NCBI GenBank assembly: GCA_051294905.1
Contig: CM119372.1
Location: forward strand, 6,636,001 to 6,696,000
DNA: 60,000 nucleotides
Source of the DNA: Botryllus schlosseri
Taxonomy: Eukaryota
Reading direction: 5' to 3'
Part shown: in pieces, positions 1-60,000 of the stretch
Position numbering within the stretch: position 1 is the stretch's first letter
How the letters are laid out: every line of letters begins with the position of its first letter
Position numbers and translations under genes: made by a program
Notes under the pieces: model-generated
The model's input: the letters and a program-made list of their open reading frames with translations, nothing else
Database searches by the model: none
What the model was told of the DNA's origin: nothing

Positions 1-415
1 AAAAGCGATGAGGCATATCGGAATCGCAACGCAGCAAGAGGGAATCAAAATGGTAGGAATGCATCTTGCCGTTATGTATAAACCGGAAATGCTTTCAAAT
101 AACTTGGTTCCTTTGCAGCATTTCTATCAAACACAAATCAGGATCGGCTATATCGATTGAGGAGGTATTCCGAGGGTACCGCAACGAGTCTGGACTCAAT
201 CAACAGAGACAGCGTTGCAGCCGATCGTTTAAGACAATCACTTACTGGGTAAGTTTTCGCCAAAGGGAGCATTTTTCAGCTTCTTCCGAATCACCACAGC
301 GAATCAGCTTTCCCCGCAATCATTTGGCAGAAGATGGTCTTCCACACGCAACCCTTCCTATTTACCCGGGCTTGAAACCGGCACTGGTTTTAGTGACCAA
401 CGAATGGATTCTTGA
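1..415 (+). CDS. 5'-partial glucagon/secretin/PACAP-superfamily peptide precursor (gene A); exons <1-52, 119-248, 331-415; ...KSDEAYRNRNAARGNQNAFLSNTNQDRLYRLRR|YSEGTATSLDSINRDSVAADRLRQSLT|GRWSSTRNPSYLPGLETGTGFSDQRMDS*
   Basis: Splice sites AATG|GTAGGA (52/53), CTTTGCAG|CA (118/119), GG|GTAAGT (248/249) and TTTGGCAG|A (330/331) give consistent phases (1, then 2). A furin-type RLRR site precedes a 27-aa peptide (166-246) beginning YSEGTxTS and followed by G-R (amidation/monobasic site). The last acceptor is the least certain. Confidence 0.8.
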
Positions 416-472
416 GGGAAGGCCATCGGGATGTAAGACCTCTGATTTGCTGAACCACAGATGTAACCATTA

Positions 473-993
473 AAGGGGTAGGGCACTCTAAAAATGATGT
501 GGTCTCAAATTGAAGAGCAAAACGAAAAAGAATTTGGCCGCAGCCGTTTTCTTCAGAACGCCACCATAATGGAACTGCAATTTATTAAAATTTCCACAGC
601 AACTTCACGCTATAGCAGTCACGCAGAGATCAAACTTTATATATTTGTCAGCCGATGTTATGAAGCAAATATGTCGTACACGCGCTATTTCCCAAAGAAA
701 TAGAATGCACTAGGCCCGATTTTGACATAAATCTCCTGACTCAACATCTTCCGTTGAACGCGGTATCTAAACCACCTTGGCGTGTACGACATATTTCCTT
801 CATAACATCGGCTGACAACTATATAAAGTTCGATCTCTGCGTGACTGCTGGAGCGTGAAGTTGCTGTGGAAATTTCAATAAATTCCAGCTCCATTACGGT
901 GGCGTTCTGAAGAAAATGGCTGCATCCAAAAACGAAAATTTCGTTTCGCCCTTCAATTTGAGACCACATCATTTTTAGAGTGCAGTGCCCCTT
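473..993. mobile_element. Palindromic MITE with ~200-bp inverted arms
   Basis: GCACTCTAAAAATGATGTGGTCTCAAATTGAAG... (483 onward) is mirrored by ...CTTCAATTTGAGACCACATCATTTTTAGAGTGC (ending 983). This explains the two near-identical opposite-strand ORFs 494-703 and 685-972. Confidence 0.9.
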
Positions 994-3900
994 AGCTTTA
1001 GTTTTAGGTAGTATTTAATAAATGACTACTACCTATATCAAAATGTTCAATGCATTCTAAATGGGGTTGGGGTGCTAGGTGATATGTTCGAGGTGTGAAA
1101 TCCAACTAACATGAGATTTTCCTGAACCGAAACAAATGGCCATGATAAACCTACTATTCTACTCCCGCTAAATGTGATTCAAATGTACCGATGGGCGATG
1201 GTATCGCTACTAATACAGCATTTCAAATTGAATTACCTTTTTTACAGACCAGCCACAGGCGGCTTGATCGATAAGCAATGTCTCATGGAATATCTTCCTA
1301 CAATTGTCTCCGACTACACGTTTAATTATGCAATTTCGATATGTACACTTTGAGTAATCACATTCCCGAATATCAGCATTCATACACTGCCGCCTATATA
1401 CTGTGTCGTTTATAATTTATTTATCTGCATACTTCAAATATATTTGTCTACGTGATCAACAAGACTGATCAATGTTCAATGCTCATCGTAGATAAGGCCG
1501 TTTCCTTCGTGATCAAAATCACGAAATTTTATATCGCGGGCAATCCGGTATACAATGGTTTAGAAATGGGCACACGTATGGTTTGATATAGGCAATCACC
1601 AGAAAACGTTCCTATGATATCAGTTTGAGTATCTTGCCACGACGCCAGGCGACAGAGGGCAAAACACGGAATGCGATTAGAAAGTGTCGAAATATAGTGC
1701 CCGAGACATCACAAGATATATTGACGTACCTACAAACAAATTCCTCGCTGTTCAATGTCACAACTTTTACCAAAATATAAATACAAGAGAACAGTGAACA
1801 TGAATACACATGGCACATATGTACGAATGATACATTTGAACCCGTATCCACCATGCAGGATGCAGCACTACTATGGCGCACAAAAGCATCCATGAATTTT
1901 ACTTTGACTAGAGTCTATTGTTTGAGATTTGTCATCATAATAATACTGATTTGGATGCTATATTTTACCTAATATTTCAATACTGATAATTCTAACTGGC
2001 GTATATGTATCGCATATGCTATCATATACATATACATCTCCGAATGAAAGGCATTCTGTTGAGTTCGTGATGGTTCATCCATTCATCAGACGCTCGTTCC
2101 GAAAATGGTTAGGGAAAACTCGCAAGACTTGTAACTTAATAGCCCGCGTTTCTCAGCCGACGGGATCAACATGATAAAAAAATAGTCTACCCATTTCATT
2201 TCTCGATTTGAAGGAAGTTGTATTGTAATTTGATGTGAGAAGGTTTTTGTCAGTCACAAACTTACGCACAAGAACACAGCATTTTCAAGAAGCTTACCAC
2301 ATTAAAATTTGACTTGGATGAGTAACCTGCGCAAGTTCACAATGGACATACAAACGATGTTTCTTAGTATATATAAGGCTCACAAGCAACGATAAAATAT
2401 GATGTATGCAGCGATTTCACCAAGATGACGTTGGCTTATTTGTCAGTAAGTGCGAATGTTGCGACATTTCACTCCGAATTCACTTTATACCGCCCGGCCT
2501 GGACCATAGGCCTACACTAGAAAAAGTGAAACATTGTCACCATACGTCAGCATCGCACACCACAGAACAAAAAGTTAAAACACGGACACAAAAGGTTGTT
2601 AAAATCGCATCGAAATAAAAATGACGGCTGAATTTTGTGAAGTGGCGGGGAAGAGATTTTTCACAGTCATTGTCGTAGTTTTCGCTACGAAACATATGCG
2701 ATGAATACAACACTTCGTTATTACTTATATACCATGAAGAATTCAAAGGAAATAAAACCCCCATTGATCCTCACTGCCTTTTCGTTGGTAATTAATGTAA
2801 AAGCAATATCACGTGACACGTAGCCCCTCATAAAGAGTTGATGATGGAAATATACGTACGCCTATTGGAGGATTAGGAATCGTTCATATCACTGTGATCA
2901 ATTGTCAATTCGATTACTATGACCGCATGTAGATTTATCAGCAAAGGAGTTTAAAATCAATATACTGAAAATTGAAGCAGATGTTTGCAATTGTCCACAG
3001 ATTATAAGTATAAATCGTTAATGCAACACAACGATTTACTGTAGCAACCCTGCTCTTTCTGGGTGTAATGTCAAGCTAATTCGATTTGTAAACTACCGGG
3101 AGAAATCATGAACCACCAAAACTTTGAACGACGCCAGCATGGCTCCCTGCATGGACGTTGGACAAATATTACGCCATAGTGGCGAAAGGTTATTACACAA
3201 TTTCGGTAAACACAACCCCGTATGGCAAGCCCCTTGAAGAAAACTGGCGTGTACTCGGCCGGACCTATAGTCGATCCTGTGTTCCTGGCATATGATGCAA
3301 TCCTAATTTCGAATTACATTGGAAATGATGAGTCTATAGAGTGTCTGTATATTGAAAACAGTTTAACATCGTGTCACATCTTCGTCGGCTTTATCTGCAC
3401 GTGTTAAAGAGGAGTTGGTTACGCTAATTCGACCCACGCGATGGAAACACCATGAAATTCACGCAAGGTCATTCTAATTATAGTATATGAAATAAAACAT
3501 TCATTGTAAAATTTACGATCTCCACCAGCACCAGAGCTAGAACAACGGAATTCAGTTAAAAATATTTTCTCGAAGAGAAATATATATACAATTCGTTGCT
3601 AACAAATGACAACAAAACGGCTCTAAAAACACGCCCTCTGGAATCAACGCGTGGACGTGTTACTATATAGATTCTCGATGTAAGGTGAAATGGCGTTAAA
3701 GAGGCGGTAACATGTATAGATATTATTTGGCAGCAACATGTTGTTACTTGTGCTTTTCCATGTCACTGAAAGGGGCGAAAAGTTTTCAAATATACATATT
3801 GCTATGCAATTACGTATTTATTATTTACCGAAGAAATGATATTAGACGTGATTAGAATATTAGAGTATAAACTGTATATTCTTGATCCATTTTATTTATT

Positions 3901-5406
3901 TGGCATTCAAGCATTGAAGAAATTAGCATCACGTGGTATGTGAATTTGCATGACTTGTAGTATGAATAATGTTTGTTATTTGGATAGCATTTGAAACAAA
4001 AATGTCCACATGGCGTGCGAAACAATTCTAAGCGATCCATTCCTTCTAGTAAGCGATATAATTCTATTGCCTCTAGATTATACAGCACAGCTGATAACCG
4101 AAGAAAGTAGAACTAATATTTGATTTACGGTATTTTTCATAGAGATCGGTACATGGCTGTTACCTATACCCTTTATTTACGTGAAATTTACGTTGGCTTC
4201 ATTTATTTGTACCTTCCATTCAAGTATTGCGGAATATGTGCAATCGATCTTGACATCATATGCGGGATCATATCAGGCATATGTTCCGGCCCCGTACACG
4301 CTATTGTATCCGGTGCTGAGTAGACGGTAAACGTCAATAAATCAATTATATATTTTTCAAGAAAGACGATTACAGAATAACCAAGTTTACTCGTTGATAG
4401 ACTGCATTAGATTAATATTTACCGACGGCCACTATTAAAAGTAGTTATTTTCTGGCACGAAACAATAAAATATGTTTTCATATTCACAATGGGATTATTG
4501 TCTGTTGTCAGGGGTATACATGTGCAGAGGCCTAACTTTTATCACCATGTATTTAGTGATAAAGACCTTGCAAAGAAAAAAGAAACAAATTGAAAGTTTC
4601 AAGGCATGTCGTTGAGTCAATTGCTCACTGAAACCAGAAAGAAATTACAGCCTAGAATCGTAGATCAATCATTACCAGTTATACTAATTTACCAAGTTGA
4701 CTAAATTGCATAATTGATGTACAGCAATAAAGGTTGAACAGAAAGAACAGGCGGTCTTAAACTGTTTTTTTTTAATATTTTATTTCAATGCCAATAAACT
4801 TTTGTCACAATATCGATAACAGCATAATACCACCAAAGGGTGCGTATCCATGGAACCTTATCCAACTCAGGTTGCGCTCGATCGAGTTTGGCTGAGTTCC
4901 TGTCCACCCGAATGAATGCTTGTTTTTTATGGGGATTTCAAGCAATTCGCACTCATTACTCAACATGCTTGGCAGTATACAATGACTCGGTGTCTGGTGT
5001 TGATTGTCGGCGAGCTTTATTACATTCTGGGGGTTCTCACGATTGCATCAACAGATTTTTTGAAATTCTACAGTTGATGAAATTTACGATAGAACGAAAA
5101 AACGACACCATACTATCTTTAATCACTACAGATGCTATCTTTGGCTCGTATATTCATGTGAAATTCACCTCATATTATTCACGTTACGATCGCTTACCAA
5201 TGACATATATCATACCTGACTCCTCAGTTTAATAACAGATTTTCGGACTATCTGTCATCTGACAAAACAAATATTTTCATATAATCGCACATCTCAGATG
5301 ATAAGCAACACATTTTTTTCCTAACAAGTAGGCTATACCTCAAGATTTGTCGGATCACTGATGATGGGTACCGGTACTGTAGCTTTAATAATTCCTTCAG
5401 ATATGC

Positions 5407-6639
5407 CAGGGGCGGGCAACATAGGACCCGCGGGCCGGATCTGGAGGAATTATCACTGCTACAGTACCGGTACCCATCATCAGGCCGGCCCGAGAAGGGA
5501 TTTTAAGCGGCCCGCGGAGAGTTTCAGGTCTTACATGATAATGCGGCCCGCGGCCGGAAAAAGGTGGCCATGAAACTATTCGTTTTGTTCGGGGCTACTT
5601 ACATCTGCGAGCAAGCATTTTCGACAATGAAAATGAACAGGTAGAGCACCCCTAGAGCTGCGTTCAATTCAATTCAATTTATTGCCTAATTTTTTTTATC
5701 ATTTCATAACACCACAAGACTGCGATGAAATGAAATATAGGAAGTTGTCGAAACGACTTGGAATAGTCTTCGAAATCAGACACCCCACCTGGCCTAGGCG
5801 ATGTAAAAAAGGAGGCATGCACACTGAATGAAGAGTAAAAGAAGATAATATAAAAGGACAAGTGACAAAAAGGAGGCATGTAACGGAAGGTGAGATCGAT
5901 ATGCCAGGTCGTGGTCCGGTAACCTAGAGGGCTAACTAGTATTTAATATTTATTCAGTAGAAATAGTTTGTATTTCGACTTGAATGTAGACATGCTCGAT
6001 GACTGTCGGATAGCCGGCGAGATACTGTTCCATAAATCAGGTTCGGAATATTTGATAGAGCGATGATCTTTTTGTCTACCATATGGTATTTGGAAGACGT
6101 GGACGCGCGTGTGTCGTAGCCTACTCTTGCACGTTTGATATCGAGGTAAAAGCGTTATTGAAGTTTTCGGGGCAGTGGCCGCAGTGGAACTGATACATAT
6201 GTTTAGGACATCGAATCAATTGAGCAGTGATTTGTTGGACACACATCCCGGTCCCTTTGGGGCCCTGGCTATGATACAGAGGACCTGATCTTGTAGCTTT
6301 TACAGTGGCGTCAGAGCGCTAACACTGGCAGCCCCAATCTAACTGATGATCCCGTGTAGTATTTACTAAGGGTTTATGCGTCCGACATGCAACCAGAGTT
6401 CAAAGAACTTGTCGAAACTTTGATCGACCACAGCTATCATTGACTTCAACAGTTATTGAAATATATTACCCTAATCAATTCATTAAATACTGTATTTGGC
6501 CTCTATGCTTTCAACTTAAAATTCCCAGTATATATAGGTGGATAAATACACGATTGCTGTATTGATTTAGGAATCCGGCACGCGAAGTACTTCATTTTCC
6601 TATATCCAGCCCGCCGACCGGAGAAGTTGCCCGCCCCTG
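5407..6639. mobile_element. Non-autonomous hAT (Charlie/Buster-like) element with a transposase C-terminal remnant
   Basis: TIRs CAGGGGCGGGCAAC/GTTGCCCGCCCCTG; 8-bp TSD AGATATGC; GGCCCGCG subterminal motifs. 5570-5641 encodes MKLFVLFGATYICEQAFSTMKMNR, resembling the hAT dimerization motif FGSTYxCEQxFS. Confidence 0.85.
5664..6435 (-). mobile_element. 5'-truncated CR1/L2-like LINE inserted in the hAT element
   Basis: The minus strand of ~5943-6068 reads DHRSIKYSEPDLWNSISPAIRQSSSMSTFKSKYKLFLLNKY*, a typical ORF2 C-terminus. A (TTCAA)n tail lies at 5664-5679. The 3' UTR sequence recurs at ~44875-45020 and ~51083-51220. The 5' boundary is approximate. Confidence 0.75.
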
Positions 6640-9600
6640 AGATATGCGAACGTATAATTTTATGAACGGCATTACGACTAGAGTCGAACGATTATCTGGC
6701 CGATTATTACCAGGCCGACGGTGGAAGAGCAATAGTTCCAAATACAAGGTTCTAGCCAAAGTAAAAAGGAAATAGCCTATCTAACCCGGTCACCCTCATC
6801 TGCCCCCGCGTAACGTGTTTTCAGTGAAATTGCTCAGATTCGCACTTTCAGGAGGACAAGTTTAACTGATGAGCATGCAGAGAAACTCTGCTTCCTCGCA
6901 TTACAATCTACCTATACTGGACTGATCAACAATTTTCTATCTCGCTTTGCTGTTGTGCAGCTGTGCGAAATTCAGCAACAATTCTTTCTTATTTCAGTTT
7001 GTTTGTTGGCTTGATTGTTGTTCAGCTTTCAGTGGCATGTACAAGTGCCATCATGCCTAATATATAATATATTTTTGGGAAATGGTTCCCGCCCCCTCCA
7101 TATTAACATCGGTATCCGCTTGCAAAAATCAATATCGGTCGACCTCTAGTTACGACAGCAACATCTCATACATTCATCAAGCACAAGATGTTAATTTCAT
7201 ACAGGCCTACCGTTAAACGCATTGCATCATGTTGTAAGAACACGCATTTGGTCAAGGGGTCCATATGTATGAACGAGGTTTAGGTTTTTGTCAGAATTGG
7301 AAATTACTATATTACTCAAAACAAAAATTTGGATTAGGCGCCCACGGAAATTCATCCCCCCCCCCCTCCCCCCCAAAAAAAGAAAGAGATATAATGATAT
7401 CTCATCGCAAATATTTTAAAAGAACGAAATGTTGGTATGTACTAGATATTTTGGAATAACCAACTTGGTCAAATGAAGACGGCTTGTATCGTTGAGCGCT
7501 ATGTAGCCTACAAGAAAATACTACAACCCATCAGTATATTACGAGATTAATAACCGTTACAATAAAAATTGTAGAGCATACCTCCCATAAACGCCAAGTC
7601 GCCATGACTGTGAAAAGTGCTTCGATTTTATAGTGCGTTCCGTTAATTAAAATGCAATATCCCTAATGATTTTATAGCAGTCGCTACCTATAAGTTATTG
7701 TGTCATCGACGCCTTATTAAACCCGACGCATCGTCATCTCCCCTCTTAAGATCAACAGGTGATAAGCACCTATTAATTTGGTTTAAATATACAACAACTT
7801 CAACGGGTTTTTAAGCCCCATACTTAATTTTGCAACACTTTTTGTGGGTAGACTATATATAGTTTATGAAGCGATTTGTATCACTTTTCTGTTTATTTGT
7901 GAGTGAATGGATCAGCAGACGGACCTGCGAATCCCATCTCGGCTTCATAATTTAAGGGTATCACACTGAAGAGTGGTACACGTCGCTTTCATACCTTGAC
8001 CACAGAAAGATGATATGCATGAGACTGCGTACAACAATAACAAAAATCTGATGATGCGAAACAGTATAATTGAATGAAAATTAAATAATATTTATAAGTC
8101 AGAATGTAGGATAAAGTTACCAAAATCTTAGCTATGACGCGTGTGTGAGACACCTACTAAGGCTGGAACAAACAAAAGAATTCATGGAGCAATCGTGGCA
8201 ATAAAACATAATATTACATCGCTTTATTTGCATCCATCGATCGAATATTTAAGTTCGCAAGAAAGTATAGATGTGATATATATAATTATCTGACGGCTTA
8301 GCGTTTTTGTTTCCTGTTATTACGGGGCCGAATTCGGTCGGGTTGAAGTTGCTTGGAAGTTATAACATAAAGCCTACTTTTGAATGTTATTGTTGTTGTT
8401 GTTGTTTATCACCTGTTAGTCTTTTGCACAACGTCAAAGATTGCGTACAAAGATATGCACCACGATAATAATGACGTAAGAAATGATATTGCAGGAAATA
8501 GATCTCGGCAAGATAAGAAAACACAATCAAGGTTCAAAAATCAAAAACGGCGATTACAGGATAACCCGAATTCAATGGTGTATAAGTAAGTATAACTGTA
8601 TAGAGTGGTATTTTGGTAACTAAGGAGGGTCGTAGGACAACGTCTGAATGTTAATGCGTGGTCTAAAACCATGGGCCGTATAAATTAAACCGGAAACGCG
8701 TTTTATAAAATTAACAATAATAATTAATATGGCGTAGAATTAGTTTAAACCAGGGGCTTTTTGCGCAGGGCTGGCCATCGGCCACGACCATCGGTTACGG
8801 GCTCGTACCATCAGGTTCGAACCCGATGTGCACATCCCGAATTCACCCCTGCGATTGGCAATACGGGGAAGTTAATTGTATTGGTTTTTGATCTATTGCT
8901 TTGTGTGACTAGTGAATCAACTGAGAATGTGGTGGATCTCTTCTCGTTTGAATTTAGAGCTGCACCAATTTATTAACTTTAAAAGGATTGCATTCCATAC
9001 GAAGCAAGCCATATTTATATAACGTTCATGTGAGGTTTTGGGTCAAAACACAAAAACAGCAGTATCCTGATGATACGATGAAGAAATATTCTGACGATTT
9101 AATAGCTCTGCAGTGTCTCTTTCTTCAATGTCGACACGCTGCGCTCTGCAGGATACAATACCTAGTTCGAACCATTTTGTGGAAAACAACCAGAGCTAGC
9201 GTGACCAGAGTGTTTTAACGGGAAATTGGCGATCTAGAAGTACGCGCAATTCATTTTACAGGAATTATAATAAAGCCTTGCATTCATGGAAAATTGTTGC
9301 ACACATCGTTGGTGTATACTTCGCGCGGAGCGTGACGAAATATTTCGAGATCTGGCAGATCTTGTCAAATGTTAATTTGCAATGAGAGCGGAAAGGATAT
9401 TTAAAACTATTTTGCGGCCCGCAACCTGATTTGAGATTTCGGGAGAACGCTTCATAAAGCATTTTGAAATACTAAAGTTGAATTCAGTTTAAAAGTATTA
9501 TTTTTGTCGTTCAAAATGGACTATACTCCTGTGCTCAAAGTCACTATTCCTCATTTACTAATACGGCTTCGCGATGGCAATAGCATTCCATGGAGGGATA

Positions 9601-9997
9601 ATTAGCTGATATGACAGGGTATGTTGCCTAGACAACGTAGACTTGCACTGGCCCATACACTGCCAAGACCCAGAAACGACTTGAAGCTTCGACACAAGAT
9701 CAAGCTTTGCGAGGACATAGTTTTACAGCAAGTACCGTGTCTAGCTAACACCAATATCGATTATTTAGTCGCTGAAAAGCATTGTCAGGTATCGCACGCA
9801 GTTCATATAGTTCAAAATAAAATGAAAGTGATGATCATTAATGTTTCTTTTCTGGAAACTATGCCCGTCGCCCATGATGTTGTACGGACGTAATGTTATA
9901 AAAAAAACATGGTTGTCAAACTGTGTGGCCTATTTTATCTCAATATTGAATTCATGCGGCCCGCAGCCTCAACGATTTTTGACAAGTGGCCCGCGAC

Positions 9998-10190
9998 CAC
10001 TGTTTCATCTAAGCTGCACGCTTGCGCGGGCGCGCACTGCTTTTAAAGATGCCGCGTACAGAAAAACATGTGCCACGCACATGAAAGCCGAAGTGATGAC
10101 CTTTTTTATTCGTTACGCACTGTTGTCGAAGGGGGCGCGCAGTAAGTTGGTGAGTGCGCGCAGACTCGTGAAAAATTAGAGGGAACATTG
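9998..10190. mobile_element. Short MITE (same family as 30487-30672) inside a degraded hAT-like element
   Basis: Ends CACTGTTTC.../GAGGGAACATTG; flanks CCCGCGAC/CCTGCGAC; internal sequence matches 30487-30672. Confidence 0.75.
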
Positions 10191-10460
10191 CCTGCGACCC
10201 GTTATGAGTTGGCTACCACAGATTTAATCATATTTCCCTACTACACCATCTACTGCGACGCTAACTTTCCTCATCGCTCCCCATACCGCCCCCTAACTCA
10301 ACGTCCCTCATATCGTCCACTGACCGTTTCCGTCCCTGGGGCCGCTGGAGCCAAAATCAAGATCCACTGCTTTGAACCTTTGGCTCGGCCCGCCAACGTA
10401 TTTTATGCATCTCATTTGGCCCGTCGGGTAAAATAATTGGTCACCCTTGTTATAGAGTCT

Positions 10461-11156
10461 CAGTGGTTCCCAACCGGACGGAATCCACACGTAGAGGAAT
10501 TGTTGTCCTTTTTAGGGGGGAATCACCTGGAATCACCTAAATTTTAATCCTTTATCACGGAACTGTAATCTATGAAACTAGTTCATTCCAAATGTGTGTT
10601 CCTTTCAACTGATTGCTAGAAGAGTGTTTACATGTCCTTTGATATCTTCCCCTTTCGTACAAATTCCCCCTGATTTTTTTTTTAACTGACAGCCTCTCAG
10701 TCGAATTGCAGACTGATCGTGGAAAAAATGTCAAGTACATCGATTCGACTCAAAGACATCGCAAGCAAACTTGATAATTTATTTTTAGTCAACAGCTATC
10801 CAATTGGGAAAATAACATGCCAAATTTATTGCAATGTAGTCAGAACGGAAAGAGGCCACTGATTTTTTTTAAATATTTATTTACCAGACTAGGCTACATC
10901 TAGTGTTAAATAATATTTAACATCGAAGTGGTCAGCGGTACAATACCAAAATATAAATCGGTCCGCATTGGAAATAGTATTGGCATCTCTGTGCTAGAGC
11001 TTCAAAGCCGCGGTGATCACCTTATTTTGTAATCAATAGGGGTTTGGGCTGAAATGATAACTATTTATGGTCACCGAGCTCCTTTTTCTTAGGGGGAATT
11101 TTGGTTCAAATGTCGGTCGAAGGTGACCACGACACGAAAAAAGTTGGGAGCCACTA
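10461..11156. mobile_element. hAT-type MITE
   Basis: Degenerate TIRs CAGTGGTTCCCAAC/GTTGGGAGCCACTA; TSD not clean. Confidence 0.6.
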
Positions 11157-12204
11157 GTCTACACGTCGTGTAAGTACATCAAATTGAAAAGTAGTATATT
11201 GATATTGCTAGACCGAAAAATCGGATTTCTCGACAGGGCGGCCGAAAACCATGAAATTATTTCCCAACAACTAGAATTTCATTGAGTCACGGATGTGGCT
11301 GAATTCCGACGGTGGCTGTCAGCCGGATAACATCAATTCTGATTGGTGTATACACGATAAGAATCAAATGATCGTCAATTTGAAATTGAACGGGACTGGT
11401 TCGAGTCACTGGATATTACTTAAAAACTAATAGTGCCATTGCATTTTAAAAACTGAAATACCTATCTTTGCCTTATTTACATTATCAATATAATATTACG
11501 CAAACACCTTTACTTATCGTTTTTATTAAACAAACAAATCAAAGACGATCTCCTGCACACAAGATTGAAAACTTATCTTATACGTTACTGAAATAGATCT
11601 CTGTAAACGACCCTGATAATGATAACTTACTTACATGATTCATTGATTTGGTGGCATGATATATTGGCGAAAATAGAAGTGATCGGTTTATACTCATTTT
11701 CAAAGTTTATTCGATAGTCATGAAATGTAGGCATAATTTGTTTTTGTTGATCACAGTGTGATGAGATAAGAGAATTCCTTCAATAATGTAAGCTTTCGTT
11801 GTGAAGCGCTTGGTAATAAATTCAAGTGACAAATGAACCTTCAATCGCCATTCAGCAGAAATCAATTTCAACTCTTCAAAATCATATTATATAGATATTA
11901 ATAAGAATATTTTTAGAGGGATTGCAGTTTCGGCAAAGCTACATGGTTGACATTCGACCTTTCTCATCATATCTCAAAAAATGAGTATTGTGTGGACGGA
12001 CCATGCCTCTTATGCCATATAAGGATTGGTAGGATTCAATTATTTTGTCATCTAGTTCTCCCACCAAAGTCATATTTTTCAGCCGGTTCTATGACAAAAA
12101 GTCGTATTTTTCGGGGAAAAAACTGTTATTTTTATATATACGGCAGAAATTCGTTTGTCGAAGATAAATAGAAAGCAGCGGAGTAGCAAGATTAACAGTC
12201 AGAG

Positions 12205-12500
12205 CAGTCGTTCTCAAACTTTTTTAAACACGCCACCCTTTATGATAGTAAAAAATTCCGCGCCCCCCCTTATCGTCATGTCACAAAATGCAGCCACAAT
12301 GCTGGCAATCTCAACGAATAATATGATGGCATGGAAGGTATTGACAGTTGATGAGATAATTCTCAAATTTGAAATTAGGACAATAGACAGAGTAATATGA
12401 AATGGAAGTAAATCACGCGGTCCACGAATTTTTTTTCAGTTGGACGCAGTTTGGCACCCCGCTTCGGATGTTCTCATGTCACCCAGTTTGAGAACCACTT
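12205..12500. mobile_element. ~300-bp hAT-type MITE (family also at 14964-15283 and 39132-39440)
   Basis: TIRs CAGT(C/G)GTTCTCAAACT/AGTTTGAGAACCACT; internal TTATCGTCAT...CAAAATGCA...GGCATGGAAGGT shared among the three copies. Confidence 0.8.
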
Positions 12501-13015
12501 AGTAGAGTGACAAACAAACACTGTATGTACATATATGTCAAGACGCAATGGAACTGTCTAAGTTACTTACAATAAACGCATTAGTATATTTGCCGGATTG
12601 GCCAATTTTTTTTCGAGCTATAGGTTGTATAATCCTTCAAACCAAGCTGTATAACGACCTATATTGTTGAGATTCGAATAGTTGCAAGAACATGATGAAA
12701 CCCCAGTTACAACGAATGGTGCGAACCGGCTGCATCCCATCACCGCTAACAGTTACACCAGTGGTTCTTAAATGGTTTCCATGGAACACTAGGGGTTTCC
12801 AGAGCCAGTATCAGGAGTTCCCTGGAGATCAAGACACGCATTCAACTCACAATGCGAAATGCGATGATACGTCCGCCTTGACCATCATTGGTTGCAGATA
12901 ATTAGGCCCGACCAGTAGTCGAATTGTGACTGTTGTGGTGGTACGTCCTCTGCAGTGTGCAGTACGTTTAAGAACCCCTGGTTTAGCCCATATTTCATAA
13001 TACATATGTGTGCAA

Positions 13016-13678
13016 TAGGGCTCTTCAAAAATGACTTTTTTCCTCAAATCGTACTGGCTACTTTTTAAAATTGTTAGGTTACCTAATTTAAGCCTACACA
13101 CAAAATTTGGTTCAATTCCAGCCAGTAACCGCTTTGCTACAGGAGAAGAAAGTTTCTATTTATTAGATAAAAATAAATGATGAAAATTTTGAAAATTTTC
13201 TGTTCATCCCATGAAAGTGTTAGGCTGTCTATAGAAACGATCCTCACCAAATTTGGTTCAATTCCAACCAGTGGAAGCGGAGTTATTGCCGTTGAAAAAT
13301 TTGGATTTGAATAAATTAGTATTTACGGTGAGCGCAACTATAATAAATAAACAAAGAATCGGTCACCGTAAATACTACTTTATTCAAATCCAAATTTTTC
13401 GACGGCAATAACTCCGCTTCCACTGGTTGGAATTGAACCAAATTTGGTGAGGATCGTTTCTATAGACAGCCTAACACTTTCATGGGATGAACAGAAAATT
13501 TTCAAAATTTTCATCATTTATTTTTATCTAATAAATAGAAACTTTCTTCTCCTGTAGCAAAGCGGTTACTGGCTGGAATTGAACCAAATTTTGTGTGTAG
13601 GCTTAAATTAGGTAACCTAATAATTTTATCAAGTAGCCAGTACGATTTGAGAAAAACAGTCATTTTTGAAGAGCCCTA
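13016..13678. mobile_element. Near-perfect ~660-bp palindromic (foldback) hAT-type element
   Basis: TAGGGCTCTTCAAAAATGAC...GTCATTTTTGAAGAGCCCTA. The arms are reverse-complementary for over 300 bp around a short spacer near 13335-13360. 8-bp TSD GTGTGCAA (13008-13015, 13679-13686). Confidence 0.92.
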
Positions 13679-13704
13679 GTGTGCAATGTGCATTGCTGTA
13701 TGTC

Positions 13705-13895
13705 TTGTTGTTGTTTGTGGGTTTTCGTGGTGCTTTTTGACTACAACGACCAGACGGCGAGGACGAGCCAAGATAAACCTTTAACAATTGAAAAGGAATT
13801 CTGCTGTTGACCTCGGTCGGTGGGACTCGAACCCGCAACCAATTTGTGTTGCAGCTGTTGATCAGATACCATACCACTAAACGCCATCTCGCCAC
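13705..13895 (-). mobile_element. tRNA-derived SINE
   Basis: The minus strand begins GTGGCGAGATGGCGTTTAGTGGTA (A box), contains GGGTTCGAGTCCC (B box) and ends in (AAC)n. The head is homologous to that of 24890-25168. Confidence 0.8.
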
Positions 13896-14785
13896 TTTGT
13901 ACGTCTAGTTGCGTATACGTGTAGTCAGATTTTGTCCTCGCATTACCGAGGGAGGAAAATAGACGTTGATATAGGTAGAGCTCATGCTCATGAATGGTTA
14001 GAGCCGCTTTGGAAGGCAGTTGGCACCAGTGAGATTTTATAGCAAGCCCCGAGTGGAATAGTGATGATCAATTTTTTTTGGAATTCTGAAAACATACACC
14101 CATTTCTACCAATAGTTATGTTATATTATCAACGAAAATTATAGTTTAGACACTTTTTCCCCAACGCGGAAGCCTTGAAAGCTCGATTGGTCGTATCACA
14201 ACATCCAAAATATGCAGTGCAAGTCTACGCACGTTAGAGGAAATAACTTTTCTGCGAAATTGTTTTCAACCTTAAACAGTGTCAAAAATGCAGTGACGTA
14301 GGTATGGTCGAAAAATACCTAGTTATTAGGGATGGTGTGAACCTCTGAAAGGTTCAGGTTCATGTGAACGCGAACCTTTTTGAAAGGTTCTGTGTGACCG
14401 CGAACGTGAACCTCATGACGTCATGTGACTTCGCATTGCTAATTCCAACCCTACATTTCAGTGAAGCGATAGCCTGTGTTAATGTACACGATACCTAGCG
14501 ACGACTTGGGCCACATAAGTCCGCAATGCTGAAGTAAATATTGACGTTTCAAACGTCGCCAAATGTACCAATTGGGGCAATCAAATGATATAATAATCCC
14601 ATTAAATCAATATCTTCAGTCGCTTTGCCAATAATTTCGACGACGACTTGCTTACGCCTTAATGGTCTAGGCCAGACAGGACAATGTATTCCACGTCTCG
14701 AGAATTGCTACGTTGATATTGAGCAGAGTGTAAAACGGGTTTCTACACTGCTACCGATATCACCCCTTTAACATATCATGTAGCA

Positions 14786-16742
14786 CAGGGGTGGGCAAAC
14801 TACGGCCCGCGGGCCGCATGCGGCCCGCGACACCGTTCTGTGCGGCCCGCGAGAGTCTAAAGAAACTTTTTTCAAATATTGATAAAATGCGTACTAAAAA
14901 TCGAATTAATGTAGGGACTTGATTGACTTTTTCTGAGTATATTTCACCATGATAATTCTTAGACAGTGGTTCTCAAACTGGTGGGCGCGTCCCCCTTGAG
15001 GGCGTGAAAGCATCTGAAAGGGGGTGCGAAGCTGAGCTCGAATGAAAAATTTTTTCGCGCTTTGCGCGATTTACATCCAATTCAAAGTTATTGCTCCGTA
15101 TTTAGTCTGAATTAAACATTTAAAAATCTCTCATACCCGGTCGTAACCTTCCATGCCATCAAACTACCCGTTAGGTTTGCTAGCATCCTGGTTGCGTTTT
15201 GTGATATGACGATAAGGGGGCGCGAAATATTTCACCATCATAGGGGTGGGGGGGGCGTGTCTTAAAAAGTTTGAGAACCACTGATCTAAGGTAAATACTT
15301 AATATCACAGCGGGATAGCTGCAACGAGATTGACATAATTTGGATCACGAGTGGGATTTCAGATTGTCCACTTCATTTTTAATTATTTCAGTGTTGTGCT
15401 CATAAAAACAATTCGGGCGTGTTTTAGGTAGATTCGTTGTCTGTATGGATAGAATTGGGGTATTTATATTTTTATCTATACATAGTAGAAGCGTGTTTGA
15501 AGCTAACATGGTTATTGCTTATGATGCTGTCAGCATTGTGTGTCCTGGAACTGAACCAAAAGTGGAATTAGTAAATCTATGCACAGATCGCTGTCACAGA
15601 TTTAAATTTCAATCCGGTTCTAAGAATCGGGGAAACCGACTTTCATCTCTATAGTTTTGACAAATTGGTTATTGAGGTCGACCAGCCTATGAAATCTCGC
15701 CACTTTATGTTTCTGCCGCGTATACGATATCATCAAAGTAATGTTTGGCTTGTTTTAAATAAGCCCATATCAGCACCGTAACTGCCGCACCCCAAACCCC
15801 CCAATTGGGGGGGGGCCCGGGCTCGAAGGGGGCCCAAAATTATTTCGTGAATTAGCATAAAGCATAGAGTATTTTTTGAAAATTTATGCAATTTTATCAA
15901 TTTTTTTTTCGCGCTTCGCGCGAATTCAAGTAGCCATTTCTCTTTATTATTGGGTATTGGGCCATTACCGCCCCACGACCCACCAAGAAATACAATCAAG
16001 TTTTAGGCCATATAACATGCGACTCCAAGAAGTGTGCCAGAACGATCGGCAGCGAGAAAACCTTGGCCGAAAAGGTTCGCACCTCGCGCTGGCTCACAAT
16101 ACAGTACAGATGATTTCGTGACAAACGCGAACAACGTGATGGAGGGGTCGTTTCATCACCCTATGAGAGCCCAAGAGCCACGTTTTGGGGGCCTGACGAG
16201 GTGCTGTTTCGTTCCTGCCAACGGGTATACGCCCGAAGATGTTTAATTATTATTGAGTAGTTCTACCTTTTCAAACACACCTCACTCAGCTCTACCGGCA
16301 AATCTGATTACGTGAGCAGAGAGAAGATAAAAATTGATAACAATATATCTGCAATTCCCGATCATACTGACCGATTCAGTCATGAGATCTAGAAATTTCC
16401 CGCGCCTCGCGCGCTTAGGCGACAAAAGCTGATTCACTATACAAACTCCCAAGGAATAAGATAAATAGCGGTGAACAGGGCATCGCCGGAGGGGGGTCTG
16501 GGGGGCGAAGCCCCCCAGAAGTTCGGTCTATAACCCTATGGGGGGCCCAAGACCAAAGTTTTTTGGGGGGGGCTGACGAAGTGCTGTTACGGCCCTGCCC
16601 ATATATTATCTCCATGGCCTCACTATATAATCAAATATCAATATCGCGTTTTGGTTTATAATCTCAATTTTATATAGTGCGGCCCGCGAATGGATTCAGA
16701 TGTTGAATGCGGCCCGCGAGCTCAAAAGTTTGCCCACCCCTG
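14786..16742. mobile_element. Nested hAT-type element, itself containing MITE 14964-15283 and element ~15771-16597
   Basis: TIRs CAGGGGTGGGCAAACT/AGTTTGCCCACCCCTG; TSD ATGTAGCA; GCGGCCCGC subterminal repeats. The inner element 15771-16597 is flanked by duplicated CCCATAT. Confidence 0.88.
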
Positions 16743-16905
16743 ATGTAGCAGTAGCCAACACCCCAATCGCACGGATTTGGTTTTTATGATACAATAAACA
16801 TGAAATCAAGATTGACCCCGTACGCCAGCTACATTGTTTTACATTAGACAACGATATCAATTTCATTGATTGGTTGAATAAGCATCATTCGCTAACTACC
16901 TATAT

Positions 16906-17216
16906 TAGGGTTACCATACGTCCTCCTTTTTCAGGTTTTTTGAAAATGTCCTCCGAGGACGCCTAAATATCCTCCGTTATGAGATTTTGTCGTATTTTTT
17001 GAGAATTTTTGTTAAATATAACGCAAAATTCGACTGAGATACAGTAAACTAGCACTGAACTAAGGCTCCGGCGGCTATTGCGGGAGCTGAGCCGGAAAGT
17101 TGACCCTTTTTTAGTGAACCGCCCACGGAGTGGGGAAAATTAACAATTTTTCAAGCTTTTCTCCGGTATTTCAAGTTTGTGTCCTTCTATCCCGATTCCA
17201 AAATATGGTAACCCTA
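16906..17216. mobile_element. MITE with TAGGGTTACCATA TIRs (related copy at 29369-29717)
   Basis: TAGGGTTACCATA/TATGGTAACCCTA with CCTATAT duplicated on both sides; absent from the sister host copy near 31795. Confidence 0.82.
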
Positions 17217-19252
17217 CCTATATGTAGTGTACTTCACTCCTGATATTGTGTGATTGCTGGTCAAGCTCACAGCAGAGTCACTAAATATTCACAAACGAAA
17301 AGCCGGATATTTCGAGCAAACTTTTGTAACAAAGCCACTAAAATTTTTGAGATTGTCAAGGTGCATGCTCGTTTAGTGTTGATTTTTTTATGCTGCCAGC
17401 GCCATGAATAGAGTGGCTCGCAGTTGAAATGAAATAAATTTCAACCAAAGATGTTATAATGAAGCGAAAATTGTAATGTACGAAAAAGGTTCACAGTGCA
17501 TAACCTACCAAGGTTCGTTTGTGAACGTGAACCTCTAAATTTCCGAGGTTCACACACAGAACGCGAACGTGAACCTCACATTCACACCATCCCTAGAAAT
17601 TACCAGGGTTGCAAAGAATCGCAATCTACCATTGACTCGACTTGACTCGACTAGACTCGACTGGACTAGACCCTACTAATTATCTTTAGTGTGGTGCAGG
17701 ATGGCATTATTTTCTTTGTGATCGCATAAAAGGTAGTATTTGAACTTTCCACGTCATCCATACCGTTATGACGTCTATGGGTAGATACGCAACTAGTCGA
17801 CTCGAACCCGAATGTTCGAATCGGAGTACAATAACTCAATTACTCGATTTTCCTACAGACCCAGAAGTCCAAAACTAATTGGTTTTTACTATGATGTCAT
17901 ACTGCAAACCTCATTTCGACATCATCGTTGACAAAAATAGCAGCAAAGAAGTTCATGTGTATTGTAAATGTTTTTAAAGTTACAACTGCTCTAGTATATG
18001 CATGCAACACGGAAGTTATAAACAAATCAAGTATAATTCCCATTACTGAAATTTTCTTTATTTCCCTTAGTCATTGTACGTACACATGGGTTACGAGAAA
18101 ATTTCATGACAGCTTAAGTAGCACGAGGACGAGCGCTAAAAGTTTAAGAAACGCTGGTCTATTTAATACCTATTAAATCATATAAAATGTGTTTTGGATA
18201 GTTTATTTAAATGTGCTTCGACTTTCTCTTCATTCGGTGCAGCCATCGCGCATCACGATGTCTCTGATGTAAAATAAAAGTCAGGCAAACTTTTGGATAC
18301 CACTCTCTGTGCTAACCAGCTACTGACGAAACATATTTAATAATATTTAATAATAGTAATTACTAATCCTTACTGTCAGCATACGACTTCACTTGTACGT
18401 GATCAAAAATAACCCATATATTATAAGCACATGTCATGATCTTGGGCAGAATCAAGGTCAATTATACCTTCCATTACACCATGCCGATTAGAGTACAAGA
18501 TCCCCTTGAGATCGGAATGTGATATGTTACACCAACAAACATTGATTTATATATATACACAATAGTTCGAAATCGCGATGCAGAATCTACGGTAATAGAG
18601 AATGGGATTTCACTTCAGTGATACCATTGCAATAATAAGGGCATGGTGCGTTATGGTTTCTGAAGTGTAAACATAGTAGAATTTATCAAAATATACCGAT
18701 ACCCCTTTTGTCATATCGATATTTAAGTGCCTGCACCAACGCAGCGTTTAAGGTCAGGAGTCAGAGGTCTTGACCTCTACAAATATGAAATTATCGAGAG
18801 TCTTCAGACATTTCCCCGAATTCGCGCTCCGGTCACGTAATCTTGGCAATACTATATTATACAACTCATCCAACATTATCATCACGGTATGATAAGTTAT
18901 GTAATATTATTGGGGGCATCATAGTTGTGATAATAATGATGGATTGAGGTATAATCAAGATATTTCCCTTCGTACGTCATGGCCGCATCTGTCAGATGTG
19001 CGATTTTCTATACTGATCAGCAGTAAGATATCTTCGAGAAAACGTTCACCGCAATTCATTGAGAGATAACCAGGTCACATTGAGAGGAAATTCCTAACAA
19101 TTATTTATCATCTGCTACATCTTACTCCACTAAACTATAGTCTTAATTATTGTAAGGGGTGGTCGGCAACGAACTATTTTAACTTTTTCGAATCACTCGA
19201 GTAGGTTTCAGTAGGATTTGATGACTTGCACTAGTACTTAGGCTACTCCAAG

Positions 19253-20181
19253 CAGACTTGGACAACTAGATAATTCTAGTTATCTAATTTCACTAAATTA
19301 GAGCAAAATGCCAGTAATCTAATTCTAATCTAATTTGTGAAATGCTTCCATGCTCTAATTCTAATTCTAATCTAATTTGTGAAATGTTCTTACGCTCTAA
19401 TTCTAATTCTAATCTAATTTGTGAAATGTCCGTATTTTCTAATTCTAGTTCTAATCTAATTATTGTTTTCCTGAAAATGCCTCTTTGTCCGAGGCATACT
19501 GCACTATTGCAGTGAGTTAAAAAGAATATCCCGCTTGCTCAGGGAAATCCAGTGCCAAGCCGCCATCGCCTTACTTATACCGTGCAGTCATAGTAGATAT
19601 TATGACGAATATAGCCTGCTAGAGTAGCTTGTCTGCGAACAACACTCTAGTTTCTAAAACTTTACGTTAGTACATCGCCATGCTGACTAACATGGGCGAT
19701 GCCCACGGTTACCATAAAAGAAGTAATATTTTATTAAAGTATAGTAAAAATCGAGCCAAGCTTGGTGTACAGAAGTTAACCATTCTCATGTGTATGGGAA
19801 TGCACTGTTGTTGATGTTTATTAAACAAAAATATGTGGCGCTTATCACCTCACGGCCTTTTGCACCACGCACTGTGATTTGATGTGAACTGCATTTTGCT
19901 GTATTCATTTACCATATACAATTTCATTCAATTTCCAAGTTTTTGCGAACCAAGTATAGCTCTAATTCTAATTCTAATCTAATCTGGAAAAAACTTAGTA
20001 GTTCGAATTCTAATTCTAATCTAATTTGAAAAAAGCTGTGTAGCTCTAATTCTAATCTAATTTGGAAAAACTGTGCAGCTCTAATTCTAATTCTAATCTT
20101 GCTTGAAAAAAACTGTGGAGCTCTAATTCTAATTCTAATCTAATTCAGAAAAGCTGAAAATTTTCTAGTTGTCCAAGTCTG
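19253..20181. mobile_element. hAT-type MITE with CTAATTCTAAT subterminal tandem repeats
   Basis: TIRs CAGACTTGGACAACTAGA/TCTAGTTGTCCAAGTCTG; TSD ACTCCAAG; arrays of CTCTAATTCTAATTCTAATCTAATT near both ends. Confidence 0.9.
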
Positions 20182-20389
20182 ACTCCAAGGGCTGTATTTA
20201 GACTAATGGTCATTCTCCGTTAGTCGCGAAGACGCATCTTGAAATTTCGTAACAGGAAAAATTATGCGAACCCTTGACCAAATCTACTTTTCAAAAGTAC
20301 TTACTCGAGTACTTTGCATACCTTTAATTTTCTACTTCCTTTTAAGATAGTTCCGACGTGTCTTGCAAATCGCTACTTCTACATACAAT

Positions 20390-21528
20390 CAGTGCTGTGG
20401 AGTCGGAGTCGGTGGAATCGGAGTCGTAGTTTGGCTAATTTTCGCTTTATGGTGTCGGAGTCGGAGTCGTGAAAACTATAGTTGCTGGAGTCGGAGTCGC
20501 AGTCGTGGAAAAAATACTGACTGGAGTCGAAGTCGGAGTTTGAGAAAATGACCCTGACTCCGACTTCTTTATTACGAAAATAATTGCTTTCAAAGGTACC
20601 TTTAAATTACTAATAATTACTAAAATAGGATTTTATTCAACCCATCAATCACTGTTATTAGTAACGATATAGAATTATAGATAAAATTGGACATTATTTT
20701 CATTTACAATTCGGTTGCGTAGAGGAAGAAAATCGCAATATGCATCTTCGCGATGCAGTCACAAAATTTTGGAATTATACCATGATTCTGTGACCGAGTA
20801 AATACATCGAGTGGTTTTGTAAAATTGATACAAATATAACCAAACGCTGCTTACTACTAGACAAACTTAAAAATATTTGTAGTGTAGCTTAGCTGCTTGG
20901 GTCAAACAAATCATTAAGAAAGACTACTTGTCCTAATCCTTGAATACTTGAGTGAGTGCATGTAGACTATAGACATGTGCCATTTGATAATACTTCCTAA
21001 ATTTCGTTTCTGATCGAGGTTTATTAGTATAGTGAGTGTGTGTGTACTTGTAATTAGTATAGTTTGTAATGAAAAAATTAGTAAGTTACATCTCTGCATT
21101 AGTTGCTGACTCATACACAAGAGTTATACTTCGATTGTTTTATCTACATTTTAATTATACAGGATTGGTTATATGTCATGTTTAAATGATTAATTCATAT
21201 TAGGATATTAGAAAGTCCATGTTATAAAAACTTTTTAAATATGAACAAATAAAGGATATTTAGAAAGGCATTCTTTCAATTTAATTGCATAGTGAATAAT
21301 TCGAGCTGTGCCACAACGAAACAATTTTGCATGTCATCTTTAATCATATGTTTGCATAGGTTTAATGGTTATATGATAGTCATCTAAACATCACTGTGGC
21401 ATATAATTTTCGAAGTAAACTGGAAATAACGTTGGAGTCGAAGTTCTGTTAAGAAAATAGCCGGAGTCGGAGTCGGCACGTTTAAAGACTCAGGAGTCGG
21501 AGTCGGAGTTACCCACTCCACAGACCTG
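20390..21528. mobile_element. hAT-type MITE with (GGAGTC)n subterminal repeats
   Basis: Ends CAGTGCTGTGGAGT/ACTCCACAGACCTG; TSD CATACAAT/CTTACAAT (1 mismatch); GGAGTC hexamer arrays. Confidence 0.85.
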
Positions 21529-22488
21529 CTTACAATCGAAGAGAAATTTACGGTGTTACTACTTGAGTAGTAACGCTGACTACTTTGACCATATTTGATT
21601 ATTATACTTTGACTATGAGACAAGATCCGCAGTAAATACATGTTGTTTGTAGCCAAAGCCAATGCACGAATTTTTAGTTATGGTATGGAGGAGAATATGA
21701 ACGCTTCCGCTGTGATATAATGAATTATAATGGGAGAAGATTTGCAATCAAATATGTTAACCGTTATTGCGAATATCCCTGCAAATCTTAAATTATTCAA
21801 GGAAAAATGGAAGGCACTTCACTTTCATTTGCACCATCGAAGTGGTGTGACGATGGTGATGCCTAAGAACTATTAGTGTAATCAGTCAGCACCCCCGCTT
21901 CCCGCTCCTTCCTATCACGCAGTGCTTAACAGGGATGTCGTAGATACTGTAGTTTTACAGGCAAATCTTTGGTCGGACCAAACTGGGGTTAGAACGCACA
22001 CGCTCGGCGGTGTCTGTATCAAGCGGTATTAAATGTTGATTTTGTACGTTATTCGTAAATTGGCCTTGGCAAAGTCGCGGGGTTTACATTGGACGGTGCA
22101 ATTTTTATACAATACTCCATTGAAAACCTTCATGAGGTAGCTGTACGCAAGGTTCTTAATAAATAGCATACGCAATACTAGGGGTCTTCATGATTTTTGA
22201 CATGGAAGACTCGTGTGTTGAGAGTTGACTCATGCAGCGAGTTACCACTACGTGCACCGCTATAGGTTTCGAATTTGCAGACCAATCAATGCCGCTATGC
22301 AGAATATTTGGTGCGTCATGTGAAATTGGAAATTACACGCGAGGGTACCAGAGCCTTGATAACCCCTTAGATATAACTTCAGCAGCGACGCAACAGGTAC
22401 TATGTAGCCTATGTTGGGGCAACCACCCCACTGCACGGACGTCCACTTATTTACATAGAACTCGCTAACCAATATCCATACTCTACAG

Positions 22489-23177
22489 CAGAGCTCTCAA
22501 ACACGCGGCCCGCATGCGGCCCGCCAGAGCATTTCGTGCGGCCCGCGACGACATTTTAGATTTTGAATAATTTGACAATATATAAGTGTTACATATATCG
22601 TTTCAGGTTATAAAGTCAAAATTCCCCCTTAAATTGCTCCGAAATCCTGAAACTATTCATCAAACTTCACTATCACATCTATTGCAAACGCTACCATGCA
22701 GGGGAAGATTCACTATTTCTCCACATTTCCAATCCATGATGACAAAACCTGACGCTTAGACGATTCGTGACTGAAATTTGTGAGTTGGAATTGGACGCGA
22801 CCTTTCTCAGAATTACTCGACTCGGGCTAACTCGATGGCAAAATGAAAATGACCCGAGTTGACTCGGAGTGACTCGGAATGCCGTGAATTTGTTAGAACC
22901 ATGGACGCAACAAACTAATCGCGTATCAGGGGAATAGTAATAGATCAGAAGGTCGGAGCTTGGTATTTCGCTAACTAAGCAAGTAGCTATGGCAACCGTG
23001 GGCAATCTGTTAGTTACATATTTGGTCGCAAAACCATGTTATTAAGGTCACTTCAAGGTACCGAGTACCGTAGTGGTACGCTCCAACGACATAAAACACC
23101 CCTATAAGTGCTGCGGCCCGCAGCGTCGTCAAAACGGGAAAACTGGCCCGCGAGCACATTTGAGTTTGAGACCTCTG
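22489..23177. mobile_element. hAT-type MITE
   Basis: TIRs CAGAGCTCTCAAAC/GTTTGAGACCTCTG; TSD CTCTACAG; GCGGCCCGC motifs. Confidence 0.88.
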
Positions 23178-24889
23178 CTCTACAGGCTGAACTCGTCCAT
23201 AGATTAGATTAGATCCATAGATAGTATTTATTCCATATTGCCATAATTTGTATTCAATTCAACTCGTGAATTGCATGTTGTGTACATTGTACAAAGGTGC
23301 CACGAGTCATGTTCCTACATCAAACCGAAGAACCTGCATGTCGATGAAACAACGTTATTTCACGAGTAATATCGAAAGAATATCCGTAGTTAACTGCTAT
23401 ACAAACGTGTATTACAAGGGTTATCCAATCTGCAATGAGGCGTGTGAATAATTGCACCCTACTTGCCGTGCTACAAGTCGGTAGATCAGGAATAACAGGA
23501 ATACGAATCGCGGTTTCGTTTCAATGATCATGACCATGACAGTCGAAAAACACCACGAATATCGAAACAACAACAACAACAACCCCTGTATGATGATAAT
23601 TTTACGATTTACTGTGGTACTCCAAATCTATAACGGTCATTTCGTTCTTAGGTCAAAGATAGTCGCTTTTACTAAGTGTTCCAACACGGTACTCTATTAT
23701 CTTGAACAAAAAAGGCGAAGAATGAGCCTTTCTCCGCCGGACGTGAAAGCAAATTTGGGAGACGAATAGGTTTATAAATATTGGAGATTACCTTGATTAC
23801 AGCTGAAGTTCTTAGGTATTTAAGATCAGATAAATCATGCATGAAGATGGCAGATGATATGCAATTCTTAACCGATCTGTTCTGTTAAGTATATTCCGAT
23901 CATTGAATTTCAGCACCGCACCACAACGATTTGAGTGATTTATTGACATACAAAACCTTAACGACAGATGCTGCAAGATCATATCTATAGGTGCAAGGAA
24001 TTTTCTTCCATGCTGCATTCAACACTTTGTCTCGCGTAATGATGGTCCGATCTAGTTCGTAAGGTAATACAATCATTGTATATTATTTAGCAGCATCGCC
24101 GTTAATATATACAATATGCACACGAACATTGAAATATATCGTAGATTTTTCTTATTTCTGACGTATATCTTTGTCTATTAACACTTGACAGGCTGTTCGG
24201 GTCCAATTTTGCCGATTGCAGACATGGGGGAGTTACTGAGGACGTCAATGTTATGACGACAACTTTTGTTCTTGCGCCACCATCGGATGCCTCGTCATAT
24301 ATGGAATCGATGATGGATTACTAGTACATCAAAAGTATTTCATATAGGCCGTGATGATACCTGACACTATCGGATATGGGAGTGGTATGACGCCACCTTA
24401 TAATTACCATAATATTTCGCAATGATACTGGAATGACGTCCTTCAATTCACGCGTAGGATTCACGTCATTGGACGAGACGACTTCGAATGCGTATAGTAA
24501 AAAACTGAACCAAATGCATTCAAAAATATATTTAATATAACTGCTCTGTGAAGGACAGTGAAATGAAATCTTGCATATATTATTACACAATAATATGTTA
24601 TAAAAAGTTATTATCACATCTAATATCGTAGATTCCATGGGCTTGTCGACGAATAGATTTCTGATTCGCTCCATGGAAGGAATCGACTTATATACCGTTT
24701 TAACAAGTTGAGCAGGAACCATCATGCATTATCAGATGGTAGGTGAAGTTGTCGGCTTTGTTACTCAAGTAGAAGTATCTCCGTATGTGCATACTTTATT
24801 ACAAGTAGAAGTGGCGATTTCGAAGACATGCCAAAACTACCTCCAGTGGAAGTGAAAAATCAGGGTCTTAAATGTACTCAAGTACTATC

Positions 24890-25168
24890 GTCGTGGCGAG
24901 ATAGCGCAGTGGTATAATCCGCGGCTGCAACACCAATGGGTGCGGGTTCGAGTCCGACCGAGGTCGACTTCCGAATTCCGATACCTAAGTGTTGGACGTT
25001 TACCTAGGCTCCTCCTCGCCACATCATCCGCGTCAGCGGTGTCTTACAAAAGCCTAGAGGTGGGCCGTGCTATAAGTCGGCAGTTGCGGAAAATAAAAAG
25101 AATATCGGCCTGGTGTAAATGACCATAGTAGTCGACAAACACCATGAATACCACAAACCAACCAACCA
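24890..25168 (+). mobile_element. Full-length tRNA-derived SINE (tRNA-Cys-like head)
   Basis: GTGGCGAGATAGCGCAGTGGTA (A box), CTGCAAC loop (GCA), GGGTTCGAGTCC (B box), (AACC)n tail; 14-bp TSD ACTCAAGTACTATC (24876-24889, 25169-25182). Confidence 0.88.
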
Positions 25169-25772
25169 ACTCAAGTACTATCAAAAAGTAGATTTTGTAG
25201 CGGGATAGCATACTTTTACTAGTTAATCTGATATGTGCCTATACTTTCGAGCTTGCAGGGTGCATCTTCGCGACTAATGGAATATGACTAATTTAATGAC
25301 ACTACAAATAGGAGCAATTTTCGAAATGTACAGTCGGCTACCATTATGCCAGAACAATTTCGATCAGTTATTAGGACAACTTCAGTCCTAAGAATGACGA
25401 AATATTTTCCCGAACTACAGAAAAAATCCAAACCGCAAAAAGTAAGTAGTTTTTCCGAAAAAAATGGCGGAATGAGTGCAAAAAGACACCCGGGTAATGA
25501 AAGTCGGCAAAACCTATAGTACTTTGGATAAATAGAAGTATTTCGTTACTGACCACCTGTGACTAAGTGTTCGAGACAATATGTTACTCTAAAAAATATG
25601 TATATTGTATAAACATAACGTCGCGAAGAAATACTCACATATGCGTAACGTAATACAGCACATCGGTCGCACACTATGATTGGCTGGCATCTAACAACGG
25701 GGACAATTAGATAAATACAACAGAAAAAAGGTGTGTCGTCTTTATCACGGATATCTAGATATCCCTGGTCCT

Positions 25773-25779
25773 TATAAAA
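25773..25779 (+). promoter_or_regulatory. Candidate TATA box of peptide precursor gene B
   Basis: TATAAAA ~140 bp upstream of the signal-peptide ATG at 25916. Confidence 0.55.
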
Positions 25780-25915
25780 TAAGAGTAGTTCAGACTTGCG
25801 CTCAAAGATTCATTGTGCGAAGCGCAGACTAAACAACTTGGCAAGCAAACTCCTCAAAGAAGATCCATATCGTCATAAAGTACAAATAATATTTGAGATT
25901 CTACAAAGAAAGAAA

Positions 25916-28158
25916 ATGAGAGGTGTTGCGGTGATAGGTCTTTTCGCTCTTGTTGCAGTAATCGTGCTTCAGATCGATGGTTCGCCAATATCAAGGTAAG
26001 GTGTCTTTTACATCTTTTGAGTTTGCGTTTGTGATCTGTTAGTACCTATATAGTAATGGCGTATCCTTATTGTAAATTCGCCTCTTACACGATTGCCACT
26101 ATTAGGGTAATACAGTCATCGTTGTTCCATTCTGAAAATCTGCAGTCAACTAGTGTCACGTCTTGTCGGAACTCATGATATCGGATCAATTGTTATAGAC
26201 GCGTCGCTGACACGAATCATCACACATCTCACTTCAATTTGAAACAAATATTGTCATTAAACGGGAGAGTGTATTAATGCACTTTATTTTGTTTTGAAAA
26301 GATAAGTATATCCGTACTGATGACAAGGTATTAAATAGAATTGATAAAAGACTGATCAAGGTCGGGGCGACGTGTACCTCATTACAGTACGACCCGACAT
26401 GGCTTGGTATAAATATACTAAACTGGTACACAACGCCAATAGCATCATCTGTTATAAGGGCGTGAATGTTTACAAGCGGGCGTTCTTTGAATATAATAAA
26501 AGGGCTTGAGGGGTTAGAATCGAAACGGGCCGTAGTAAAGTACCGATGACCTGAAATCGAGAATAGAGCCATTGTAACAAGACCTCCTAGGTCGCGGTTG
26601 TCGTCTCTGAATGTAAACGTGTGTGGTGTTTTATTACAGAGGGCGTGGTAATGCGACAAGCAACCACCGACGTGTCAGTTACAGAAGGGCGAGGGCCAAC
26701 CTTGTTCGGCTGCTGGAATTAAAACGGAAACCACACGTCACGAGGAATTTGCGCAGGGGTGCTCTGGAGAGAAGCAGACGCACTTCCACTCCCGGTATTA
26801 TGAGTCATTTAGTGGGGGAAGTGAGAGGTCGGAAAGCTGCGAAACAGACATTAGCGAGGTGAGGATACAAGAATAAGCTGGGGATGGGATGGCGCGAACC
26901 TGAAAGGTTCTGGTTCGCTTAAACACGAACTGTGCGAAGTGTGACCTATGAAAAAGAGGTTAATTCTAATCAAATCTACATACAATTGCTATATGTTTGA
27001 TTATTTAGCTTGACACAGATCTTAAATTTCTGCCCCCTTAATTTAGAACTCTCTTTAAAGTTTGGTGCGATATTAGTACCAGGAAAGCATTTATTTCCAA
27101 TCCCCTGTCCGTATCAAATACTGTCGAATTAGTAGTCATTAATAAGACATCAGTGTATACTAGTTGCAATTCATGAGATGTCAATCATAACGACGTGACT
27201 TAAACGTTGGTAAAATTCTTTTGGATCCAAGATCTCTTTACGCCCTTAAGGGACCCACTTTTTCACCCAATATTGTAGGGATGCTCGGGAAATTCTCGGA
27301 TACCAGGAACAATTTTGCAATACGTACCAAACATACGTTCCTTGTCACATCAGACATAGATAACTCTGTGACCACACGGGAATATAGGCCAATTATATAG
27401 CAGCGATGGAAGCGAATAATTTTATTATCAACAACTAAAACAGAGTGATATGTCATTCAAACTCCTCAAAAATCAGTATATTTTATGACATCACAAGGTT
27501 CCTCTTAGTTTTCTGTTGAATTTTCTTTCATGCTTCCATTGTGATGCAACCAATGATTAAAGTTGAAATGTAAGGAATCTTGATCACAGATGATAAGATT
27601 ATTGGGAAAAATTAGTATTTCAGAACAATGCTCACAGTGTAGTTTGTAGTGTAGAACCTACTAAAGCTCAATTGCGAAAGTCTGAATCATCGGGGTTCGC
27701 ATATCGCACCCTGATGTTGACACTACCGCAGTTATTATCAGTTTTGTCTTGCTTTAACAATAACAATAATGCGATTTGCCGTAGAAAGCCAACGGGTTAT
27801 ATCGCTACATAATCACCTCATAATATCATATGCATCCAAAAACTACAAAGTGTAAGCAATTAGATGTAGCTTTTTATAGATATCATCAAATAAAATCAAC
27901 CCAAGTTGTCTGACAGTGTGATTGCCCCAATCTAAGTAGAACATCCGTCACATTAGAGGCTCCACTCAACTGATTATAAGATAGCCTACTCTCGTTATAT
28001 TTCCTTAATCACAATAACATTATATATTTAGACTCCGACAGAGCCGCAAACAAGGGAATTTAGGGTCTCTTGCTGAGCACTGCACCCGAATGACTGACGG
28101 AGAAGCAATGATACGATGTTTGACTGAGATGGTGCAGTCGCGGAGTTCGAGCCCATGA
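25916..28158 (+). CDS. Secreted peptide-hormone precursor (gene B), 141 aa; exons 25916-25995, 26640-26858, 28032-28158; MRGVAVIGLFALVAVIVLQIDGSPISRGRGNATSNHRRVSYRRARANLVRLLELKRKPHVTRNLRRGALERSRR|TSTPGIMSHLVGEVRGRKAAKQTLARLRQS|RKQGNLGSLAEHCTRMTDGEAMIRCLTEMVQSRSSSP*
   Basis: Classical signal peptide. Strong splice sites AG|GTAAGG, TTTTATTACAG|A, AG|GTGAGG and ATTTAG|A, all phase 2. RSRR furin site. Same coding-exon layout as gene C. AATAAA at 28463-28468. Confidence 0.78.
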
Positions 28159-29368
28159 AGATCGATTTGTGACGGGAACATAAATTGAGAGGCAAAGAAA
28201 TAGTCAGAAGCTACAATTCTGGCTCTAAGACAACTCGCGCCGTTGTCTTACATGAGTCAGATACTGCGTATCATAAAAAGACGTTTCCTTTCTCGCGTGA
28301 TACTGCGCGGTAGCTTGAAGTTTCATAATAATATCTAATTTATTTCATTTTATATTTATTTAATATTTATATTTGTGGCGTATTTCAATGCAATAATAAT
28401 GTATAATAGTGCTTTACAATGATTGCGACCGAGTCTTTATGCTGCATTGAAGTTACTTTGCTAATAAATGACCGTTCTGATTGATTAAATTCAGATAAGA
28501 GCGATACGGAAACTGCTCGATAACGAATAGTTACCAATAGCAATGCTCGAATTGCAGGAGCACCATAATATTACAGATATATTGCAATCAAAGGGAGGAC
28601 CACATAACGATTGGCACCCAATTTTTACTCTACATCCGCATGTGAAATATAGTATATAAATAGTACGTATGCTATATGCAGTAGCCTATATAAATATATA
28701 AAGTAACGAAACCGCCGTGGTTCGTAAGACGGGGTTCCATCATAACATCGTCTGAAAACTGTCCAATAATCATTATTATATGTCTTGATAGCTTCGAGAT
28801 AATACACCAGTGAAGTCGATGCGACCCGGAAAGTTTGCGAAATGCCAAGAAGAAATGATCGTGAATGAAATGAAAATTCCAATAACACGCAGTAATATCA
28901 GATTAAACATTTGCCATCGTACGGCTATTTCTAAGCGATAAATAAATCCAATTTGAGTAGACCTTCGTATGTCTGAAAATACATTGTCGATGTACAGCGT
29001 ACAGAGATATAAAGATATACCTAGCTGTGATGTTATAATATGAATGTATATGTGGGAATTATTAACAGGAGATTCAGAAGAGATACACATTTTCAGTTCT
29101 ACAGATAACATCGCTCAAGTGGCATCAAAATACCGGCTTGTATATATTATTTTACATACATCACGACTGTTGATTTCGAAACTAAAGATCACTATTTTCG
29201 TATCAACCAGTGATACGTAGGCCTACCCAACTCCATACGGGTTTGTTTATACGAGTCTCCCAATTATACGTTTTCTCGAAGATGAGTTGTATCTCATGGT
29301 AAAGTTGTCTTAATACGACAGTTTTATATTGGAGAATGGGAGTGTGATCATTCCATGTGAACAAGCAG

Positions 29369-29717
29369 TAGGGTTGCCATATGTCCTGCTTTTGGGAATT
29401 CGTCCTCCTTCATAGCTTCGACAGCCAGGCTAATGGGCAGGCACAACTAAAAAACAGCATAAATGACCCGAAATCTACAATGCAGAAGTGGGACTGGAAG
29501 ATGCCCTTTGTTTAGTCAACACCACATCAGTATTATTATAAAGTGTGTGATGCGTGAGTTTAGTCGCAAAATTTTCTTTTTTTATTATATTTATTGTTAG
29601 TCAACACATGATTTCCAGTAAAAATTCTAAATTCGGCAGTTTTCTACTCCGGTAATGTAACTTTTGTAATTTGTAAAAGGTGTCCTCTTTTCAGGATCCC
29701 AAAATATGGTAACCCTA
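29369..29717. mobile_element. MITE related to 16906-17216
   Basis: TAGGGTTGCCATATGTCC.../...CCAAAATATGGTAACCCTA termini. Confidence 0.7.
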
Positions 29718-29921
29718 TCAAAAGGGAACAGCTGATGGGATATTTTCTTGGCAGATGCAACCTCTGCTCATACGTTAGCGACTTCTAGCGATCAAGTTGT
29801 GATGATGTGTTGATGCTGGTTTGCGTTGCAAAAATGACCGCACGATGGCGGTAATAAGTGACTGCTGAATCATTTCATGTGAACATCCAATGTAACTCCG
29901 TAGAGCCCGGAGTCTGTACGT

Positions 29922-30331
29922 CAGAGATGAGCATGGATTAGGATTAGGTTTTGAAAAAACAGGATTTGTGAAATTTTGTCGGATTTGGATTAGACATTTT
30001 TTTCAGAACGGATTAGGATTTGGATTGGATTGAACTATTTTCTGGGAGATTGAAATGTCGTGTGGCGAATGGCGACAAACTTTATTCAGATCAGTTATTA
30101 ATGTACTTATGGTTACTAAGTTATCTTGAATCAAGTGAATCGTTGGTTGTGAAAGAAAATTTTCGAATCCCTCCATTGCATAATTAAATATTTTTTCTGA
30201 ATTTCCAGTTGGAATCGGATTAGGATTGGACATGGACTTGAATATGAAAAAGTTATGGATTAGGATTTGGATTTGGAGGTTCGGATTTGGATTGGATTAG
30301 GACATAGAAATTTCAAATCCGCTCATCTCTG
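29922..30331. mobile_element. hAT-type MITE with GGATT(A/T) subterminal repeats
   Basis: TIRs CAGAGATGAGC/GCTCATCTCTG; TSD CTGTACGT; GGATTA/GGATTT arrays. Confidence 0.88.
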
Positions 30332-30486
30332 CTGTACGTACGTGCCAGGACATCATGGGGACTGTACACGATTGAATGTATAACACACATTATGGATGGA
30401 TATAGTTAAAAGAGTGCGAAAGGGGTTATTAATGGTTTGAAAGTATGTCCTGACTTCTTGCTGTGCAATATGGAGAACGTAACGGG

Positions 30487-30672
30487 CAATGTTCCCTTCA
30501 AGCTGCGCAAATGCGCAGTGCTGCCACGGTCTCTGTGCACAGAAAATATAAGTTGCGCACAGGAAATCCGACGTGCTCACCTTTTTTTTAGTCATTACGC
30601 ACTGTTTTCCATGGGTCTGCGCAGTGAGTTGGTGAGTGTGCGCAGACTTGGCAAAAATTAGAGGGAACATTG
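30487..30672. mobile_element. Short MITE
   Basis: TIRs CAATGTTCCCT/AGGGAACATTG; TSD GTAACGGG. Confidence 0.88.
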
Positions 30673-31189
30673 GTAACGGGTAGCCTATAATTCAAACGTA
30701 AGTGACGTCTATTGACTGTCATGCTACATGAGAGCTATACAGGCAGTGCCGACGTCACACTTGTGCAGAGGAAAATAATGTTTGAGCGAGTAGAAGTTGT
30801 TTACCAAATTCCGTCGATATTCCGGAATAAACGGAATCCGGTAAGAGTAAAGGATTAGTATTGAACAAGAAGTGAAATATTTGACACCTTGAAAATTTTA
30901 TCTAAGGGTCGCTAGCGCTATTTACATTTTCTGGGTCAAATCAAGAAATTTGAAGGCAGTGACTATAGAGTCGTCTCCCAATACGGAGTCGAACACCATC
31001 TTCTCTTGCCCTCTGCAAGCTATGTAGACCAGTGCTTCCCAACCGTGAGGTCGCGAATAAATAACAAATGTTACGGCTTTTTATTCAATTTGCCAAAGAT
31101 GTCAACCACCTATATCTTCTCACGATCAGACGGGAAACTACCCGTTCACCTCTATATGCAGTTGGATTTGCGCCCATAGATGCCGTAAG

Positions 31190-32346
31190 TAGGGATAGTG
31201 CGAACCTCTAAAAGGTTCAGGTTCGTCTGAACGGTGAACGAGAACGTTTTTGAAAGGCTCTGTGTGAACGCGAACGTGAACCTCATAACGTCACGTGACG
31301 CCATATTGCTGATTACAGCCCTACATTTCAGGGAAGTGAAAGCTTATATTATTGACCACATAATGCCACAATGCTGAAGTACATATTGACGTTTTAAACG
31401 ACGCCAAATGTATCAACTGGGGCAATCATACCATATCATAATCCCATAAAATCAATATCTTTCGTCGCTTTGCCAACAATTTCGACGAGGACTTGCAAGA
31501 AAATATACGCCTCAACGGTCTAGGTCAGACCGTACAACGTATTCGGCGTCTGAGTATTGCTATTGCTTGATATTGCTTGATATTGAGCGGAGTGTAAAAC
31601 GGATTTTGTACTTGTACCGATATTACCTCATTAAAAATTGATGCAGCAGTAGCCAACACCCCAATCGCACGGATTTTTTTAAAGATACTATAAACATATG
31701 AAATCAAGATTGACCCGATACGCCTACTAGATTTTTACATTAGACAACGACATCAATTTCATTGATTGGTTGAATAGCATCATTCGCCAACTACCTATAC
31801 ATCCTATTATTATTATTATTAATTGTGAAAATGAGACATTGTGGCGCTTATCACCTTATCGGTCTGGTGCGCCACGGCAAAAAATTTCGTATTACATGTC
31901 GCAAATCGTTTACCTAAAAAATATTGCTTAAATCAACACATTGCTGGCCAGGACACCTGTACATCCTACATATAGTGTATTTCGCTCTTGATGTTGTGTG
32001 ATTGCGGGTCAAACTCATAGCAGAGAGTCACTAAATATTCACAAACGGAAAGCTGGATATTTCGAACAAACTTATGTAACAAAGCAAGTAAAATATTTGA
32101 CATTGGCGGGTGCATGCCCGCTTGGTGATGTTTAGTTTTATGCTGCCAGCGCCATGCGTAGAATGGTGCGAAGTTGAAATGCAAAGAATTTCAACCAAAG
32201 ATGTTATAATGACGTGAAAAATGGTAATATATGAAAAAGTTTCACAGTGCAGAACCTACTTAGGTTCGTTCGTGAACGTGAACCTCTAAATTTCTGAGGT
32301 TCACACACAGAACGCGAACGTTAACCTCACGTTCACACCATCCCTA
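31190..32346. mobile_element. Largely uninterrupted copy of the TAGGGATGGTGTGAA family
   Basis: TIRs TAGGGATAGTGCGAAC/GTTCACACCATCCCTA; TSD GCCGTAAG; homologous to 14327-17595. Confidence 0.9.
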
Positions 32347-32627
32347 GCCGTAAGCCACGATTCCGCGCTCACAATATTTCGTGAGCTGGATTTTTGTGAC
32401 AGTCATTCTAATCGGAGCTCGAAATTGGACACAGCGTTTTGTGTATTCCTTAAAATTGGAAATCATTCATTCGTTCCTCCAAAGGATTTGCGAACGTTGA
32501 TTGTAAAATGCAATCCAGCCTAGTTATTGTCAGCAAAAATTTGCGGCGATGAAGCTATACTGTGTTCGACGTAAAAGACTAATTACTGCTTGAAAACGTG
32601 CCTTCTCGTTTGTAATCATCTTATTAC

Positions 32628-33506
32628 TAGGGCGATTTTTTTTACCTAAAAAACGGAAGATTTTGACCTAAAAAATCAGATTTTGCAATTTTTTTACTTT
32701 AAAAATTAAAACTTTGACCAAATTTCACCTAGCATATGCAAATTATGTGTATCCCACATAATGTTAGAATTGTACTACTTATCTTCATCTCTGGTTGGAA
32801 CTGTCTGTCCTTGCGAAGTAGTTTGGCCTGAAAAAAACGTTTGTGCCTCAAAAACTGACAAATTGTTACATGAAAATACTTCATTTTAACAGAATCTGAC
32901 CCTTATGAAGATTTCCAGTAGTTACATAACGCATTATGGTAGAAATAATTAAAAATTTTAGTAGTACAACAAAAGATGCTTTCCAACTATCTCGGGTAGA
33001 AAGTGTCTGTCCTTACTAAGTAGCTTGCCAAGAATGGAGAAAGAACGTTGAACAGCAACAGTTGTTGGCTGACAACACTGAAGTTGTGTGTACACTGCTA
33101 GTGACAAACCGTGTTGCTTCATTCTGTCAACGGTTTCTACATCACAATTTTTCATCATGCGCTTCTTGATTAAGAACCATACAATGCCCACGCAGTCTTG
33201 CTTCAGTTGGGCTATTGCGGTACGCTGAGCATAACACAATGTCAACCTATTTGTTTCATTTGAATGTTTATGATTCAGTATGAGCGGACAATGGGCCGTC
33301 TACGACGGTATACGCTTATTAAGTAGGCTACAAGCTGTAAAATGTCAAATGATAAGTTCACCGACAGTGCAAAATCTACGATACAAACGAAATGCAGGTT
33401 GCAAAAAAGTTTTAACTTTGTTAAAAATTTCGACATTTTTTGACGTAACGGTACAATTTTGACTTAATTTTGACTTTTTATGACATGTTAAAAAAATATC
33501 GCCGTG
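32628..33506 (-). mobile_element. Internally deleted hAT transposon carrying a transposase C-terminal fragment
   Basis: Ends TAGGGCGATTTTTTT/AAAAATATCGCCGTG; TSD CTTATTAC. ORF 32958-33245(-) ends QPTTVAVQRSFSILGKLLSKDRHFL, resembling the hAT dimerization motif (P-S-x-x-x-E-R-x-F-S). Confidence 0.85.
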
Positions 33507-33800
33507 CTTATTACGTCCTACTTACACTTGTGGGCGTGTAATTTAACTTGTTAGTCATACGACACATTATAAGTCAAATCATATTCTCATTCGTTAGGTC
33601 ATATCTCATGGTGGGTCGCACAATGAAACATTGCATCAATAGTGGGTCACGAACTGAAAAGGTTGGGAAGCACTGATGTAGACTGTAGCACCTTCAAGAA
33701 TCCGTATACAGAGGCATCGAGCCGTATGGCGTAATGCAGAGATGACAAACATACTAACGAGTGGTTCAATGGTCGCAACAGCTCGTCCGTCCACTTCTAC

Positions 33801-35299
33801 CAGGGGTGGGCAACCTGCGGCCGTAGAAGGAAATTTGTGCGGCCGTGACACGTAATTTAATTAGTATGTGTTGGCGGCCGTCAACGGGCAAATTGAAATT
33901 TTGATTAATTGAATTTTAAATAATCTTGAAATTTTCTTCGCGCTGCGCGCGATTTAATGCTATGCTTCATAGTAGTGCCCTTTGCAATCTGAGCCCCACA
34001 GTACAGACGCGAGCAGCAGATAAAAATGATGCACCCCATATAGAAATACCAACTTGGTATAGTGTGCTTCTCACGAAAGAAATTTGTTTCTGATACGTTT
34101 AGGCCAGTGATTCCCAACCGTCGCTCTCAGAGTCGCATGCGGCTCCAAGAAAGCCTTTCTTGCTGCTCTGATTGACCTCTATAGGCTACGCCACAAAAAT
34201 ATAATAGAGGACGGTTGTTGTTTGTTTCTATGCATAGCTATACGCAATTTCTATATATTAATGCTAAAATGGGGGACATTAGTTATGTCTAAAGCCGTCC
34301 AAGGCCGCTTCTGAAAATTGGGAAAGAGAATTCTTGCAGACTGGCGTCAAACGCATGGATGAATATCCGTCAGACAACGATGTATCTTGAGTTCTGCTGG
34401 TCATAGACCTTTTCATAACGTCTTTGTGAGGAGTAAATTTCGACACAATTTCACTAACATCAAAGTAAAGTCTCATAGACAAGTATAAATTGCAATAAAT
34501 CCAACATTGCTCAGCGTATAATTCCCCGCAAACTTGTGCATATAGTGCAGGAATGTATGAAAGCTATCACATCACGACATTATAGTACTCGCCAATTTGC
34601 TTGTATCAATGCTATAATAACCGATAGAAGTCCATGTGCAATATGTGCATGCTTTTGAATTAGCTGGATGGTGAGAGCAGAGGTATAGGCTAGCTACCTT
34701 TAAATTTTCGTTATAAGTAGCTTATACTTGAGTGTTTTCATGTGGCTCCATTCGTACTCTGAAGTTTGAAATGTGGTCCCGACACCCAAAAAGTTTAAGA
34801 ACCACTGATTCAGGCGATTCCAATATATTTCCGCTAAGCCTACCGACAATACTGATGGAAGGACAGGAAATAAAGGCATGCAACAAAGTGACCAATAACA
34901 ACTGCCCGAAATTTCGGAAGACACTATACCTCTATCAACTCCACCATAGTGGATTTGATCACATGGGCTGATGCAGGATAAATATTTGATTGCAATATGT
35001 GAGTATACTAATAATGATGACGAAATTTAATTGTGAATCTGAAAACATTTTCGCGCTTCGCGCGACCATCATTTTCACGGTGATTGTTCAAAACATGGCC
35101 ACTCGCGATTTCGGTATGTATAGTAAGCCAATATGAGAAATTAGATAAGTCTGGAGTTCAACTGAAATCGATATGGACGGAATAACATGGGTATTTGACG
35201 CCCAGTTAGTTGATTACGGCTTAATCACAGGAATGCGGCCGTGGGCTACATAAGTAATCGAAATGCGGCCGTGAATAGCAAAAAGGTTGCCCACCCCTG
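33801..35299. mobile_element. hAT-type element with nested element ~34105-34807
   Basis: TIRs CAGGGGTGGGCAACCT/AGGTTGCCCACCCCTG; TSD ACTTCTAC; GCGGCCGT subterminal motifs. Confidence 0.88.
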
Positions 35300-35370
35300 A
35301 CTTCTACAGAGACAAATACCCAACACGGTGAAACTTATAAATGTGTTCGCAGCAACAACCAACTAACGGA

Positions 35371-35525
35371 GACCAGGCGGAGCATGGAGAGGAGGTCGCG
35401 TATTGCTGAGCGTCGGCGCCATCCAAGCAGACGACCCGGGTTCGATTCCCGCCGTCGGAGGTTATTCTGGGTTTCCCGCCCCCAGTGTCGTTGTTCTTAC
35501 GACGACAATAAAGCCCTAGAAAAAG
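35371..35525 (+). mobile_element. tRNA-derived SINE-like element (second family)
   Basis: B-box-containing T-arm GACCCGGGTTCGATTCCCG (~35433-35450), a GC-rich body and an A-rich 3' region; no complete cloverleaf. Confidence 0.55.
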
Positions 35526-37868
35526 ATCCGATAAAGAAAGAGAAAGAGCAAGAAAGAGCTTTTAAAAAGGACCGACAAAGAAAGAATATCATCGTAGAAG
35601 ATTGCGACATCGGGCACTAGGTCGAAGTGGATGCCAGTTCAAGAGACCATAACTGTTTGGTCGTTCGGTATCCCCCTATCTGTTCATTACATCGCATTGT
35701 GTGTCTTATATATCGCATTGTACATTGTGTGTGTCATGGGCAGATGAGAATATAATCTAACGATTGATACATTGATATACTTTGAGATCATTCATGATGA
35801 AAATATATTCTTGAAATTCGGCTTCATTGATGAAGAATCTAGATTTCCTTCGACCCCTACCTCATTCCGGTGTGCCATTATGATCCTGGTTCTGAAAAGG
35901 ACCAGCGTGAAGTCGTAGATTCGCATTCACATGGAATATTTATGTCAAGTTCGCGCTCTAACGAAGCCCAACAGTTCAGAGGTTCGCACCAGCCCATGAA
36001 TATAATGTTTTTAATTTCATGCAGCGGGAATGACAAATACTTACATTAGTATTATCGCCGAATGGTTTCGACCTCGGCACTTCGATGACCTGATGATTTG
36101 GTGCCGCACCCGCTAACACTGTATAGATCGAGCTACAGATCACAGGTTTGGCAGCACATGCCCAACAAACACTCCGGTTTCCTTATGATCAGTTTTAGTA
36201 TAAGATAGGAAACGTTTGACATTTAGGCATAAAGTTGAAATTCGCGGGCAGTGCAGAATTAAACTACTGCGTTCCATACCCATATTTTGGATTCGTTCTT
36301 AATGCCAAAGTGGTAGCTGAGTTTTCCTCGGGCCCATTTGGTTTCAAGTAAAGATACTATACGTTGTTGCGAAACGCTCCATTCAGAATTACATATTGCG
36401 ACTGTGAAATTTTCACGTGTCGTAGCGCGTATCTTGAAGAAAATATGATTTCATTAAAATATGAAAGACACTCCCAGCTGTGACAAATCGAACAAACATG
36501 AAACAAATCCCAAGTCGTCAGTTAACCGGAGATACGTTTCATTGCACCCTTCTAAGTCGAATCATGGAAACTATTTTTGGAAACTGTGAGAAAATCACTA
36601 AATGCAATTGTCTTCGAAATTTTTCTTTGGGTGACTTGGTAACAATAGCGGATACCTCGGCCGGTAACATTTTCTATTAGGGTATGCGCGAGGCCATATA
36701 AGTATATCTCAACTCACTTGGCATACTTAACATCTCACAGTCGATGCGTTAAGCCAGACGCCAGTACTTCCGAAATCAATTGCACATGATTTACACCGAC
36801 GAGAGCTGGGGGATGATTGCGCAAATATGCCATGTCCTCCGGAAATAGTTATCCCACACCCGGCAAAGGATTTTAAAGCATGCTGATACAAATATCCTAC
36901 TGCCACATCCTACGACTTACTTTAGGTCACGGTAGCAGGGTCGTTTCATCCTGAACGATTTCCGTTTTCGTACGGTACATCACATGCAAGGCGCTGTGAG
37001 CATTTCAATTATAAAGAAGATGAAGCCGACAGATATTGAGTGTATGTGGAGCTCAACCGGCTTGAATAAAGGAGAAATAGCGCTGTGCCATGTGGATGCT
37101 ATTCTTCATCCCGATAAGCACTCATATTTGCAGCAAGCGACTTGCGCATGGCAGTCTGCATGAGTAACTCACACAATCTTAGCACCAATGTCTTTACGTT
37201 AATTCTTATCGAGATTCCCGTAAGAACACAAGCTCTGCGATAGTGGGGCAGAGAAGCATTTTAAGGCGATAGCGAAGGATATCCGATGATAAATTACTCA
37301 GAGACAGCACAAAAAGAAACACCCAGCGACAAAATATGTATGTACATTGTACAATTACACCGGTTTAAAATATATCATTCTAAGCCGCAACCTGATTGCG
37401 CAATAGTGATTAGTCGCTGAATGATACTAAATGACAATCCCATCGGAATCCGAGTAGGTAAGACAAATGTGTTCATAACAGGCACTCTTGATGGCATGAC
37501 AGGTGTCTGTATACTAATTGAGACGATCTATTGAACATTGTTAGTGACGTCATCCAGTCCTCAAGCACAAATAAAAATATCCTAATTGCTTTCAATTGGT
37601 CTCTTCAGTTTATGATAATTTTCCAACTGATCAATAATATAGCTACTCATCTGTTAGAAGTACAAACATCTAACGAACAATCGGAAGTGTACATTTCGTA
37701 CTGAAATCCACGTCACGAGATCGAATTGAAAATTGCCAAATCGGTAAAAACGATGAGACAAATAGATATAACGGTATATTAACAAATCGAACGTCTACAC
37801 GACCTATATAGTGTGACCTATAGTATAACTATAGAGGATGTAGGTAGTATGTAGTACATCCTCTATAG

Positions 37869-39614
37869 CAGGGGTTCTCAACTTCCCTTGTGTAACGGGC
37901 CGCATTTTAACAGCAAAAGACGCTGCGGGCCGCAGAACAATATATTGCCATGTATTTGTGGGCTACAATTTAATTTAGGCTACTGTAACCTATTTACCAC
38001 TTGCATACGGGCATTTAGTACACTTTTATGTATTAGAAAGCATCAATGGACAACGTCCGTAAGTTTGCAGCTGCTGCTTATTGTGAGAATGTATCTTCTG
38101 GCGGCGAAAGTAAATCCCTTCATGGAGCGTGCAAATGCATTCATTGCCAAGTCGGTATATGCAACTTAAAACCCTTCCACCAGAGAACCGAACTCGCTGT
38201 TTCAATGCTGGAGCGAGCAATTATAAAATTACGGTAACTTTTGCGTTACAGAGGCCATTATCACACTGAGCTCCGAGTGATATGAGAGGAAGTCTGGCGT
38301 TCGGGGCCATTTTTGAGAAAACCAATCAACCAATCTCCTTTCCTTCGATGCCTGGGGCCCTGCATCCACAGTTACAGAAGTTAGCTTTGTCAAATTGATA
38401 TTTTTCGCTGGCCCCACGTTTTCCCAGCCAGCATTTCCTCTGCATATATGCCCGCTCTGATAAAATTCAACCAGATAATTAGTTATGCAATGTTGGTGGA
38501 TTTGTCCGAGGTTGGGTTAAAGCAGTCTCCGCGGCAACGTGTTTCAGAACATGCGACCGACTGACATTGATGTTAATCCTCATGACACGATTGAATCAGA
38601 CGACTGTATCTTCGAAATTTGTCAGATGATAGTGTCCTTGCTGCTACGTTCCGAAAACAGCAAATATTTGCACAGTATGTTAAGGTCTTATTGAAATTGC
38701 ACCTTCTGCAGCAGATTTCTTGGATTTAGCGATATTCCAAGTAATTTTGAACGATGTGCCTGTAACGTCGTCGGCAATCTAAACAACCGTTCGCAGTGAG
38801 TCAAACACTCTTAAAAAGTGCAGGCCTACTATACGTAACGGGATTGTCTTGAACCAGAGTCCTGTAGAAAACCGATTCAAAACAATAATAATCTGAAGTC
38901 GAGCATATATCAAGAAACGGGAGCACATTAAAGCAGTGTTGTTGTTGCTGTGTTATTCATGGTGTTTGTCGACTACTATGGTCATTTACACCAGGCCGAT
39001 ATTCTTCATACTTATTCCGTAACAGCCGACTTTTAGCACAGCCCACTTCTAGGCTTCTTGTAAGACACCGTTTGCGCGGATTAGGTGGCGAGGAGGAGCC
39101 TAGATAAACCCCCAACGCTTAGGTGTTGGAGCACTGGTTCTCAAACTTTTTCAGACACACCTCCTTTTTTGATAGAGAATAATTTCGTGCCGCCTTATCG
39201 TCATATAACAAAATGCAACCAGAATGCTACAAACGGCTAGTTTGCTGGCATGGAAGGTTATGACTGTTGATGAGAGAATGCTCAAATATGAAATTCGGAC
39301 TATATACACAAAGAAACAACTATGAATTTACGATATATTGCGCGCAGTGCAATTTTTTTTTTCAGTTGACCGCAGCGTTGCGCCCCCTTCAGATGCTTTC
39401 ACGCTCCCAAGGGGCGCGCCCCCCAGTTTGAGAACCACTGCATTCATGAATGAGTAATCAAACGAAACAGAGACGGTACGATAAAAGAGCTAAGTATCTA
39501 AACTACTTTGTTACAATACCGTGTCAGCAATAATTGCGTTTATAGTGAAAGATGTCGCGGGCCGCAAAATAAGCGTCTTCGGGCCGCATGCGACCCGCGG
39601 GTTGAGAACCCCTG
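37869..39614. mobile_element. hAT-type element containing a partial SINE (38938-39131, -) and a MITE (39132-39440)
   Basis: TIRs CAGGGGTTCTCAAC/GTTGAGAACCCCTG; TSD CTCTATAG. 38938-39131 is the reverse complement of the 3' part of SINE 24890-25168. Confidence 0.88.
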
Positions 39615-39659
39615 CTCTATAGTATAACTGATCGAGGAAAAATCGTACAAGTGAAATTG

Positions 39660-41713
39660 CAATGTAAAAAATCTGGTAGATTAACTTGGAAATCTCTGTA
39701 AATTTTACAACGAATTACCAGTCGCAGCCAATAACTGTGCGTGGCTTGTAATTATACATTTTGATATGTAGTATTACCTTAGTTTAGCTGTGAAGTCAAG
39801 TTACCAGAATTTCGTCGCAAAATTACTGACAGTTACTCGTAACTGCAGTTTACCAGGCCATTGAAAAGATTGATTAGCTTAATAATCGCTGCAGCCAATA
39901 TATACGTGGAACTGAATGTTACTGAGATATCATTCTTGTGGTGATTTGACCTGATTCAACCTCGTTCGTGAAGCTGGGGTGTGTCGCACGGAAATTGTTG
40001 GCCCTAATAGTACCAATTCCAGTATAGTACATAGTAGGGTTCAAGAAACAACTGACAATCGTAGCAAATGTGGTTACACCATAGCAATTATATTATATTA
40101 TAAAGCTATATGGCTATACGGCCGTTCTCGCTGGTTACATTCGTTGTTACGGATAGGGCTGATAAGTTAGGAAATCAGTTTAGGTTGTTAATTATTGTTC
40201 GGGGAAATATAGACATGGCGGACAAGGCGACCTGTAACACCCGTTAGTCCGTTACTGGTTTTCTGAGATTCGTAGTAAACAACCAACGCGCAACTGTGAC
40301 ATCACAAGCATCGTCTCGTTAAGTAAGTACAGTAAGTAGTGAACAACACTTGGGATAAATATCAATTTATACGAAATTAGATGGAAAAGAAAGGGACTAT
40401 ATGTAATGGTGAATGTTTCGGTATGAAAAAGAAATGACCTAAGTCAAACATTATAACGTGGTCAGTAAATATTATTTGTGGCATGTCAGCGGATGAATAC
40501 CACTACTTTCGAAATCGTTCGAGTGTCGTATCGTGATCGTCGTCTGGCCATTATTGAGTTGAGAAAGGGTGGAGCGAAGTTTGTTGTGCTTGAAGAAAGT
40601 GGACACGATCGTGGAAGATTCCTAGGAACGCTAAATGGGATACGCATCGTACAAGATACAGTAGGCTACTGCATAGTATTTGTTACCGTGAATATCTGCG
40701 ACTGTGCAGTGTGCACACCACTTTGATTTCATGACTGAAATATTTCATTCGCCGCATTCTCTGTTCTATTTTGGGATATTAGTCGACTTATATAGTGACC
40801 TGTGACACCACATACTCCGCCGCGGAGGAGTTGAAACTGTTGGCTTGATTATGTCATTTTAGGGCCATAGCATAGAGATGTTTTCATCCACTGCTGGATT
40901 TGTTTGGCACACATGCCGCCTCAATGAGGAACCTTTTGCTTCAGTACATTAGATAAAGTTAGTACCTAATGAATCTCTGCTATATCATGTACAAGGCGGA
41001 GCCTTCATCACACAACGTACCAGTACCGGTACTTCAAAACATGTTGTATTTTTGTTAGCCCATTTGTCTCAAGTCTTTATAATGTCATGGCTAGGTTAGG
41101 AACTTTGCTTTATATAGCGACTTACTCATGAATTCTTTTTAGTGGAACTGCAAGATACTAGTTACACAAGGAATGAGGACGAAAAAAAGAAACAATTGGA
41201 AGTTTGGCCGGTGGTGGAATTAATTCACCTTTTCGTGAGACCACTCGTGTTACTGCATGTCTCATAAAGAAGAATTAGACCTCCAGTAGCAATACTTTCC
41301 CATCGATAACCACTTCATCGTGATATCATGAATGAATATACAGTTTGTTCCAATGTCGTTTTGGGAATGTGAAGAAATTTTTTTGATATTTTAGCATCGG
41401 GTTGCTTTGCGATAGGTATGGATGTACGTGAATTTACAAGCTGGTATGTAATCCTGATTTACAGGGACAGCATGTAGGTAGGTAGGCGGTAAAATGACAG
41501 TATCGGTCGCAAATGTACAGGAGAATATGTAGATTGGATATACCGGAGGTAACTGTAACATTACAATCTGGCGTGTAAAGTGAGATTACTGGACGAGTGT
41601 AAGTTAAATTTACATCGACTAACGGTAATGTCACATTACCACGAAATGTCTGGCACTGGCTACCGTGCTTCCAAACATTTCGCGGTAAATCGAGGTTTTT
41701 ATTTTTTACAGTG
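39660..41713. mobile_element. ~2-kb non-autonomous CACTG-ended (EnSpm/CACTA-like) element, copy 1
   Basis: Ends CAATGTAAAAAAT/ATTTTTTACAGTG; collinear over its whole length with 51905-53947; no transposase ORF. Confidence 0.85.
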
Positions 41714-42311
41714 ATGGGGGAGAATTCAGACTCACACTTATCACTTCTCATGGCGGCAAGAAAACCATGTTCTATTGTTCATCGAGTAGTTCAGAGGTCG
41801 GCACCCTTTCGAATGCCGCGTGCCAAATATTAGAAAACACGAACAACTCCCGTATCGAAGATTTACTTATGTATTTCGAATTTATTCACATCTAAAACCA
41901 TATCATGTAGCATATATATTCTCGAGAGGGTCTTGAATAATTTACGGCTATACCTACGATAGTCTTCAGTTATATATCTAAAGTGTTTATTGTCATTGTT
42001 TGCATCGCAGTCTCTTTTACCCCCCACACCCACACACACCCTACATCCGGTAAGTGGCTCACTTACACAGTTCGGAACCTAGTGTACAGGTCATGTGAAA
42101 TTTGATGGAGGATGGTGGAGGAGTGGAGACTGAAAAATATCGAGTGTAACTTCGGCAATTTCCACAGAAATTTTAGGGTGTTGACCACACGTTTATATTT
42201 TGTCATGTTTATTGTTGTTGGGGTATGACAAAATGTCCGTTTTCTTCCTTACACGGCACTTTGGTAGGGAGAAAATCACGGCCACGAGAGAAGATATAAG
42301 AGGTTCGGCAC

Positions 42312-42475
42312 TATATATAATGCTCCAAATTATTCGTCGGTCAATTAGATATACTTTGCCAACTAGTGTAAGCAACGGCCAGAAATCGAACTCCGATTTC
42401 TTGTAGTAACATAATCACAAAAGCAAAACATTAAAAGAGTTTCATCAGGAAACCAAGAAGAAAAGTTTACGAAAG
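42312..42475 (+). promoter_or_regulatory. Candidate TATA box and non-coding first exon of gene C
   Basis: TATATATAA at 42312-42320; donor GAAAG|GTATGA at 42475/42476; acceptor TTTTTTTACCAG|A at 42749/42750, upstream of the ATG. Confidence 0.55.
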
Positions 42476-42775
42476 GTATGACAGAAAAGTTTTACTTGTA
42501 ATTAATATCTGGCATTTTGGGATGACTCAAGAATTTTTTCTTCTTTCAACAACTCTCTAGTCTAGTGTATATAAGGAGTAACTATTGTATCATAAATGCA
42601 GTTCGGGAATCGCAGTGCCTGTTTCCAACAGCACTAAAATGTATGGATTTCGTATTTACCGAATGACCCCAGTCACACTATAGTTGTAGCGGTACATGCT
42701 TTAGTACATTTATGCAATTATCGATAGCAAGTGCTCATTTTTTTACCAGATACATAAGAAATCATATTAAAAAGA

Positions 42776-43321
42776 ATGAAAACCTACATCACACTAATCG
42801 CAACCATTATTCTTGTCTGCGCATTGGACTCGTGTCTATCGAATCCATCCAGAAGGTAAGTGAACCATCGAGTGATTTTATAAAAGTGCATATCAAATAT
42901 TTTTATATTTTTTGAGCAGAATAGAAAGGAATGAAAATCGCATTCCAGCTGGTGCTGACTCGGAACGGGATCCAAGTCTCCGACGATCGCGCCGTCACGC
43001 AGATGGAATGTTCAGCCACGTTCGCGGGAACGCGCAAGAGACCAAATCAGTACATAGATTCCATCAAGTTATGAGCCCAAGGTATAGAATCATCGAATAT
43101 ATTCTTCTCCCTTCTGGGAGCAGATTTAAATTGGTACATGCTATCCTAATCTGCAACCGCTATTTTCTATATACAGGAAGCGAAAAAGCATTGCTACGTA
43201 CCCGCCAGTTTTACGAGACTGTATTGCGAAGAAATGCAAAAAGAGCAAGAGACACATAACGAACCGCAAAATAAAATTGTGGGCGTCCAAATGTCTCAAA
43301 TACCTTATCCGCCATTCATGA
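42776..43321 (+). CDS. Glucagon/PACAP/GHRH-superfamily peptide precursor (gene C), 128 aa; exons 42776-42855, 42920-43081, 43177-43321; MKTYITLIATIILVCALDSCLSNPSRRIERNENRIPAGADSERDPSLRRSRR|HADGMFSHVRGNAQETKSVHRFHQVMSP|RKRKSIATYPPVLRDCIAKKCKKSKRHITNRKIKLWASKCLKYLIRHS*
   Basis: Signal peptide; phase-2 introns (AG|GTAAGT...GAGCAG|A and AG|GTATAG...TATACAG|G). RRSRR precedes HADGMF, the hallmark H-x-D-G-x-F N-terminus. Splicing creates an RKRK site directly after the 28-aa peptide (42996-43079). Confidence 0.85.
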
Positions 43322-44874
43322 TGGCATCTTGGGAACGAAGTTACGTATCTACACTGAGATCAAAGCAATACGACGTCTCTACTGTGAAATTCAACCTACA
43401 TAATATGCAAACGAAGATATCACTACAGCGTGCATATTTGACAATGACACTAACAGCAGGAATCGGACAGAAATGTCCGTAAATCCGTCAATTCTCTGCA
43501 TTGCCGCCCGTCAGCGAGGATGTATAATATGAAATGCACCGTCGAAGTGCCGCAGGCTGAAATCGTTCAGATTACGAATATCAAAGATCAGTTCGGAAAT
43601 CATTCAAATACGAGAATACCCATCGAGTTCGGAACCTCGTCAGAAGAACAGAAGACATCATGGAAGTTTAGAATATCCATCGGAATGATAATTTCTCGGA
43701 CACAAAATGAGATCCATGCATATTATTGATCAGTGGAAAATTATCATACTATAACTAACTTGTGGTATGGGTATTTCGCCTTTCAATGCGTGTAACATTG
43801 TTGCACAAGATATTTAAACTAACATACTTTTGACCGCGAACACTACGTAAAACGCCGCACATTTGCTGTCCTTTTTTATAAATAAAAATATTATTACATT
43901 ATTCATGGATTACATCATCCGCGAGTTGAAAGCTCAGTATGTTGCAATTGGCTACAGAGGGCCACGTTCGGGAAAACGACTCACTTGTTCGGTATTCACA
44001 ACAATAATAACGTTACACTCCACTATCAAGTACCCTAGGCAGTTCTATTCTTTTCCTATTACTCTCATAAATTCCTTTCCTTAAATAGTAACATATCCAC
44101 TCGTAATAATTCCAGTTTGGGAATCGCATTTACTGATAAGCGACCACAACACGATGTGGGAAAGTGTCGCCCACAAACTATTCAAGTTCAAATACTAGCA
44201 GATAGCCTACGTGACCTTATTGATCGAAAATTGCCGATGAGATGGCCTAGGAACGCGATAAGGCGAAAGAGGTTAACGAATTTCAGCCTCAAATCAATCG
44301 CGTCGTCGGGGTCATTTCAAATATAAATATTTCACCGCAATATGAGCAATTGAGCATGTTTATAATAAAATGAGAGAAATCCCGGGATTCCCCATAGATC
44401 AGTATAATTCGAATGCCATCGGTTTATTTATCGCTATTGTTGCAAAATATCAACAGCATAAAGTATCTTCAGAACTTATAAATATATAAATTAGTGTCCA
44501 CTGAGTCCTATTGACGAATTATGTCGCGTATGAAACTCGTCTCGGTATCTATAAGTTCGATTTGATGAGTAGATCATAATAGTGTCCTGCAAAGTCAAGC
44601 TGTGCTGTCAGTACGATCTGCCGACCAAGTTATTGGTGCAGATGATGACACAGACTGATGGAAATTGCCACGTTACGAAATTAAAACAATGATATAGTTG
44701 GGTTTATTGAGAAATAATTTAAAACAAATAAATTGCATCTAGATGCCAGGCATTAGAATGTGAACGCATCAAAAGAATGCGGAAACTATTTCATCGCAGC
44801 AGACAAAACTTTCATTTCAGTGTGGTTGTCACAGTGACCGTATTCATTTACCGGTACTCATTAATCAGCTCTCT

Positions 44875-45020
44875 TCATCATCATTTCGTCATTTCATTCA
44901 AATCTTTACGAAATCAATAAACCACACGATTGCGATATAATGAAAAGATAGGAGGGTGCCGAAATGACTTGGAGTAGATTTTTAATCAGATATCCACCTT
45001 GGCCTACAGCCTGTAAATAA
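44875..45020 (-). repeat. 3'-end fragment of the CR1/L2-like LINE (also at ~51083-51220)
   Basis: CCACA...TGCGAT...ATGAAA...GGA.G.TG.CGAAA.GACTTGGA...AATCAGA.A.CCACC is shared with 5710-5795. Confidence 0.6.
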
Positions 45021-47857
45021 GAGCACACTGGACTGCACACTGGACTTGGAAACGCCCGCTAGACACTATATTGCACGCTGGCCATCAGAAAAGTATCATG
45101 TCAACAAGTTCCATTCCACATGACAATAAAATTAGCTATACACAGATGAGGTAATTTTTTTAAATTTTATTATTCTCTTGAGCTCAGCTGAGCTGGTACG
45201 TCGAATCCGGCGTTTTCCAAAAGCACAGCGAGAGCTCAAAACGCGCGCCGTGACGAATAATGCGACTTAATACCATTTAAATACCAGTTGAGTCAAGTAT
45301 TTGCTAACGCTTTGCAGCGCGGTGATAAGCGTAATCAGTACCGAATTTCGCAATTCTCGATTATTCACGTCGCCGGCATTGCGAAATACCCGGTAAAACA
45401 TGTCACGTGAAACCACCAACGTGTTTATAGTACCACGAGCTCGTTAATCGCCCAATGTCACATCAAGTACCGGCACAAACACGCTATTCAAGCGGACAGA
45501 ATTCGCGATACCGTCATTTGAAGTTTTTCAATCCTGGCGTATGTTCCCGACTCCCCGTGTTAGGTGATGTGTACTTTGTAAATTCCAAGTACAATTCGCC
45601 GAAAATGATAATTTTACAAATAAATAAATGAGGTAGGCCTACCATATATTCCTCTCCCTAAAGAAGCAACCTCACTTATGAATAACATATCAACATATCG
45701 CAATTACTAGAATCTGCAACTATAAATCCCGATCGGCGCTAGAATTTAGCTGATGACTATGAACCAAATTGAATGCTCTCTTATCCCCAATAGCAGCACA
45801 TGTTGATTCGAATTTGACTCATAACCACACTACTAACGATGCCCCAAAACATATTGTGTATATGAATGATTCATAGAAATAATCTATGATAATCGCATGG
45901 CACTACTTTTGGGAAACAAGATGACCTAATGTAGCGATTGCAGCAAACGATGCAAGGACAAGTGGCAAACATACCTGAGTTCGCGTACCCTTGTATGACC
46001 TTCTATTGCAAAGGCAGCACCTGCTGAATGCTGCAGCATAAGGTATAGCCATATGTATGAAACTACTCTCTTATATGAACCATTCCCTACCTCGACAACG
46101 CGACATAGCACTCGAGGTTAGCTTAAATTCGAAAAAGTCATGATACACTTCCTATGTGCCGTGACGTCATATAACACTCGTCCTGTCATTTTACGGACAC
46201 TGTTGCCTTAATGAAGGAGGAAGGTGGGGCACATAATAGCAAAACTGAAACTCATCTGATTATATATATTATATTTATAATAATATTTCAACAGTCCTGG
46301 TTGTTTGGCACAAACTCATCTTCTCACGTACACGATATACGATAATAATTGGTCATACATCAAACTCGGTGCCGGTCAAAAGTGTTTTCTTTCGAAAATG
46401 AATGCGCGACAGATGCTTATCTCAGTAAGCGGATCATCATCGACTAAAATGATTAATTTGGCTGATATACTAGAACTAGGCGAATTTGGAATAATTGGTC
46501 ATCGTGTATAACAGTTTCGTTTAGCGCGCATTTGCAAAGCTGGTATATTAAAGAGGTGCGGAAAATATACCCTGTCATCGAGAAAAACGTAAGAAAGAGG
46601 AAAGGTCGCTATACTATACGTCAATCCGTGATAGCGACAATTCACACCTTAAACTTCAAAAATAGTTGGTGCGTATCCTCACGTACATTTAATCTGCAAA
46701 AGCGATCTGTTAATCCCATTGACGATATAATCCACGCATACAACGTCGGGTTGCTCGCGCAGGAAACAATTCGCAACACTATTGCACTTCAAAACCAGCC
46801 AAGGATTGAGAAACTATACATTGACATTAATTTCGCAATGACCCAATACCAGGGTGTACTAAGCCTGACATAAAAGTAACTATAGCGTACACTGGGACTA
46901 TATGTTGATAATTAGCAGGGTGCAGTCTACAACGGAAGCTAGAAACAGTTTTCAAAACGTAAAAAATAACGATATGAAAAATATATATCGAAAATTATAT
47001 TTATAAATAGCATTTTCAAATGATCTGTTGTTCGATTTACATAAAACTTTACAGTAAACATGATAGAAGAAAATCTGTAAGAAATGCTGGAACATATTCG
47101 TGATGTTAGCTGAGCCGTTACAATATGGGCTAGTACTTAAAGGTTCGCGTTCGCAAAAGATCCTTCGTTGATTCTACACTGTCAAAGGTTTCGTTATCAA
47201 CGTTTCTTCTATTTCAACATACTGTCGCGGTGTAAACATGAAAGGTAATTAAACAAAAAACTAAGATAAACCTCGTGTCGCCAGATATTATACCGATTCT
47301 TGAGAATTTTATTTGACACATCATCCTTTTCCGGTTGTAAATAGTAAATTGAATCGCTTACGTAGTTATTACGTGCTTGACCAGAAAACTGACTGGAGCG
47401 AGACCACGAACATTTATCTTCCCACACATAGTAACATGCTCGAAGGAACCAAAAAATTATAAAATTTTAGTGGTGCAAAATCGTTAAAGTGCTCCGAAGA
47501 TACCTCAAGCAGGTCCACAATACTAGATGCAAATTGGTGTCAGGCAGTACTGCAGGCAGTAAAATAACCCAGGTTCGATTGCAATTTTACCAAGAGTCAT
47601 AGAAGATAATGATATGAAATTTCGCTGTTGCCACTAATCGGATTTTGCCCATTACTCCGTAATCCGTATCTTAGGTGTAGAGTAGACAGAAAGCAAAAAA
47701 TGATTTGGTTTTGTTTCAGCATTGTGACATCACATCATGTCAAATATTCGTGTTTGTATGAACTCAAGCCTTTTAGGGGTTCGCACCTTTCCTATCCCGT
47801 GTTAGGTACCTTTCTCCAATTTACTAGTAAATTCAATACCTGCACCTCACTCATAAG

Positions 47858-48320
47858 TAGGGCGATTTTTTTGACCTAAAAAACTGAAGATGTTGACCTA
47901 AAAAATCAAAATTTTGACATTTTTTGACCTTAAAAAACTTAATTTTAACCACATTTTGACCTAACGTATGCAAATTAGGTGTTTTGCCACATAATGTTAG
48001 AATTGTACTACTTTTCTTCATTTCTGGTTGGTCTTGGTACGTTGAGCATCACACCATGTCAACCTATTTGTTTCATTTTAATGTTTATGCTTCACAATGA
48101 GCAGACGATGGGCCGTCTACAACGGTAGGGCTAAAATGTAGACTGCAAGCTGTAAACTGTCAAATGATAAGTTAAGCGACGGTGCAAAATCTACGATACA
48201 AACGAAATGCAGGTTGCAAAAAAAATTTTGACTTTATAAAAAATTTTGACATTTTTTGACCTAACGCTATAATTTTGACAAAATTTTGACTTTTTTGACA
48301 TCTCAAAAAAAATCGCTCTA
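47858..48320. mobile_element. Shorter deletion derivative of the 32628-33506 hAT element
   Basis: Same termini (TAGGGCGATTTTTTTGACCTAAAAAA.../...AAAAATCGCTCTA); TSD CTCATAAG/ATCATAAG; lacks most of the transposase fragment. Confidence 0.85.
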
Positions 48321-49873
48321 ATCATAAGCAAAGATAGGAACACCATTATTTTGCACATCATTGTGACAAGTGCCAACGTGTTATTGCGGGCGGAAAATTA
48401 TCGCCACGAGGCGGTTGAAGTACCTATGATCCAGGAGGAACACACGACAAGGATAACACCTTTGAACAGGCTCGTGAATGTCATATGGCGAAACAGGTTA
48501 ACAACGAGATGAAAGTCAATCAAAATATATCTGGAAACCAACACAATTCTTAACGACGCAATTCCAGGGCCATAAAGAGGTACCGGTATTCAGTATACTC
48601 GGACGATGTCAAATAGGGACGAAGCCAGCTGAGGCGGAAGTATGTTTGATACAATTATTTTTCGGGCCATGTTTATACAATAAAACAAGCCATAATTGCA
48701 CGGATTAATCACCTAAATCGATCGTATCCAGGGAATATGGTATAGCTGGATTGAACTTTCTGGGATTGCAACGCTCAGAATTCACGAAATGAAGTCAGTT
48801 ACAACAAGCATTCACCAATAAACATTCCCTTGGCACATCTCAAACAGCCGGTTTACAGAAATAACATCAGAAATTGTTTGTAGCTGACTGTGACCTAATA
48901 TCGTTTCGCTATCACAGTTCTGTTTAACCCCATCATGGCTCCGCAGGGACGTAGTCGGATTGGTCGCATTATCTTCAATTTCGAGAATACATCCTCACGA
49001 ATTCTCCGATGCTCTCAAATCTCCTTTCAATACGCTTATGTGACGGTCTGCACCGGACGCTGCAATCTTGCGTCCGGCTCCACTTTGTGAACGCTGCTGT
49101 GTATCCCAAACTGCCCATCATTTTATTACTGTCTGCCCAGAATACCAATTCCGCAGCACAGTTCTGCGTGGCGATTGTACTAGGCAGAGCTTTGATATGA
49201 ACTTGTGTGATATCTAATTAGGTCCTGTCGCCCACTGTAGATGAATTTGTTATTTGTAGTAGCCTAGTAGGTCCATTTGAATGCCATTTTTCTGAATTTC
49301 TTGGCGTGGCGTAAAAAAAACATTAACAGGTGATAAGTGCTATTTTAAACTCTTTAAAATAAATATTAGTTATAACCGAATCATGGTGAACCCATAAACT
49401 CGAGAACCAGTTGTGTCGAAATGACAACCTAACGTTCCAACGTTATCCTCATCCCACTTTACTCTCAATCTTCAAAGTGGCCTATATCACAAACGCACAA
49501 TTCCTTCTAGAGTTCGAGCTGGACTACGAGGTGCACCATGGAACAATTTTAAAACAGAAGGAGGGTCACGATCATAAAAAGGCCGAGATCCACTGTGACG
49601 GACCGGTGAGGATACGGTGGTTTACGCCTATACCGCCATCTAACGGTTAATCACTTTTCTAGTACAAATTCTCAGTCGTAGGTTCATGACTGTCAAATGG
49701 ACCAAGCGACATTATTGATGTTTTCACCAATGACAACACTCTTCGTGAGTTCTCCATATGAATGAGCTTCAAATCAGCCTATAATAAGGTGATCATGCGC
49801 ACTCACGAAATGAAATCAATGAGGGGGCGAGTTGGCGCAGTGGGTTGAGATACCGCAAGTACAATATATAGGG

Positions 49874-50751
49874 CAGTGGTTCTTAACCATGTCGCCAGCG
49901 CAACCTGGGGACGATTTGGATTTTAAAGGGGCGGAAACACTCTGGGGCGATATGGGAGCGCTTGGACATTATGGGGCACCGAAGAAAAATGGCGTAACAG
50001 TACCAGATGGTGTAGTAGTTGTCATAGGGATACGAAGTTTTATAGTTCTATATATCCTTATGAGATCTCGTTGCAAAATTCGCTCATTCCGAAAAAAATT
50101 AATCAATTATAGAAAATTTTCGTCGCACTTGCGCGAAACATACCTGCGATGCATTTGGTGTTTTCACAAATGCAGTGGACTATATTTCATCTAAAATGTG
50201 TTTTTACGCTTCATCCTCGTACTTTTGGATAGCAAAATCTCCCTATTAAGACGGACTAGATGGGACTTTTCCAACAAAATGTTTTGAACAAGGTATTATA
50301 TATTTATTGCAGCACATTGCGTCTCGAAATCGGGAAGCGTGGTTCTATACCAGTTTTGAGAGTGAGAGCCATTTGGACAGCAGACATGATTTGAAGTTTT
50401 CTGACCAGAATGATTAACTAAATATCCTTGTTTCCAAGAGCCACAAAATACAATGTCACCAAATCGGGTGTGTACATTGGGCTCAGCAAACCCGATCGGT
50501 ATGGTTCCGTATACCCAACAGTTATTATAGGAACCTTGATTTGGTCCCGAAAATAGCACTTACAGTCGTTAAATTAGTCAAGTGGTCATCGGGCGCGATT
50601 CAAGCGCGAGATACTTCCAATAGCCAAATCTAAACCCGAAAAAATCGACCGGATTGGGACCTCTACAGCTACACCCATTAAAATATGGGGGCGGCAAACC
50701 ATGAAAATTTCCGAAAGGGGGAGCTGGTAGAAAAAAGGTTAAGAACCACTG
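49874..50751. mobile_element. hAT-type MITE
   Basis: TIRs CAGTGGTTCTTAACC/GGTTAAGAACCACTG; TSD ATATAGGG. Confidence 0.88.
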
Positions 50752-51904
50752 ATATAGGGGTTCGATTTGAGACTGTTGCTTGTACACTAGTTGGTTAACT
50801 GCATCTAAATGAGCGCCGAATAATCAAGATCGAACGCTGTTGCGTCGGGCACACGTACTATCAGTAGGCCTAATTGGGTGTTAGATTGATGGGCCGTAAT
50901 AACATGTTTCATCCTCCTCCCATATAGGTTCAATATGCCGCGTCGCTTTGAAGTGTATTTCTTGGGCGGATGCAAATAATATAGCGCACTTGAGTGATAG
51001 TAGTCCCGCAACCGCTGATGTAGCAATATTGGGAATAATATTGGCAATTAGGTATCCGTTCGACGATCCACTTGTCCGTGCGTTCAGTTCAGTTCAGTTT
51101 CATAATAATTTTCGTCATTTCAAGACACCACAAGACTGCGATACAATGAAAAAATCAGGAAGGTGTCGAAACGACTTGGAGTATACTATAGTCTTGGAAA
51201 TCAGACACCCACCACCCAGTGAAAAGATGTTTACATTTGACACTTAGACTATACCATATTATGGGCTGACTTCAAAAAATACTAAATACCCATTCACGAA
51301 GAAAATTGGACTTCATCAAGTGACTCGGTACATAGGAATATTTTGAAATTGGAGAAAATGCGAGCAATCGTGGTTCAAGAGAGCCTGAATAGAATGGAAG
51401 TCGGCCTACCTGCCCACACCCACAATCCCACATGTCCCATCGCCATGATATCGGCCAGTGGAACACAGGGGTTCCGTAAGCCAGTCCCAGCGGTTCCGCC
51501 TGAGGTCAAGACACACGCTCAACTCACACATATGCGATGTGACGATACACCCATCTGGCCACCATAGGTTGCAAGTAATTAAAGGCCAGATGAGTAGTCG
51601 ATGTAGTATGCATTTGCTCGCATGGTTCTTTCCAGTGGCTCAATCTAATGAATTGGACTTTGGACTGTTTTCGTGTGGCTCTCAGTGAACTTAGTAGTCT
51701 CAGAAAAGCTAGTTGTTCGTGCAAACTGTTTCAATCCTTTGCCATCTCACTACCACCGTACAATCGCAACTGTTTTCCAGTGTGATAGCCAAAATAAATC
51801 CCATGTATACCGTTTATCGGGGTCACTATCGAACACAAGTCTGTGGGACAGAAGATTTAGATTTATGCCAGGCAGTCGCTCCCTTCGCCCAGAAGTGTAA
51901 CCTA

Positions 51905-53947
51905 CACTGTAAAAAATCTGGTAGATTTACTGGGAAATCTCTGTAAATTTTACCACGAATTACCGGTCGCAGCCAATTACTGTGCGGAGCTTGTCATTTT
52001 ACATTTTGATATGTAATATTACCTTAATATAGCTGTAAAGTAAGTTACCAGAATTTCTTCGCAAAATTACTGACAGTTACTCGTTACTGCAGTTTACCGA
52101 GCTATTGGCAAAATTGATTAGCCTCAAAATCGCTGCAGCCAATGTATACGTAGAACTGAATGTTACTGATATATCATTCTAGAGGTGATTTGACCTGATT
52201 GAACCTCGTTTGCGAGACTGGGGTCTGTCATACCGAAATTGTTGGCCCTAGTATCAATTTAAGCTTAGTATGGTACAAGAAATAACTGACAATCGTAGCT
52301 AATGTGGTACACCGTAGCCAGATTATATTATAAGGCAATGGCTGTACGGCCAGTCTCGCTGGTTACATTCGTTGTCACGGATAAGGCTGATAAGTTAGAA
52401 AATTAGTTCAGGATGTATAATATTGCTCGGGGAAACTAGAAATATCAGCACCGCATGCTCAGCTGACCATTTGTTAATGGCGGACAAGGCGACCTAGGTT
52501 ACATTAGGTGACTGCTTTTTCTGAGATTCGTAGTAAACAACCAACGCACAACTGTGACATCACAAGTAGCGTCTAGTTAGGTAAGTACAGTAAGTAGTGA
52601 ACAACACATGGAATATATATCAATTTATACGAAATTAGATGAAAAAAGGGACTATATGCAATGATAAATGTTTCTGTATGGAAAAAACGACCCAGATCAA
52701 ACATTATAACGTGGCCAGTAAATATTATTGGTGTCATGTGTCAGCGGATGAATACCATTTATTTCGAAATCGTTCGAGTGTCGTCTGGCCAGTGGCCATT
52801 AGTGAGATTTGAGCAAAGGGTGGAGCGAAGCTTGTTGTGCTTGAAGAAAGTGGACACGATCGTTGAAAATTCCTAGGAATGCTGAATGGAATACGCATCT
52901 TAAAAGGTAATAGAGTACTACATAGTATTTGTTACCGTGAATATCTGACTCTGCACACCAGCCCTCGATGACTTAGATTTCATGATTGATATATTTCATT
53001 CGCCGCATTCTCTGTTCTATTTTGGGATATTTGTCGACTTATATAGTGACCACATACTCCGCTGCGGAGGAGTTGAAACTGTTGGCTTGGTAATGTCATT
53101 TTCGGGCCATAGCATAGATATGTTTTCATCCACTGCTGGATTTGTTTGCCACACATGCCACCTTAAATTAGGAACCTTTTGCTTCAATACAGAGATAAAG
53201 TCATGAATCTCTGCTATGTCATGTAAAAGGCGGAGCCGTTATCACACAATGTGCCAGTACCGGTACTTCAAAACATGTTATATTTTTGTTAGCCTATTTG
53301 TCTTAGTCTTTATAATGTCATGTCCACTGTCCAGGTTAGGAACTTTGCTTTATATAGACTTACGCATGAATTCTTTTTAGTGGAACTGCAAGATACTACT
53401 TATACAGAAGGAATGAGAACGAGAAAAAGAAACAATTGGAAGTTTGGCCGGTGGTGGAAATAATTCACGTTTTCTTGAGACCACTCGTGTTACTGCATGT
53501 CTCCTAAAGAAGAATTAGACCTCCAGCAGGAATATTTTTCCATCGATAACCACTTCATCGTGATATCATGAATGAATATACAGTTTGTTCCAATGTCGTT
53601 TTGGAGATGCGAAGAAAATGTTGCGATATTTTTGCATCGGGTTGCTTTGCGATAGGTATGGATGTACGTGAATTTACAAGCTAGTATGTAATCCTGATTT
53701 ACAGGGACAGCATGTAGGTAGGTAGGCGGTAAAATGACAGTCTCGCTCGCAAATGTACAGGAGAACATGTAGATTAGGTATACCGGAGGTGACTGTAACA
53801 TTACAGTCTGGCGTGTAAAGTGAGATTACCGGACGAGTGTAAGTTAAATTTACATTGACTAACGGTAATGTTAGATTACCACGAAATGTCTGGCTACCGT
53901 GCTTCCAAACATTTCGCGGTAAATCGAGGTTTTTATTTTTTACAGTG
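51905..53947. mobile_element. ~2-kb CACTG-ended (EnSpm/CACTA-like) element, copy 2
   Basis: TIRs CACTGTAAAAAAT/TATTTTTACAGTG flanked by TA on both sides (2-bp TSD); direct-orientation homolog of 39660-41713. Confidence 0.88.
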
Positions 53948-56073
53948 TACATATCGCGTATATCAAGGGTTCTTAAACGGGGGTCCGTGGACAGTGGACA
54001 CCTTGTGGTACGAGGAACCAAATCACTAGATGCATCGTTGAATTATAGACGCAAAAGCCCACAAAAAGTGGAATATTTTCCAGCCAGACGCATTCAGCTC
54101 GTAACTTTTATTCGCGCTAGGCGCGATTTCATATCAATGGTCTTTTTGATTTTAATATAGGTACCGTCACACGCTGTGTTAAAAACGACCAAGGGTACGA
54201 GAAATGTTTTTGAAAGTTGAGCGCGAAAAAAGGCTACGAAGCACTGGCGTATACGTCGAGCGCGCTTAGCAATCTCGCAACGATTCCTAGCAACAATTGC
54301 GGAGCCATTCGTGTTTATCGCAGTTTATCGTGTTCATTGGATAGCGAGCTACTAACAGCGTGCTGTTTTGTCATCCTTGTCTACCATACCAGAGCAACAT
54401 TACAGATAAAGCAGTCGTAGCGACTAGATGTCGTAAACTACAGGGAATGTCGAAAATGGTAGGTGATTTCCCATTCAGTTTAGGATCAAGTAATCTACCG
54501 CTGCACAGTACGCATCATACAAAGGACGTAGAGAAAACAAATCGCGGTTCCTCATCCCACGAATAATCGAGTCCAACGAGCCGCAACATAAAATGTCTCC
54601 TAAATTAACCATCATATTTCATCACTATGATTGAGATTCTACTCAGTACTTTAGAAATACACATGTGAAAGGAAGAGAACATTATTTGTCGATAAAGTAG
54701 TAATGAGTATTGGCAATGAGGATGGCAACTGGCGTCAACGAAGTAACACTCAATGTGATGTCATAGAAGTAGTAACGGCGAAAACCAAGTAGTCCGTCAT
54801 CGTACGTAGAGTGTGTCGATGAATTTCGAGCAAAAAGGAAGCGAGGAAAAATACAGAACGATTTGCAAGGCTGCGCGGTGCCCACTCCTAATCGCAGAGA
54901 GCGATGACGACCATCACACAGACAGCAGTATCAAAAAGGCAATAAAGTATAAAAACATACACTAAAAGTAGCACCAGTTTTAGAAAGCCAACACGGCGCT
55001 TCCAGACATATGAAGTATCAAGGCATAAAACAGTAGCTAATAGCAATTGCGTGAAAAGTCAACATAACAGATAGAAAAGTAATGTACAAAAAGGCAAATG
55101 GTGTATGGCATATAAGACATACGGACCGCAAGAAGTAACACTCTCAAGAGTCCGCACTTGCTAGTAGACATCTCGATTTTGACGACTGGTCGTCCGATTC
55201 CTTATCAGACTTGACAATATACCCAGCCGTTTCTCTGGGAGCGTAGTATGGAAGCTCTTCCGGAGGAGCTATCTGTAAGTCCAGGAATAATGTTGCATTT
55301 ACTATCATGAGAGTACGGTTATATGTGAACGACCATGGCTTAGTAAGAGTAGCGTCAAAAATGAAAACCCAGGACAACGCCTAACGCCGCACTAAGAATA
55401 AGGGCCTGCCCGTAATATTTTACGACTGATCATGATCATTCGCGATAGATGGGAATAAATGACAATGTCCCCACGAAACTGGACATTTCAAACTTTTCGG
55501 TGCCACCTTTCCCGCACTGAATACGAGACAAAATCGCTTCAGCACGATGGTGCTACAGATGCATCGCGACGAAACGAAAAGAATGATTTCACAATCACCA
55601 GATCGATAATTCGAGGGGCTAGAGCACATTTCGTGTGCACTAGCTTGTGGTTTTGGCGGCAGGCAATCAGGCATAATGTAACAGGGTTATGTCATAAAAA
55701 CTTATCGTACTTTGATTCCTCAATGTATCGCCGAGGTTGTATTGCTGATTCCATGAACATGAGATTCTGATAACATAATAATTATCCAGGTCTTTATACA
55801 ATAACTGGTACACAGCGCCTAGTGTGGTGTTTTTACATCTAGTAGTACCGTATTGGTATATACTGGTAACTCATTCCAGAGAAATTCATCAATTCACGCT
55901 GTACTTCACGGTTTCTGGTTACCAAATGGTGATTCACAGAAAATCAAGTCTGGGGACTCGAAAACGCCAGACGCCACAATCCCAGCCTAAAACCGGTTGG
56001 TACTTGGTAGTATATTCTAGGGGAATACTAATGGCCAGGCTCACAAAACGACGTAGCCACAAATTTGAAGTGT

Positions 56074-59000
56074 TCAATTGCCTTCCAGGATAAAGGGTAG
56101 GTAGAATTTCTACACAGAACAGAAATCCGACAAGATTGAAGCGGGTAGAAAAGCCAGCTCACATGACTTCGCGCTTTGTTAAGAGTCTTTTTAACTCTCA
56201 GCATGGTAAGCCTCGCAGAAGCCCTTTGACACCACATTTCCCTCATCAATTTAACCAGTGTAATCATCGCCTGTTAAAACAAATCGATTTCTAATTTAGG
56301 AAATTGATTGATTGCGTCCATAAAGTGATATAGATCAGTGGTTCTCAACCGCCAGGTATATTACAATTTCATACCTTTATTTCAAGATGCAATGTTGAAG
56401 GCAACAAGTACAGAACAGATAAGAGCTGGCTCATCGCTAAACAGCGCAGTTTGCGCGATAAATCGATTTCGATTCTTTCATTTTGTGCAGGACCGTAACT
56501 GGGGCACCCCAAACCGCCCAATTCGAGAGGGGGCGAGCTTGAAAAGGTCCAAAAATTATTTTGCAAATGAACATAACTCAGAGCGATTTTTTTTTGAAAC
56601 TTTTCCCAACATGTTTCAATTTCTTATTGCGCGATTTAGTGTCACCAAATGCCTTATTGCTTGTAGGTGCCCTTCTCCGAGAGAGGCATGTCGGCGTCAG
56701 TCATTAACGCGCCACGACGTACCATCACATAATAAAGTTTAGGCTAACATGGGACTCCGAAAGTTGTGCCAAAAATTCGGAAGCGAGAAAACTGATTCAG
56801 TCATGAATGATCGAAAATTTTCGCCATTGGCGCGATTAAGCTACATAAACTCTGTGCTTACACTGAGTGGAAGGAATATGCTCACAAGTAGAGGTGGAAA
56901 CAACCACCCGACCGGAGGGTCTGGGGGCGAAGCCCCCGGAAGTTTGGCTTATCGCCCTGTAGGGCCAAATACCAACGTTTTTGGGTTTGGGCCGACGAAG
57001 AAATTCTTCAGCTCGGATTTGCGCATGGCCGGTATAGCTGCTGTAAGGTGTTTTTCTTGCGGCAAGCATTGTTTTCGTAGTTGCCAGAGTAGCCTGCGTC
57101 TGGTGACGGTGGGCAATGAGCAAGGTAGCACGACAAGGGTCTTGGTTCTACTCCGAAACGGCCTTCGGCGCGAAAGACTGTACACGACTCTCGACCGTAG
57201 CACGTTTATCTAGACAAGGAAATTTTACCTCTACTCAGCAGACTCACTAGACACTAGGTACCATAAAATTACATGGATGCCACCATGAAGATAATTAATT
57301 ACGATCAAAACCCTCTAAATGTCACTTTCTAGCACCATATAATTGCAATTTGGCATCATTTCAATTTTGAAAGTTCACCGGTCCACCTGACATTTTTTGA
57401 AATTTTACCGGTCCGCGAGGTGAAAAAGGTTGAGAACCACTGATATAGATCATAAGATTGTTCCAAACAAATTTTCAAGTTGATAAGTATTGCCCGGTAA
57501 GTTACCTGCCACTGCCTGCATTTCACATTTTCCTTCATCGATATTGTACTATAAACTGTGCTGCCGATAAATTCATCAACACTCGCTTGATGACACACAC
57601 ACTTGCAAGCTCAATTACAAAGCAGATTGCCTTTATCCGCACCAACCTAGGTCATTGATCCGGATAGACACAATAAAAGCTAGATAACCATGCTGACGAC
57701 GTGGTGTAAATGTGATCATTTGGAATTGTGGAAAATACAGCAGTAGACATTTCAATTGGTTGTTACATAAAAGTGGACTGGCAATAACAACACATATTCT
57801 TATTTGACCGCAACACCTGTCATCTAAAAGTACTCCCACATTCTAGGAAACCAACATTTTCAACAGCTGCAGAGAACAGATAGCAACAGGCACATGTCTA
57901 TTCAAAATACCATCGCATTTCATCGTGAACATCATGGATTTCTGACCTGCTTGATATAAGAGTAAATGAGCGGCTGGACTCTCTGAACATCTATTATTAT
58001 AACAGGTGAAGTCCGGCCTGACAGAAAACTGCCTTGAATTAAATTTGATTCAGTCTGCACTTCAGAAAACCACATTTCCAATTCTCCTCAATTTTCCTAT
58101 CCAGAGAAATAAAATAAGTGAACTGTGCACAAAAACAACTTACACATAGACACAACCTTTCCTGAATTCGCTATCGTGAATAAGTGCTGCAAAACCGACT
58201 AAATCTACATCATACTGCGACTCAATCTATATCTACTATGTACTCACAAATAGAAACTCTTCCTGATCCCATATCACTAATTCCATATTGAAGAACAGGT
58301 CAAAACCATACCTCATCATATCGCCAACTGACCGGGATGACAGGCCGATATTCATCATCACACACTATTTTTCGCATTTCTTCGAAACTTGGATCATGCC
58401 CAACAACGTCAAAGTAGGGAGGTTGGTATTCTTCTGTGATACCTAAACAGGGTGTGGTCTGTTTAGTATTAATCACGGAGCACACTAGATTGAATAATTC
58501 CACCATTAACAATGCGTCTATCGAAAGTGATATGACAGCCATATGATCATCTTCTGTATTTTCGATAAATGAAAACATTTAGATCACTTTTATGTAGCAG
58601 AATATAATAAAACAGCAGGACACTAATGGTATGATTGTCAACAGGGAATGAAGAAATTCCATATAGGCTACCAAGTGGTATATTATGAAGATAACTATGT
58701 GGAGACATTGAGGGGAGAAGTCTGCTTCTAGCTAAGTGTTTCACAAATCTCATGATACTACTGAAAACACAACATTTTTACAAAGATTGAATAGTATATT
58801 CATATTGAAATAAACCCAAATATTTTCGGCTGACACTCGTCAGGGCTAATCGTCAGCAACTAGTAGAGAATTGCTGGCTACTAGTTGCTGACGATTACCC
58901 CTGACGAGTGTCAGCCGAAAAGATTTGGGTTTATTTCAATATGAATATACTATTCAATTGTATATTGAAGTTCTGTACCTCCAAGAAGCTTTTACAAAGA

Positions 59001-59737
59001 TGAAACATGATTATGGTACTGAAAAGTGGTAGCTTGTAAACTGCAATTTAGCAGTAAAGCATGGTATAGGCAGAACAGTTAATAAAAATACATATGTAAG
59101 TTTTGAGCAAATCCTTGCTAACCTTCAATGGAGCATCTTCGCGCTGCCTCCCAAATCACCAATCCAAATGCGTAGACATCCGCTTGCATGAAGCAGTCGA
59201 AACTGAGTGGATTTATGGTTTCATCAAGAACCTAAATTGACAAATTATAAGATCGTAGACATTGGTTCCATATTACATTGTGATATACCTCAGGTGCCAT
59301 ATACCGCTTCGTTCCCACTCTGTTATTATTTCTCCAAATATCCACAGAGTCTCCATTCTGAAGCACGGCCAAACCTGAAGAATTTAATAGCAGATCAACC
59401 TAAGAAATGCAATCCACCATCACCAAATACCCACCAAGATCTGCAATGCAGCAAGTCAAGTCGTTTTTCACCAATATATTTTTGGACTTTACATCGCGAT
59501 GCGCTATAGCAGGTTTACCCTTGAATAAATAAGGAGAATTTATGGGTTTGACATTCTTGTGTCACAACACAGCGCAATGAGCACACCAACCTTGACCCCG
59601 TCTATCCGGGTATGCAAGTGAGACAGGCCATTGCTAGCAGTCTGGCAAAGTCGTAAGAGTAACTGCTTATCCAACGTATTTCTTTGCAGGAAATCGTACA
59701 TAGAGCCCAGTGGATGGTAATAGCTGATCAACCAAAG
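56074..59737 (-). CDS. ACVR1: TGF-beta/BMP type I receptor Ser/Thr kinase, ACVR1/ALK1-2-like, 3' half; exons 59737-59591, 59519-59435, 59374-59289, 59231-59123, 58442-58312, 56270-56163 and probable final exon 56109-56074
   Basis: Spliced translation: [18 protein letters not shown]...[32 protein letters not shown]...[19 protein letters not shown]...[15 protein letters not shown]...[23 protein letters not shown]...[23 protein letters not shown]. All introns are GT-AG with consistent phases. The subfamily call rests on recalled similarity to ALK2. The final exon is uncertain; without that splice the ORF reads through to 56028. Confidence 0.93.
56336..57442. mobile_element. hAT-type element in a receptor intron
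   Basis: TIRs CAGTGGTTCTCAACC/GGTTGAGAACCACTG; TSD ATATAGAT. Confidence 0.88.
58786..58958. repeat. ~170-bp near-perfect intronic palindrome
   Basis: ATTGAATAGTATATTCATATTGAAATAAACCCAAAT...CAACTAGTAG, an 11-nt loop, then CTACTAGTTG...ATTTGGGTTTATTTCAATATGAATATACTATTCAAT. Confidence 0.9.
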
Positions 59738-60000
59738 CTAGAAACGTGAAAAATGTAAGTCTGGTTAGTGCAATCACTAGTCGCATAATTCACTTTATGA
59801 CAACTGCTGATTTAATGACCAGTACGTCTTTCCAAAACAGCACAACTATGAAAGTATAAAACCCTAAATAATAAAAACAAGAGTTGAGTAGCAAAAAGCC
59901 TAACTACCAGCAGCCGTCGATATTTCTTATTCAGATTGGCAGAAACAAAAAGGTATGGATAGGAAGAAATTTATTGTTGCAATTGAGCTAATCTTATTGT

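Follow-up and report, generated by a model that had tools for sequence, protein, structure and literature searches.

A local cluster of three paralogous prohormone-type genes in Botryllus schlosseri, whose peptides may be divergent secretin/glucagon-class ligands

The DNA examined here (the window, 60,000 nucleotides of the genome of the ascidian Botryllus schlosseri) carries on its + strand three genes, A, B and C, whose shared features support their description as paralogous genes for small secreted precursors of the prohormone type, forming a local cluster. The original prediction had proposed three multi-exon genes for secretin/glucagon-class peptides, and all three peptide strings were located where it had placed them (Table 1). 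Each peptide, of 25 to 28 residues, stands immediately after an R-x-R-R site (RLRR in A, RSRR in B and C), and a phase-2 GT donor closes each peptide exon (after 248, 26858 and 43081, respectively). The signal-peptide exons that had been announced for B and C are present, and gene A likewise has one just outside the window. Gene A has 98 nt in this first exon, genes B and C have 80 nt each, and in all three it ends in phase 2 within an Arg codon. The predicted precursors have 128 to 146 residues, and their tails all contain Cys pairs, while being unlike in charge and Cys spacing. We know of no counterpart of such Cys-bearing tails in the vertebrate precursors.

Table 1. Features of the three genes (positions are those of the window)
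Feature	Position	Strand	Description
Gene A exon 1	118-215 bases before window (L003 9785-9882)	+	signal peptide MAKLSLGSTVNIATIGILVFYLSTAES
Gene A exon 2, 3' part (pro-region)	1..52	+	open frame; exon begins 55 bases before window
Gene A exon 3	119..248	+	end of pro-region, RLRR, peptide A, Gly split by phase-2 donor GG|GTAAGT
Peptide A	166..246	+	27 residues, YSEGTATSLDSINRDSVAADRLRQSLT
Gene A candidate last exon (a)	1248..1353	+	G-PATGGLIDKQC...ICTL-stop; strong acceptor ccttttttacag
Gene A candidate last exon (b)	2090..2174	+	G-RSFRKWLGKTRKTC...-stop; reads G-R-S-F-R-K
Gene B exon 1	25916..25995	+	signal peptide MRGVAVIGLFALVAVIVLQIDGSPIS, 80 nt, phase-2 end inside Arg codon
Gene B exon 2	26640..26858	+	basic pro-region, RSRR, first 25 residues of peptide B (from 26782)
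Gene B last exon, coding part	28032..28158	+	R-LRQS-RK-QGNLGSLAEHC..C..-stop
Gene C non-coding first exon	42354..42475	+	GT..AG joint 42475|42750 in X1 and X5
Gene C signal-peptide exon	42750..42855	+	start codon 42776; signal peptide MKTYITLIATIILVCALDSCLSNPS; coding part (42776-42855) 80 nt, phase-2 end inside Arg codon
Gene C peptide exon	42920..43081	+	pro-region, RRSRR site, peptide C, phase-2 donor
Peptide C	42996..43079	+	28 residues, HADGMFSHVRGNAQETKSVHRFHQVMSP; then RKRK across intron
Gene C last exon	43177..43790	+	RKRK, cationic tail with three Cys (SIATYPPVLRDCIAKKCKK...), stop 43319-43321, 3' UTR

The kinship of the genes can also be measured. In tests against 2000 shuffles, C resembles both A (z 3.65, p 0.001) and B (z 3.57, p 0.0025), while the direct similarity of A and B is not significant (z 1.23). 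Two occurrences of the pattern R-x-[KR]-R-[HY]-[SA]-[DE]-G are found in the window; 200 shuffled windows contain 0.015 on average, and 122 kb of other DNA contain none.

RNA shows that gene C is transcribed, and its splicing matches the model exactly. Its junctions 42855|42920 and 43081|43177 (both GT..AG) are present in all four runs in which they were looked for (X1, X5, X10 and the raw RNA-seq run X23, from four studies), and its transcript contigs extend to 43648-43790. Part of the stretch is present in 20 of the 24 listed RNA runs, which come from 7 studies. For gene B, the RNA support is thin, consisting of a single contig that starts at the acceptor of the last exon and of a few raw reads. 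This contig, from X1, lies at 28030-28324, extends past the coding part and has 34 letters left over, which depth arithmetic places in the bin containing the end of exon 2, so that the junction 26858|28032 was probably used in this transcript.

In the gene A model, both introns are GT-AG (63 and 66 nt), and the phases are consistent. There are two candidate last exons, both compatible in phase, between which sequence alone does not choose. Candidate (a) has no basic site behind the peptide (G-P-A-T) and ranks 139th of 300 candidates in resemblance to the tails of B and C; candidate (b) ranks 33rd, and it would yield the "GR" ending of the original prediction and an amidated peptide A. Gene A may thus lack a C-terminal cleavage site. 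The basic site that had been described behind every peptide has fared unevenly: it holds for C, where RKRK is joined to the peptide by an RNA junction, it holds in the model for B (RLRQS-RK), and it could not be confirmed for A.

The family is not restricted to the window. A genome-wide search for basic-basic-H-[AS]-[DE]-G-x-F-[ST] returned two matches in 495 Mb, namely gene C itself and a locus on another contig (C6:18434719), which encodes KR-HADGMFS with 20 nt identical to gene C. About 6.2 kb upstream of it lies a signal exon whose ending, LLSTVSDTMLPYR, is like its gene A counterpart YLSTAESRILPYR, but the donor that follows is degraded. The claim of a local hormone gene cluster is supported for three related prohormone-type genes with a common exon plan, and has to be widened, since a fourth locus lies elsewhere. 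A full RIG-I-like helicase gene is found 143 kb from this C6 locus; the genome has three such loci, and the other two are on contig C2, 2.3 and 3.6 Mb from the cluster. In vertebrates, IFIH1 is a conserved neighbour of GCG (PMC2880984), so that this linkage speaks for kinship with the secretin/glucagon superfamily. Three results on C2 speak against it: the helicase exon has LGP2 as its sole match, the SLC4 gene is anion-exchanger-like rather than SLC4A10-like, and no DPP4-type locus was found there.

It is extremely improbable that the frames are open by chance or the genes dead. A and the C6 locus are known from genomic sequence alone, and B is barely covered by RNA, but in all three gene models the frames are intact, the splice sites are canonical and a signal peptide is present, the pattern count is far above that of shuffles, and C is spliced as predicted in every run. 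For gene C, the RNA junctions refute this explanation outright.

A secreted product could also serve in host defence or in another non-hormonal role, for example through a cationic C-terminal part of precursor C. Ascidians are a known source of gene-encoded antimicrobial peptides, the C tail is strongly cationic (SKRHITNRKIKLWASKCLKYLIRHS) with basic sites on its flanks, and peptide B has a net charge of +3 in its first 25 residues. However, the net charge is only -1 for peptide A and +1 for peptide C, the tails are dissimilar in charge and Cys spacing, and it is in the HADGMFS start rather than in the tail that gene C and the C6 locus are conserved, all of which makes such a role very unlikely.

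What, then, connects these peptides to the secretin/glucagon class? Right after the cleavage site, and in register, C starts with HADGMF and A with YSEGT. We scored the peptides on the 15 GCG-like and 7 PACAP-like consensus positions given in section 8 of PMC2880984. Peptide A has 8 of the 15 GCG-like positions when named variants are allowed, a score reached by none of 5000 shuffles of its own sequence and none of 61 background peptides, and 6 of 15 under strict scoring (p 0.0004). Peptide C strictly has 5 of 15 (p 0.001) and 3 of the 7 PACAP-like positions (p 0.003), but almost all of its matches fall within residues 1-6, and positions 7-27 contribute only 1 of 10 (p 0.62). These first six residues are the very part on which the original prediction had selected. 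Peptide B requires an offset of one residue and has neither H1, D3 nor F6; A also lacks F6, a residue ranked as a core position of the family in PMC2880984. In a search of 177,635 PDB chain sequences, a profile of the three mature peptides matched in a single stretch only SAR425899 (8jir_P, E 0.14) and non-acylated tirzepatide (7vbi_P, E 1.2), both aligned residue 1 to residue 1 and neither significant; in another search of this kind, E was 0.81. Both chains are engineered incretin agonist analogues.

These data have to be weighed against a lineage-specific family of ascidian secreted proteins, unrelated to the secretin superfamily, in which the H/Y-x-D/E-G start would be convergent or coincidental, and whose members would act on other receptors or as whole disulfide-bonded proteins of 60-75 residues. 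HMM and sequence searches link the peptides to no known family. The proposed Pfam check returned no family at E up to 10 for the three peptide exons and the three tails, so neither Hormone_2 nor Parathyroid matches; phmmer against the PDB with each peptide gave no match at E up to 10; an exhaustive search of 1.84 billion protein representatives gave three matches, all repeat artefacts, and no relative; and, for C and A, word-based searches turned up no relative, the atlas search being likewise empty. No peptide exceeds its shuffles in amphipathicity (fractions 0.375, 0.788 and 0.205), B has no motif and A no Phe6, the Cys pairs and the possible absence of a C-terminal cleavage site in gene A fit this explanation too, and, as the peptides had been chosen by this motif, some of the similarity is due to selection. 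Against it, the motif stands exactly at the convertase-made N-terminus in two or three paralogues with little else in common, A retains family positions outside the motif as well (4 of 10 at positions 7-27, p 0.013; 5 of 13 in the union, p 0.0036), and the genome has orphan receptors of the matching class, to which the docking described below can be added. We consider a lineage-specific family possible, if rather doubtful.

The genome has at least 10 HRM exons. Contig C6 has three tandem secretin/GLP-1-receptor-like genes at 5.33-5.66 Mb; an exon of this cluster best matches the secretin receptor (50.9 bits), followed by PAC1, PTH1R, VPAC and GLP-1R, and the database proteins nearest to it, from Styela clava and Ciona, bear the name glucagon-like peptide 1 receptor. 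Docking to the GLP-1R-like receptor of another ascidian, a stand-in 54-68% identical to the genes of this genome, scored 0.51 against 0.01 for the best of three unrelated 30-residue control peptides (contact agreement at least 87%, partner pLDDT at least 61), but passes at 0.60 or below comprise only 5 of 78 solved complexes and all 4 passing mismatches (of 180), peptide ligands are a class outside the testing of the tool, and, class B1 complexes being common among solved structures, the pass may reflect likeness only. Of the 78 solved complexes, 51 attain the mark itself, as do 2 of 108 mismatched pairs. We take the docking as weak support for membership in the class.

Contig C3 has at least three tandem PTH-receptor-like genes (best PDB matches PTH2R, 70.9 bits, and PTH1R, 66 bits), whose tunicate ligands are likewise not known, and the peptides could be PTH/PTHrP/TIP39-type ligands for them. 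These are also class B1 ligands. The PTH precursor has a short pro-piece with a basic end, an active N-terminus and a longer C-terminal part that is retained, a build that the Botryllus precursors may resemble. But Pfam Parathyroid is unmatched, the only peptide matches of the profile are incretin-type, and the HADGMF and YSEGT starts are of the secretin/glucagon type by the PMC2880984 consensus, so we hold PTH-type ligands to be very unlikely.

Our best explanation is that, among these paralogues, peptides C and A, and also what the C6 locus encodes if it is alive, belong as very divergent members to the secretin/glucagon (PACAP/GCG) superfamily; we hold it tentatively, somewhat short of probable. 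The structure originally described is partly confirmed and its interpretation partly supported: the N-terminal motif of A and C and the consensus positions of A speak for the class, while the family HMM, peptide B and the failure to find relatives in other species do not. Membership is suggested, as a good lead and not a finding, and rests on this motif, these positions, the non-significant incretin profile matches and the weak docking pass. A furin-type convertase would cut after R-x-R-R and create the new N-terminus; in precursor C, a second cut at RKRK and trimming of the basic residues would release the 28-residue peptide. The H/Y-x-D/E-G segment would then activate a class B1 receptor by entering its transmembrane core, the likeliest receptors being the three tandem genes on C6, and the paralogue B would have lost the canonical start. 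With starts like those of the vertebrate hormones, the peptides are candidates for the long-missing ligands of the glucagon-type receptors of sea squirts. PMC7251081 and PMC1764030 report no known secretin-superfamily ligand gene in tunicate genomes, and expression of Ciona GCGR-subfamily receptors in gut, gonad and neural ganglion.

Like the vertebrate peptides, with subfamilies as defined in PMC2880984, those of Botryllus have 27-28 residues right after a convertase site, a start in H/Y-[SA]-[DE]-G, a single peptide per exon and, in C, a basic site behind it. C has the family residues F6, F22 and Q24, and A has T5, T7, S8, S11, A19, Q24 and L26. Unlike them, they lack W25-L26, S8-D9, Y10, a clear amphipathic helix and a match to the family HMM, each precursor has one peptide and a Cys-containing tail, and B does not fit at all. 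Another parallel, compared by description only, is amphioxus (PACAP/GCGa, b and c; On et al. 2015, cited in PMC7251081 and PMC9049855), an invertebrate chordate with a matching class B1 receptor in its genome and three related peptides, each some 30 residues long, which are marginally similar to the vertebrate ones and keep a few key residues; its functional peptides have only 10-17% identity to PACAP (PMC7251081 and PMC9049855). There, one four-exon gene yields the three peptides by exon duplication and alternative splicing, and receptor activation has been demonstrated, whereas Botryllus has one gene per peptide, each with its own signal peptide and Cys-bearing tail, over 43 kb plus a locus elsewhere. 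Earlier claimed tunicate peptides of the superfamily were 85-96% identical to human PACAP, and, as they were never found in any tunicate genome, reviews question them (PMC7251081 and PMC2880984). In contrast, the Botryllus peptides have genes in the genome, of which gene C is seen spliced in RNA, and are very divergent.

We regard it as solid that the stretch holds at least three genes for small secreted precursors, that in each a convertase site is immediately followed by a peptide some 27 residues long, and that one of them is expressed. The assembly spans 495.5 Mb in 219 contigs, and the window, which is contig C2 from 6636001 to 6696000, has a G+C content of about 40% and genes with introns. 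The three predicted peptide strings were indeed present on the + strand, at window positions 166, 26782 and 42996. Exons were read from the DNA and spliced by script, which yielded three complete models with canonical GT-AG introns (see the table). In genes A, B and C alike, the first exon encodes a hydrophobic core, 14-16 residues long and free of charges, and its phase-2 end splits an Arg codon; the coding part of exon 1 measures exactly 80 nt in both B and C. The original prediction had given signal-peptide exons to B and C, where they hold, and none to A, which turned out to have one too, outside the window. R-x-R-R precedes the peptide in A, B and C, and the peptide exon ends in phase 2 in all three. 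Peptide C has 28 residues, which lies within the range of about 27-44, with RRSRR before it, RKRK after it and one peptide per exon; by its model, peptide B agrees in length, basic site and one peptide per exon. A basic site after each peptide had also been proposed: it stands for C (RKRK, with junctions seen in RNA) and, by model, for B, while for A it could not be confirmed, as two last exons are compatible in phase. One, at 1248, begins G-P-A-T and holds two Cys, and the other, at 2090, begins G-R-S-F-R-K; likeness to the tails of B and C, in which they rank 139 and 33 of 300 candidates respectively, gives no choice between them. Within the last intron of gene A, at about window 470-1000, an element resembling a MITE was seen by eye; its terminal inverted repeats are long.

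Location of the genes and loci described here (window positions for genes A to C, contig positions of the same assembly for the others)
Feature	Location	Strand	Description
Gene A	signal exon 118-215 bases before window; exon 2 to window 52; 119-248; last exon	+	146 residues with the 1248 exon
Gene B	25916-25995, 26640-26858, 28032-28158	+	141 residues
Gene C	coding exons 42776-42855, 42920-43081, 43177-43321	+	128 residues
Fourth locus	C6:18428500-18434820		signal ORF ending LLSTVSDTMLPYR (gene A-like); about 6.2 kb downstream, exon KR-HADGMFSCMHCKQIK...
RIG-I-like helicase gene	C6:18290000-18292025		DEAD, RIG-I_C, Helicase_C, RIG-I_C-RD; apparently intron-poor, 674-residue frame in fetched piece
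Class B1 receptor genes	C6 5.33-5.66 Mb		tandem, three genes; closest secretin, PAC1, GLP-1 receptors
Class B1 receptor genes	C3 9.56-9.72 Mb		tandem, at least three genes; closest PTH receptors
Class B1 receptor genes	C12, C13, C14, C15		singletons

Transcription was assessed by mapping four sequencing runs from four studies, namely assembled contigs of X1, X5 and X10 and raw RNA-seq reads of X23, onto window 24500-44400, a range that covers genes B and C. Part of the gene C stretch is present in 20 of the 24 runs listed, from 7 studies. Both coding junctions of gene C, for which the original prediction had proposed a check against RNA, were seen in all four mapped runs: 42855|42920 at contig depths of 78.8 (X1), 12 (X5) and 4.21 (X10) and in one raw read of X23, and 43081|43177 at depths of 115.9, 12 and 13 and in six raw reads of X23 with two starts. 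A non-coding exon upstream of gene C (42354-42475) is joined to 42750 in X1 and X5, and the transcript extends to about 43790. The junctions establish gene C as a real gene whose splicing matches the model exactly. Expression of gene B is close to nil in the four runs, with only a handful of reads in X23. One X1 contig of 330 letters and depth 5.74 lies on 28030-28324 of gene B and leaves 34 letters over; over the bin 26492-27155 the depth of X1 is 0.29, the value of 34 x 5.74 / 664, in agreement with a 26858|28032 junction, and we infer this splice from the depth arithmetic and not from a junction row. That the peptides are chance open frames or products of dead genes takes a smaller share of our confidence, given the spliced transcripts of C on one side and the near silence of B on the other. 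The second intron of gene B contains two X10 contigs of low depth (window 27037-27432), which could stem from unspliced RNA, from a different transcript or from carried-over DNA.

The three genes are kin. Across its six reading frames, the window contains the pattern R-x-[KR]-R-[HY]-[SA]-[DE]-G two times, in A and in C, against a mean of 0.015 per shuffled window (n=200) and 0 in 122 kb of other DNA. In global alignments compared with 2000 shuffles, the A-C pair reaches a z of 3.65 (p 0.001) and the B-C pair 3.57 (p 0.0025), and A-B, at z 1.23, is not significant; in the MAFFT alignment, the L-x-R-x-R-R site and Gly4 of the peptide fall in common columns. The alignment scores, these columns and the common exon plan make A, B and C paralogues, linked through C. 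Scanning 120 kb around the cluster with local HMMs revealed no further member, and a candidate 36 kb upstream on the other strand was rejected, having neither cleavage site nor motif. Searches of the genome with the C and B exons matched only these exons themselves, besides weak matches at E 4-5, and the A-type start occurs only once in the genome.

A probable fourth member of the family lies on another contig. All 495 Mb of the genome were scanned with an IUPAC pattern for two basic residues and then H-[AS]-[DE]-G-x-F-[ST]; it matched twice, at gene C and at C6:18434719, and the reversed control pattern had two matches as well. The C6 match encodes K-R-H-A-D-G-M-F-S and shares 20 identical nt with gene C, with no similarity beyond them. 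Its peptide exon has a ttgtag acceptor in phase 1, as does the third exon of A, and an F-L motif starts both exons. The local HMM scan was also run over 22 kb around this locus, where a signal-exon-like ORF was found upstream: located about 6.2 kb before the peptide exon on the same strand, this ORF, MYRVQYVGFALLALAVLLSTVSDTMLPYR, has an end resembling that of the signal exon of A (...FYLSTAESRILPYR). An A-like signal exon combined with a C-like peptide start thus makes the locus a family member. Its donor after LPYR looks degraded beside that of A, and its peptide diverges after HADGMFS (CMHCKQIK...), so that it may be a decaying copy.

The original prediction had read the cluster as three divergent secretin/glucagon-class precursors, that is, ligands of class B1 GPCR, a reading which we hold at a little under an even chance. 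Homology searches against known families bear on it as follows. The three peptide exons matched no Pfam family at E up to 10, and in particular neither PF00123 Hormone_2 nor Parathyroid, the two models by which the prediction was to be checked. This is a weak negative, because such short peptides were searched and the HMMER filters discard the majority of weak matches. Pfam likewise gave nothing at E up to 10 on the three tails, phmmer searches with the single peptides A, B and C gave no matches among PDB sequences, and word-based homology searches for C and A retrieved no relative. An exhaustive HMMER search with the three-paralogue profile against 1.84 billion representatives returned three matches, all rejected as artefacts: a P450-like protein in which a RRLQRHADGTAF segment recurs, and two ORFs made up of tandem repeats. 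Their scores add up from many weak stretches, and no hormone precursor is among the three. The best scores in the language-model atlas, 0.85 and 0.76, fall within the chance range. We also regard it as solid that the precursor family is absent from the protein collections searched.

The profile of the mature peptides (A+B+C) matched three of 177,635 PDB sequences. One, a repeat protein, owes its score to three stretches of 4.7 bits each; the only single-stretch matches are SAR425899, a glucagon/GLP-1 agonist (E 0.14), and non-acylated tirzepatide (E 1.2), both engineered peptides, aligned residue 1 to residue 1 and not significant. A longer profile matched SAR425899 alone (E 0.81). Right after the cleavage site, C (HADGMF) fits the motif H/Y-[SA]-[DEQ]-G-x-F, the C6 locus reads KR-HADGMFS, A (YSEGTA) is without F6, and B (TSTPGIM) does not fit and needs an offset of one residue. 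Phe6 is a core residue in the consensus, as given in the available part of PMC2880984. Scored against the 15 GCG-like and 7 PACAP-like positions in section 8 of that source, A holds 8 of the 15 GCG-like positions when named variants are allowed, which none of 5000 shuffles and none of 61 background peptides after R-x-R-R equals, and 6 of 15 under the strict count; at positions 7-27, outside the part on which A had been picked, it holds 4 of 10 (p 0.013). C holds 5 of 15 GCG-like positions strictly (p 0.001) and 3 of 7 PACAP-like ones, with only 1 of 10 at positions 7-27 (p 0.62), and B is weak, with 2-4 of 15. A lineage-specific family whose start converged on that of the hormones is the main rival, to which we give about one chance in three; it would fit the lack of database relatives, B without the motif and A without Phe6, and is opposed by the in-register matches of A. 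Peptides of the secretin superfamily bind the receptor ectodomain through an amphipathic helix in their C-terminal two thirds; here, from residue 6 to the end, the hydrophobic moment is not above that of shuffles (fractions at or above the observed value 0.375, 0.788 and 0.205), and the AlphaFold2 model of the C exon, with a helix over peptide residues 10-26, has a mean pLDDT of 56.2, too low to be used. Non-hormonal peptides also receive a smaller share.

The genome encodes receptors of class B1: at least 10 HRM ectodomain exons were found beside 7tm_2 exons, for about ten HRM-bearing receptor genes overall. The closest database proteins of a class B1 receptor exon come from Styela clava and Ciona intestinalis, with 54-68% identity to the genes of this genome over the matched exons. 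The assignment to receptor classes stands on one exon for each cluster: a TM2-TM3 exon of the C6 cluster is best matched by the secretin receptor (50.9 bits), then by PAC1, PTH1R, VPAC and GLP-1R, and the C3 exon by PTH2R (70.9 bits) and PTH1R (66 bits). The latter would leave room for PTH-type ligands, to which we nevertheless give a smaller share, as the Parathyroid model is among those left unmatched. Peptide C, as a 30-residue window translation with an intronic last residue, was docked on residues 82-510 of P0002, a GLP-1R-like receptor and the closest complete ascidian one, from another species. The docking score was 0.51 (runs 0.52, 0.50 and 0.51) against 0.01 for the best of three controls; at least 87% of contacts are common to the runs, and the pLDDT of the partner is at least 61. 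Of 78 solved complexes, 51 came up to the mark, as did 2 of 108 mismatched pairs; the passes at 0.60 or below comprise just 5 of these 78 and all 4 of the mismatches (of 180) that passed. This docking on a stand-in receptor, with peptides that are outside the classes on which the tool was tested, lends weak support. Because solved structures include many class B1 complexes, the pass indicates that peptide C is handled by the model in the manner of a class B1 ligand, and not that it binds. According to the available text of PMC7251081 and PMC9049855, the amphioxus peptides are 10-17% identical to PACAP, yet activate the amphioxus receptor.

The gene neighbourhood was also considered, as KCNH7, IFIH1 and SLC4A10 are conserved neighbours of vertebrate GCG in the available part of PMC2880984. 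One of the four SLC4-type loci is on C2, at 4.75 Mb, and was rejected as the counterpart of SLC4A10, its exon being anion-exchanger-like (AE-like). No DPP4-type locus is present on C2, and neither SLC4A10 nor DPP4, neighbours of GCG in vertebrates, showed direct synteny. The genome has three RIG-I-type loci, all of them on the contigs of the peptide genes (C2 8.96 Mb, C2 10.26 Mb and C6 18.29 Mb). The C6 helicase, a complete gene of this type, lies 143 kb from the fourth locus, and those of C2 lie 2.3 and 3.6 Mb from the cluster; one C2 helicase exon matches only LGP2, and weakly. A simple calculation of ours puts at about 0.002 the probability that any one locus would lie no more than 150 kb from one of three loci of this kind, so that the proximity on C6 is a genuine hint of old linkage, at the level of RIG-I-type helicases. 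About 15 kb downstream of gene C, an exon on the - strand (window 58300-58578) best matches ACVR1/ALK2 (52.8 bits), a type I TGF-beta/BMP receptor kinase, and gave no Pfam match on its own. On the human map, ACVR1 lies near GCG, and GIP near DHX58 and SLC4A1.

The class B1 reading thus fits the position and content of the N-terminus, the in-register matches of A, the profile matches to incretins alone, the docking pass, the orphan receptors of the right class and the linkage to helicase genes. Against it speak the HMM miss, B, the start of A without Phe6, the peptides being no more amphipathic than shuffles, the unusual tails with Cys and, most of all, a comparison confined to a single species. 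The fuller scenario is one that we advance tentatively, as somewhat less probable than its converse: these genes would encode the natural ligands of the GLP-1/secretin-receptor-like class B1 GPCR of tunicates, derived from a chordate PACAP/GCG ancestor common to the amphioxus and vertebrate hormones, and would have become several single-peptide, Cys-tailed genes in ascidians, the helicase linkage marking the ancestral GCG/IFIH1 neighbourhood.

Tunicates are the closest living relatives of vertebrates. Their genomes hold receptors of both glucagon/secretin and PTH types, and the sole reported tunicate PACAP cDNAs are doubted, according to the available portions of PMC7251081, PMC2880984 and PMC1764030; the portions of the first two report genome and transcriptome searches of tunicates that gave no secretin-superfamily ligand. 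In Ciona, GCG/GLP/GIP-receptor-like genes are expressed in the intestine, the gonads and the neural ganglion, with ligands undescribed in the part of PMC1764030 available. Our literature search retrieved no later paper reporting secretin-superfamily ligand genes from a tunicate genome. The present genes are concrete candidate ligands, one of them transcribed and all of them synthesisable and assayable, which makes it testable whether this hormone family existed before the vertebrate genome duplications, and in what early form. If both the ligand reading and the common ancestry are true, they would settle in the affirmative whether tunicates have such hormones, a question open since the unconfirmed tunicate PACAP report of 1997; if unrelated to the secretin superfamily, they would still form an undescribed ascidian neuropeptide-like family.

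As for the rest of the window, Rfam, tRNA and tandem-repeat scans gave nothing relevant to these genes (0 Rfam or tRNA matches), and none of its 23 long open frames reaches any Pfam cut-off. Arrays of a 42-base tandem repeat, of 3.4 and 4.8 copies and with a related 36/77-base periodicity, occupy 19318-20152. In the intergenic stretches 24500-25163, 29812-34459 and 38444-41763, contig depths run from hundreds to thousands with many matches at 95-99%, and poly-A-tailed loose ends are found, for example at 41377; these stretches are dispersed, transcribed repeats, probably transposable elements.

Follow-up and report, generated by a model that had tools for sequence, protein, structure and literature searches.

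An expressed four-exon gene of the tunicate Botryllus schlosseri encodes a probable distant relative of the secretin/glucagon hormones

Gene structure and expression

We analysed a stretch of the Botryllus schlosseri genome 60,000 nucleotides long (C2:6636001-6696000 in the 495-Mb assembly), referred to throughout as the window, and also examined the 20 kb upstream of it. Across the left edge of the window lies a gene of four exons and three introns, all of them GT..AG, which keeps one frame from ATG to stop. Its parts are given here, with coordinates counted in the window unless L001 or L002 is named.

L002 9696 (about 300 bases upstream of the window), + strand: TATA box TATAAAAG, from sequence
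About 30 bases beyond the TATA box, + strand: initiator-like TCATTT, from sequence
About L002 9730 (L001 1230), + strand: transcript start; five template-switch-oligo-tagged reads of RNA run X19 end at the predicted initiator
L002 9785, + strand: ATG, opening the frame that starts MAKLSLGSTVNIATIGILVFYLSTAES
1..52, + strand: 3′ part of exon 2 (exon start 55 bases upstream, L002 9946), propeptide spacer; joints in runs X1, X12 and X19
53..118, + strand: intron 2, 66 nt, phase 1; joint L001 1552/1619, in three of four runs
119..248, + strand: exon 3, (A)FLSNTNQDRLY-RLRR-27-mer-G(ly); boundaries from RNA joints
154..165, + strand: RLRR, the sole R-x-[KR]-R or dibasic site in either protein form
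166..246, + strand: 27-residue peptide YSEGTATSLDSINRDSVAADRLRQSLT, precursor residues 85-111
247..249, + strand: Gly codon, candidate amide donor; gg plus g when unspliced, gg plus the a of 1248 when spliced
250..252, + strand: TAA stop of isoform B (extended exon 3), from an X12 contig; precursor ends ...SLTG
249..1247, + strand: intron 3, 999 nt, phase 2; joint L001 1748/2748, in an X1 contig and 17 X19 reads
469..474, + strand: ATTAAA, candidate poly(A) signal of isoform B, from sequence; the X12 contig ends at 472
473..993, no strand assigned: MITE-like inverted-repeat element within intron 3, outside the coding gene; arms of 55 nt (91%) and 151 nt (92%)
1248..1464, + strand: exon 4 of isoform A, CDS at 1248-1353 and then 3′ UTR; a 647-nt X1 contig ends at 1464

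The leader before the ATG at L002 9785 contains no upstream ATG. The first residues of the frame are basic, and a hydrophobic core of 11 residues (Kyte-Doolittle maximum 2.5) and the small-x-small residues S-T-A follow, with a cleavage-type motif that places the cut between S-T-A and E-S; judged by hydropathy and the -3/-1 rule, exon 1 encodes a predicted signal peptide. The initial annotation of this DNA had staked its reading on a signal-peptide exon upstream of the window, and the ATG with its hydrophobic N-terminus and S-T-A was found there. In the reads of X19 the G run of the start codon carried a one-base deletion in 4 of 23 cases.

RNA evidence came from four runs, taken as Logan contigs for X1, X11 and X12 and as raw RNA-seq reads for X19; X11 yielded low-depth unspliced contigs only and is uninformative on splicing. 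The joint between exons 1 and 2, which removes a 63-nt GT..AG intron, appeared in X1, in X12 and in 15 reads of X19. The GT..AG junction at 52/119, which the initial annotation had predicted, was borne out by an X1 contig, an X12 contig and eight raw X19 reads. The 248/331 junction predicted along with it occurred in none of the four runs; instead, the donor at 248 is either spliced to position 1248 or read through. Between the AG at 117-118 and the GTAAGT at 249-254, the + strand in frame 1 reads ...AFLSNTNQDRLY-RLRR-YSEGTATSLDSINRDSVAADRLRQSLT-G, so the earlier reading RLYRLRR-YSEGTATSLDSINRDSVAADRLRQSLT-G is what the sequence gives, at 145-249 (+): RLRR is there, the peptide is 27 residues long, and Gly follows at its end. 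The Arg that had been placed after this Gly is not there: because the donor at 248 joins 1248 or stays unspliced, the next residue is Pro in the spliced form and a stop in the unspliced form. Exon 119-248 is thus an expressed exon, and its reading frame is confirmed.

Variation among the runs showed the precursor frame to be under purifying selection. Eight positions of the 441-nt CDS varied, and seven of these variants were synonymous; the sole nonsynonymous one changed Asn61 to Ile, in the spacer, and no variant fell inside the 27-mer in any of the four runs. With about one quarter of random changes being synonymous, at least seven synonymous variants out of eight would be expected with P of about 4e-4.

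Two mRNA forms

Exon 3 alone holds one peptide together with both of its processing signals, RLRR and Gly, and the transcript continues from there in two ways. In isoform A, intron 3 is removed. The resulting protein has 146 residues: signal peptide, 59-residue spacer, RLRR, the 27-mer, Gly, and then PATGGLIDKQCLMEYLPTIVSDYTFNYAISICTL. The coding part of exon 4 encodes (G)PATGGLIDKQCLMEYLPTIVSDYTFNYAISICTL-stop, which contains two Cys and no basic pair, so that isoform A adds 34 residues after the Gly, beginning with Pro, with no basic site among them. The second form was seen in X12, where a 428-nt contig (contig 16) is spliced at 52/119 and then runs unspliced from exon 3 to window 472 at a depth equal to that of exon 3. 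Because of this unspliced run, and because exon 4 has no coverage in X12, we conclude that X12 contains an mRNA with an extended exon 3, in which the first part of intron 3 is kept as 3′ UTR. The 3′ end of isoform B is not visible in X12 because the repeat begins at 473; copies of this MITE-like element in other places raise the contig depth over it into the thousands.

The protein of isoform B is 112 residues long, its last residues being ...RQSLTG, with the retained GTAAGT supplying a TAA directly after the Gly codon and leaving Gly as the last residue. The Gly-stop arrangement is not in itself a sign of design, since it is automatic for any phase-2 intron with this donor. An amidation-ready C-terminus (...SLTG-stop) would be present only in the unspliced isoform. 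The genome has 16 matches to the Cu2_monooxygen family, 14 of them over the cut-off, a count for the family as a whole rather than for PAM. Glyco_hydro_6 also exceeded its cut-off twice in the genome, one of the two matches having a Cellulose_synt match 3.3 kb upstream on the same strand; among animals, only tunicates are known to have a cellulose synthase with a GH6 domain. This pair agrees with a tunicate genome and speaks against an insect gene, perhaps for a CRF-like diuretic hormone, which had been considered at first.

Resemblance to the secretin/glucagon superfamily

To compare the 27-mer with the superfamily we fixed the alignment register by the RLRR cleavage site, the only such site in the precursor. 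In this register the residues that follow RLRR, Y-S-E-G-T-A-T-S, fit the N-terminal signature [HY]-[SA]-[DEQ]-G-[TIV]-F-T-[SD] at seven of eight positions. Against the GCG-subfamily consensus, for which we used the 15 positions with named variants in PMC2880984, eight positions match (Y1, S2, G4, T5, S8, S11, A19 and L26). Only 9 of 1,000,000 shuffles of the 27-mer reached 8/15, although this very likeness is what singled the candidate out, so that the implied P-value is post hoc.

We also asked how often such a start occurs in the 495-Mb genome. The motif RR-[HY][SA][DE]G[TIVAM]xT[S..] matched once, in exon 3, against no match for a reversed-pattern control, whereas the same DNA motif without the RR gave one genome match against four control matches, which puts the bare N-terminal motif at chance level genome-wide. 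What is above chance is where the motif lies: it is in frame and directly follows the sole RxRR of a secreted precursor that is expressed and under selection. A scan with the canonical motif carrying F6 gave four matches against two for the control; all four were non-genic judging by their context, none of them following a basic site, and they ran into stops or unrelated sequence.

The amphioxus peptides (Supplementary Table S4 of PMC9049855) provide a second comparison. Counted by eye, in the register that places the amphioxus I, F or V at position 6, PACAP/GCGa shares 9 of 27 residues with the Botryllus peptide (T7, S8, S11, A19, R21, L22, Q24, S25 and L26), GCGb shares 6 of 27 and GCGc 4 of 27. 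The binomial tail for 9/27 is 5e-4 (composition-matched p = 0.092), before allowing for the three peptides and a few registers. Because position 6 is I, F or V in the amphioxus peptides, Phe6 is not universal in invertebrate chordates; Ala is not reported at this position in the amphioxus members.

Embedding searches of the ESM Atlas pointed the same way. For the 44-residue exon, the nearest named clusters were three of PF00123 (0.81, 0.81 and 0.80); for its 28-residue part, ranked against all clusters, PF00123 took ranks 1 to 3 (0.84, 0.82 and 0.82) and the first other family came at rank 9. Atlas scores below 0.9 are leads only, as shuffled sequences often reach that level for some cluster and a short query may favour short clusters. 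AF2, run on the single sequence, predicted a helix over peptide residues 9-27 (25-43 in exon numbering) at a mean pLDDT of 80; this modelled helix lends weak support to the relationship.

Two other class B1 ligand types were considered and set aside. For a PTH/PTHrP-type ligand and for one of the CRF/DH44 type (CRF-like diuretic hormone), there was no Pfam family at E<=10, and comparison by eye aligned only an S-E dipeptide with the former and a loose LRQ-L with the latter. The Atlas neighbours are likewise Hormone_2 and not the PTH/PTHrP or CRF/DH44 families.

Searches that failed to place the peptide in the family

Profile and sequence searches did not return the family. With hmmscan, exon 3 matched no Pfam family at E<=10, and neither did the exon formerly proposed at 331. 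When the whole genome was searched with PF00123 (Hormone_2; curated cut-off 21.2 bits), 26 candidates were scored and none passed the cut-off; exon 3 was not among the matches, and the three weak matches at E<=10, all elsewhere, reached at most 16.5 bits. A phmmer search with the 27-mer against 177,635 PDB sequences, family hormones included, gave no match at E<=10, and one with exon 3 against 1.84 billion proteins gave only two, both translated tandem repeats. When longer proteins were searched with exon 3 by word index, 28 candidates came up and none scored, while 598 pattern matches in metagenome contigs included no relative. Queries with exons 3 and 4 matched only themselves in the Botryllus genome, leaving no paralogue, and no orthologue of the precursor was found in the protein word-index, 1.84-billion-protein phmmer or metagenome-contig searches. 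Word-index searches with two receptor exons of the same genome also found nothing, which suggests that this collection covers the clade poorly.

The residues themselves depart from the family at well-conserved places. Four consensus residues are replaced (F6 by A, D9 by L, F22 by L and W25 by S), so that Ala stands where the aromatic Phe is expected, and the helical hydrophobic moment of the 27-mer is not above that of shuffled sequences, a fraction of 0.23 of which reach it. The neighbourhood offers no synteny clue, because no Pfam family matched any of the 149 ORFs that reach 75 aa in the window or in the 20 kb upstream. We do not file the precursor as a member of PF00123, because the profile gave no match and Phe6 is absent. 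What held up of the initial description of the peptide as GIP/glucagon-like is its position-wise likeness, to the superfamily in general rather than to GIP in particular; Pfam, the phmmer search of PDB and position 6 all went the other way.

Candidate receptors

Among ten matches of the genome to HRM-domain exons, seven are of the hormone-receptor type with a C-W-P motif. These seven B1-type loci (three on C3, three on C6 and one on C15) are all followed by 7tm_2 exons on the same strand, and the three on C6 stand in tandem, each with HRM and 7tm_2 exons. In one C6 gene, the exon for TM5-7 best matches the glucagon receptor (1.7e-19), followed by GLP1R, GIPR and GLP2R, with PTH1R (1.3e-11) well behind; the TM2-3 exon of that gene best matches the secretin receptor (1.2e-12). 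At another C6 locus, a short extracellular-domain exon best matches PTH1R (6e-6), and in one C3 gene the TM2-3 exon best matches PTH2R/PTH1R (7.7e-19). These assignments are best matches of single exons and not a phylogeny. They agree with the account of GCGR-subfamily homologues in Ciona (PMC7251081).

Discussion

We interpret the gene as a probable distant relative of the secretin/glucagon superfamily and the missing tunicate ligand of that superfamily, and would give this reading a probability of about 0.6. The R-x-[KR]-R pattern is a site of the proprotein-convertase type. In the scheme that we propose, the signal peptide would be removed first and the precursor secreted, and a convertase would then cut at RLRR to free a peptide starting YSEGTATS..., the first 27 residues of which would be a divergent secretin/glucagon (PACAP/GCG) relative. 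In isoform B, cleavage would leave the Gly at the C-terminus, where its conversion would yield an amidated peptide of 27 residues, with a calculated monoisotopic mass of 2924.459 and [M+3H]3+ of 975.827; isoform A would yield a 61-residue product whose 34-residue tail, with its two Cys, may form a disulfide loop. The targets would be class B1 GPCRs, the best candidates being the three tandem glucagon-receptor-like genes on C6.

The precursor shares its build with vertebrate glucagon, GLP-1, GLP-2, GIP and secretin/PACAP-27/PHI: a signal peptide, a spacer and a convertase site just before position 1, in the layout of one peptide per exon that is common to the vertebrate family. Secretin and PHI are 27-residue amides. 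The Botryllus peptide likewise has 27 residues and then Gly, as does PACAP-27, described as a 27-residue amide in PMC7251081. Its matches to the vertebrate subfamily consensus include Y1 of the GIP type and S2 of the glucagon type (PMC2880984), and T7 is shared with the F6-T7 motif of PACAP-like peptides. Unlike the vertebrate hormones, however, it has Ala in place of the nearly invariant Phe6 and is without D9, L14, K20, F22, V23 and W25; it falls below the Pfam threshold, its Gly is followed by a stop or Pro rather than by basic residues, and its long isoform carries a tail with two Cys. Ala6 suggests an altered activation chemistry, as the initial annotation held. To the precursor logic of the family, Ala6 and the isoform switch at Gly would add two new features.

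The closest parallel lies in amphioxus, whose PACAP/GCG peptides a, b and c (Mirabeau and Joly, 2013; On et al., 2015, cited in PMC7251081 and PMC9049855) also come from an invertebrate-chordate gene of four exons, with peptides on their own exons, alternative transcripts and low identity to the vertebrate hormones. The amphioxus peptides differ in being 31-32 residues long and starting xLGDQ[SG], whereas the Botryllus peptide starts YSEGT, in the vertebrate manner; the amphioxus gene encodes three peptides and the Botryllus gene one; and only the amphioxus peptides have a demonstrated receptor. According to a 2024 paper, amphioxus holds the sole invertebrate member of the glucagon-like superfamily (PMC11661445).

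For tunicates, the question of a secretin/glucagon-type hormone has been open since the PACAP cDNAs pacap1 and pacap2 of Chelyosoma productum were reported (McRory and Sherwood, 1997, as described in PMC7251081 and PMC2880984). The peptides that these cDNAs encode, likewise claimed as tunicate members of the superfamily, are 85-96% identical to human PACAP; according to both reviews, the cDNAs were never refound in any tunicate genome or transcriptome, and both reviews call them unconfirmed (PMC7251081, PMC2880984). The Botryllus gene differs from them in being genome-mapped, spliced, polymorphic and highly divergent. Our literature searches listed no tunicate secretin-type ligand beyond the contested Chelyosoma/Halocynthia cDNAs, and the exact 27-mer string had no occurrence in the literature searched.

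The alternative with most in its favour is that the gene encodes a lineage-specific secreted prohormone or signalling peptide that does not descend from the secretin/glucagon line, with the N-terminal likeness due to chance or convergence. The failure of every family sequence search, the loss of Phe6, Asp9 and Trp25, the chance frequency of the bare motif (one match against four in the control), the lack of a paralogue or orthologue in the searches made, and the fact that the candidate was picked by eye for its likeness, which makes the shuffle P-value post hoc, are all what this alternative would lead one to expect. We nonetheless regard it as somewhat unlikely, because the register was set by the sole RLRR and the peptide then matched 8 of 15 consensus positions, a score reached by 9 of 1e6 shuffles, and because the match to amphioxus PACAP/GCGa over positions 19-26 is additional likeness that the initial annotation had not used. 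In addition, Hormone_2 supplied the nearest Atlas neighbours among 7.7 million clusters, and the same genome holds glucagon-receptor-like genes without a known ligand (PMC7251081).

It is improbable that the product is a small secreted protein with no hormone processing (structural, tunic, immune or reproductive, for example), in which RLRR stays uncleaved and the Gly is irrelevant. Such a protein would fit the main spliced isoform, which has a Cys-containing tail of 34 residues and no basic site after the Gly, and would fit the lack of a Pfam domain anywhere in the protein; against it stand the strength of R-x-R-R as a convertase site, a precursor size and layout typical of prohormones (a signal peptide, then a spacer, a single site and the helical 27-mer, which has an exon to itself) and an isoform that ends exactly at the Gly. 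That the locus does not code for a protein, being a non-coding transcript or a chance ORF, is scarcely credible, despite the shortness of the ORF and its absence from the protein collections searched, because the frame stays intact across three canonical introns, from the ATG that opens the signal peptide to the stop, and seven of eight variants are synonymous in it.

Returning to the gene as a distant relative of the superfamily, we offer a fuller version of this reading more tentatively. Tunicates have class B1 receptors that resemble the glucagon receptor, and the peptide could be their endogenous ligand and its gene the first genome-anchored urochordate hormone gene of the superfamily, forming a bridge between amphioxus PACAP/GCG and the vertebrate hormones and marked by Ala6, at a position that is otherwise aromatic or aliphatic, and by a splicing/polyadenylation switch. 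Depending on this switch, the product may be either the amide of 27 residues (Gly-stop) or the form of 61 residues, whose tail could hold a disulfide. Ciona has two homologues of the GCGR subfamily with no identified ligand, according to PMC7251081, and a precursor that is mapped, spliced and under selection provides a concrete ligand candidate for the three tandem genes of this kind in the Botryllus genome. The precursor sequence can also serve as a query in other tunicates. Tunicates are the closest living relatives of vertebrates, and if the relationship is confirmed, the hormone system would already have existed when the two lineages parted, and Phe6 would be dispensable in a natural member of the superfamily.

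Candidate receptors for the peptide

At least seven class B1-type loci were recognised in the 495-Mb assembly (G000); they lie in three genomic regions, two of them with tandem arrays:

C6:5.33–5.66 Mb (stretches L010, L013, L015 and L027), three class B1 receptor genes in tandem, an HRM exon followed by 7tm_2 exons
C3:9.57–9.72 Mb (L009, L012, L018 and L028), three PTH1R/PTH2R-like receptor genes in tandem
C15:11.62 Mb, a B1-type HRM exon with a 7tm_2 exon nearby

The three C6 genes are candidates for the receptors of the glucagon/secretin-like peptide. In the one C6 gene of the three that we tested, the exon encoding TM5–7 had the glucagon receptor as its best match, and the exon encoding TM2–3 had the secretin receptor. 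The C15 locus, judged by eye, looks CRF-receptor-like.

The hormone-like gene and its surroundings

The hormone-like gene lies in surroundings without recognisable neighbours: a Pfam comparison of the 149 open frames of 75 amino acids or longer in window 1–60000 and the 20 kb upstream (L002 and L003) gave no match at E ≤ 0.001. Upstream of the window, in the start-codon region (L001 1287), 4 of 23 raw reads from the RNA-seq run X19 had a single-base deletion in the Gs of ATGG. This is due either to sequencing error or to a frameshift allele that is rare.

Within intron 3 we found one element:

Window 473–993 (521 bp), a MITE-like element whose inverted arms are nested, with lengths of 55 nt (91%) and 151 nt (92%)

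This element begins directly at the sequence ATTAAA (469–474), and it may provide the unspliced isoform with its 3′ end or interfere with that end. In transcriptome runs, contig depths over it reached the thousands because of copies elsewhere.

Other gene clusters

Two further clusters were noted in the genome:

C9:15.025–15.069 Mb (L024–L026), two GH6-domain matches 43 kb apart
C2:36.84–37.00 Mb, five Cu2_monooxygen-domain matches over ~165 kb, on one strand

A cellulose-synthase match lies 3.3 kb upstream of one of the C9 GH6 matches, on the same strand, and the region may hold two cellulose synthase genes in tandem. The C2 matches, one of which contains two internal stops, suggest a tandemly expanded copper monooxygenase gene, which may be PAM, DBH-like or of another kind.

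Repeat translations that mimic homology

Searching 1.84 billion proteins with exon 3 returned only two matches (P0001 and P0002). Both are long translated tandem DNA repeats, over which several weak matches were summed, and one repeats RLRRHSEG. Homology of a short peptide can thus be mimicked by repeat-derived open frames in a protein library.

Follow-up and report, generated by a model that had tools for sequence, protein, structure and literature searches.

Gene B of a tandem peptide-gene cluster in Botryllus schlosseri: support for divergent paralogy with gene C, and a PTH-like register not supported above chance

Which peptides act on the class B1 receptors of tunicates, and whether the PTH and glucagon ligands have a tandem origin, are questions made testable by a group of three peptide precursor genes, here called A, B and C, in the ascidian Botryllus schlosseri. 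The genes lie in a 60,000-nucleotide stretch of contig CM119372.1 (assembly GCA_051294905.1, positions 6,636,001 to 6,696,000, forward strand), referred to below as the window, and positions are numbered from its first letter. In the initial annotation, the peptide of gene B was described as a divergent relative of that of gene C with residues in the register of PTH. We asked which of the two ligand families, if either, gene B belongs to.

Bioinformatic work has uncovered PTH-like peptides in both tunicates and amphioxus (PMC4354418), and according to PMC7251081 and PMC2880984 tunicate genomes yielded no peptide gene of the PACAP/secretin family. Ciona has GCGR-like receptors (PMC7251081), and two PTHR-like and three GLPR-like receptors were described there (PMC2396169). 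The PACAP/GCG system of amphioxus has been covered in several papers (PMC9049855, PMC11661445, PMC11551080), and local duplication of secretin-type receptors and ligands before 2R is an existing hypothesis (PMC5207463). An article on insect PTH (PMC7224569) has no passage on tunicates. A search of literature listings and text passages found no paper describing the A-B-C cluster. Mirabeau and Joly in 2013 and On et al. in 2015 reportedly dealt with amphioxus and tunicate PTH-like peptides, and the tunicate peptides already in print may include orthologs of B or C.

Gene B is a real spliced gene with three coding exons that encode 141 amino acids, including a signal peptide and an RSRR site (Table 1). 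The range first assigned to it took in the second and third exons and left out the exon encoding the signal peptide. Exon 2 is in phase 2 at both ends, and both joints are of the GT..AG type. Downstream of the RSRR site, G16-R17-K18 follows residue 15 of the predicted peptide as a possible amidation site, and the later basic pairs are at positions 17-18 and 31-32. In a single-sequence structure model, residues 51-71 of exon 2, within the peptide, are helical at low confidence (pLDDT 38-67), and the Arg-rich pro-region contains a helix at exon-2 residues 5-29 (pLDDT 74-77). Residues 1-28 of the peptide carry a net charge of +5, and the hydrophobic moment of its helix is modest (maximum 0.43, versus 0.60 for gene C).

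Table 1. Positions of genes A, B and C and of the elements of gene B in the window.
Feature	Position	Strand	Remarks
Gene A	1..1353, begins 216 nt before the window	+	4 exons, 146 aa; predicted from sequence
Candidate TATA box of gene B, TATAAA	25773..25778	+	Found in the sequence; putative function
Gene B coding exon 1	25916..25995	+	80 nt; encodes a hydrophobic signal peptide; donor GTAAGG in phase 2
Gene B coding exon 2	26640..26858	+	Arg-rich pro-region, RSRR, peptide residues 1-26
RSRR furin-type site of gene B	26770..26781	+	Cleavage predicted from the R-x-[KR]-R consensus
Predicted mature peptide of gene B, residues 1-26	26782..26858	+	Starts directly after RSRR
Gene B peptide position H9	26806-26808	+	
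Gene B peptide position G12	26815-26817	+	
Gene B peptide position L24	26851-26853	+	
Gene B coding exon 3	28032..28158	+	Residues 26-67, R31-K32 pair, Cys43, Cys55, stop
Candidate polyadenylation signal of gene B, AATAAA	28463..28468	+	X1 contigs extend to 28483
Gene C	42776..43321	+	Exons 42776-42855, 42920-43081, 43177-43321; predicted from sequence
RSRR of gene C	42984-42995	+	Compared 18-mer starts at 42996

Expression was checked by comparing four of the 24 listed sequencing runs (X1, X3, X19 and X23, of which X1 and X3 were taken as RNA by guess only) with positions 25600-28700. Transcript contigs of X1 contain both joints of gene B with GT..AG borders; exon 1 is covered by these contigs and by X19 reads, and its joint with exon 2 is present in X1. 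The joint between exons 2 and 3 is found in addition in X3 contigs and in two raw RNA reads of X19, and X23 provided two reads from the 3' region only. Read counts are low, with 12 in about 6% of X19 and 2 in about 13% of X23. As the assembly (496 Mb, 219 contigs) contains exons 2 and 3 once each, spliced mRNA is the best reading of the joined forms. Beyond position 28295, in the 3' UTR, four X19 reads diverge from the reference, which may reflect an insertion allele or another 3' exon.

Genes A, B and C form a same-strand cluster of about 43 kb. In each of them a separate exon carries the peptide and is followed, at residue 26-29, by a phase-2 intron. When both strands of the window were scanned for signal-type first exons (an ATG, a hydrophobic stretch and a donor site), only two places emerged in the 60 kb, namely those of genes B and C, each 80 nt long and ending in phase 2. 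Gene C encodes 128 amino acids, and its peptide begins with H-A-D-G-M-F; the peptide of gene A follows an RLRR site and begins with Y-S-E-G-T. Judged by eye, the stop-to-stop frames of at least 110 amino acids between the three genes resemble repeats or non-coding DNA.

The final exons of all three genes (1248-1353, 28032-28158 and 43177-43321) encode cysteines, two in A and B and three in C, spaced C-x20-C in A, C-x11-C in B and C-x4-C-x18-C in C. This tail may form a separate disulfide-looped product; a similar cysteine tail is not known from vertebrate PTH or secretin precursors.

Downstream, gene C is adjoined by a minus-strand gene for an ALK1/ALK2 (ACVRL1/ACVR1)-type receptor (window 56031-60000 and L004:223-2559), whose best PDB matches have an E-value of 4e-25. 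Human ACVR1 and GCG are both located on 2q24, a shared location that is a weak pointer to the glucagon side for the cluster; a literature search combining ACVR1, glucagon, synteny and GIP found no paper. Beyond the receptor gene, a 582-aa open frame on the plus strand (L004:7438 onward) resembles, by eye, a BTB-kelch protein. Gene C is flanked by two copies of a 1.5-kb stretch (40215-41713 and 52477-53947) that are 88% identical and represent either a repeat or a trace of local duplication.

The relationship of gene B with gene C was examined from the furin-type sites outwards. The two 18-residue segments compared in the initial annotation were located at 26785 (B) and 42996 (C), each following RSRR, and with an offset of one residue they are identical at five of 18 positions (G, S, H, G and K). 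Anchored at the furin sites and with offsets from -2 to +2 allowed, the peptides reach a BLOSUM62 score of 25 at offset 1. This score, and with it the shared pattern G-x-x-S-H-x-x-G-x5-K, exceeds chance, with shuffle p-values of 0.0007 and 0.0001 in two runs, and none of 1645 null peptides (sequences directly after paired basic residues, taken from all six frames of the window and of other loci) reaches it against C. The likeness is concentrated in the first 18 residues after RSRR; over their full length the precursors align locally with only borderline significance (p 0.054), and at the DNA level the two genes are no longer similar. Exon-intron layout and anchored sequence similarity agree, and the proposal that gene B is a divergent tandem paralog of gene C, made from the peptide alignment, is supported by this comparison of sequences, the signal exon and the phase-2 introns included.

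Gene A is placed differently with respect to its two neighbors. Genes A and C align in register across 28 residues (p 0.003), and the alignment of A with B is not significant (p 0.19-0.65). The motif R-L-R-Q-S is common to residues 21-25 of A and 26-30 of B (window 26857-28046; L002:8226-8240), and the likeness around it is not significant in local alignment (p 0.27). As the motif stands at unequal distances from the furin sites of A and B, the homology of L24 of B depends on the alignment chosen.

The one-residue shift that aligns B with C also brings B onto the register of the secretin superfamily, whose prototype has been defined by 18 positions, including S8 and S11 (PMC2880984). By hand count, A matches seven of these positions, C six and the shifted B four, with binomial probabilities, assuming a match rate of 5-7.5% per site, of 2e-5 to 2e-4, 2e-4 to 1.5e-3 and 0.01-0.04, respectively. 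The four matches of B are G4, A19, K20 and L26 of the prototype (G5, A20, K21 and L27 of B), and its L24 corresponds to L23 of the PACAP-like subfamily (PMC2880984). Gene B also has the layout of a secretin-type precursor, with a signal peptide, a basic cleavage site and a peptide exon of its own. The N-terminal secretin signature is found in its paralog C; in the shifted B, the positions of H1 (or Y1), D/E3 and F6 are occupied by S, P and M, and F22 and W25 of the superfamily are lacking.

At E<=10, a profile built from A, B and C matched three PDB entries: weakly, SAR425899 (E 0.18) and tirzepatide (E 1.4), and in addition a repetitive bacterial protein. The first two are 29-residue peptides, analogues of the glucagon family, and are aligned to the profile from their residue 1. 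As the profile of B and C matched no PDB chain, these matches on the glucagon side probably rest on A and C. None of the four exon products of B and C was assigned to a Pfam family at E<=10. The genome-wide search with PF00123 returned nothing above the cut-off and none of the three genes.

Alongside the demonstrated structure, splicing, single-copy state and paralogy of gene B with C, the account that we favor, at about even chances, is that B is a secretin/glucagon-type ligand gene, a tandem duplicate with C within the A-B-C cluster. The signal peptide of the precursor would be removed and a furin-type convertase would cut after RSRR; by analogy with prohormone biology, a second cut at R31-K32 may free a helical peptide, basic and about 30 residues long, together with the Cys-loop tail, with a 15-residue amide as an alternative product if G16-R17-K18 is used. 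The peptide would bind to one of the animal's class B1 receptors in two steps, as is usual for such ligands, its C-terminal helix with L24 and L27 lying on the extracellular domain and its N-terminus entering the membrane pocket. The loss of H1, D3 and F6 may have made B a ligand of shifted selectivity or efficacy, and what was taken for a PTH register would be the secretin register preceded by one extra N-terminal residue.

Candidate receptors for both families are present in the genome. On contig C3 (9.56-9.72 Mb), a tandem cluster comprises at least three PTHR-like genes, represented by three ECD and three TM3 exons; one has PTH1R as its best PDB match (E 1.7e-9), a TM3 exon is 83% identical to that of Styela, and two more divergent genes reach 63-65%. 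In the receptor exon search, six of 14 candidates had E<=1e-8, and four were named PTH2R-like (from Clavelina, Styela at 83% and Ciona). A second class B1 cluster, of three genes apparently belonging to another subfamily, lies on contig C6 (5.33-5.66 Mb); its TM3 exon shares 47-48% identity with the PTHR-like protein of Styela and has the secretin receptor as best PDB match. A CRHR-like gene was seen by eye on C15. Under the favored secretin-type reading, the likeliest receptor of B would be one of the non-PTHR genes on C6. For the PTHR-like receptors, the exon and motif searches, which were narrow, yielded no rival candidate ligand.

The register of PTH was the central element of the earlier proposal. 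The numbering itself is correct, as H9, G12 and L24 do stand at these distances from the furin site. That it singles out PTH could not be upheld: at least three identities in one register of 24-34 positions arise with a probability of 0.16-0.30 for the composition of B (0.14-0.47 in a second calculation), and of the six residues conserved in the PTH family (V2, Q6, H9, R20, L24 and L28; PMC3009671) B has two, H9 and L24, with S2, I6, A20 and R28 at the others. A count in which none of 1078 null peptides had H9, G12 and L24 together was discarded because the positions had been chosen after the match was seen. At positions 8-10, where the family has M-H-N, L-H-D or M-H-D (PMC3009671), B reads S-H-L and the M/L-H-D/N motif is missing, as this motif also is from TIP39 (PMC4354418). 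None of the five PTH activation residues V2, E4, Q6, L7 and K13, of which Glu4 binds R233 (bioRxiv 2022.09.04.506565), is present in B, which has Pro at 4 and Met at 7. Furthermore, the mature PTH peptide is encoded on the last coding exon (PMC3009671), and the intron of B within codon 26, confirmed in transcripts, interrupts the peptide, unlike the exon of PTH 1-34.

Conservation of H9, G12 and L24, on which the register had been made to depend, was assessed within the species and failed in part, at G12, which is Ala in one allele. This allele is no bar to a PTH reading, as D-Ala in place of Gly12 is tolerated in PTH without loss (PMC13524830). G12 is missing from the conserved PTH residues named in the literature consulted for comparison and has little diagnostic weight.

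Searches aimed at PTH gave a similar picture. The PTH family model PF01279 had no match in B or C, exon by exon, a search that short divergent peptides can escape, and its single genome-wide match was below the cut-off and contained stops. All five genomic matches to a PTH-motif pattern lacked a cleavage site and lay beside stops. No PTH chain in the PDB was matched by exon 2 of B, exon 2 of C, the B+C profile or the A+B+C profile. Judged on sequence, a PTH-like register of gene B above chance is not supported, and its likeness to PTH appears no better than its likeness to secretin/glucagon peptides, so far as these comparisons go; B is accordingly placed, provisionally, in neither family and described as the diverged paralog of a peptide with a secretin-like start.

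It is worth weighing whether B, with C, could still be a tunicate PTH-lineage ligand or a true intermediate, gene A being the glucagon-lineage member; the H-x-x-G at 9-12 would then come from a PTH ancestor and the B/C pair would activate PTHR-like receptors. We consider this unlikely. It would account for H and G, two of the five residues shared by B and C, standing at 9 and 12 of PTH, sites at which the secretin prototype carries serines (S8 and S11), a coincidence of about 0.03 by hand for two of five at 6% per site; and two of six named PTH residues are about as unlikely as four of 18 secretin positions. B has the extra first residue of PTH, PTHR-like genes are present on C3, PF01279 and the motif pattern found no canonical PTH-like exon elsewhere, PTH-like peptides have been predicted from tunicates (PMC4354418), and the G12A allele is compatible. 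Against these points stand the absence of V2, E4, Q6, L7, K13, R20, L28 and the 8-10 motif, the Pro in place of Glu4, the chance level of the three identities with G12 not even fixed, the intron in codon 26, the lack of a PTH chain among the PDB matches, and the secretin-like start of C, in which H and G are also present. If this reading were true, the cluster would be a relic of the tandem duplication behind both ligand families. Quite unlikely, in our estimate, is a version in which a glucagon/GIP-type gene A stands beside two H-x-x-G genes, of which either B or C supplies the natural ligand for the PTH receptors of tunicates; the PTH and glucagon/PACAP ligands would then descend from a single tandem array that an ascidian still preserves intact, and the Cys-loop tail would have been lost in vertebrates.

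Allelic differences bear on which part of the precursor is active. In run X3, represented by one contig at depth 9, codons 12-14 read A-A-E in place of the reference G-E-V, so that three adjacent codons (26815-26823) differ at the second base (G12A, E13A, V14E). X3 diverges from the reference by 5.6-6.5% and may stem from a separate clade that carries this species name. Seven of the 11 differences in its piece of exon 2 were listed, and among these none falls across RSRR and residues 1-11 (55 nt; P 0.03-0.04, for a stretch chosen post hoc), which fits an active N-terminus of the B peptide. The listed codon changes are seven non-synonymous and five synonymous in X3, and two and one, respectively, in both X1 and X19; the ratio in X3 indicates that overall constraint is weak. 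The tail contains several non-synonymous variants, both cysteines are unchanged among the listed differences, and no frameshift, stop or indel was listed for gene B in any of the four runs.

It also seems unlikely to us that B has left the role of a class B1 ligand and that another piece of its precursor is the active product, the candidates being the 15-residue amide, the disulfide-looped tail after R31-K32 and the cationic amphipathic pro-region as a host-defence peptide. Consistent with such a product are the G-R-K after residue 15, with residues 1-11 unchanged and 12-14 all changed in X3, the persistence of both cysteines and the presence of final-exon cysteines in all three genes, as well as the modelled helix of the Arg-rich pro-region and the positive charge of residues 1-28. 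The likeness of B and C, however, lies chiefly in the 18 residues that follow RSRR, the cysteine spacing is unequal among the three genes, the tail varies non-synonymously, and no family match was found. That B is a transcribed but drifting duplicate under relaxed selection, with its PTH and secretin matches as leftovers or noise, would agree with the excess of non-synonymous over synonymous listed differences in X3, X1 and X19, the few reads and the lack of an ortholog in single-exon protein searches, but is improbable, as the gene retains its splice sites, its signal peptide and RSRR and no frameshift, stop or indel is listed even with X3 about 5.6% divergent, and such preservation despite the absence of DNA similarity to C implies long retention.

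Homologs were sought with single exons, and all of these searches had low sensitivity. A word-index protein search with exon 2 of B confirmed none of 82 candidates, which were longer proteins only, and one with exon 2 of C none of four; a full HMMER search with exon 2 of B had one match, an unrelated repeat protein. None of 598 pattern matches in metagenome contigs was confirmed, and the ESM Atlas offered nothing usable for B and, for C, only unnamed clusters below 0.9. In the PDB, exon 2 of C and exon 3 of A had no match, and the match of exon 2 of B (E 0.68) was rejected as an unrelated enzyme. A look-alike of gene C on contig C6 (L010:1501-1674, E 4.1) was likewise set aside; it has neither a signal exon nor fitting splice sites and follows an exon resembling a deaminase gene, and its resemblance to the gene C peptide is probably due to chance.

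The value of the locus lies in the cluster, mainly in A and C; the three tandem precursors provide concrete peptides to try on tunicate class B1 receptors. The PTH register of B adds little on its own, as PTH-like peptides of tunicates have already been predicted.

Compared with known systems, gene B shares with gene C an 80-nt signal exon, phase 2/2 introns, RSRR, the G-x-x-S-H-x-x-G-x5-K pattern, a basic site after residue 28-30 and cysteines in the final exon. The H-x-D-G-x-F start is kept in C only, in agreement with the earlier observation that the B peptide is without the H-x-D-G start, whereas B has a longer Arg-rich pro-region, the internal G-R-K and another cysteine spacing. With the vertebrate secretin/glucagon superfamily (PACAP-like and GCG-like; PF00123), B has in common the signal exon, the convertase site and the separate peptide exon, and C has H1, A2, D3, G4, F6 and F22; B differs in lacking H1, D3, F6, F22 and W25, in its extra first residue and in the Cys pair of its tail, which to our knowledge is not found in vertebrate secretin/glucagon precursors. 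The PTH family (PTH, PTHrP and PTH-L) resembles B in H9, G12 and L24, in the prepro layout and in a basic site after a short pro-region, and the intron inside the peptide and the third coding exon are features of B that set it apart. The PACAP/GCG peptides of amphioxus and the PTH-like peptides of amphioxus and tunicates are likewise invertebrate chordate peptides of about 30 residues, and they pair with class B1 receptors despite very low identity (10-15% to human PACAP; PMC7251081, PMC9049855, PMC4354418); the amphioxus PACAP/GCG peptides a, b and c are encoded by one gene, whereas the Botryllus cluster comprises three one-peptide genes in tandem.

Follow-up and report, generated by a model that had tools for sequence, protein, structure and literature searches.

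A four-exon gene on the forward strand of the window, by which we mean the whole 60,000-nucleotide stretch of a tunicate genome that was analyzed, probably encodes a diverged prohormone of the glucagon superfamily. We favor for this gene, gene C, a descent shared with the Hox-linked vertebrate genes GCG, GIP and GCRP, with its peptide a likely ligand of receptors encoded on another contig (C6) of the same genome. The glucagon-branch reading rests on four independent lines of evidence, each of them moderate: the residues of the peptide, a predicted sister gene (gene A), linkage to Hox genes, and the receptors. According to earlier reports, tunicates have glucagon-receptor-type GPCRs, genome and transcriptome searches found no ligand for them, and the only PACAP cDNAs from tunicates are doubted (PMC7251081, PMC2880984, PMC3434177); a 2024 paper maintains that invertebrates have no known orthologue of the vertebrate glucagon gene (PMC11661445). 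The openly available papers that we searched describe no authenticated ligand of the glucagon family from a tunicate.

Gene C lies on C2, a chromosome-scale contig of 40.6 Mb in a genome of 495.5 Mb and 219 contigs, and is a genuine spliced gene (Table 1). Splicing was assessed in the four of 24 listed public runs that were aligned to positions 40500-45000; three of these consist of assembled contigs for which the kind of RNA was guessed, and X23 alone is on record as RNA. All three introns are of the GT..AG type: intron 42476-42749 (274 nt) was spliced in two of the four runs (contigs of X1 and X3), intron 42856-42919 (64 nt) in all four, and intron 43082-43176 (95 nt) in three. X23 supplied two junction reads for the second intron and six for the third at an exon depth of about 2-10, so expression of gene C is low. 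Since all three introns are spliced, the signal exon is joined to the peptide exon and the layout proposed by the sequence-only reading, a non-coding first exon followed by signal-peptide, peptide and tail exons, is real. The span given in that reading, 42920..43189, begins correctly at the start of exon 3, but this exon ends at 43081 and position 43189 falls 13 nt into exon 4.

Table 1. Features of the window (positions count from its first letter).
Feature	Position	Strand	Details and basis
Gene A, cryptic-peptide exon, 3' part	1..52	+	Signal exon 215-118 bases before window start; predicted from sequence
Gene A, peptide exon	119..248	+	RLRR, then YSEGT peptide at 166; phase-2 donor on Gly codon; predicted from sequence
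Gene A, tail exon	1248..1353	+	Predicted
Gene B, signal exon	25916..25995	+	Phase-2 donor; predicted
Gene B, peptide exon	26640..26858	+	Phase 2 on both sides; RSRR, then 25-residue peptide (26782-26856); predicted from sequence
Gene C, TATA-like box upstream of first exon	42313..42320	+	Predicted, sequence scan
Gene C, exon 1, non-coding	42354..42475	+	5' end approximate; contigs X1 and X3, spliced leader without ATG
Gene C, exon 2	42750..42855	+	ATG 42776; leader hydrophobic, predicted as signal peptide; donor in phase 2; sequence and runs
Gene C, exon 3	42920..43081	+	162 nt, both flanking introns in phase 2; propeptide of 25 residues closing with RRSRR (42981-42995), then peptide; sequence and runs
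Gene C, predicted mature 28-residue peptide	42996..43079	+	HADGMFS start; has Phe22, Gln24 and Met26, lacks a Gly amide donor
Gene C, exon 4, coding part	43177..43321	+	Split Arg completed, Lys-Arg-Lys, basic tail; stop 43319-43321
Gene C, 3' UTR	43322..43886	+	AATAAA at 43881; coverage fades in the 43822-43972 bin
ALK1/2 (ACVR1/ACVRL1-type) receptor kinase, 3' exons	56031..59737	-	Best PDB matches ACVR1 and ACVRL1 for two exons

The joined exons encode a precursor of 128 residues from the ATG of exon 2 to the stop of exon 4, and both coding introns are in phase 2. The leader is strongly hydrophobic, with a Kyte-Doolittle 9-residue mean of up to 3.2, and the tail of 46 residues contains 16 Lys/Arg, three Cys and a single acidic residue. 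The HADGMF peptide described by the sequence-only reading is present in this spliced precursor, where it directly follows RRSRR; one run carries an allele that changes Lys17 to Arg (43045 A>G). The layout is of the family type, in that the product is predicted to be secreted and the peptide lies between basic sites in an exon of its own behind the signal exon. The precursor would be expected to enter the secretory pathway via its leader, and convertases of the furin/PC type would cut it after RRSRR and at Arg-Lys-Arg-Lys, releasing the 28-mer as a free acid.

We compared the peptide with the 18-position secretin/glucagon prototype printed in Cardoso 2010 (PMC2880984). Six of the 18 positions are identical (H1, A2, D3, G4, F6 and F22), and the likeness is concentrated in positions 1-7 (P 3-4e-7), which include the His1 and Phe6 activation motif. 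Positions 8-16 score below average (P 0.82), with none of the six residues of the conserved middle (Ser8, Asp9, Tyr10, Ser11, Leu14 and Gln16) present; positions 19-26 match weakly (P 0.04), and positions 8-26 taken together give P 0.21. Overall the peptide has a prototype score of 25, which was reached by four of 178,292 background 28-mers. Residues 17-27, a predicted helix, are more amphipathic than 97.4% of shuffles (moment in the top 2.6%), and of the hydrophobic face at 22/23/26 Phe22 and Met26 are present while His23 breaks it.

The Hormone_2 profile of Pfam (PF00123, threshold 21.2 bits), a check suggested by the sequence-only reading, gave no match to the peptide or its exon at E 10. 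The genome scan with PF00123, in which HMMER filters drop weak matches, likewise returned three weak matches elsewhere (E 7-9) and none at the gene C locus, and a PDB sequence search gave none at E 10 for the peptides of genes C and A. We do not class gene C as a member of the superfamily, because its peptide falls below the Hormone_2 cut-off and does not have the conserved middle. The family likeness nevertheless exceeds chance, even though it stays below formal thresholds, and low identity is no bar to kinship, given that amphioxus peptides accepted as family members share no more than 10-15% identity with human PACAP. The divergence of genes A, B and C would explain why searches with vertebrate peptides or Hormone_2 have come back empty. 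The peptide is likely to work like a glucagon-family hormone.

A HADGMF-type motif is by itself not rare and proves little. The DNA pattern basic-Arg-His-[Ala/Ser]-x-Gly-x-Phe has 13 matches genome-wide, compared with seven in a reversed control, and six of the 13 belong to one repeat family. Only one of the 13, gene C, was found in a precursor context. These counts, which include an exact 20-nt twin of the peptide start in a neurexin intron, would fit a secreted peptide confined to tunicates, one that resembles the family in its first seven residues by chance or convergence and whose active product may be the basic Cys-containing tail (e.g., as an antimicrobial). The excess of Lys/Arg over acidic residues in the tail, the unrelated middle of the peptide and the lack of any family, structure or orthologue match are in keeping with this idea. 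However, if secreted precursors are assumed to comprise 1e5-1e6 in-frame codons, only 0.0007-0.013 pattern matches are expected within them, and a chance origin is unlikely because the motif immediately follows a furin-type site in a spliced, leader-bearing precursor and the peptide has the length typical of the family (27-30 residues). A second precursor that matches the prototype is also found on this strand at a distance of 43 kb, and we consider a lineage-specific peptide of this kind unlikely.

The second precursor is gene A. A scan of 110 kb gave 2025 post-basic sites; among the 25 of them that were listed, the peptides of genes C and A have the two highest prototype scores (25 and 22, respectively) and the next is 18. 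Peptide A has seven of the 18 prototype residues, among them T5, T7, S8, S11, A19 and L26, which peptide C lacks, and is glucagon/secretin-like over positions 4-11, 19 and 26. By alignment shuffles, gene C is related to gene A (p 0.006) as well as to gene B (p 0.004); no significant alignment was obtained between A and B (p 0.17) or between the tails of A and C (p 0.27). The three genes share a strand and have a phase-2 intron behind the signal exon and another behind the peptide exon, with gene A carrying an extra phase-1 intron. For gene B no tail exon was identified from sequence, and a single-protein search with the gene A exon returned only a self-match. We predict that genes A and B are tandem sister precursors of gene C, so that the gene described by the sequence-only reading is real but would be one of three. 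More tentatively, the three tandem genes may represent the tunicate counterpart of the GCG/GIP/GCRP locus before its duplication, with three ligands in step with three receptors.

The gene cluster is flanked by Hox genes on both sides: on C2 it lies 0.65 Mb from a homeobox of the Scr/Antp type, and a posterior Hox homeobox is 1.8 Mb away. This contig holds 11 of the 51 homeodomain matches in the genome. Two of its homeoboxes were checked against the PDB, of which the one 0.65 Mb downstream is of the Scr/Antp type and the one at 4.83 Mb is closest to Hox-C9; the others were assigned by eye as Hox1, Hox4, Hox12/13, Evx, Dlx and Meox-like. Six stretches at C2:11.63-11.69 Mb contained no Hox box, and the domain scan places one at 11.75 Mb. 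In Park 2013 (PMC3679108), GCG, GIP and GCRP are assigned to the HOXD, HOXB and HOXC paralogons, beside HOXD13, HOXB13 and HOXC13, and to linkage groups E0, E2 and E3. The next recognised gene downstream of gene C is the ALK1/2 kinase, and the nearest recognised neighbor upstream is an intermediate-filament gene 33 kb before the window start. ACVR1/ACVRL1 and intermediate-filament genes are on the same human Hox paralogons as GCG, GIP and GCRP, and we know of no Hox-paralogon location in vertebrates for the VIP, ADCYAP1, GHRH or PTH genes.

Since C2 makes up 8.2% of the genome, the prior for co-location with Hox genes by chance is 0.082, and as one chromosome-level coincidence the Hox synteny of the cluster weighs modestly. 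Human GCG is flanked by FAP and DPP4, yet none of the 25 DPP4-family matches is on C2, and the synteny marker PDE1 had no match anywhere and is uninformative. Kelch and SLC10 genes are also found downstream; neither is known to be a marker of this paralogon.

Scans for hormone-binding and 7tm_2 domains located three similar genes on C6 (5.33, 5.39 and 5.65 Mb), one on C15 and a further three to four on C3; a minority of the 140 7tm_2 matches was classified, and the calls of the C3 genes as PTHR-like and of the C15 gene as CRHR-like were made by eye. A TM5-7 piece of one C6 receptor ranks GCGR (72.8 bits) and GLP1R (70.6) first, followed by GIPR (57.0) and GLP2R (57), and then by PTH1R (47.9), GHRHR (47.6), VPAC1 (44.5), PAC1 (41.7) and SCTR (within 42-45); this ranking covers one of the three C6 copies and the other two were assigned by likeness. 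The TM2 exon does not discriminate; it places PTH2R and VPAC2 at the top and GCGR at the bottom of the receptors listed. The proteins nearest to the C6 receptor are two unnamed ones (73% and 67%), while the ascidian proteins named as 'GLP-1 receptors' are 58-65% identical to it. Ciona is described as having two receptors of the GCGR subfamily and no PACAP receptor (PMC7251081).

All three C6 receptors retain the Arg of TM2. In GLP-1R, Arg2.60 is linked via bridging waters to Glu9 of GLP-1, its third residue, according to PMC10166269, and the retained Arg fits Asp3 of peptide C. The three receptors also have Thr at a site of the extracellular domain where the six other tunicate relatives with this domain keep Asp, so that their docking surface has diverged, as has the helix of the peptide. 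Going by these similarities, glucagon-receptor-like genes exist in the same genome as gene C.

The motif Gly-x-x-Ser-His-x-x-Gly is common to peptides B and C, and its His and Gly are reminiscent of His9 and Gly12 of the PTH-family peptides, with a shift of one residue needed for C. Genes B and C might then belong to the PTH family and supply ligands for the PTH-receptor-like receptors encoded on C3, with the glucagon-like start of C being secondary. The three to four C3 receptors judged to be PTHR-like would provide targets, no convincing PTH gene was found elsewhere in the genome, and urochordate PTH peptides have been reported as precursors of tunicate class B1 ligands (Mirabeau and Joly 2013, via PMC5640766). 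However, the PF01279 scan did not return the loci of genes B and C, and Pfam had no match on their peptides. Peptide C fits the glucagon/secretin register at positions 1-7 and 22 without any shift, and its predicted sister, peptide A, is glucagon/secretin-like as well. With the vertebrate PTH genes not known to be Hox-linked, both register and chromosome fit the glucagon side better, and we think it improbable that B and C are PTH-family genes.

Returning to the glucagon-superfamily reading, we used the branch signatures in section 8 of Cardoso 2010 (PMC2880984) in order to compare the glucagon and PACAP sides. Peptide C has five of the 15 GCG-like consensus residues (His1, Ala2, Gly4, Phe6 and Phe22) and one of seven GCG-specific residues, compared with three of seven residues of the PACAP-like consensus (His1, Asp3 and Phe6) and two of the seven common to PRP, PHI and GHRH (Ala2 and Ser18). 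The signatures of the individual PACAP-side peptides are hardly represented, with none of four for PRP, none of four for PHI and one of four (Gln24) for GHRH. Because His1, Ala2, Gly4 and Phe6 are also GCG-like consensus residues, the start of the peptide does not separate the branches. The ten GCG-like residues that differ include Ser8-Asp9, Val23 and Trp25; Leu26 is replaced by Met, and position 5 is Met. In Park 2013, the hydrophobic face of the GCG family consists of Phe22, Ile/Val23 and Leu26, and Ser/Thr16-Arg17-Arg18 is GCG-typical; at these sites peptide C has Phe22, Met26, Thr16 and Lys17 (Arg in the variant allele). Thr16-Lys/Arg17, Gln24 and the length of 28 residues are all shared with glucagon. 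By itself, the sequence gives only a lean to the glucagon side.

Gene structure adds further points of comparison. Like vertebrate GCG, GIP and GCRP, which PMC3679108 places at Hox-linked positions, gene C has a signal exon followed by an exon for propeptide plus peptide. It differs from vertebrate GCG in having one peptide per gene, with expansion by gene rather than exon duplication, in its basic cysteine-containing tail, and in falling below the Hormone_2 cut-off. Intron phases may be another shared trait, if phase 2 holds throughout human GCG and also in vertebrate GIP, VIP, ADCYAP1 and GHRH, and a glucagon exon of 162 nt in human GCG would equal exon 3 of gene C in length. Phe22, the linkage to Hox genes and the set of receptors favor the GCG/GIP/GCRP side.

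The sequence-only reading had likened the peptide start to those of PRP, PHI and GHRH, giving HADGVFT for vertebrate PHI/PHM and HADGMFN for the fish PACAP-related peptide. A secretin/glucagon-like N-terminus is upheld beyond chance, but the closer assignment to these three peptides does not agree with the signature counts above. As a full explanation it would make gene C a peptide of the PACAP branch acting on a receptor of the VPAC/PAC1/GHRHR type, and His1, Ala2, Asp3, Phe6, Ser18 and Gln24 are indeed shared with PRP, PHI/PHM and GHRH, the last of which also resembles gene C in having a single-peptide precursor. The peptide nevertheless has His23 in place of Leu23 and no Gly for amidation, and exon 3 splices straight to the tail exon, whereas PRP and PHI share their precursors with PACAP and VIP. 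Among the receptors, GHRHR, VPAC1 and PAC1 rank 25-31 bits under GCGR for the C6 piece, and no matching receptor was identified among the minority of the 140 7tm_2 matches that were classified. Given also the Hox-chromosome position of gene C and the Ciona receptor set noted above, we regard a PACAP-branch identity as quite improbable.

Doubt attaches to the PACAP cDNAs reported earlier from invertebrates, which match salmonid sequences (PMC7251081). For gene C, contamination by vertebrate DNA or an assembly artefact is hardly credible, since it is within a 40.6-Mb contig among tunicate-type genes, has spliced introns of 64-274 nt in runs with one species label and matches no vertebrate protein. 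The genome also has a cellulose synthase that passes the Pfam cut-off, and its receptors are closest to proteins of ascidians, so that the endogenous origin argued for by the sequence-only reading is borne out. [quoted passage not shown]

If gene C is a glucagon-type prohormone, its peptide would be expected to bind by the two-step mode of class B1 receptors, in which the amphipathic helix 17-27 (Val19, Phe22, Val25 and Met26) docks on the extracellular domain and His1-Ala2-Asp3-Gly4-x-Phe6 enters the transmembrane core, where Asp3 would meet the retained Arg2.60. The target would be one or more of the C6 receptors and the output Gs/cAMP. With its His-Ala start the peptide would be a substrate of the DPP4 type, and DPP4-family genes are present in the genome. 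By analogy with amphioxus PACAP/GCG and with the PC2-positive cells in the gut of Ciona, the peptide may serve as a gut or neural endocrine signal.

The amphioxus PACAP/GCG peptides are a close parallel in being superfamily peptides of an invertebrate chordate with low identity to those of vertebrates, and their gene also has four exons; they are reported from gut endocrine cells and the nerve cord. However, amphioxus makes three peptides (a, b and c) of 32-33 residues from one alternatively spliced gene, while here there would be three genes. The receptors differ too, as amphioxus bf95 is basal to PAC1 and GCGR whereas tunicate receptors group with the GCGR subfamily (PMC7251081). If our assignment is correct, authentic hormones of the glucagon branch would for the first time be documented beyond the vertebrates, the split between the glucagon and PACAP/VIP branches would predate the parting of tunicates and vertebrates, and the orphan tunicate glucagon-type receptors would gain ligands. 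Genes A, B and C supply synthesisable candidate peptides that can be paired with the three C6 receptors, and the origin of glucagon/incretin signalling thereby becomes directly testable. Tunicate PTH-like and amphioxus peptides are reportedly listed in the supplements to Mirabeau and Joly 2013 and to On et al. 2015; relatives of genes A-C may be among them, which would make these genes less novel.

Orthologue searches covered protein collections and metagenomes, which short divergent peptides and unannotated genes escape. A word search with exon 3 among proteins of 69-223 residues found no orthologue, and one with the gene C tail among longer proteins gave three candidates, none of which scored. 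No match at E 0.001 was obtained by phmmer over 1.84 billion representatives, and of 599 pattern matches in metagenome contigs none was confirmed. Within the genome, the PF01279 match on C16 (E 0.25) contains stops and was rejected. A locus at C6:4,854,194, with 34% identity over 58 residues in a pairwise alignment, was attributed to chance, based on its genome-wide E of 4.09, the absence of matching exons and its position beside dCMP-deaminase-like exons. The twin of the peptide start is at C6:18,434,725; it is antisense in the neurexin intron, with no further likeness, no hairpin and no signal exon by eye, and was not counted as a paralogue. This exact 20-nt sequence has two copies genome-wide, for which the chance is about 6e-4.

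The predicted precursor of gene A, the first of two putative tandem sisters of gene C, is on sequence the stronger anchor for family kinship. Its predicted peptide starts with YSEGT and matches the glucagon/secretin prototype at middle positions where the gene C peptide does not. The second sister, gene B, is predicted to comprise a signal exon and a strongly basic propeptide, followed after RSRR by a peptide of 25 residues that has Gly-x-x-Ser-His-x-x-Gly in common with the gene C peptide; no tail exon was identified at its locus.

Features of the window and of other loci in the genome
Feature	Location	Strand	Basis or context
Gene A, predicted signal exon	L054:9785-9883		sequence
Gene A, predicted exons	window 119-248 and 1248-1353	+	sequence
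Gene B, predicted precursor	window 25916-26858	+	sequence
Three glucagon-receptor-like genes	C6:5.33, 5.39, 5.65 Mb (L009, L012, L014, L038-L040)		
Three to four PTH-receptor-like genes, clustered	C3:9.56-9.71 Mb		assigned by eye
One CRH-receptor-like gene	C15:11.62 Mb		assigned by eye
20-nt exact twin of the gene C peptide's first codons	L062:1507-1526 (C6:18,434,725-18,434,744)		antisense within neurexin intron
Open frame resembling gene C exon 3	L002:1501-1677 (C6:4,854,194)		
Intronless BTB-kelch gene, downstream	L050:7438-9183		
381-codon frame, downstream	L052:7926-9068		no Pfam family
SLC10 bile-acid-symporter-family gene, downstream	L053:193-3181		
Mucin with WxxW domain, downstream	L053:8569-9999		

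All three glucagon-receptor-like genes, candidate partners of the gene C peptide, have Thr where other tunicate relatives keep an extracellular-domain Asp. No PTH ligand gene was located in the genome.

Within gene C, exon 3 differed at a single position among the rows listed: A>G at window position 43045 (Lys17Arg), found in 13 of 13 covering reads of X23, a run on record as RNA, and in none of the three contig runs. The 20-nt sequence encoding the start of the peptide occurs just twice genome-wide, with a probability of about 6e-4 by chance; the twin in the neurexin intron is preceded by a plausible acceptor site and codons for Lys-Arg. Likeness between the L002 frame and exon 3 reaches 34% and extends to Gly-Met-Phe behind an Arg-rich site; the frame lies 0.5 Mb from the C6 receptor genes. 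Its genome-wide E is 4, no exon structure matching gene C was seen there, and the likeness is probably due to chance.

The Hox genes are scattered over 3.8-22.3 Mb of contig C2 (L087-L097), with Evx-, Dlx- and Meox-like boxes among them. A central Hox box at 7.33 Mb (-) is near-identical to another at 9.34 Mb (+), possibly reflecting duplication or an assembly double. A multi-copy element at window 40560-41710 is highly expressed. Its reads include spliced ones, with joints 40653-41141 and 40957-41143, and poly-A-like loose ends occur around 41377; a further copy lies at about 53300-54050.
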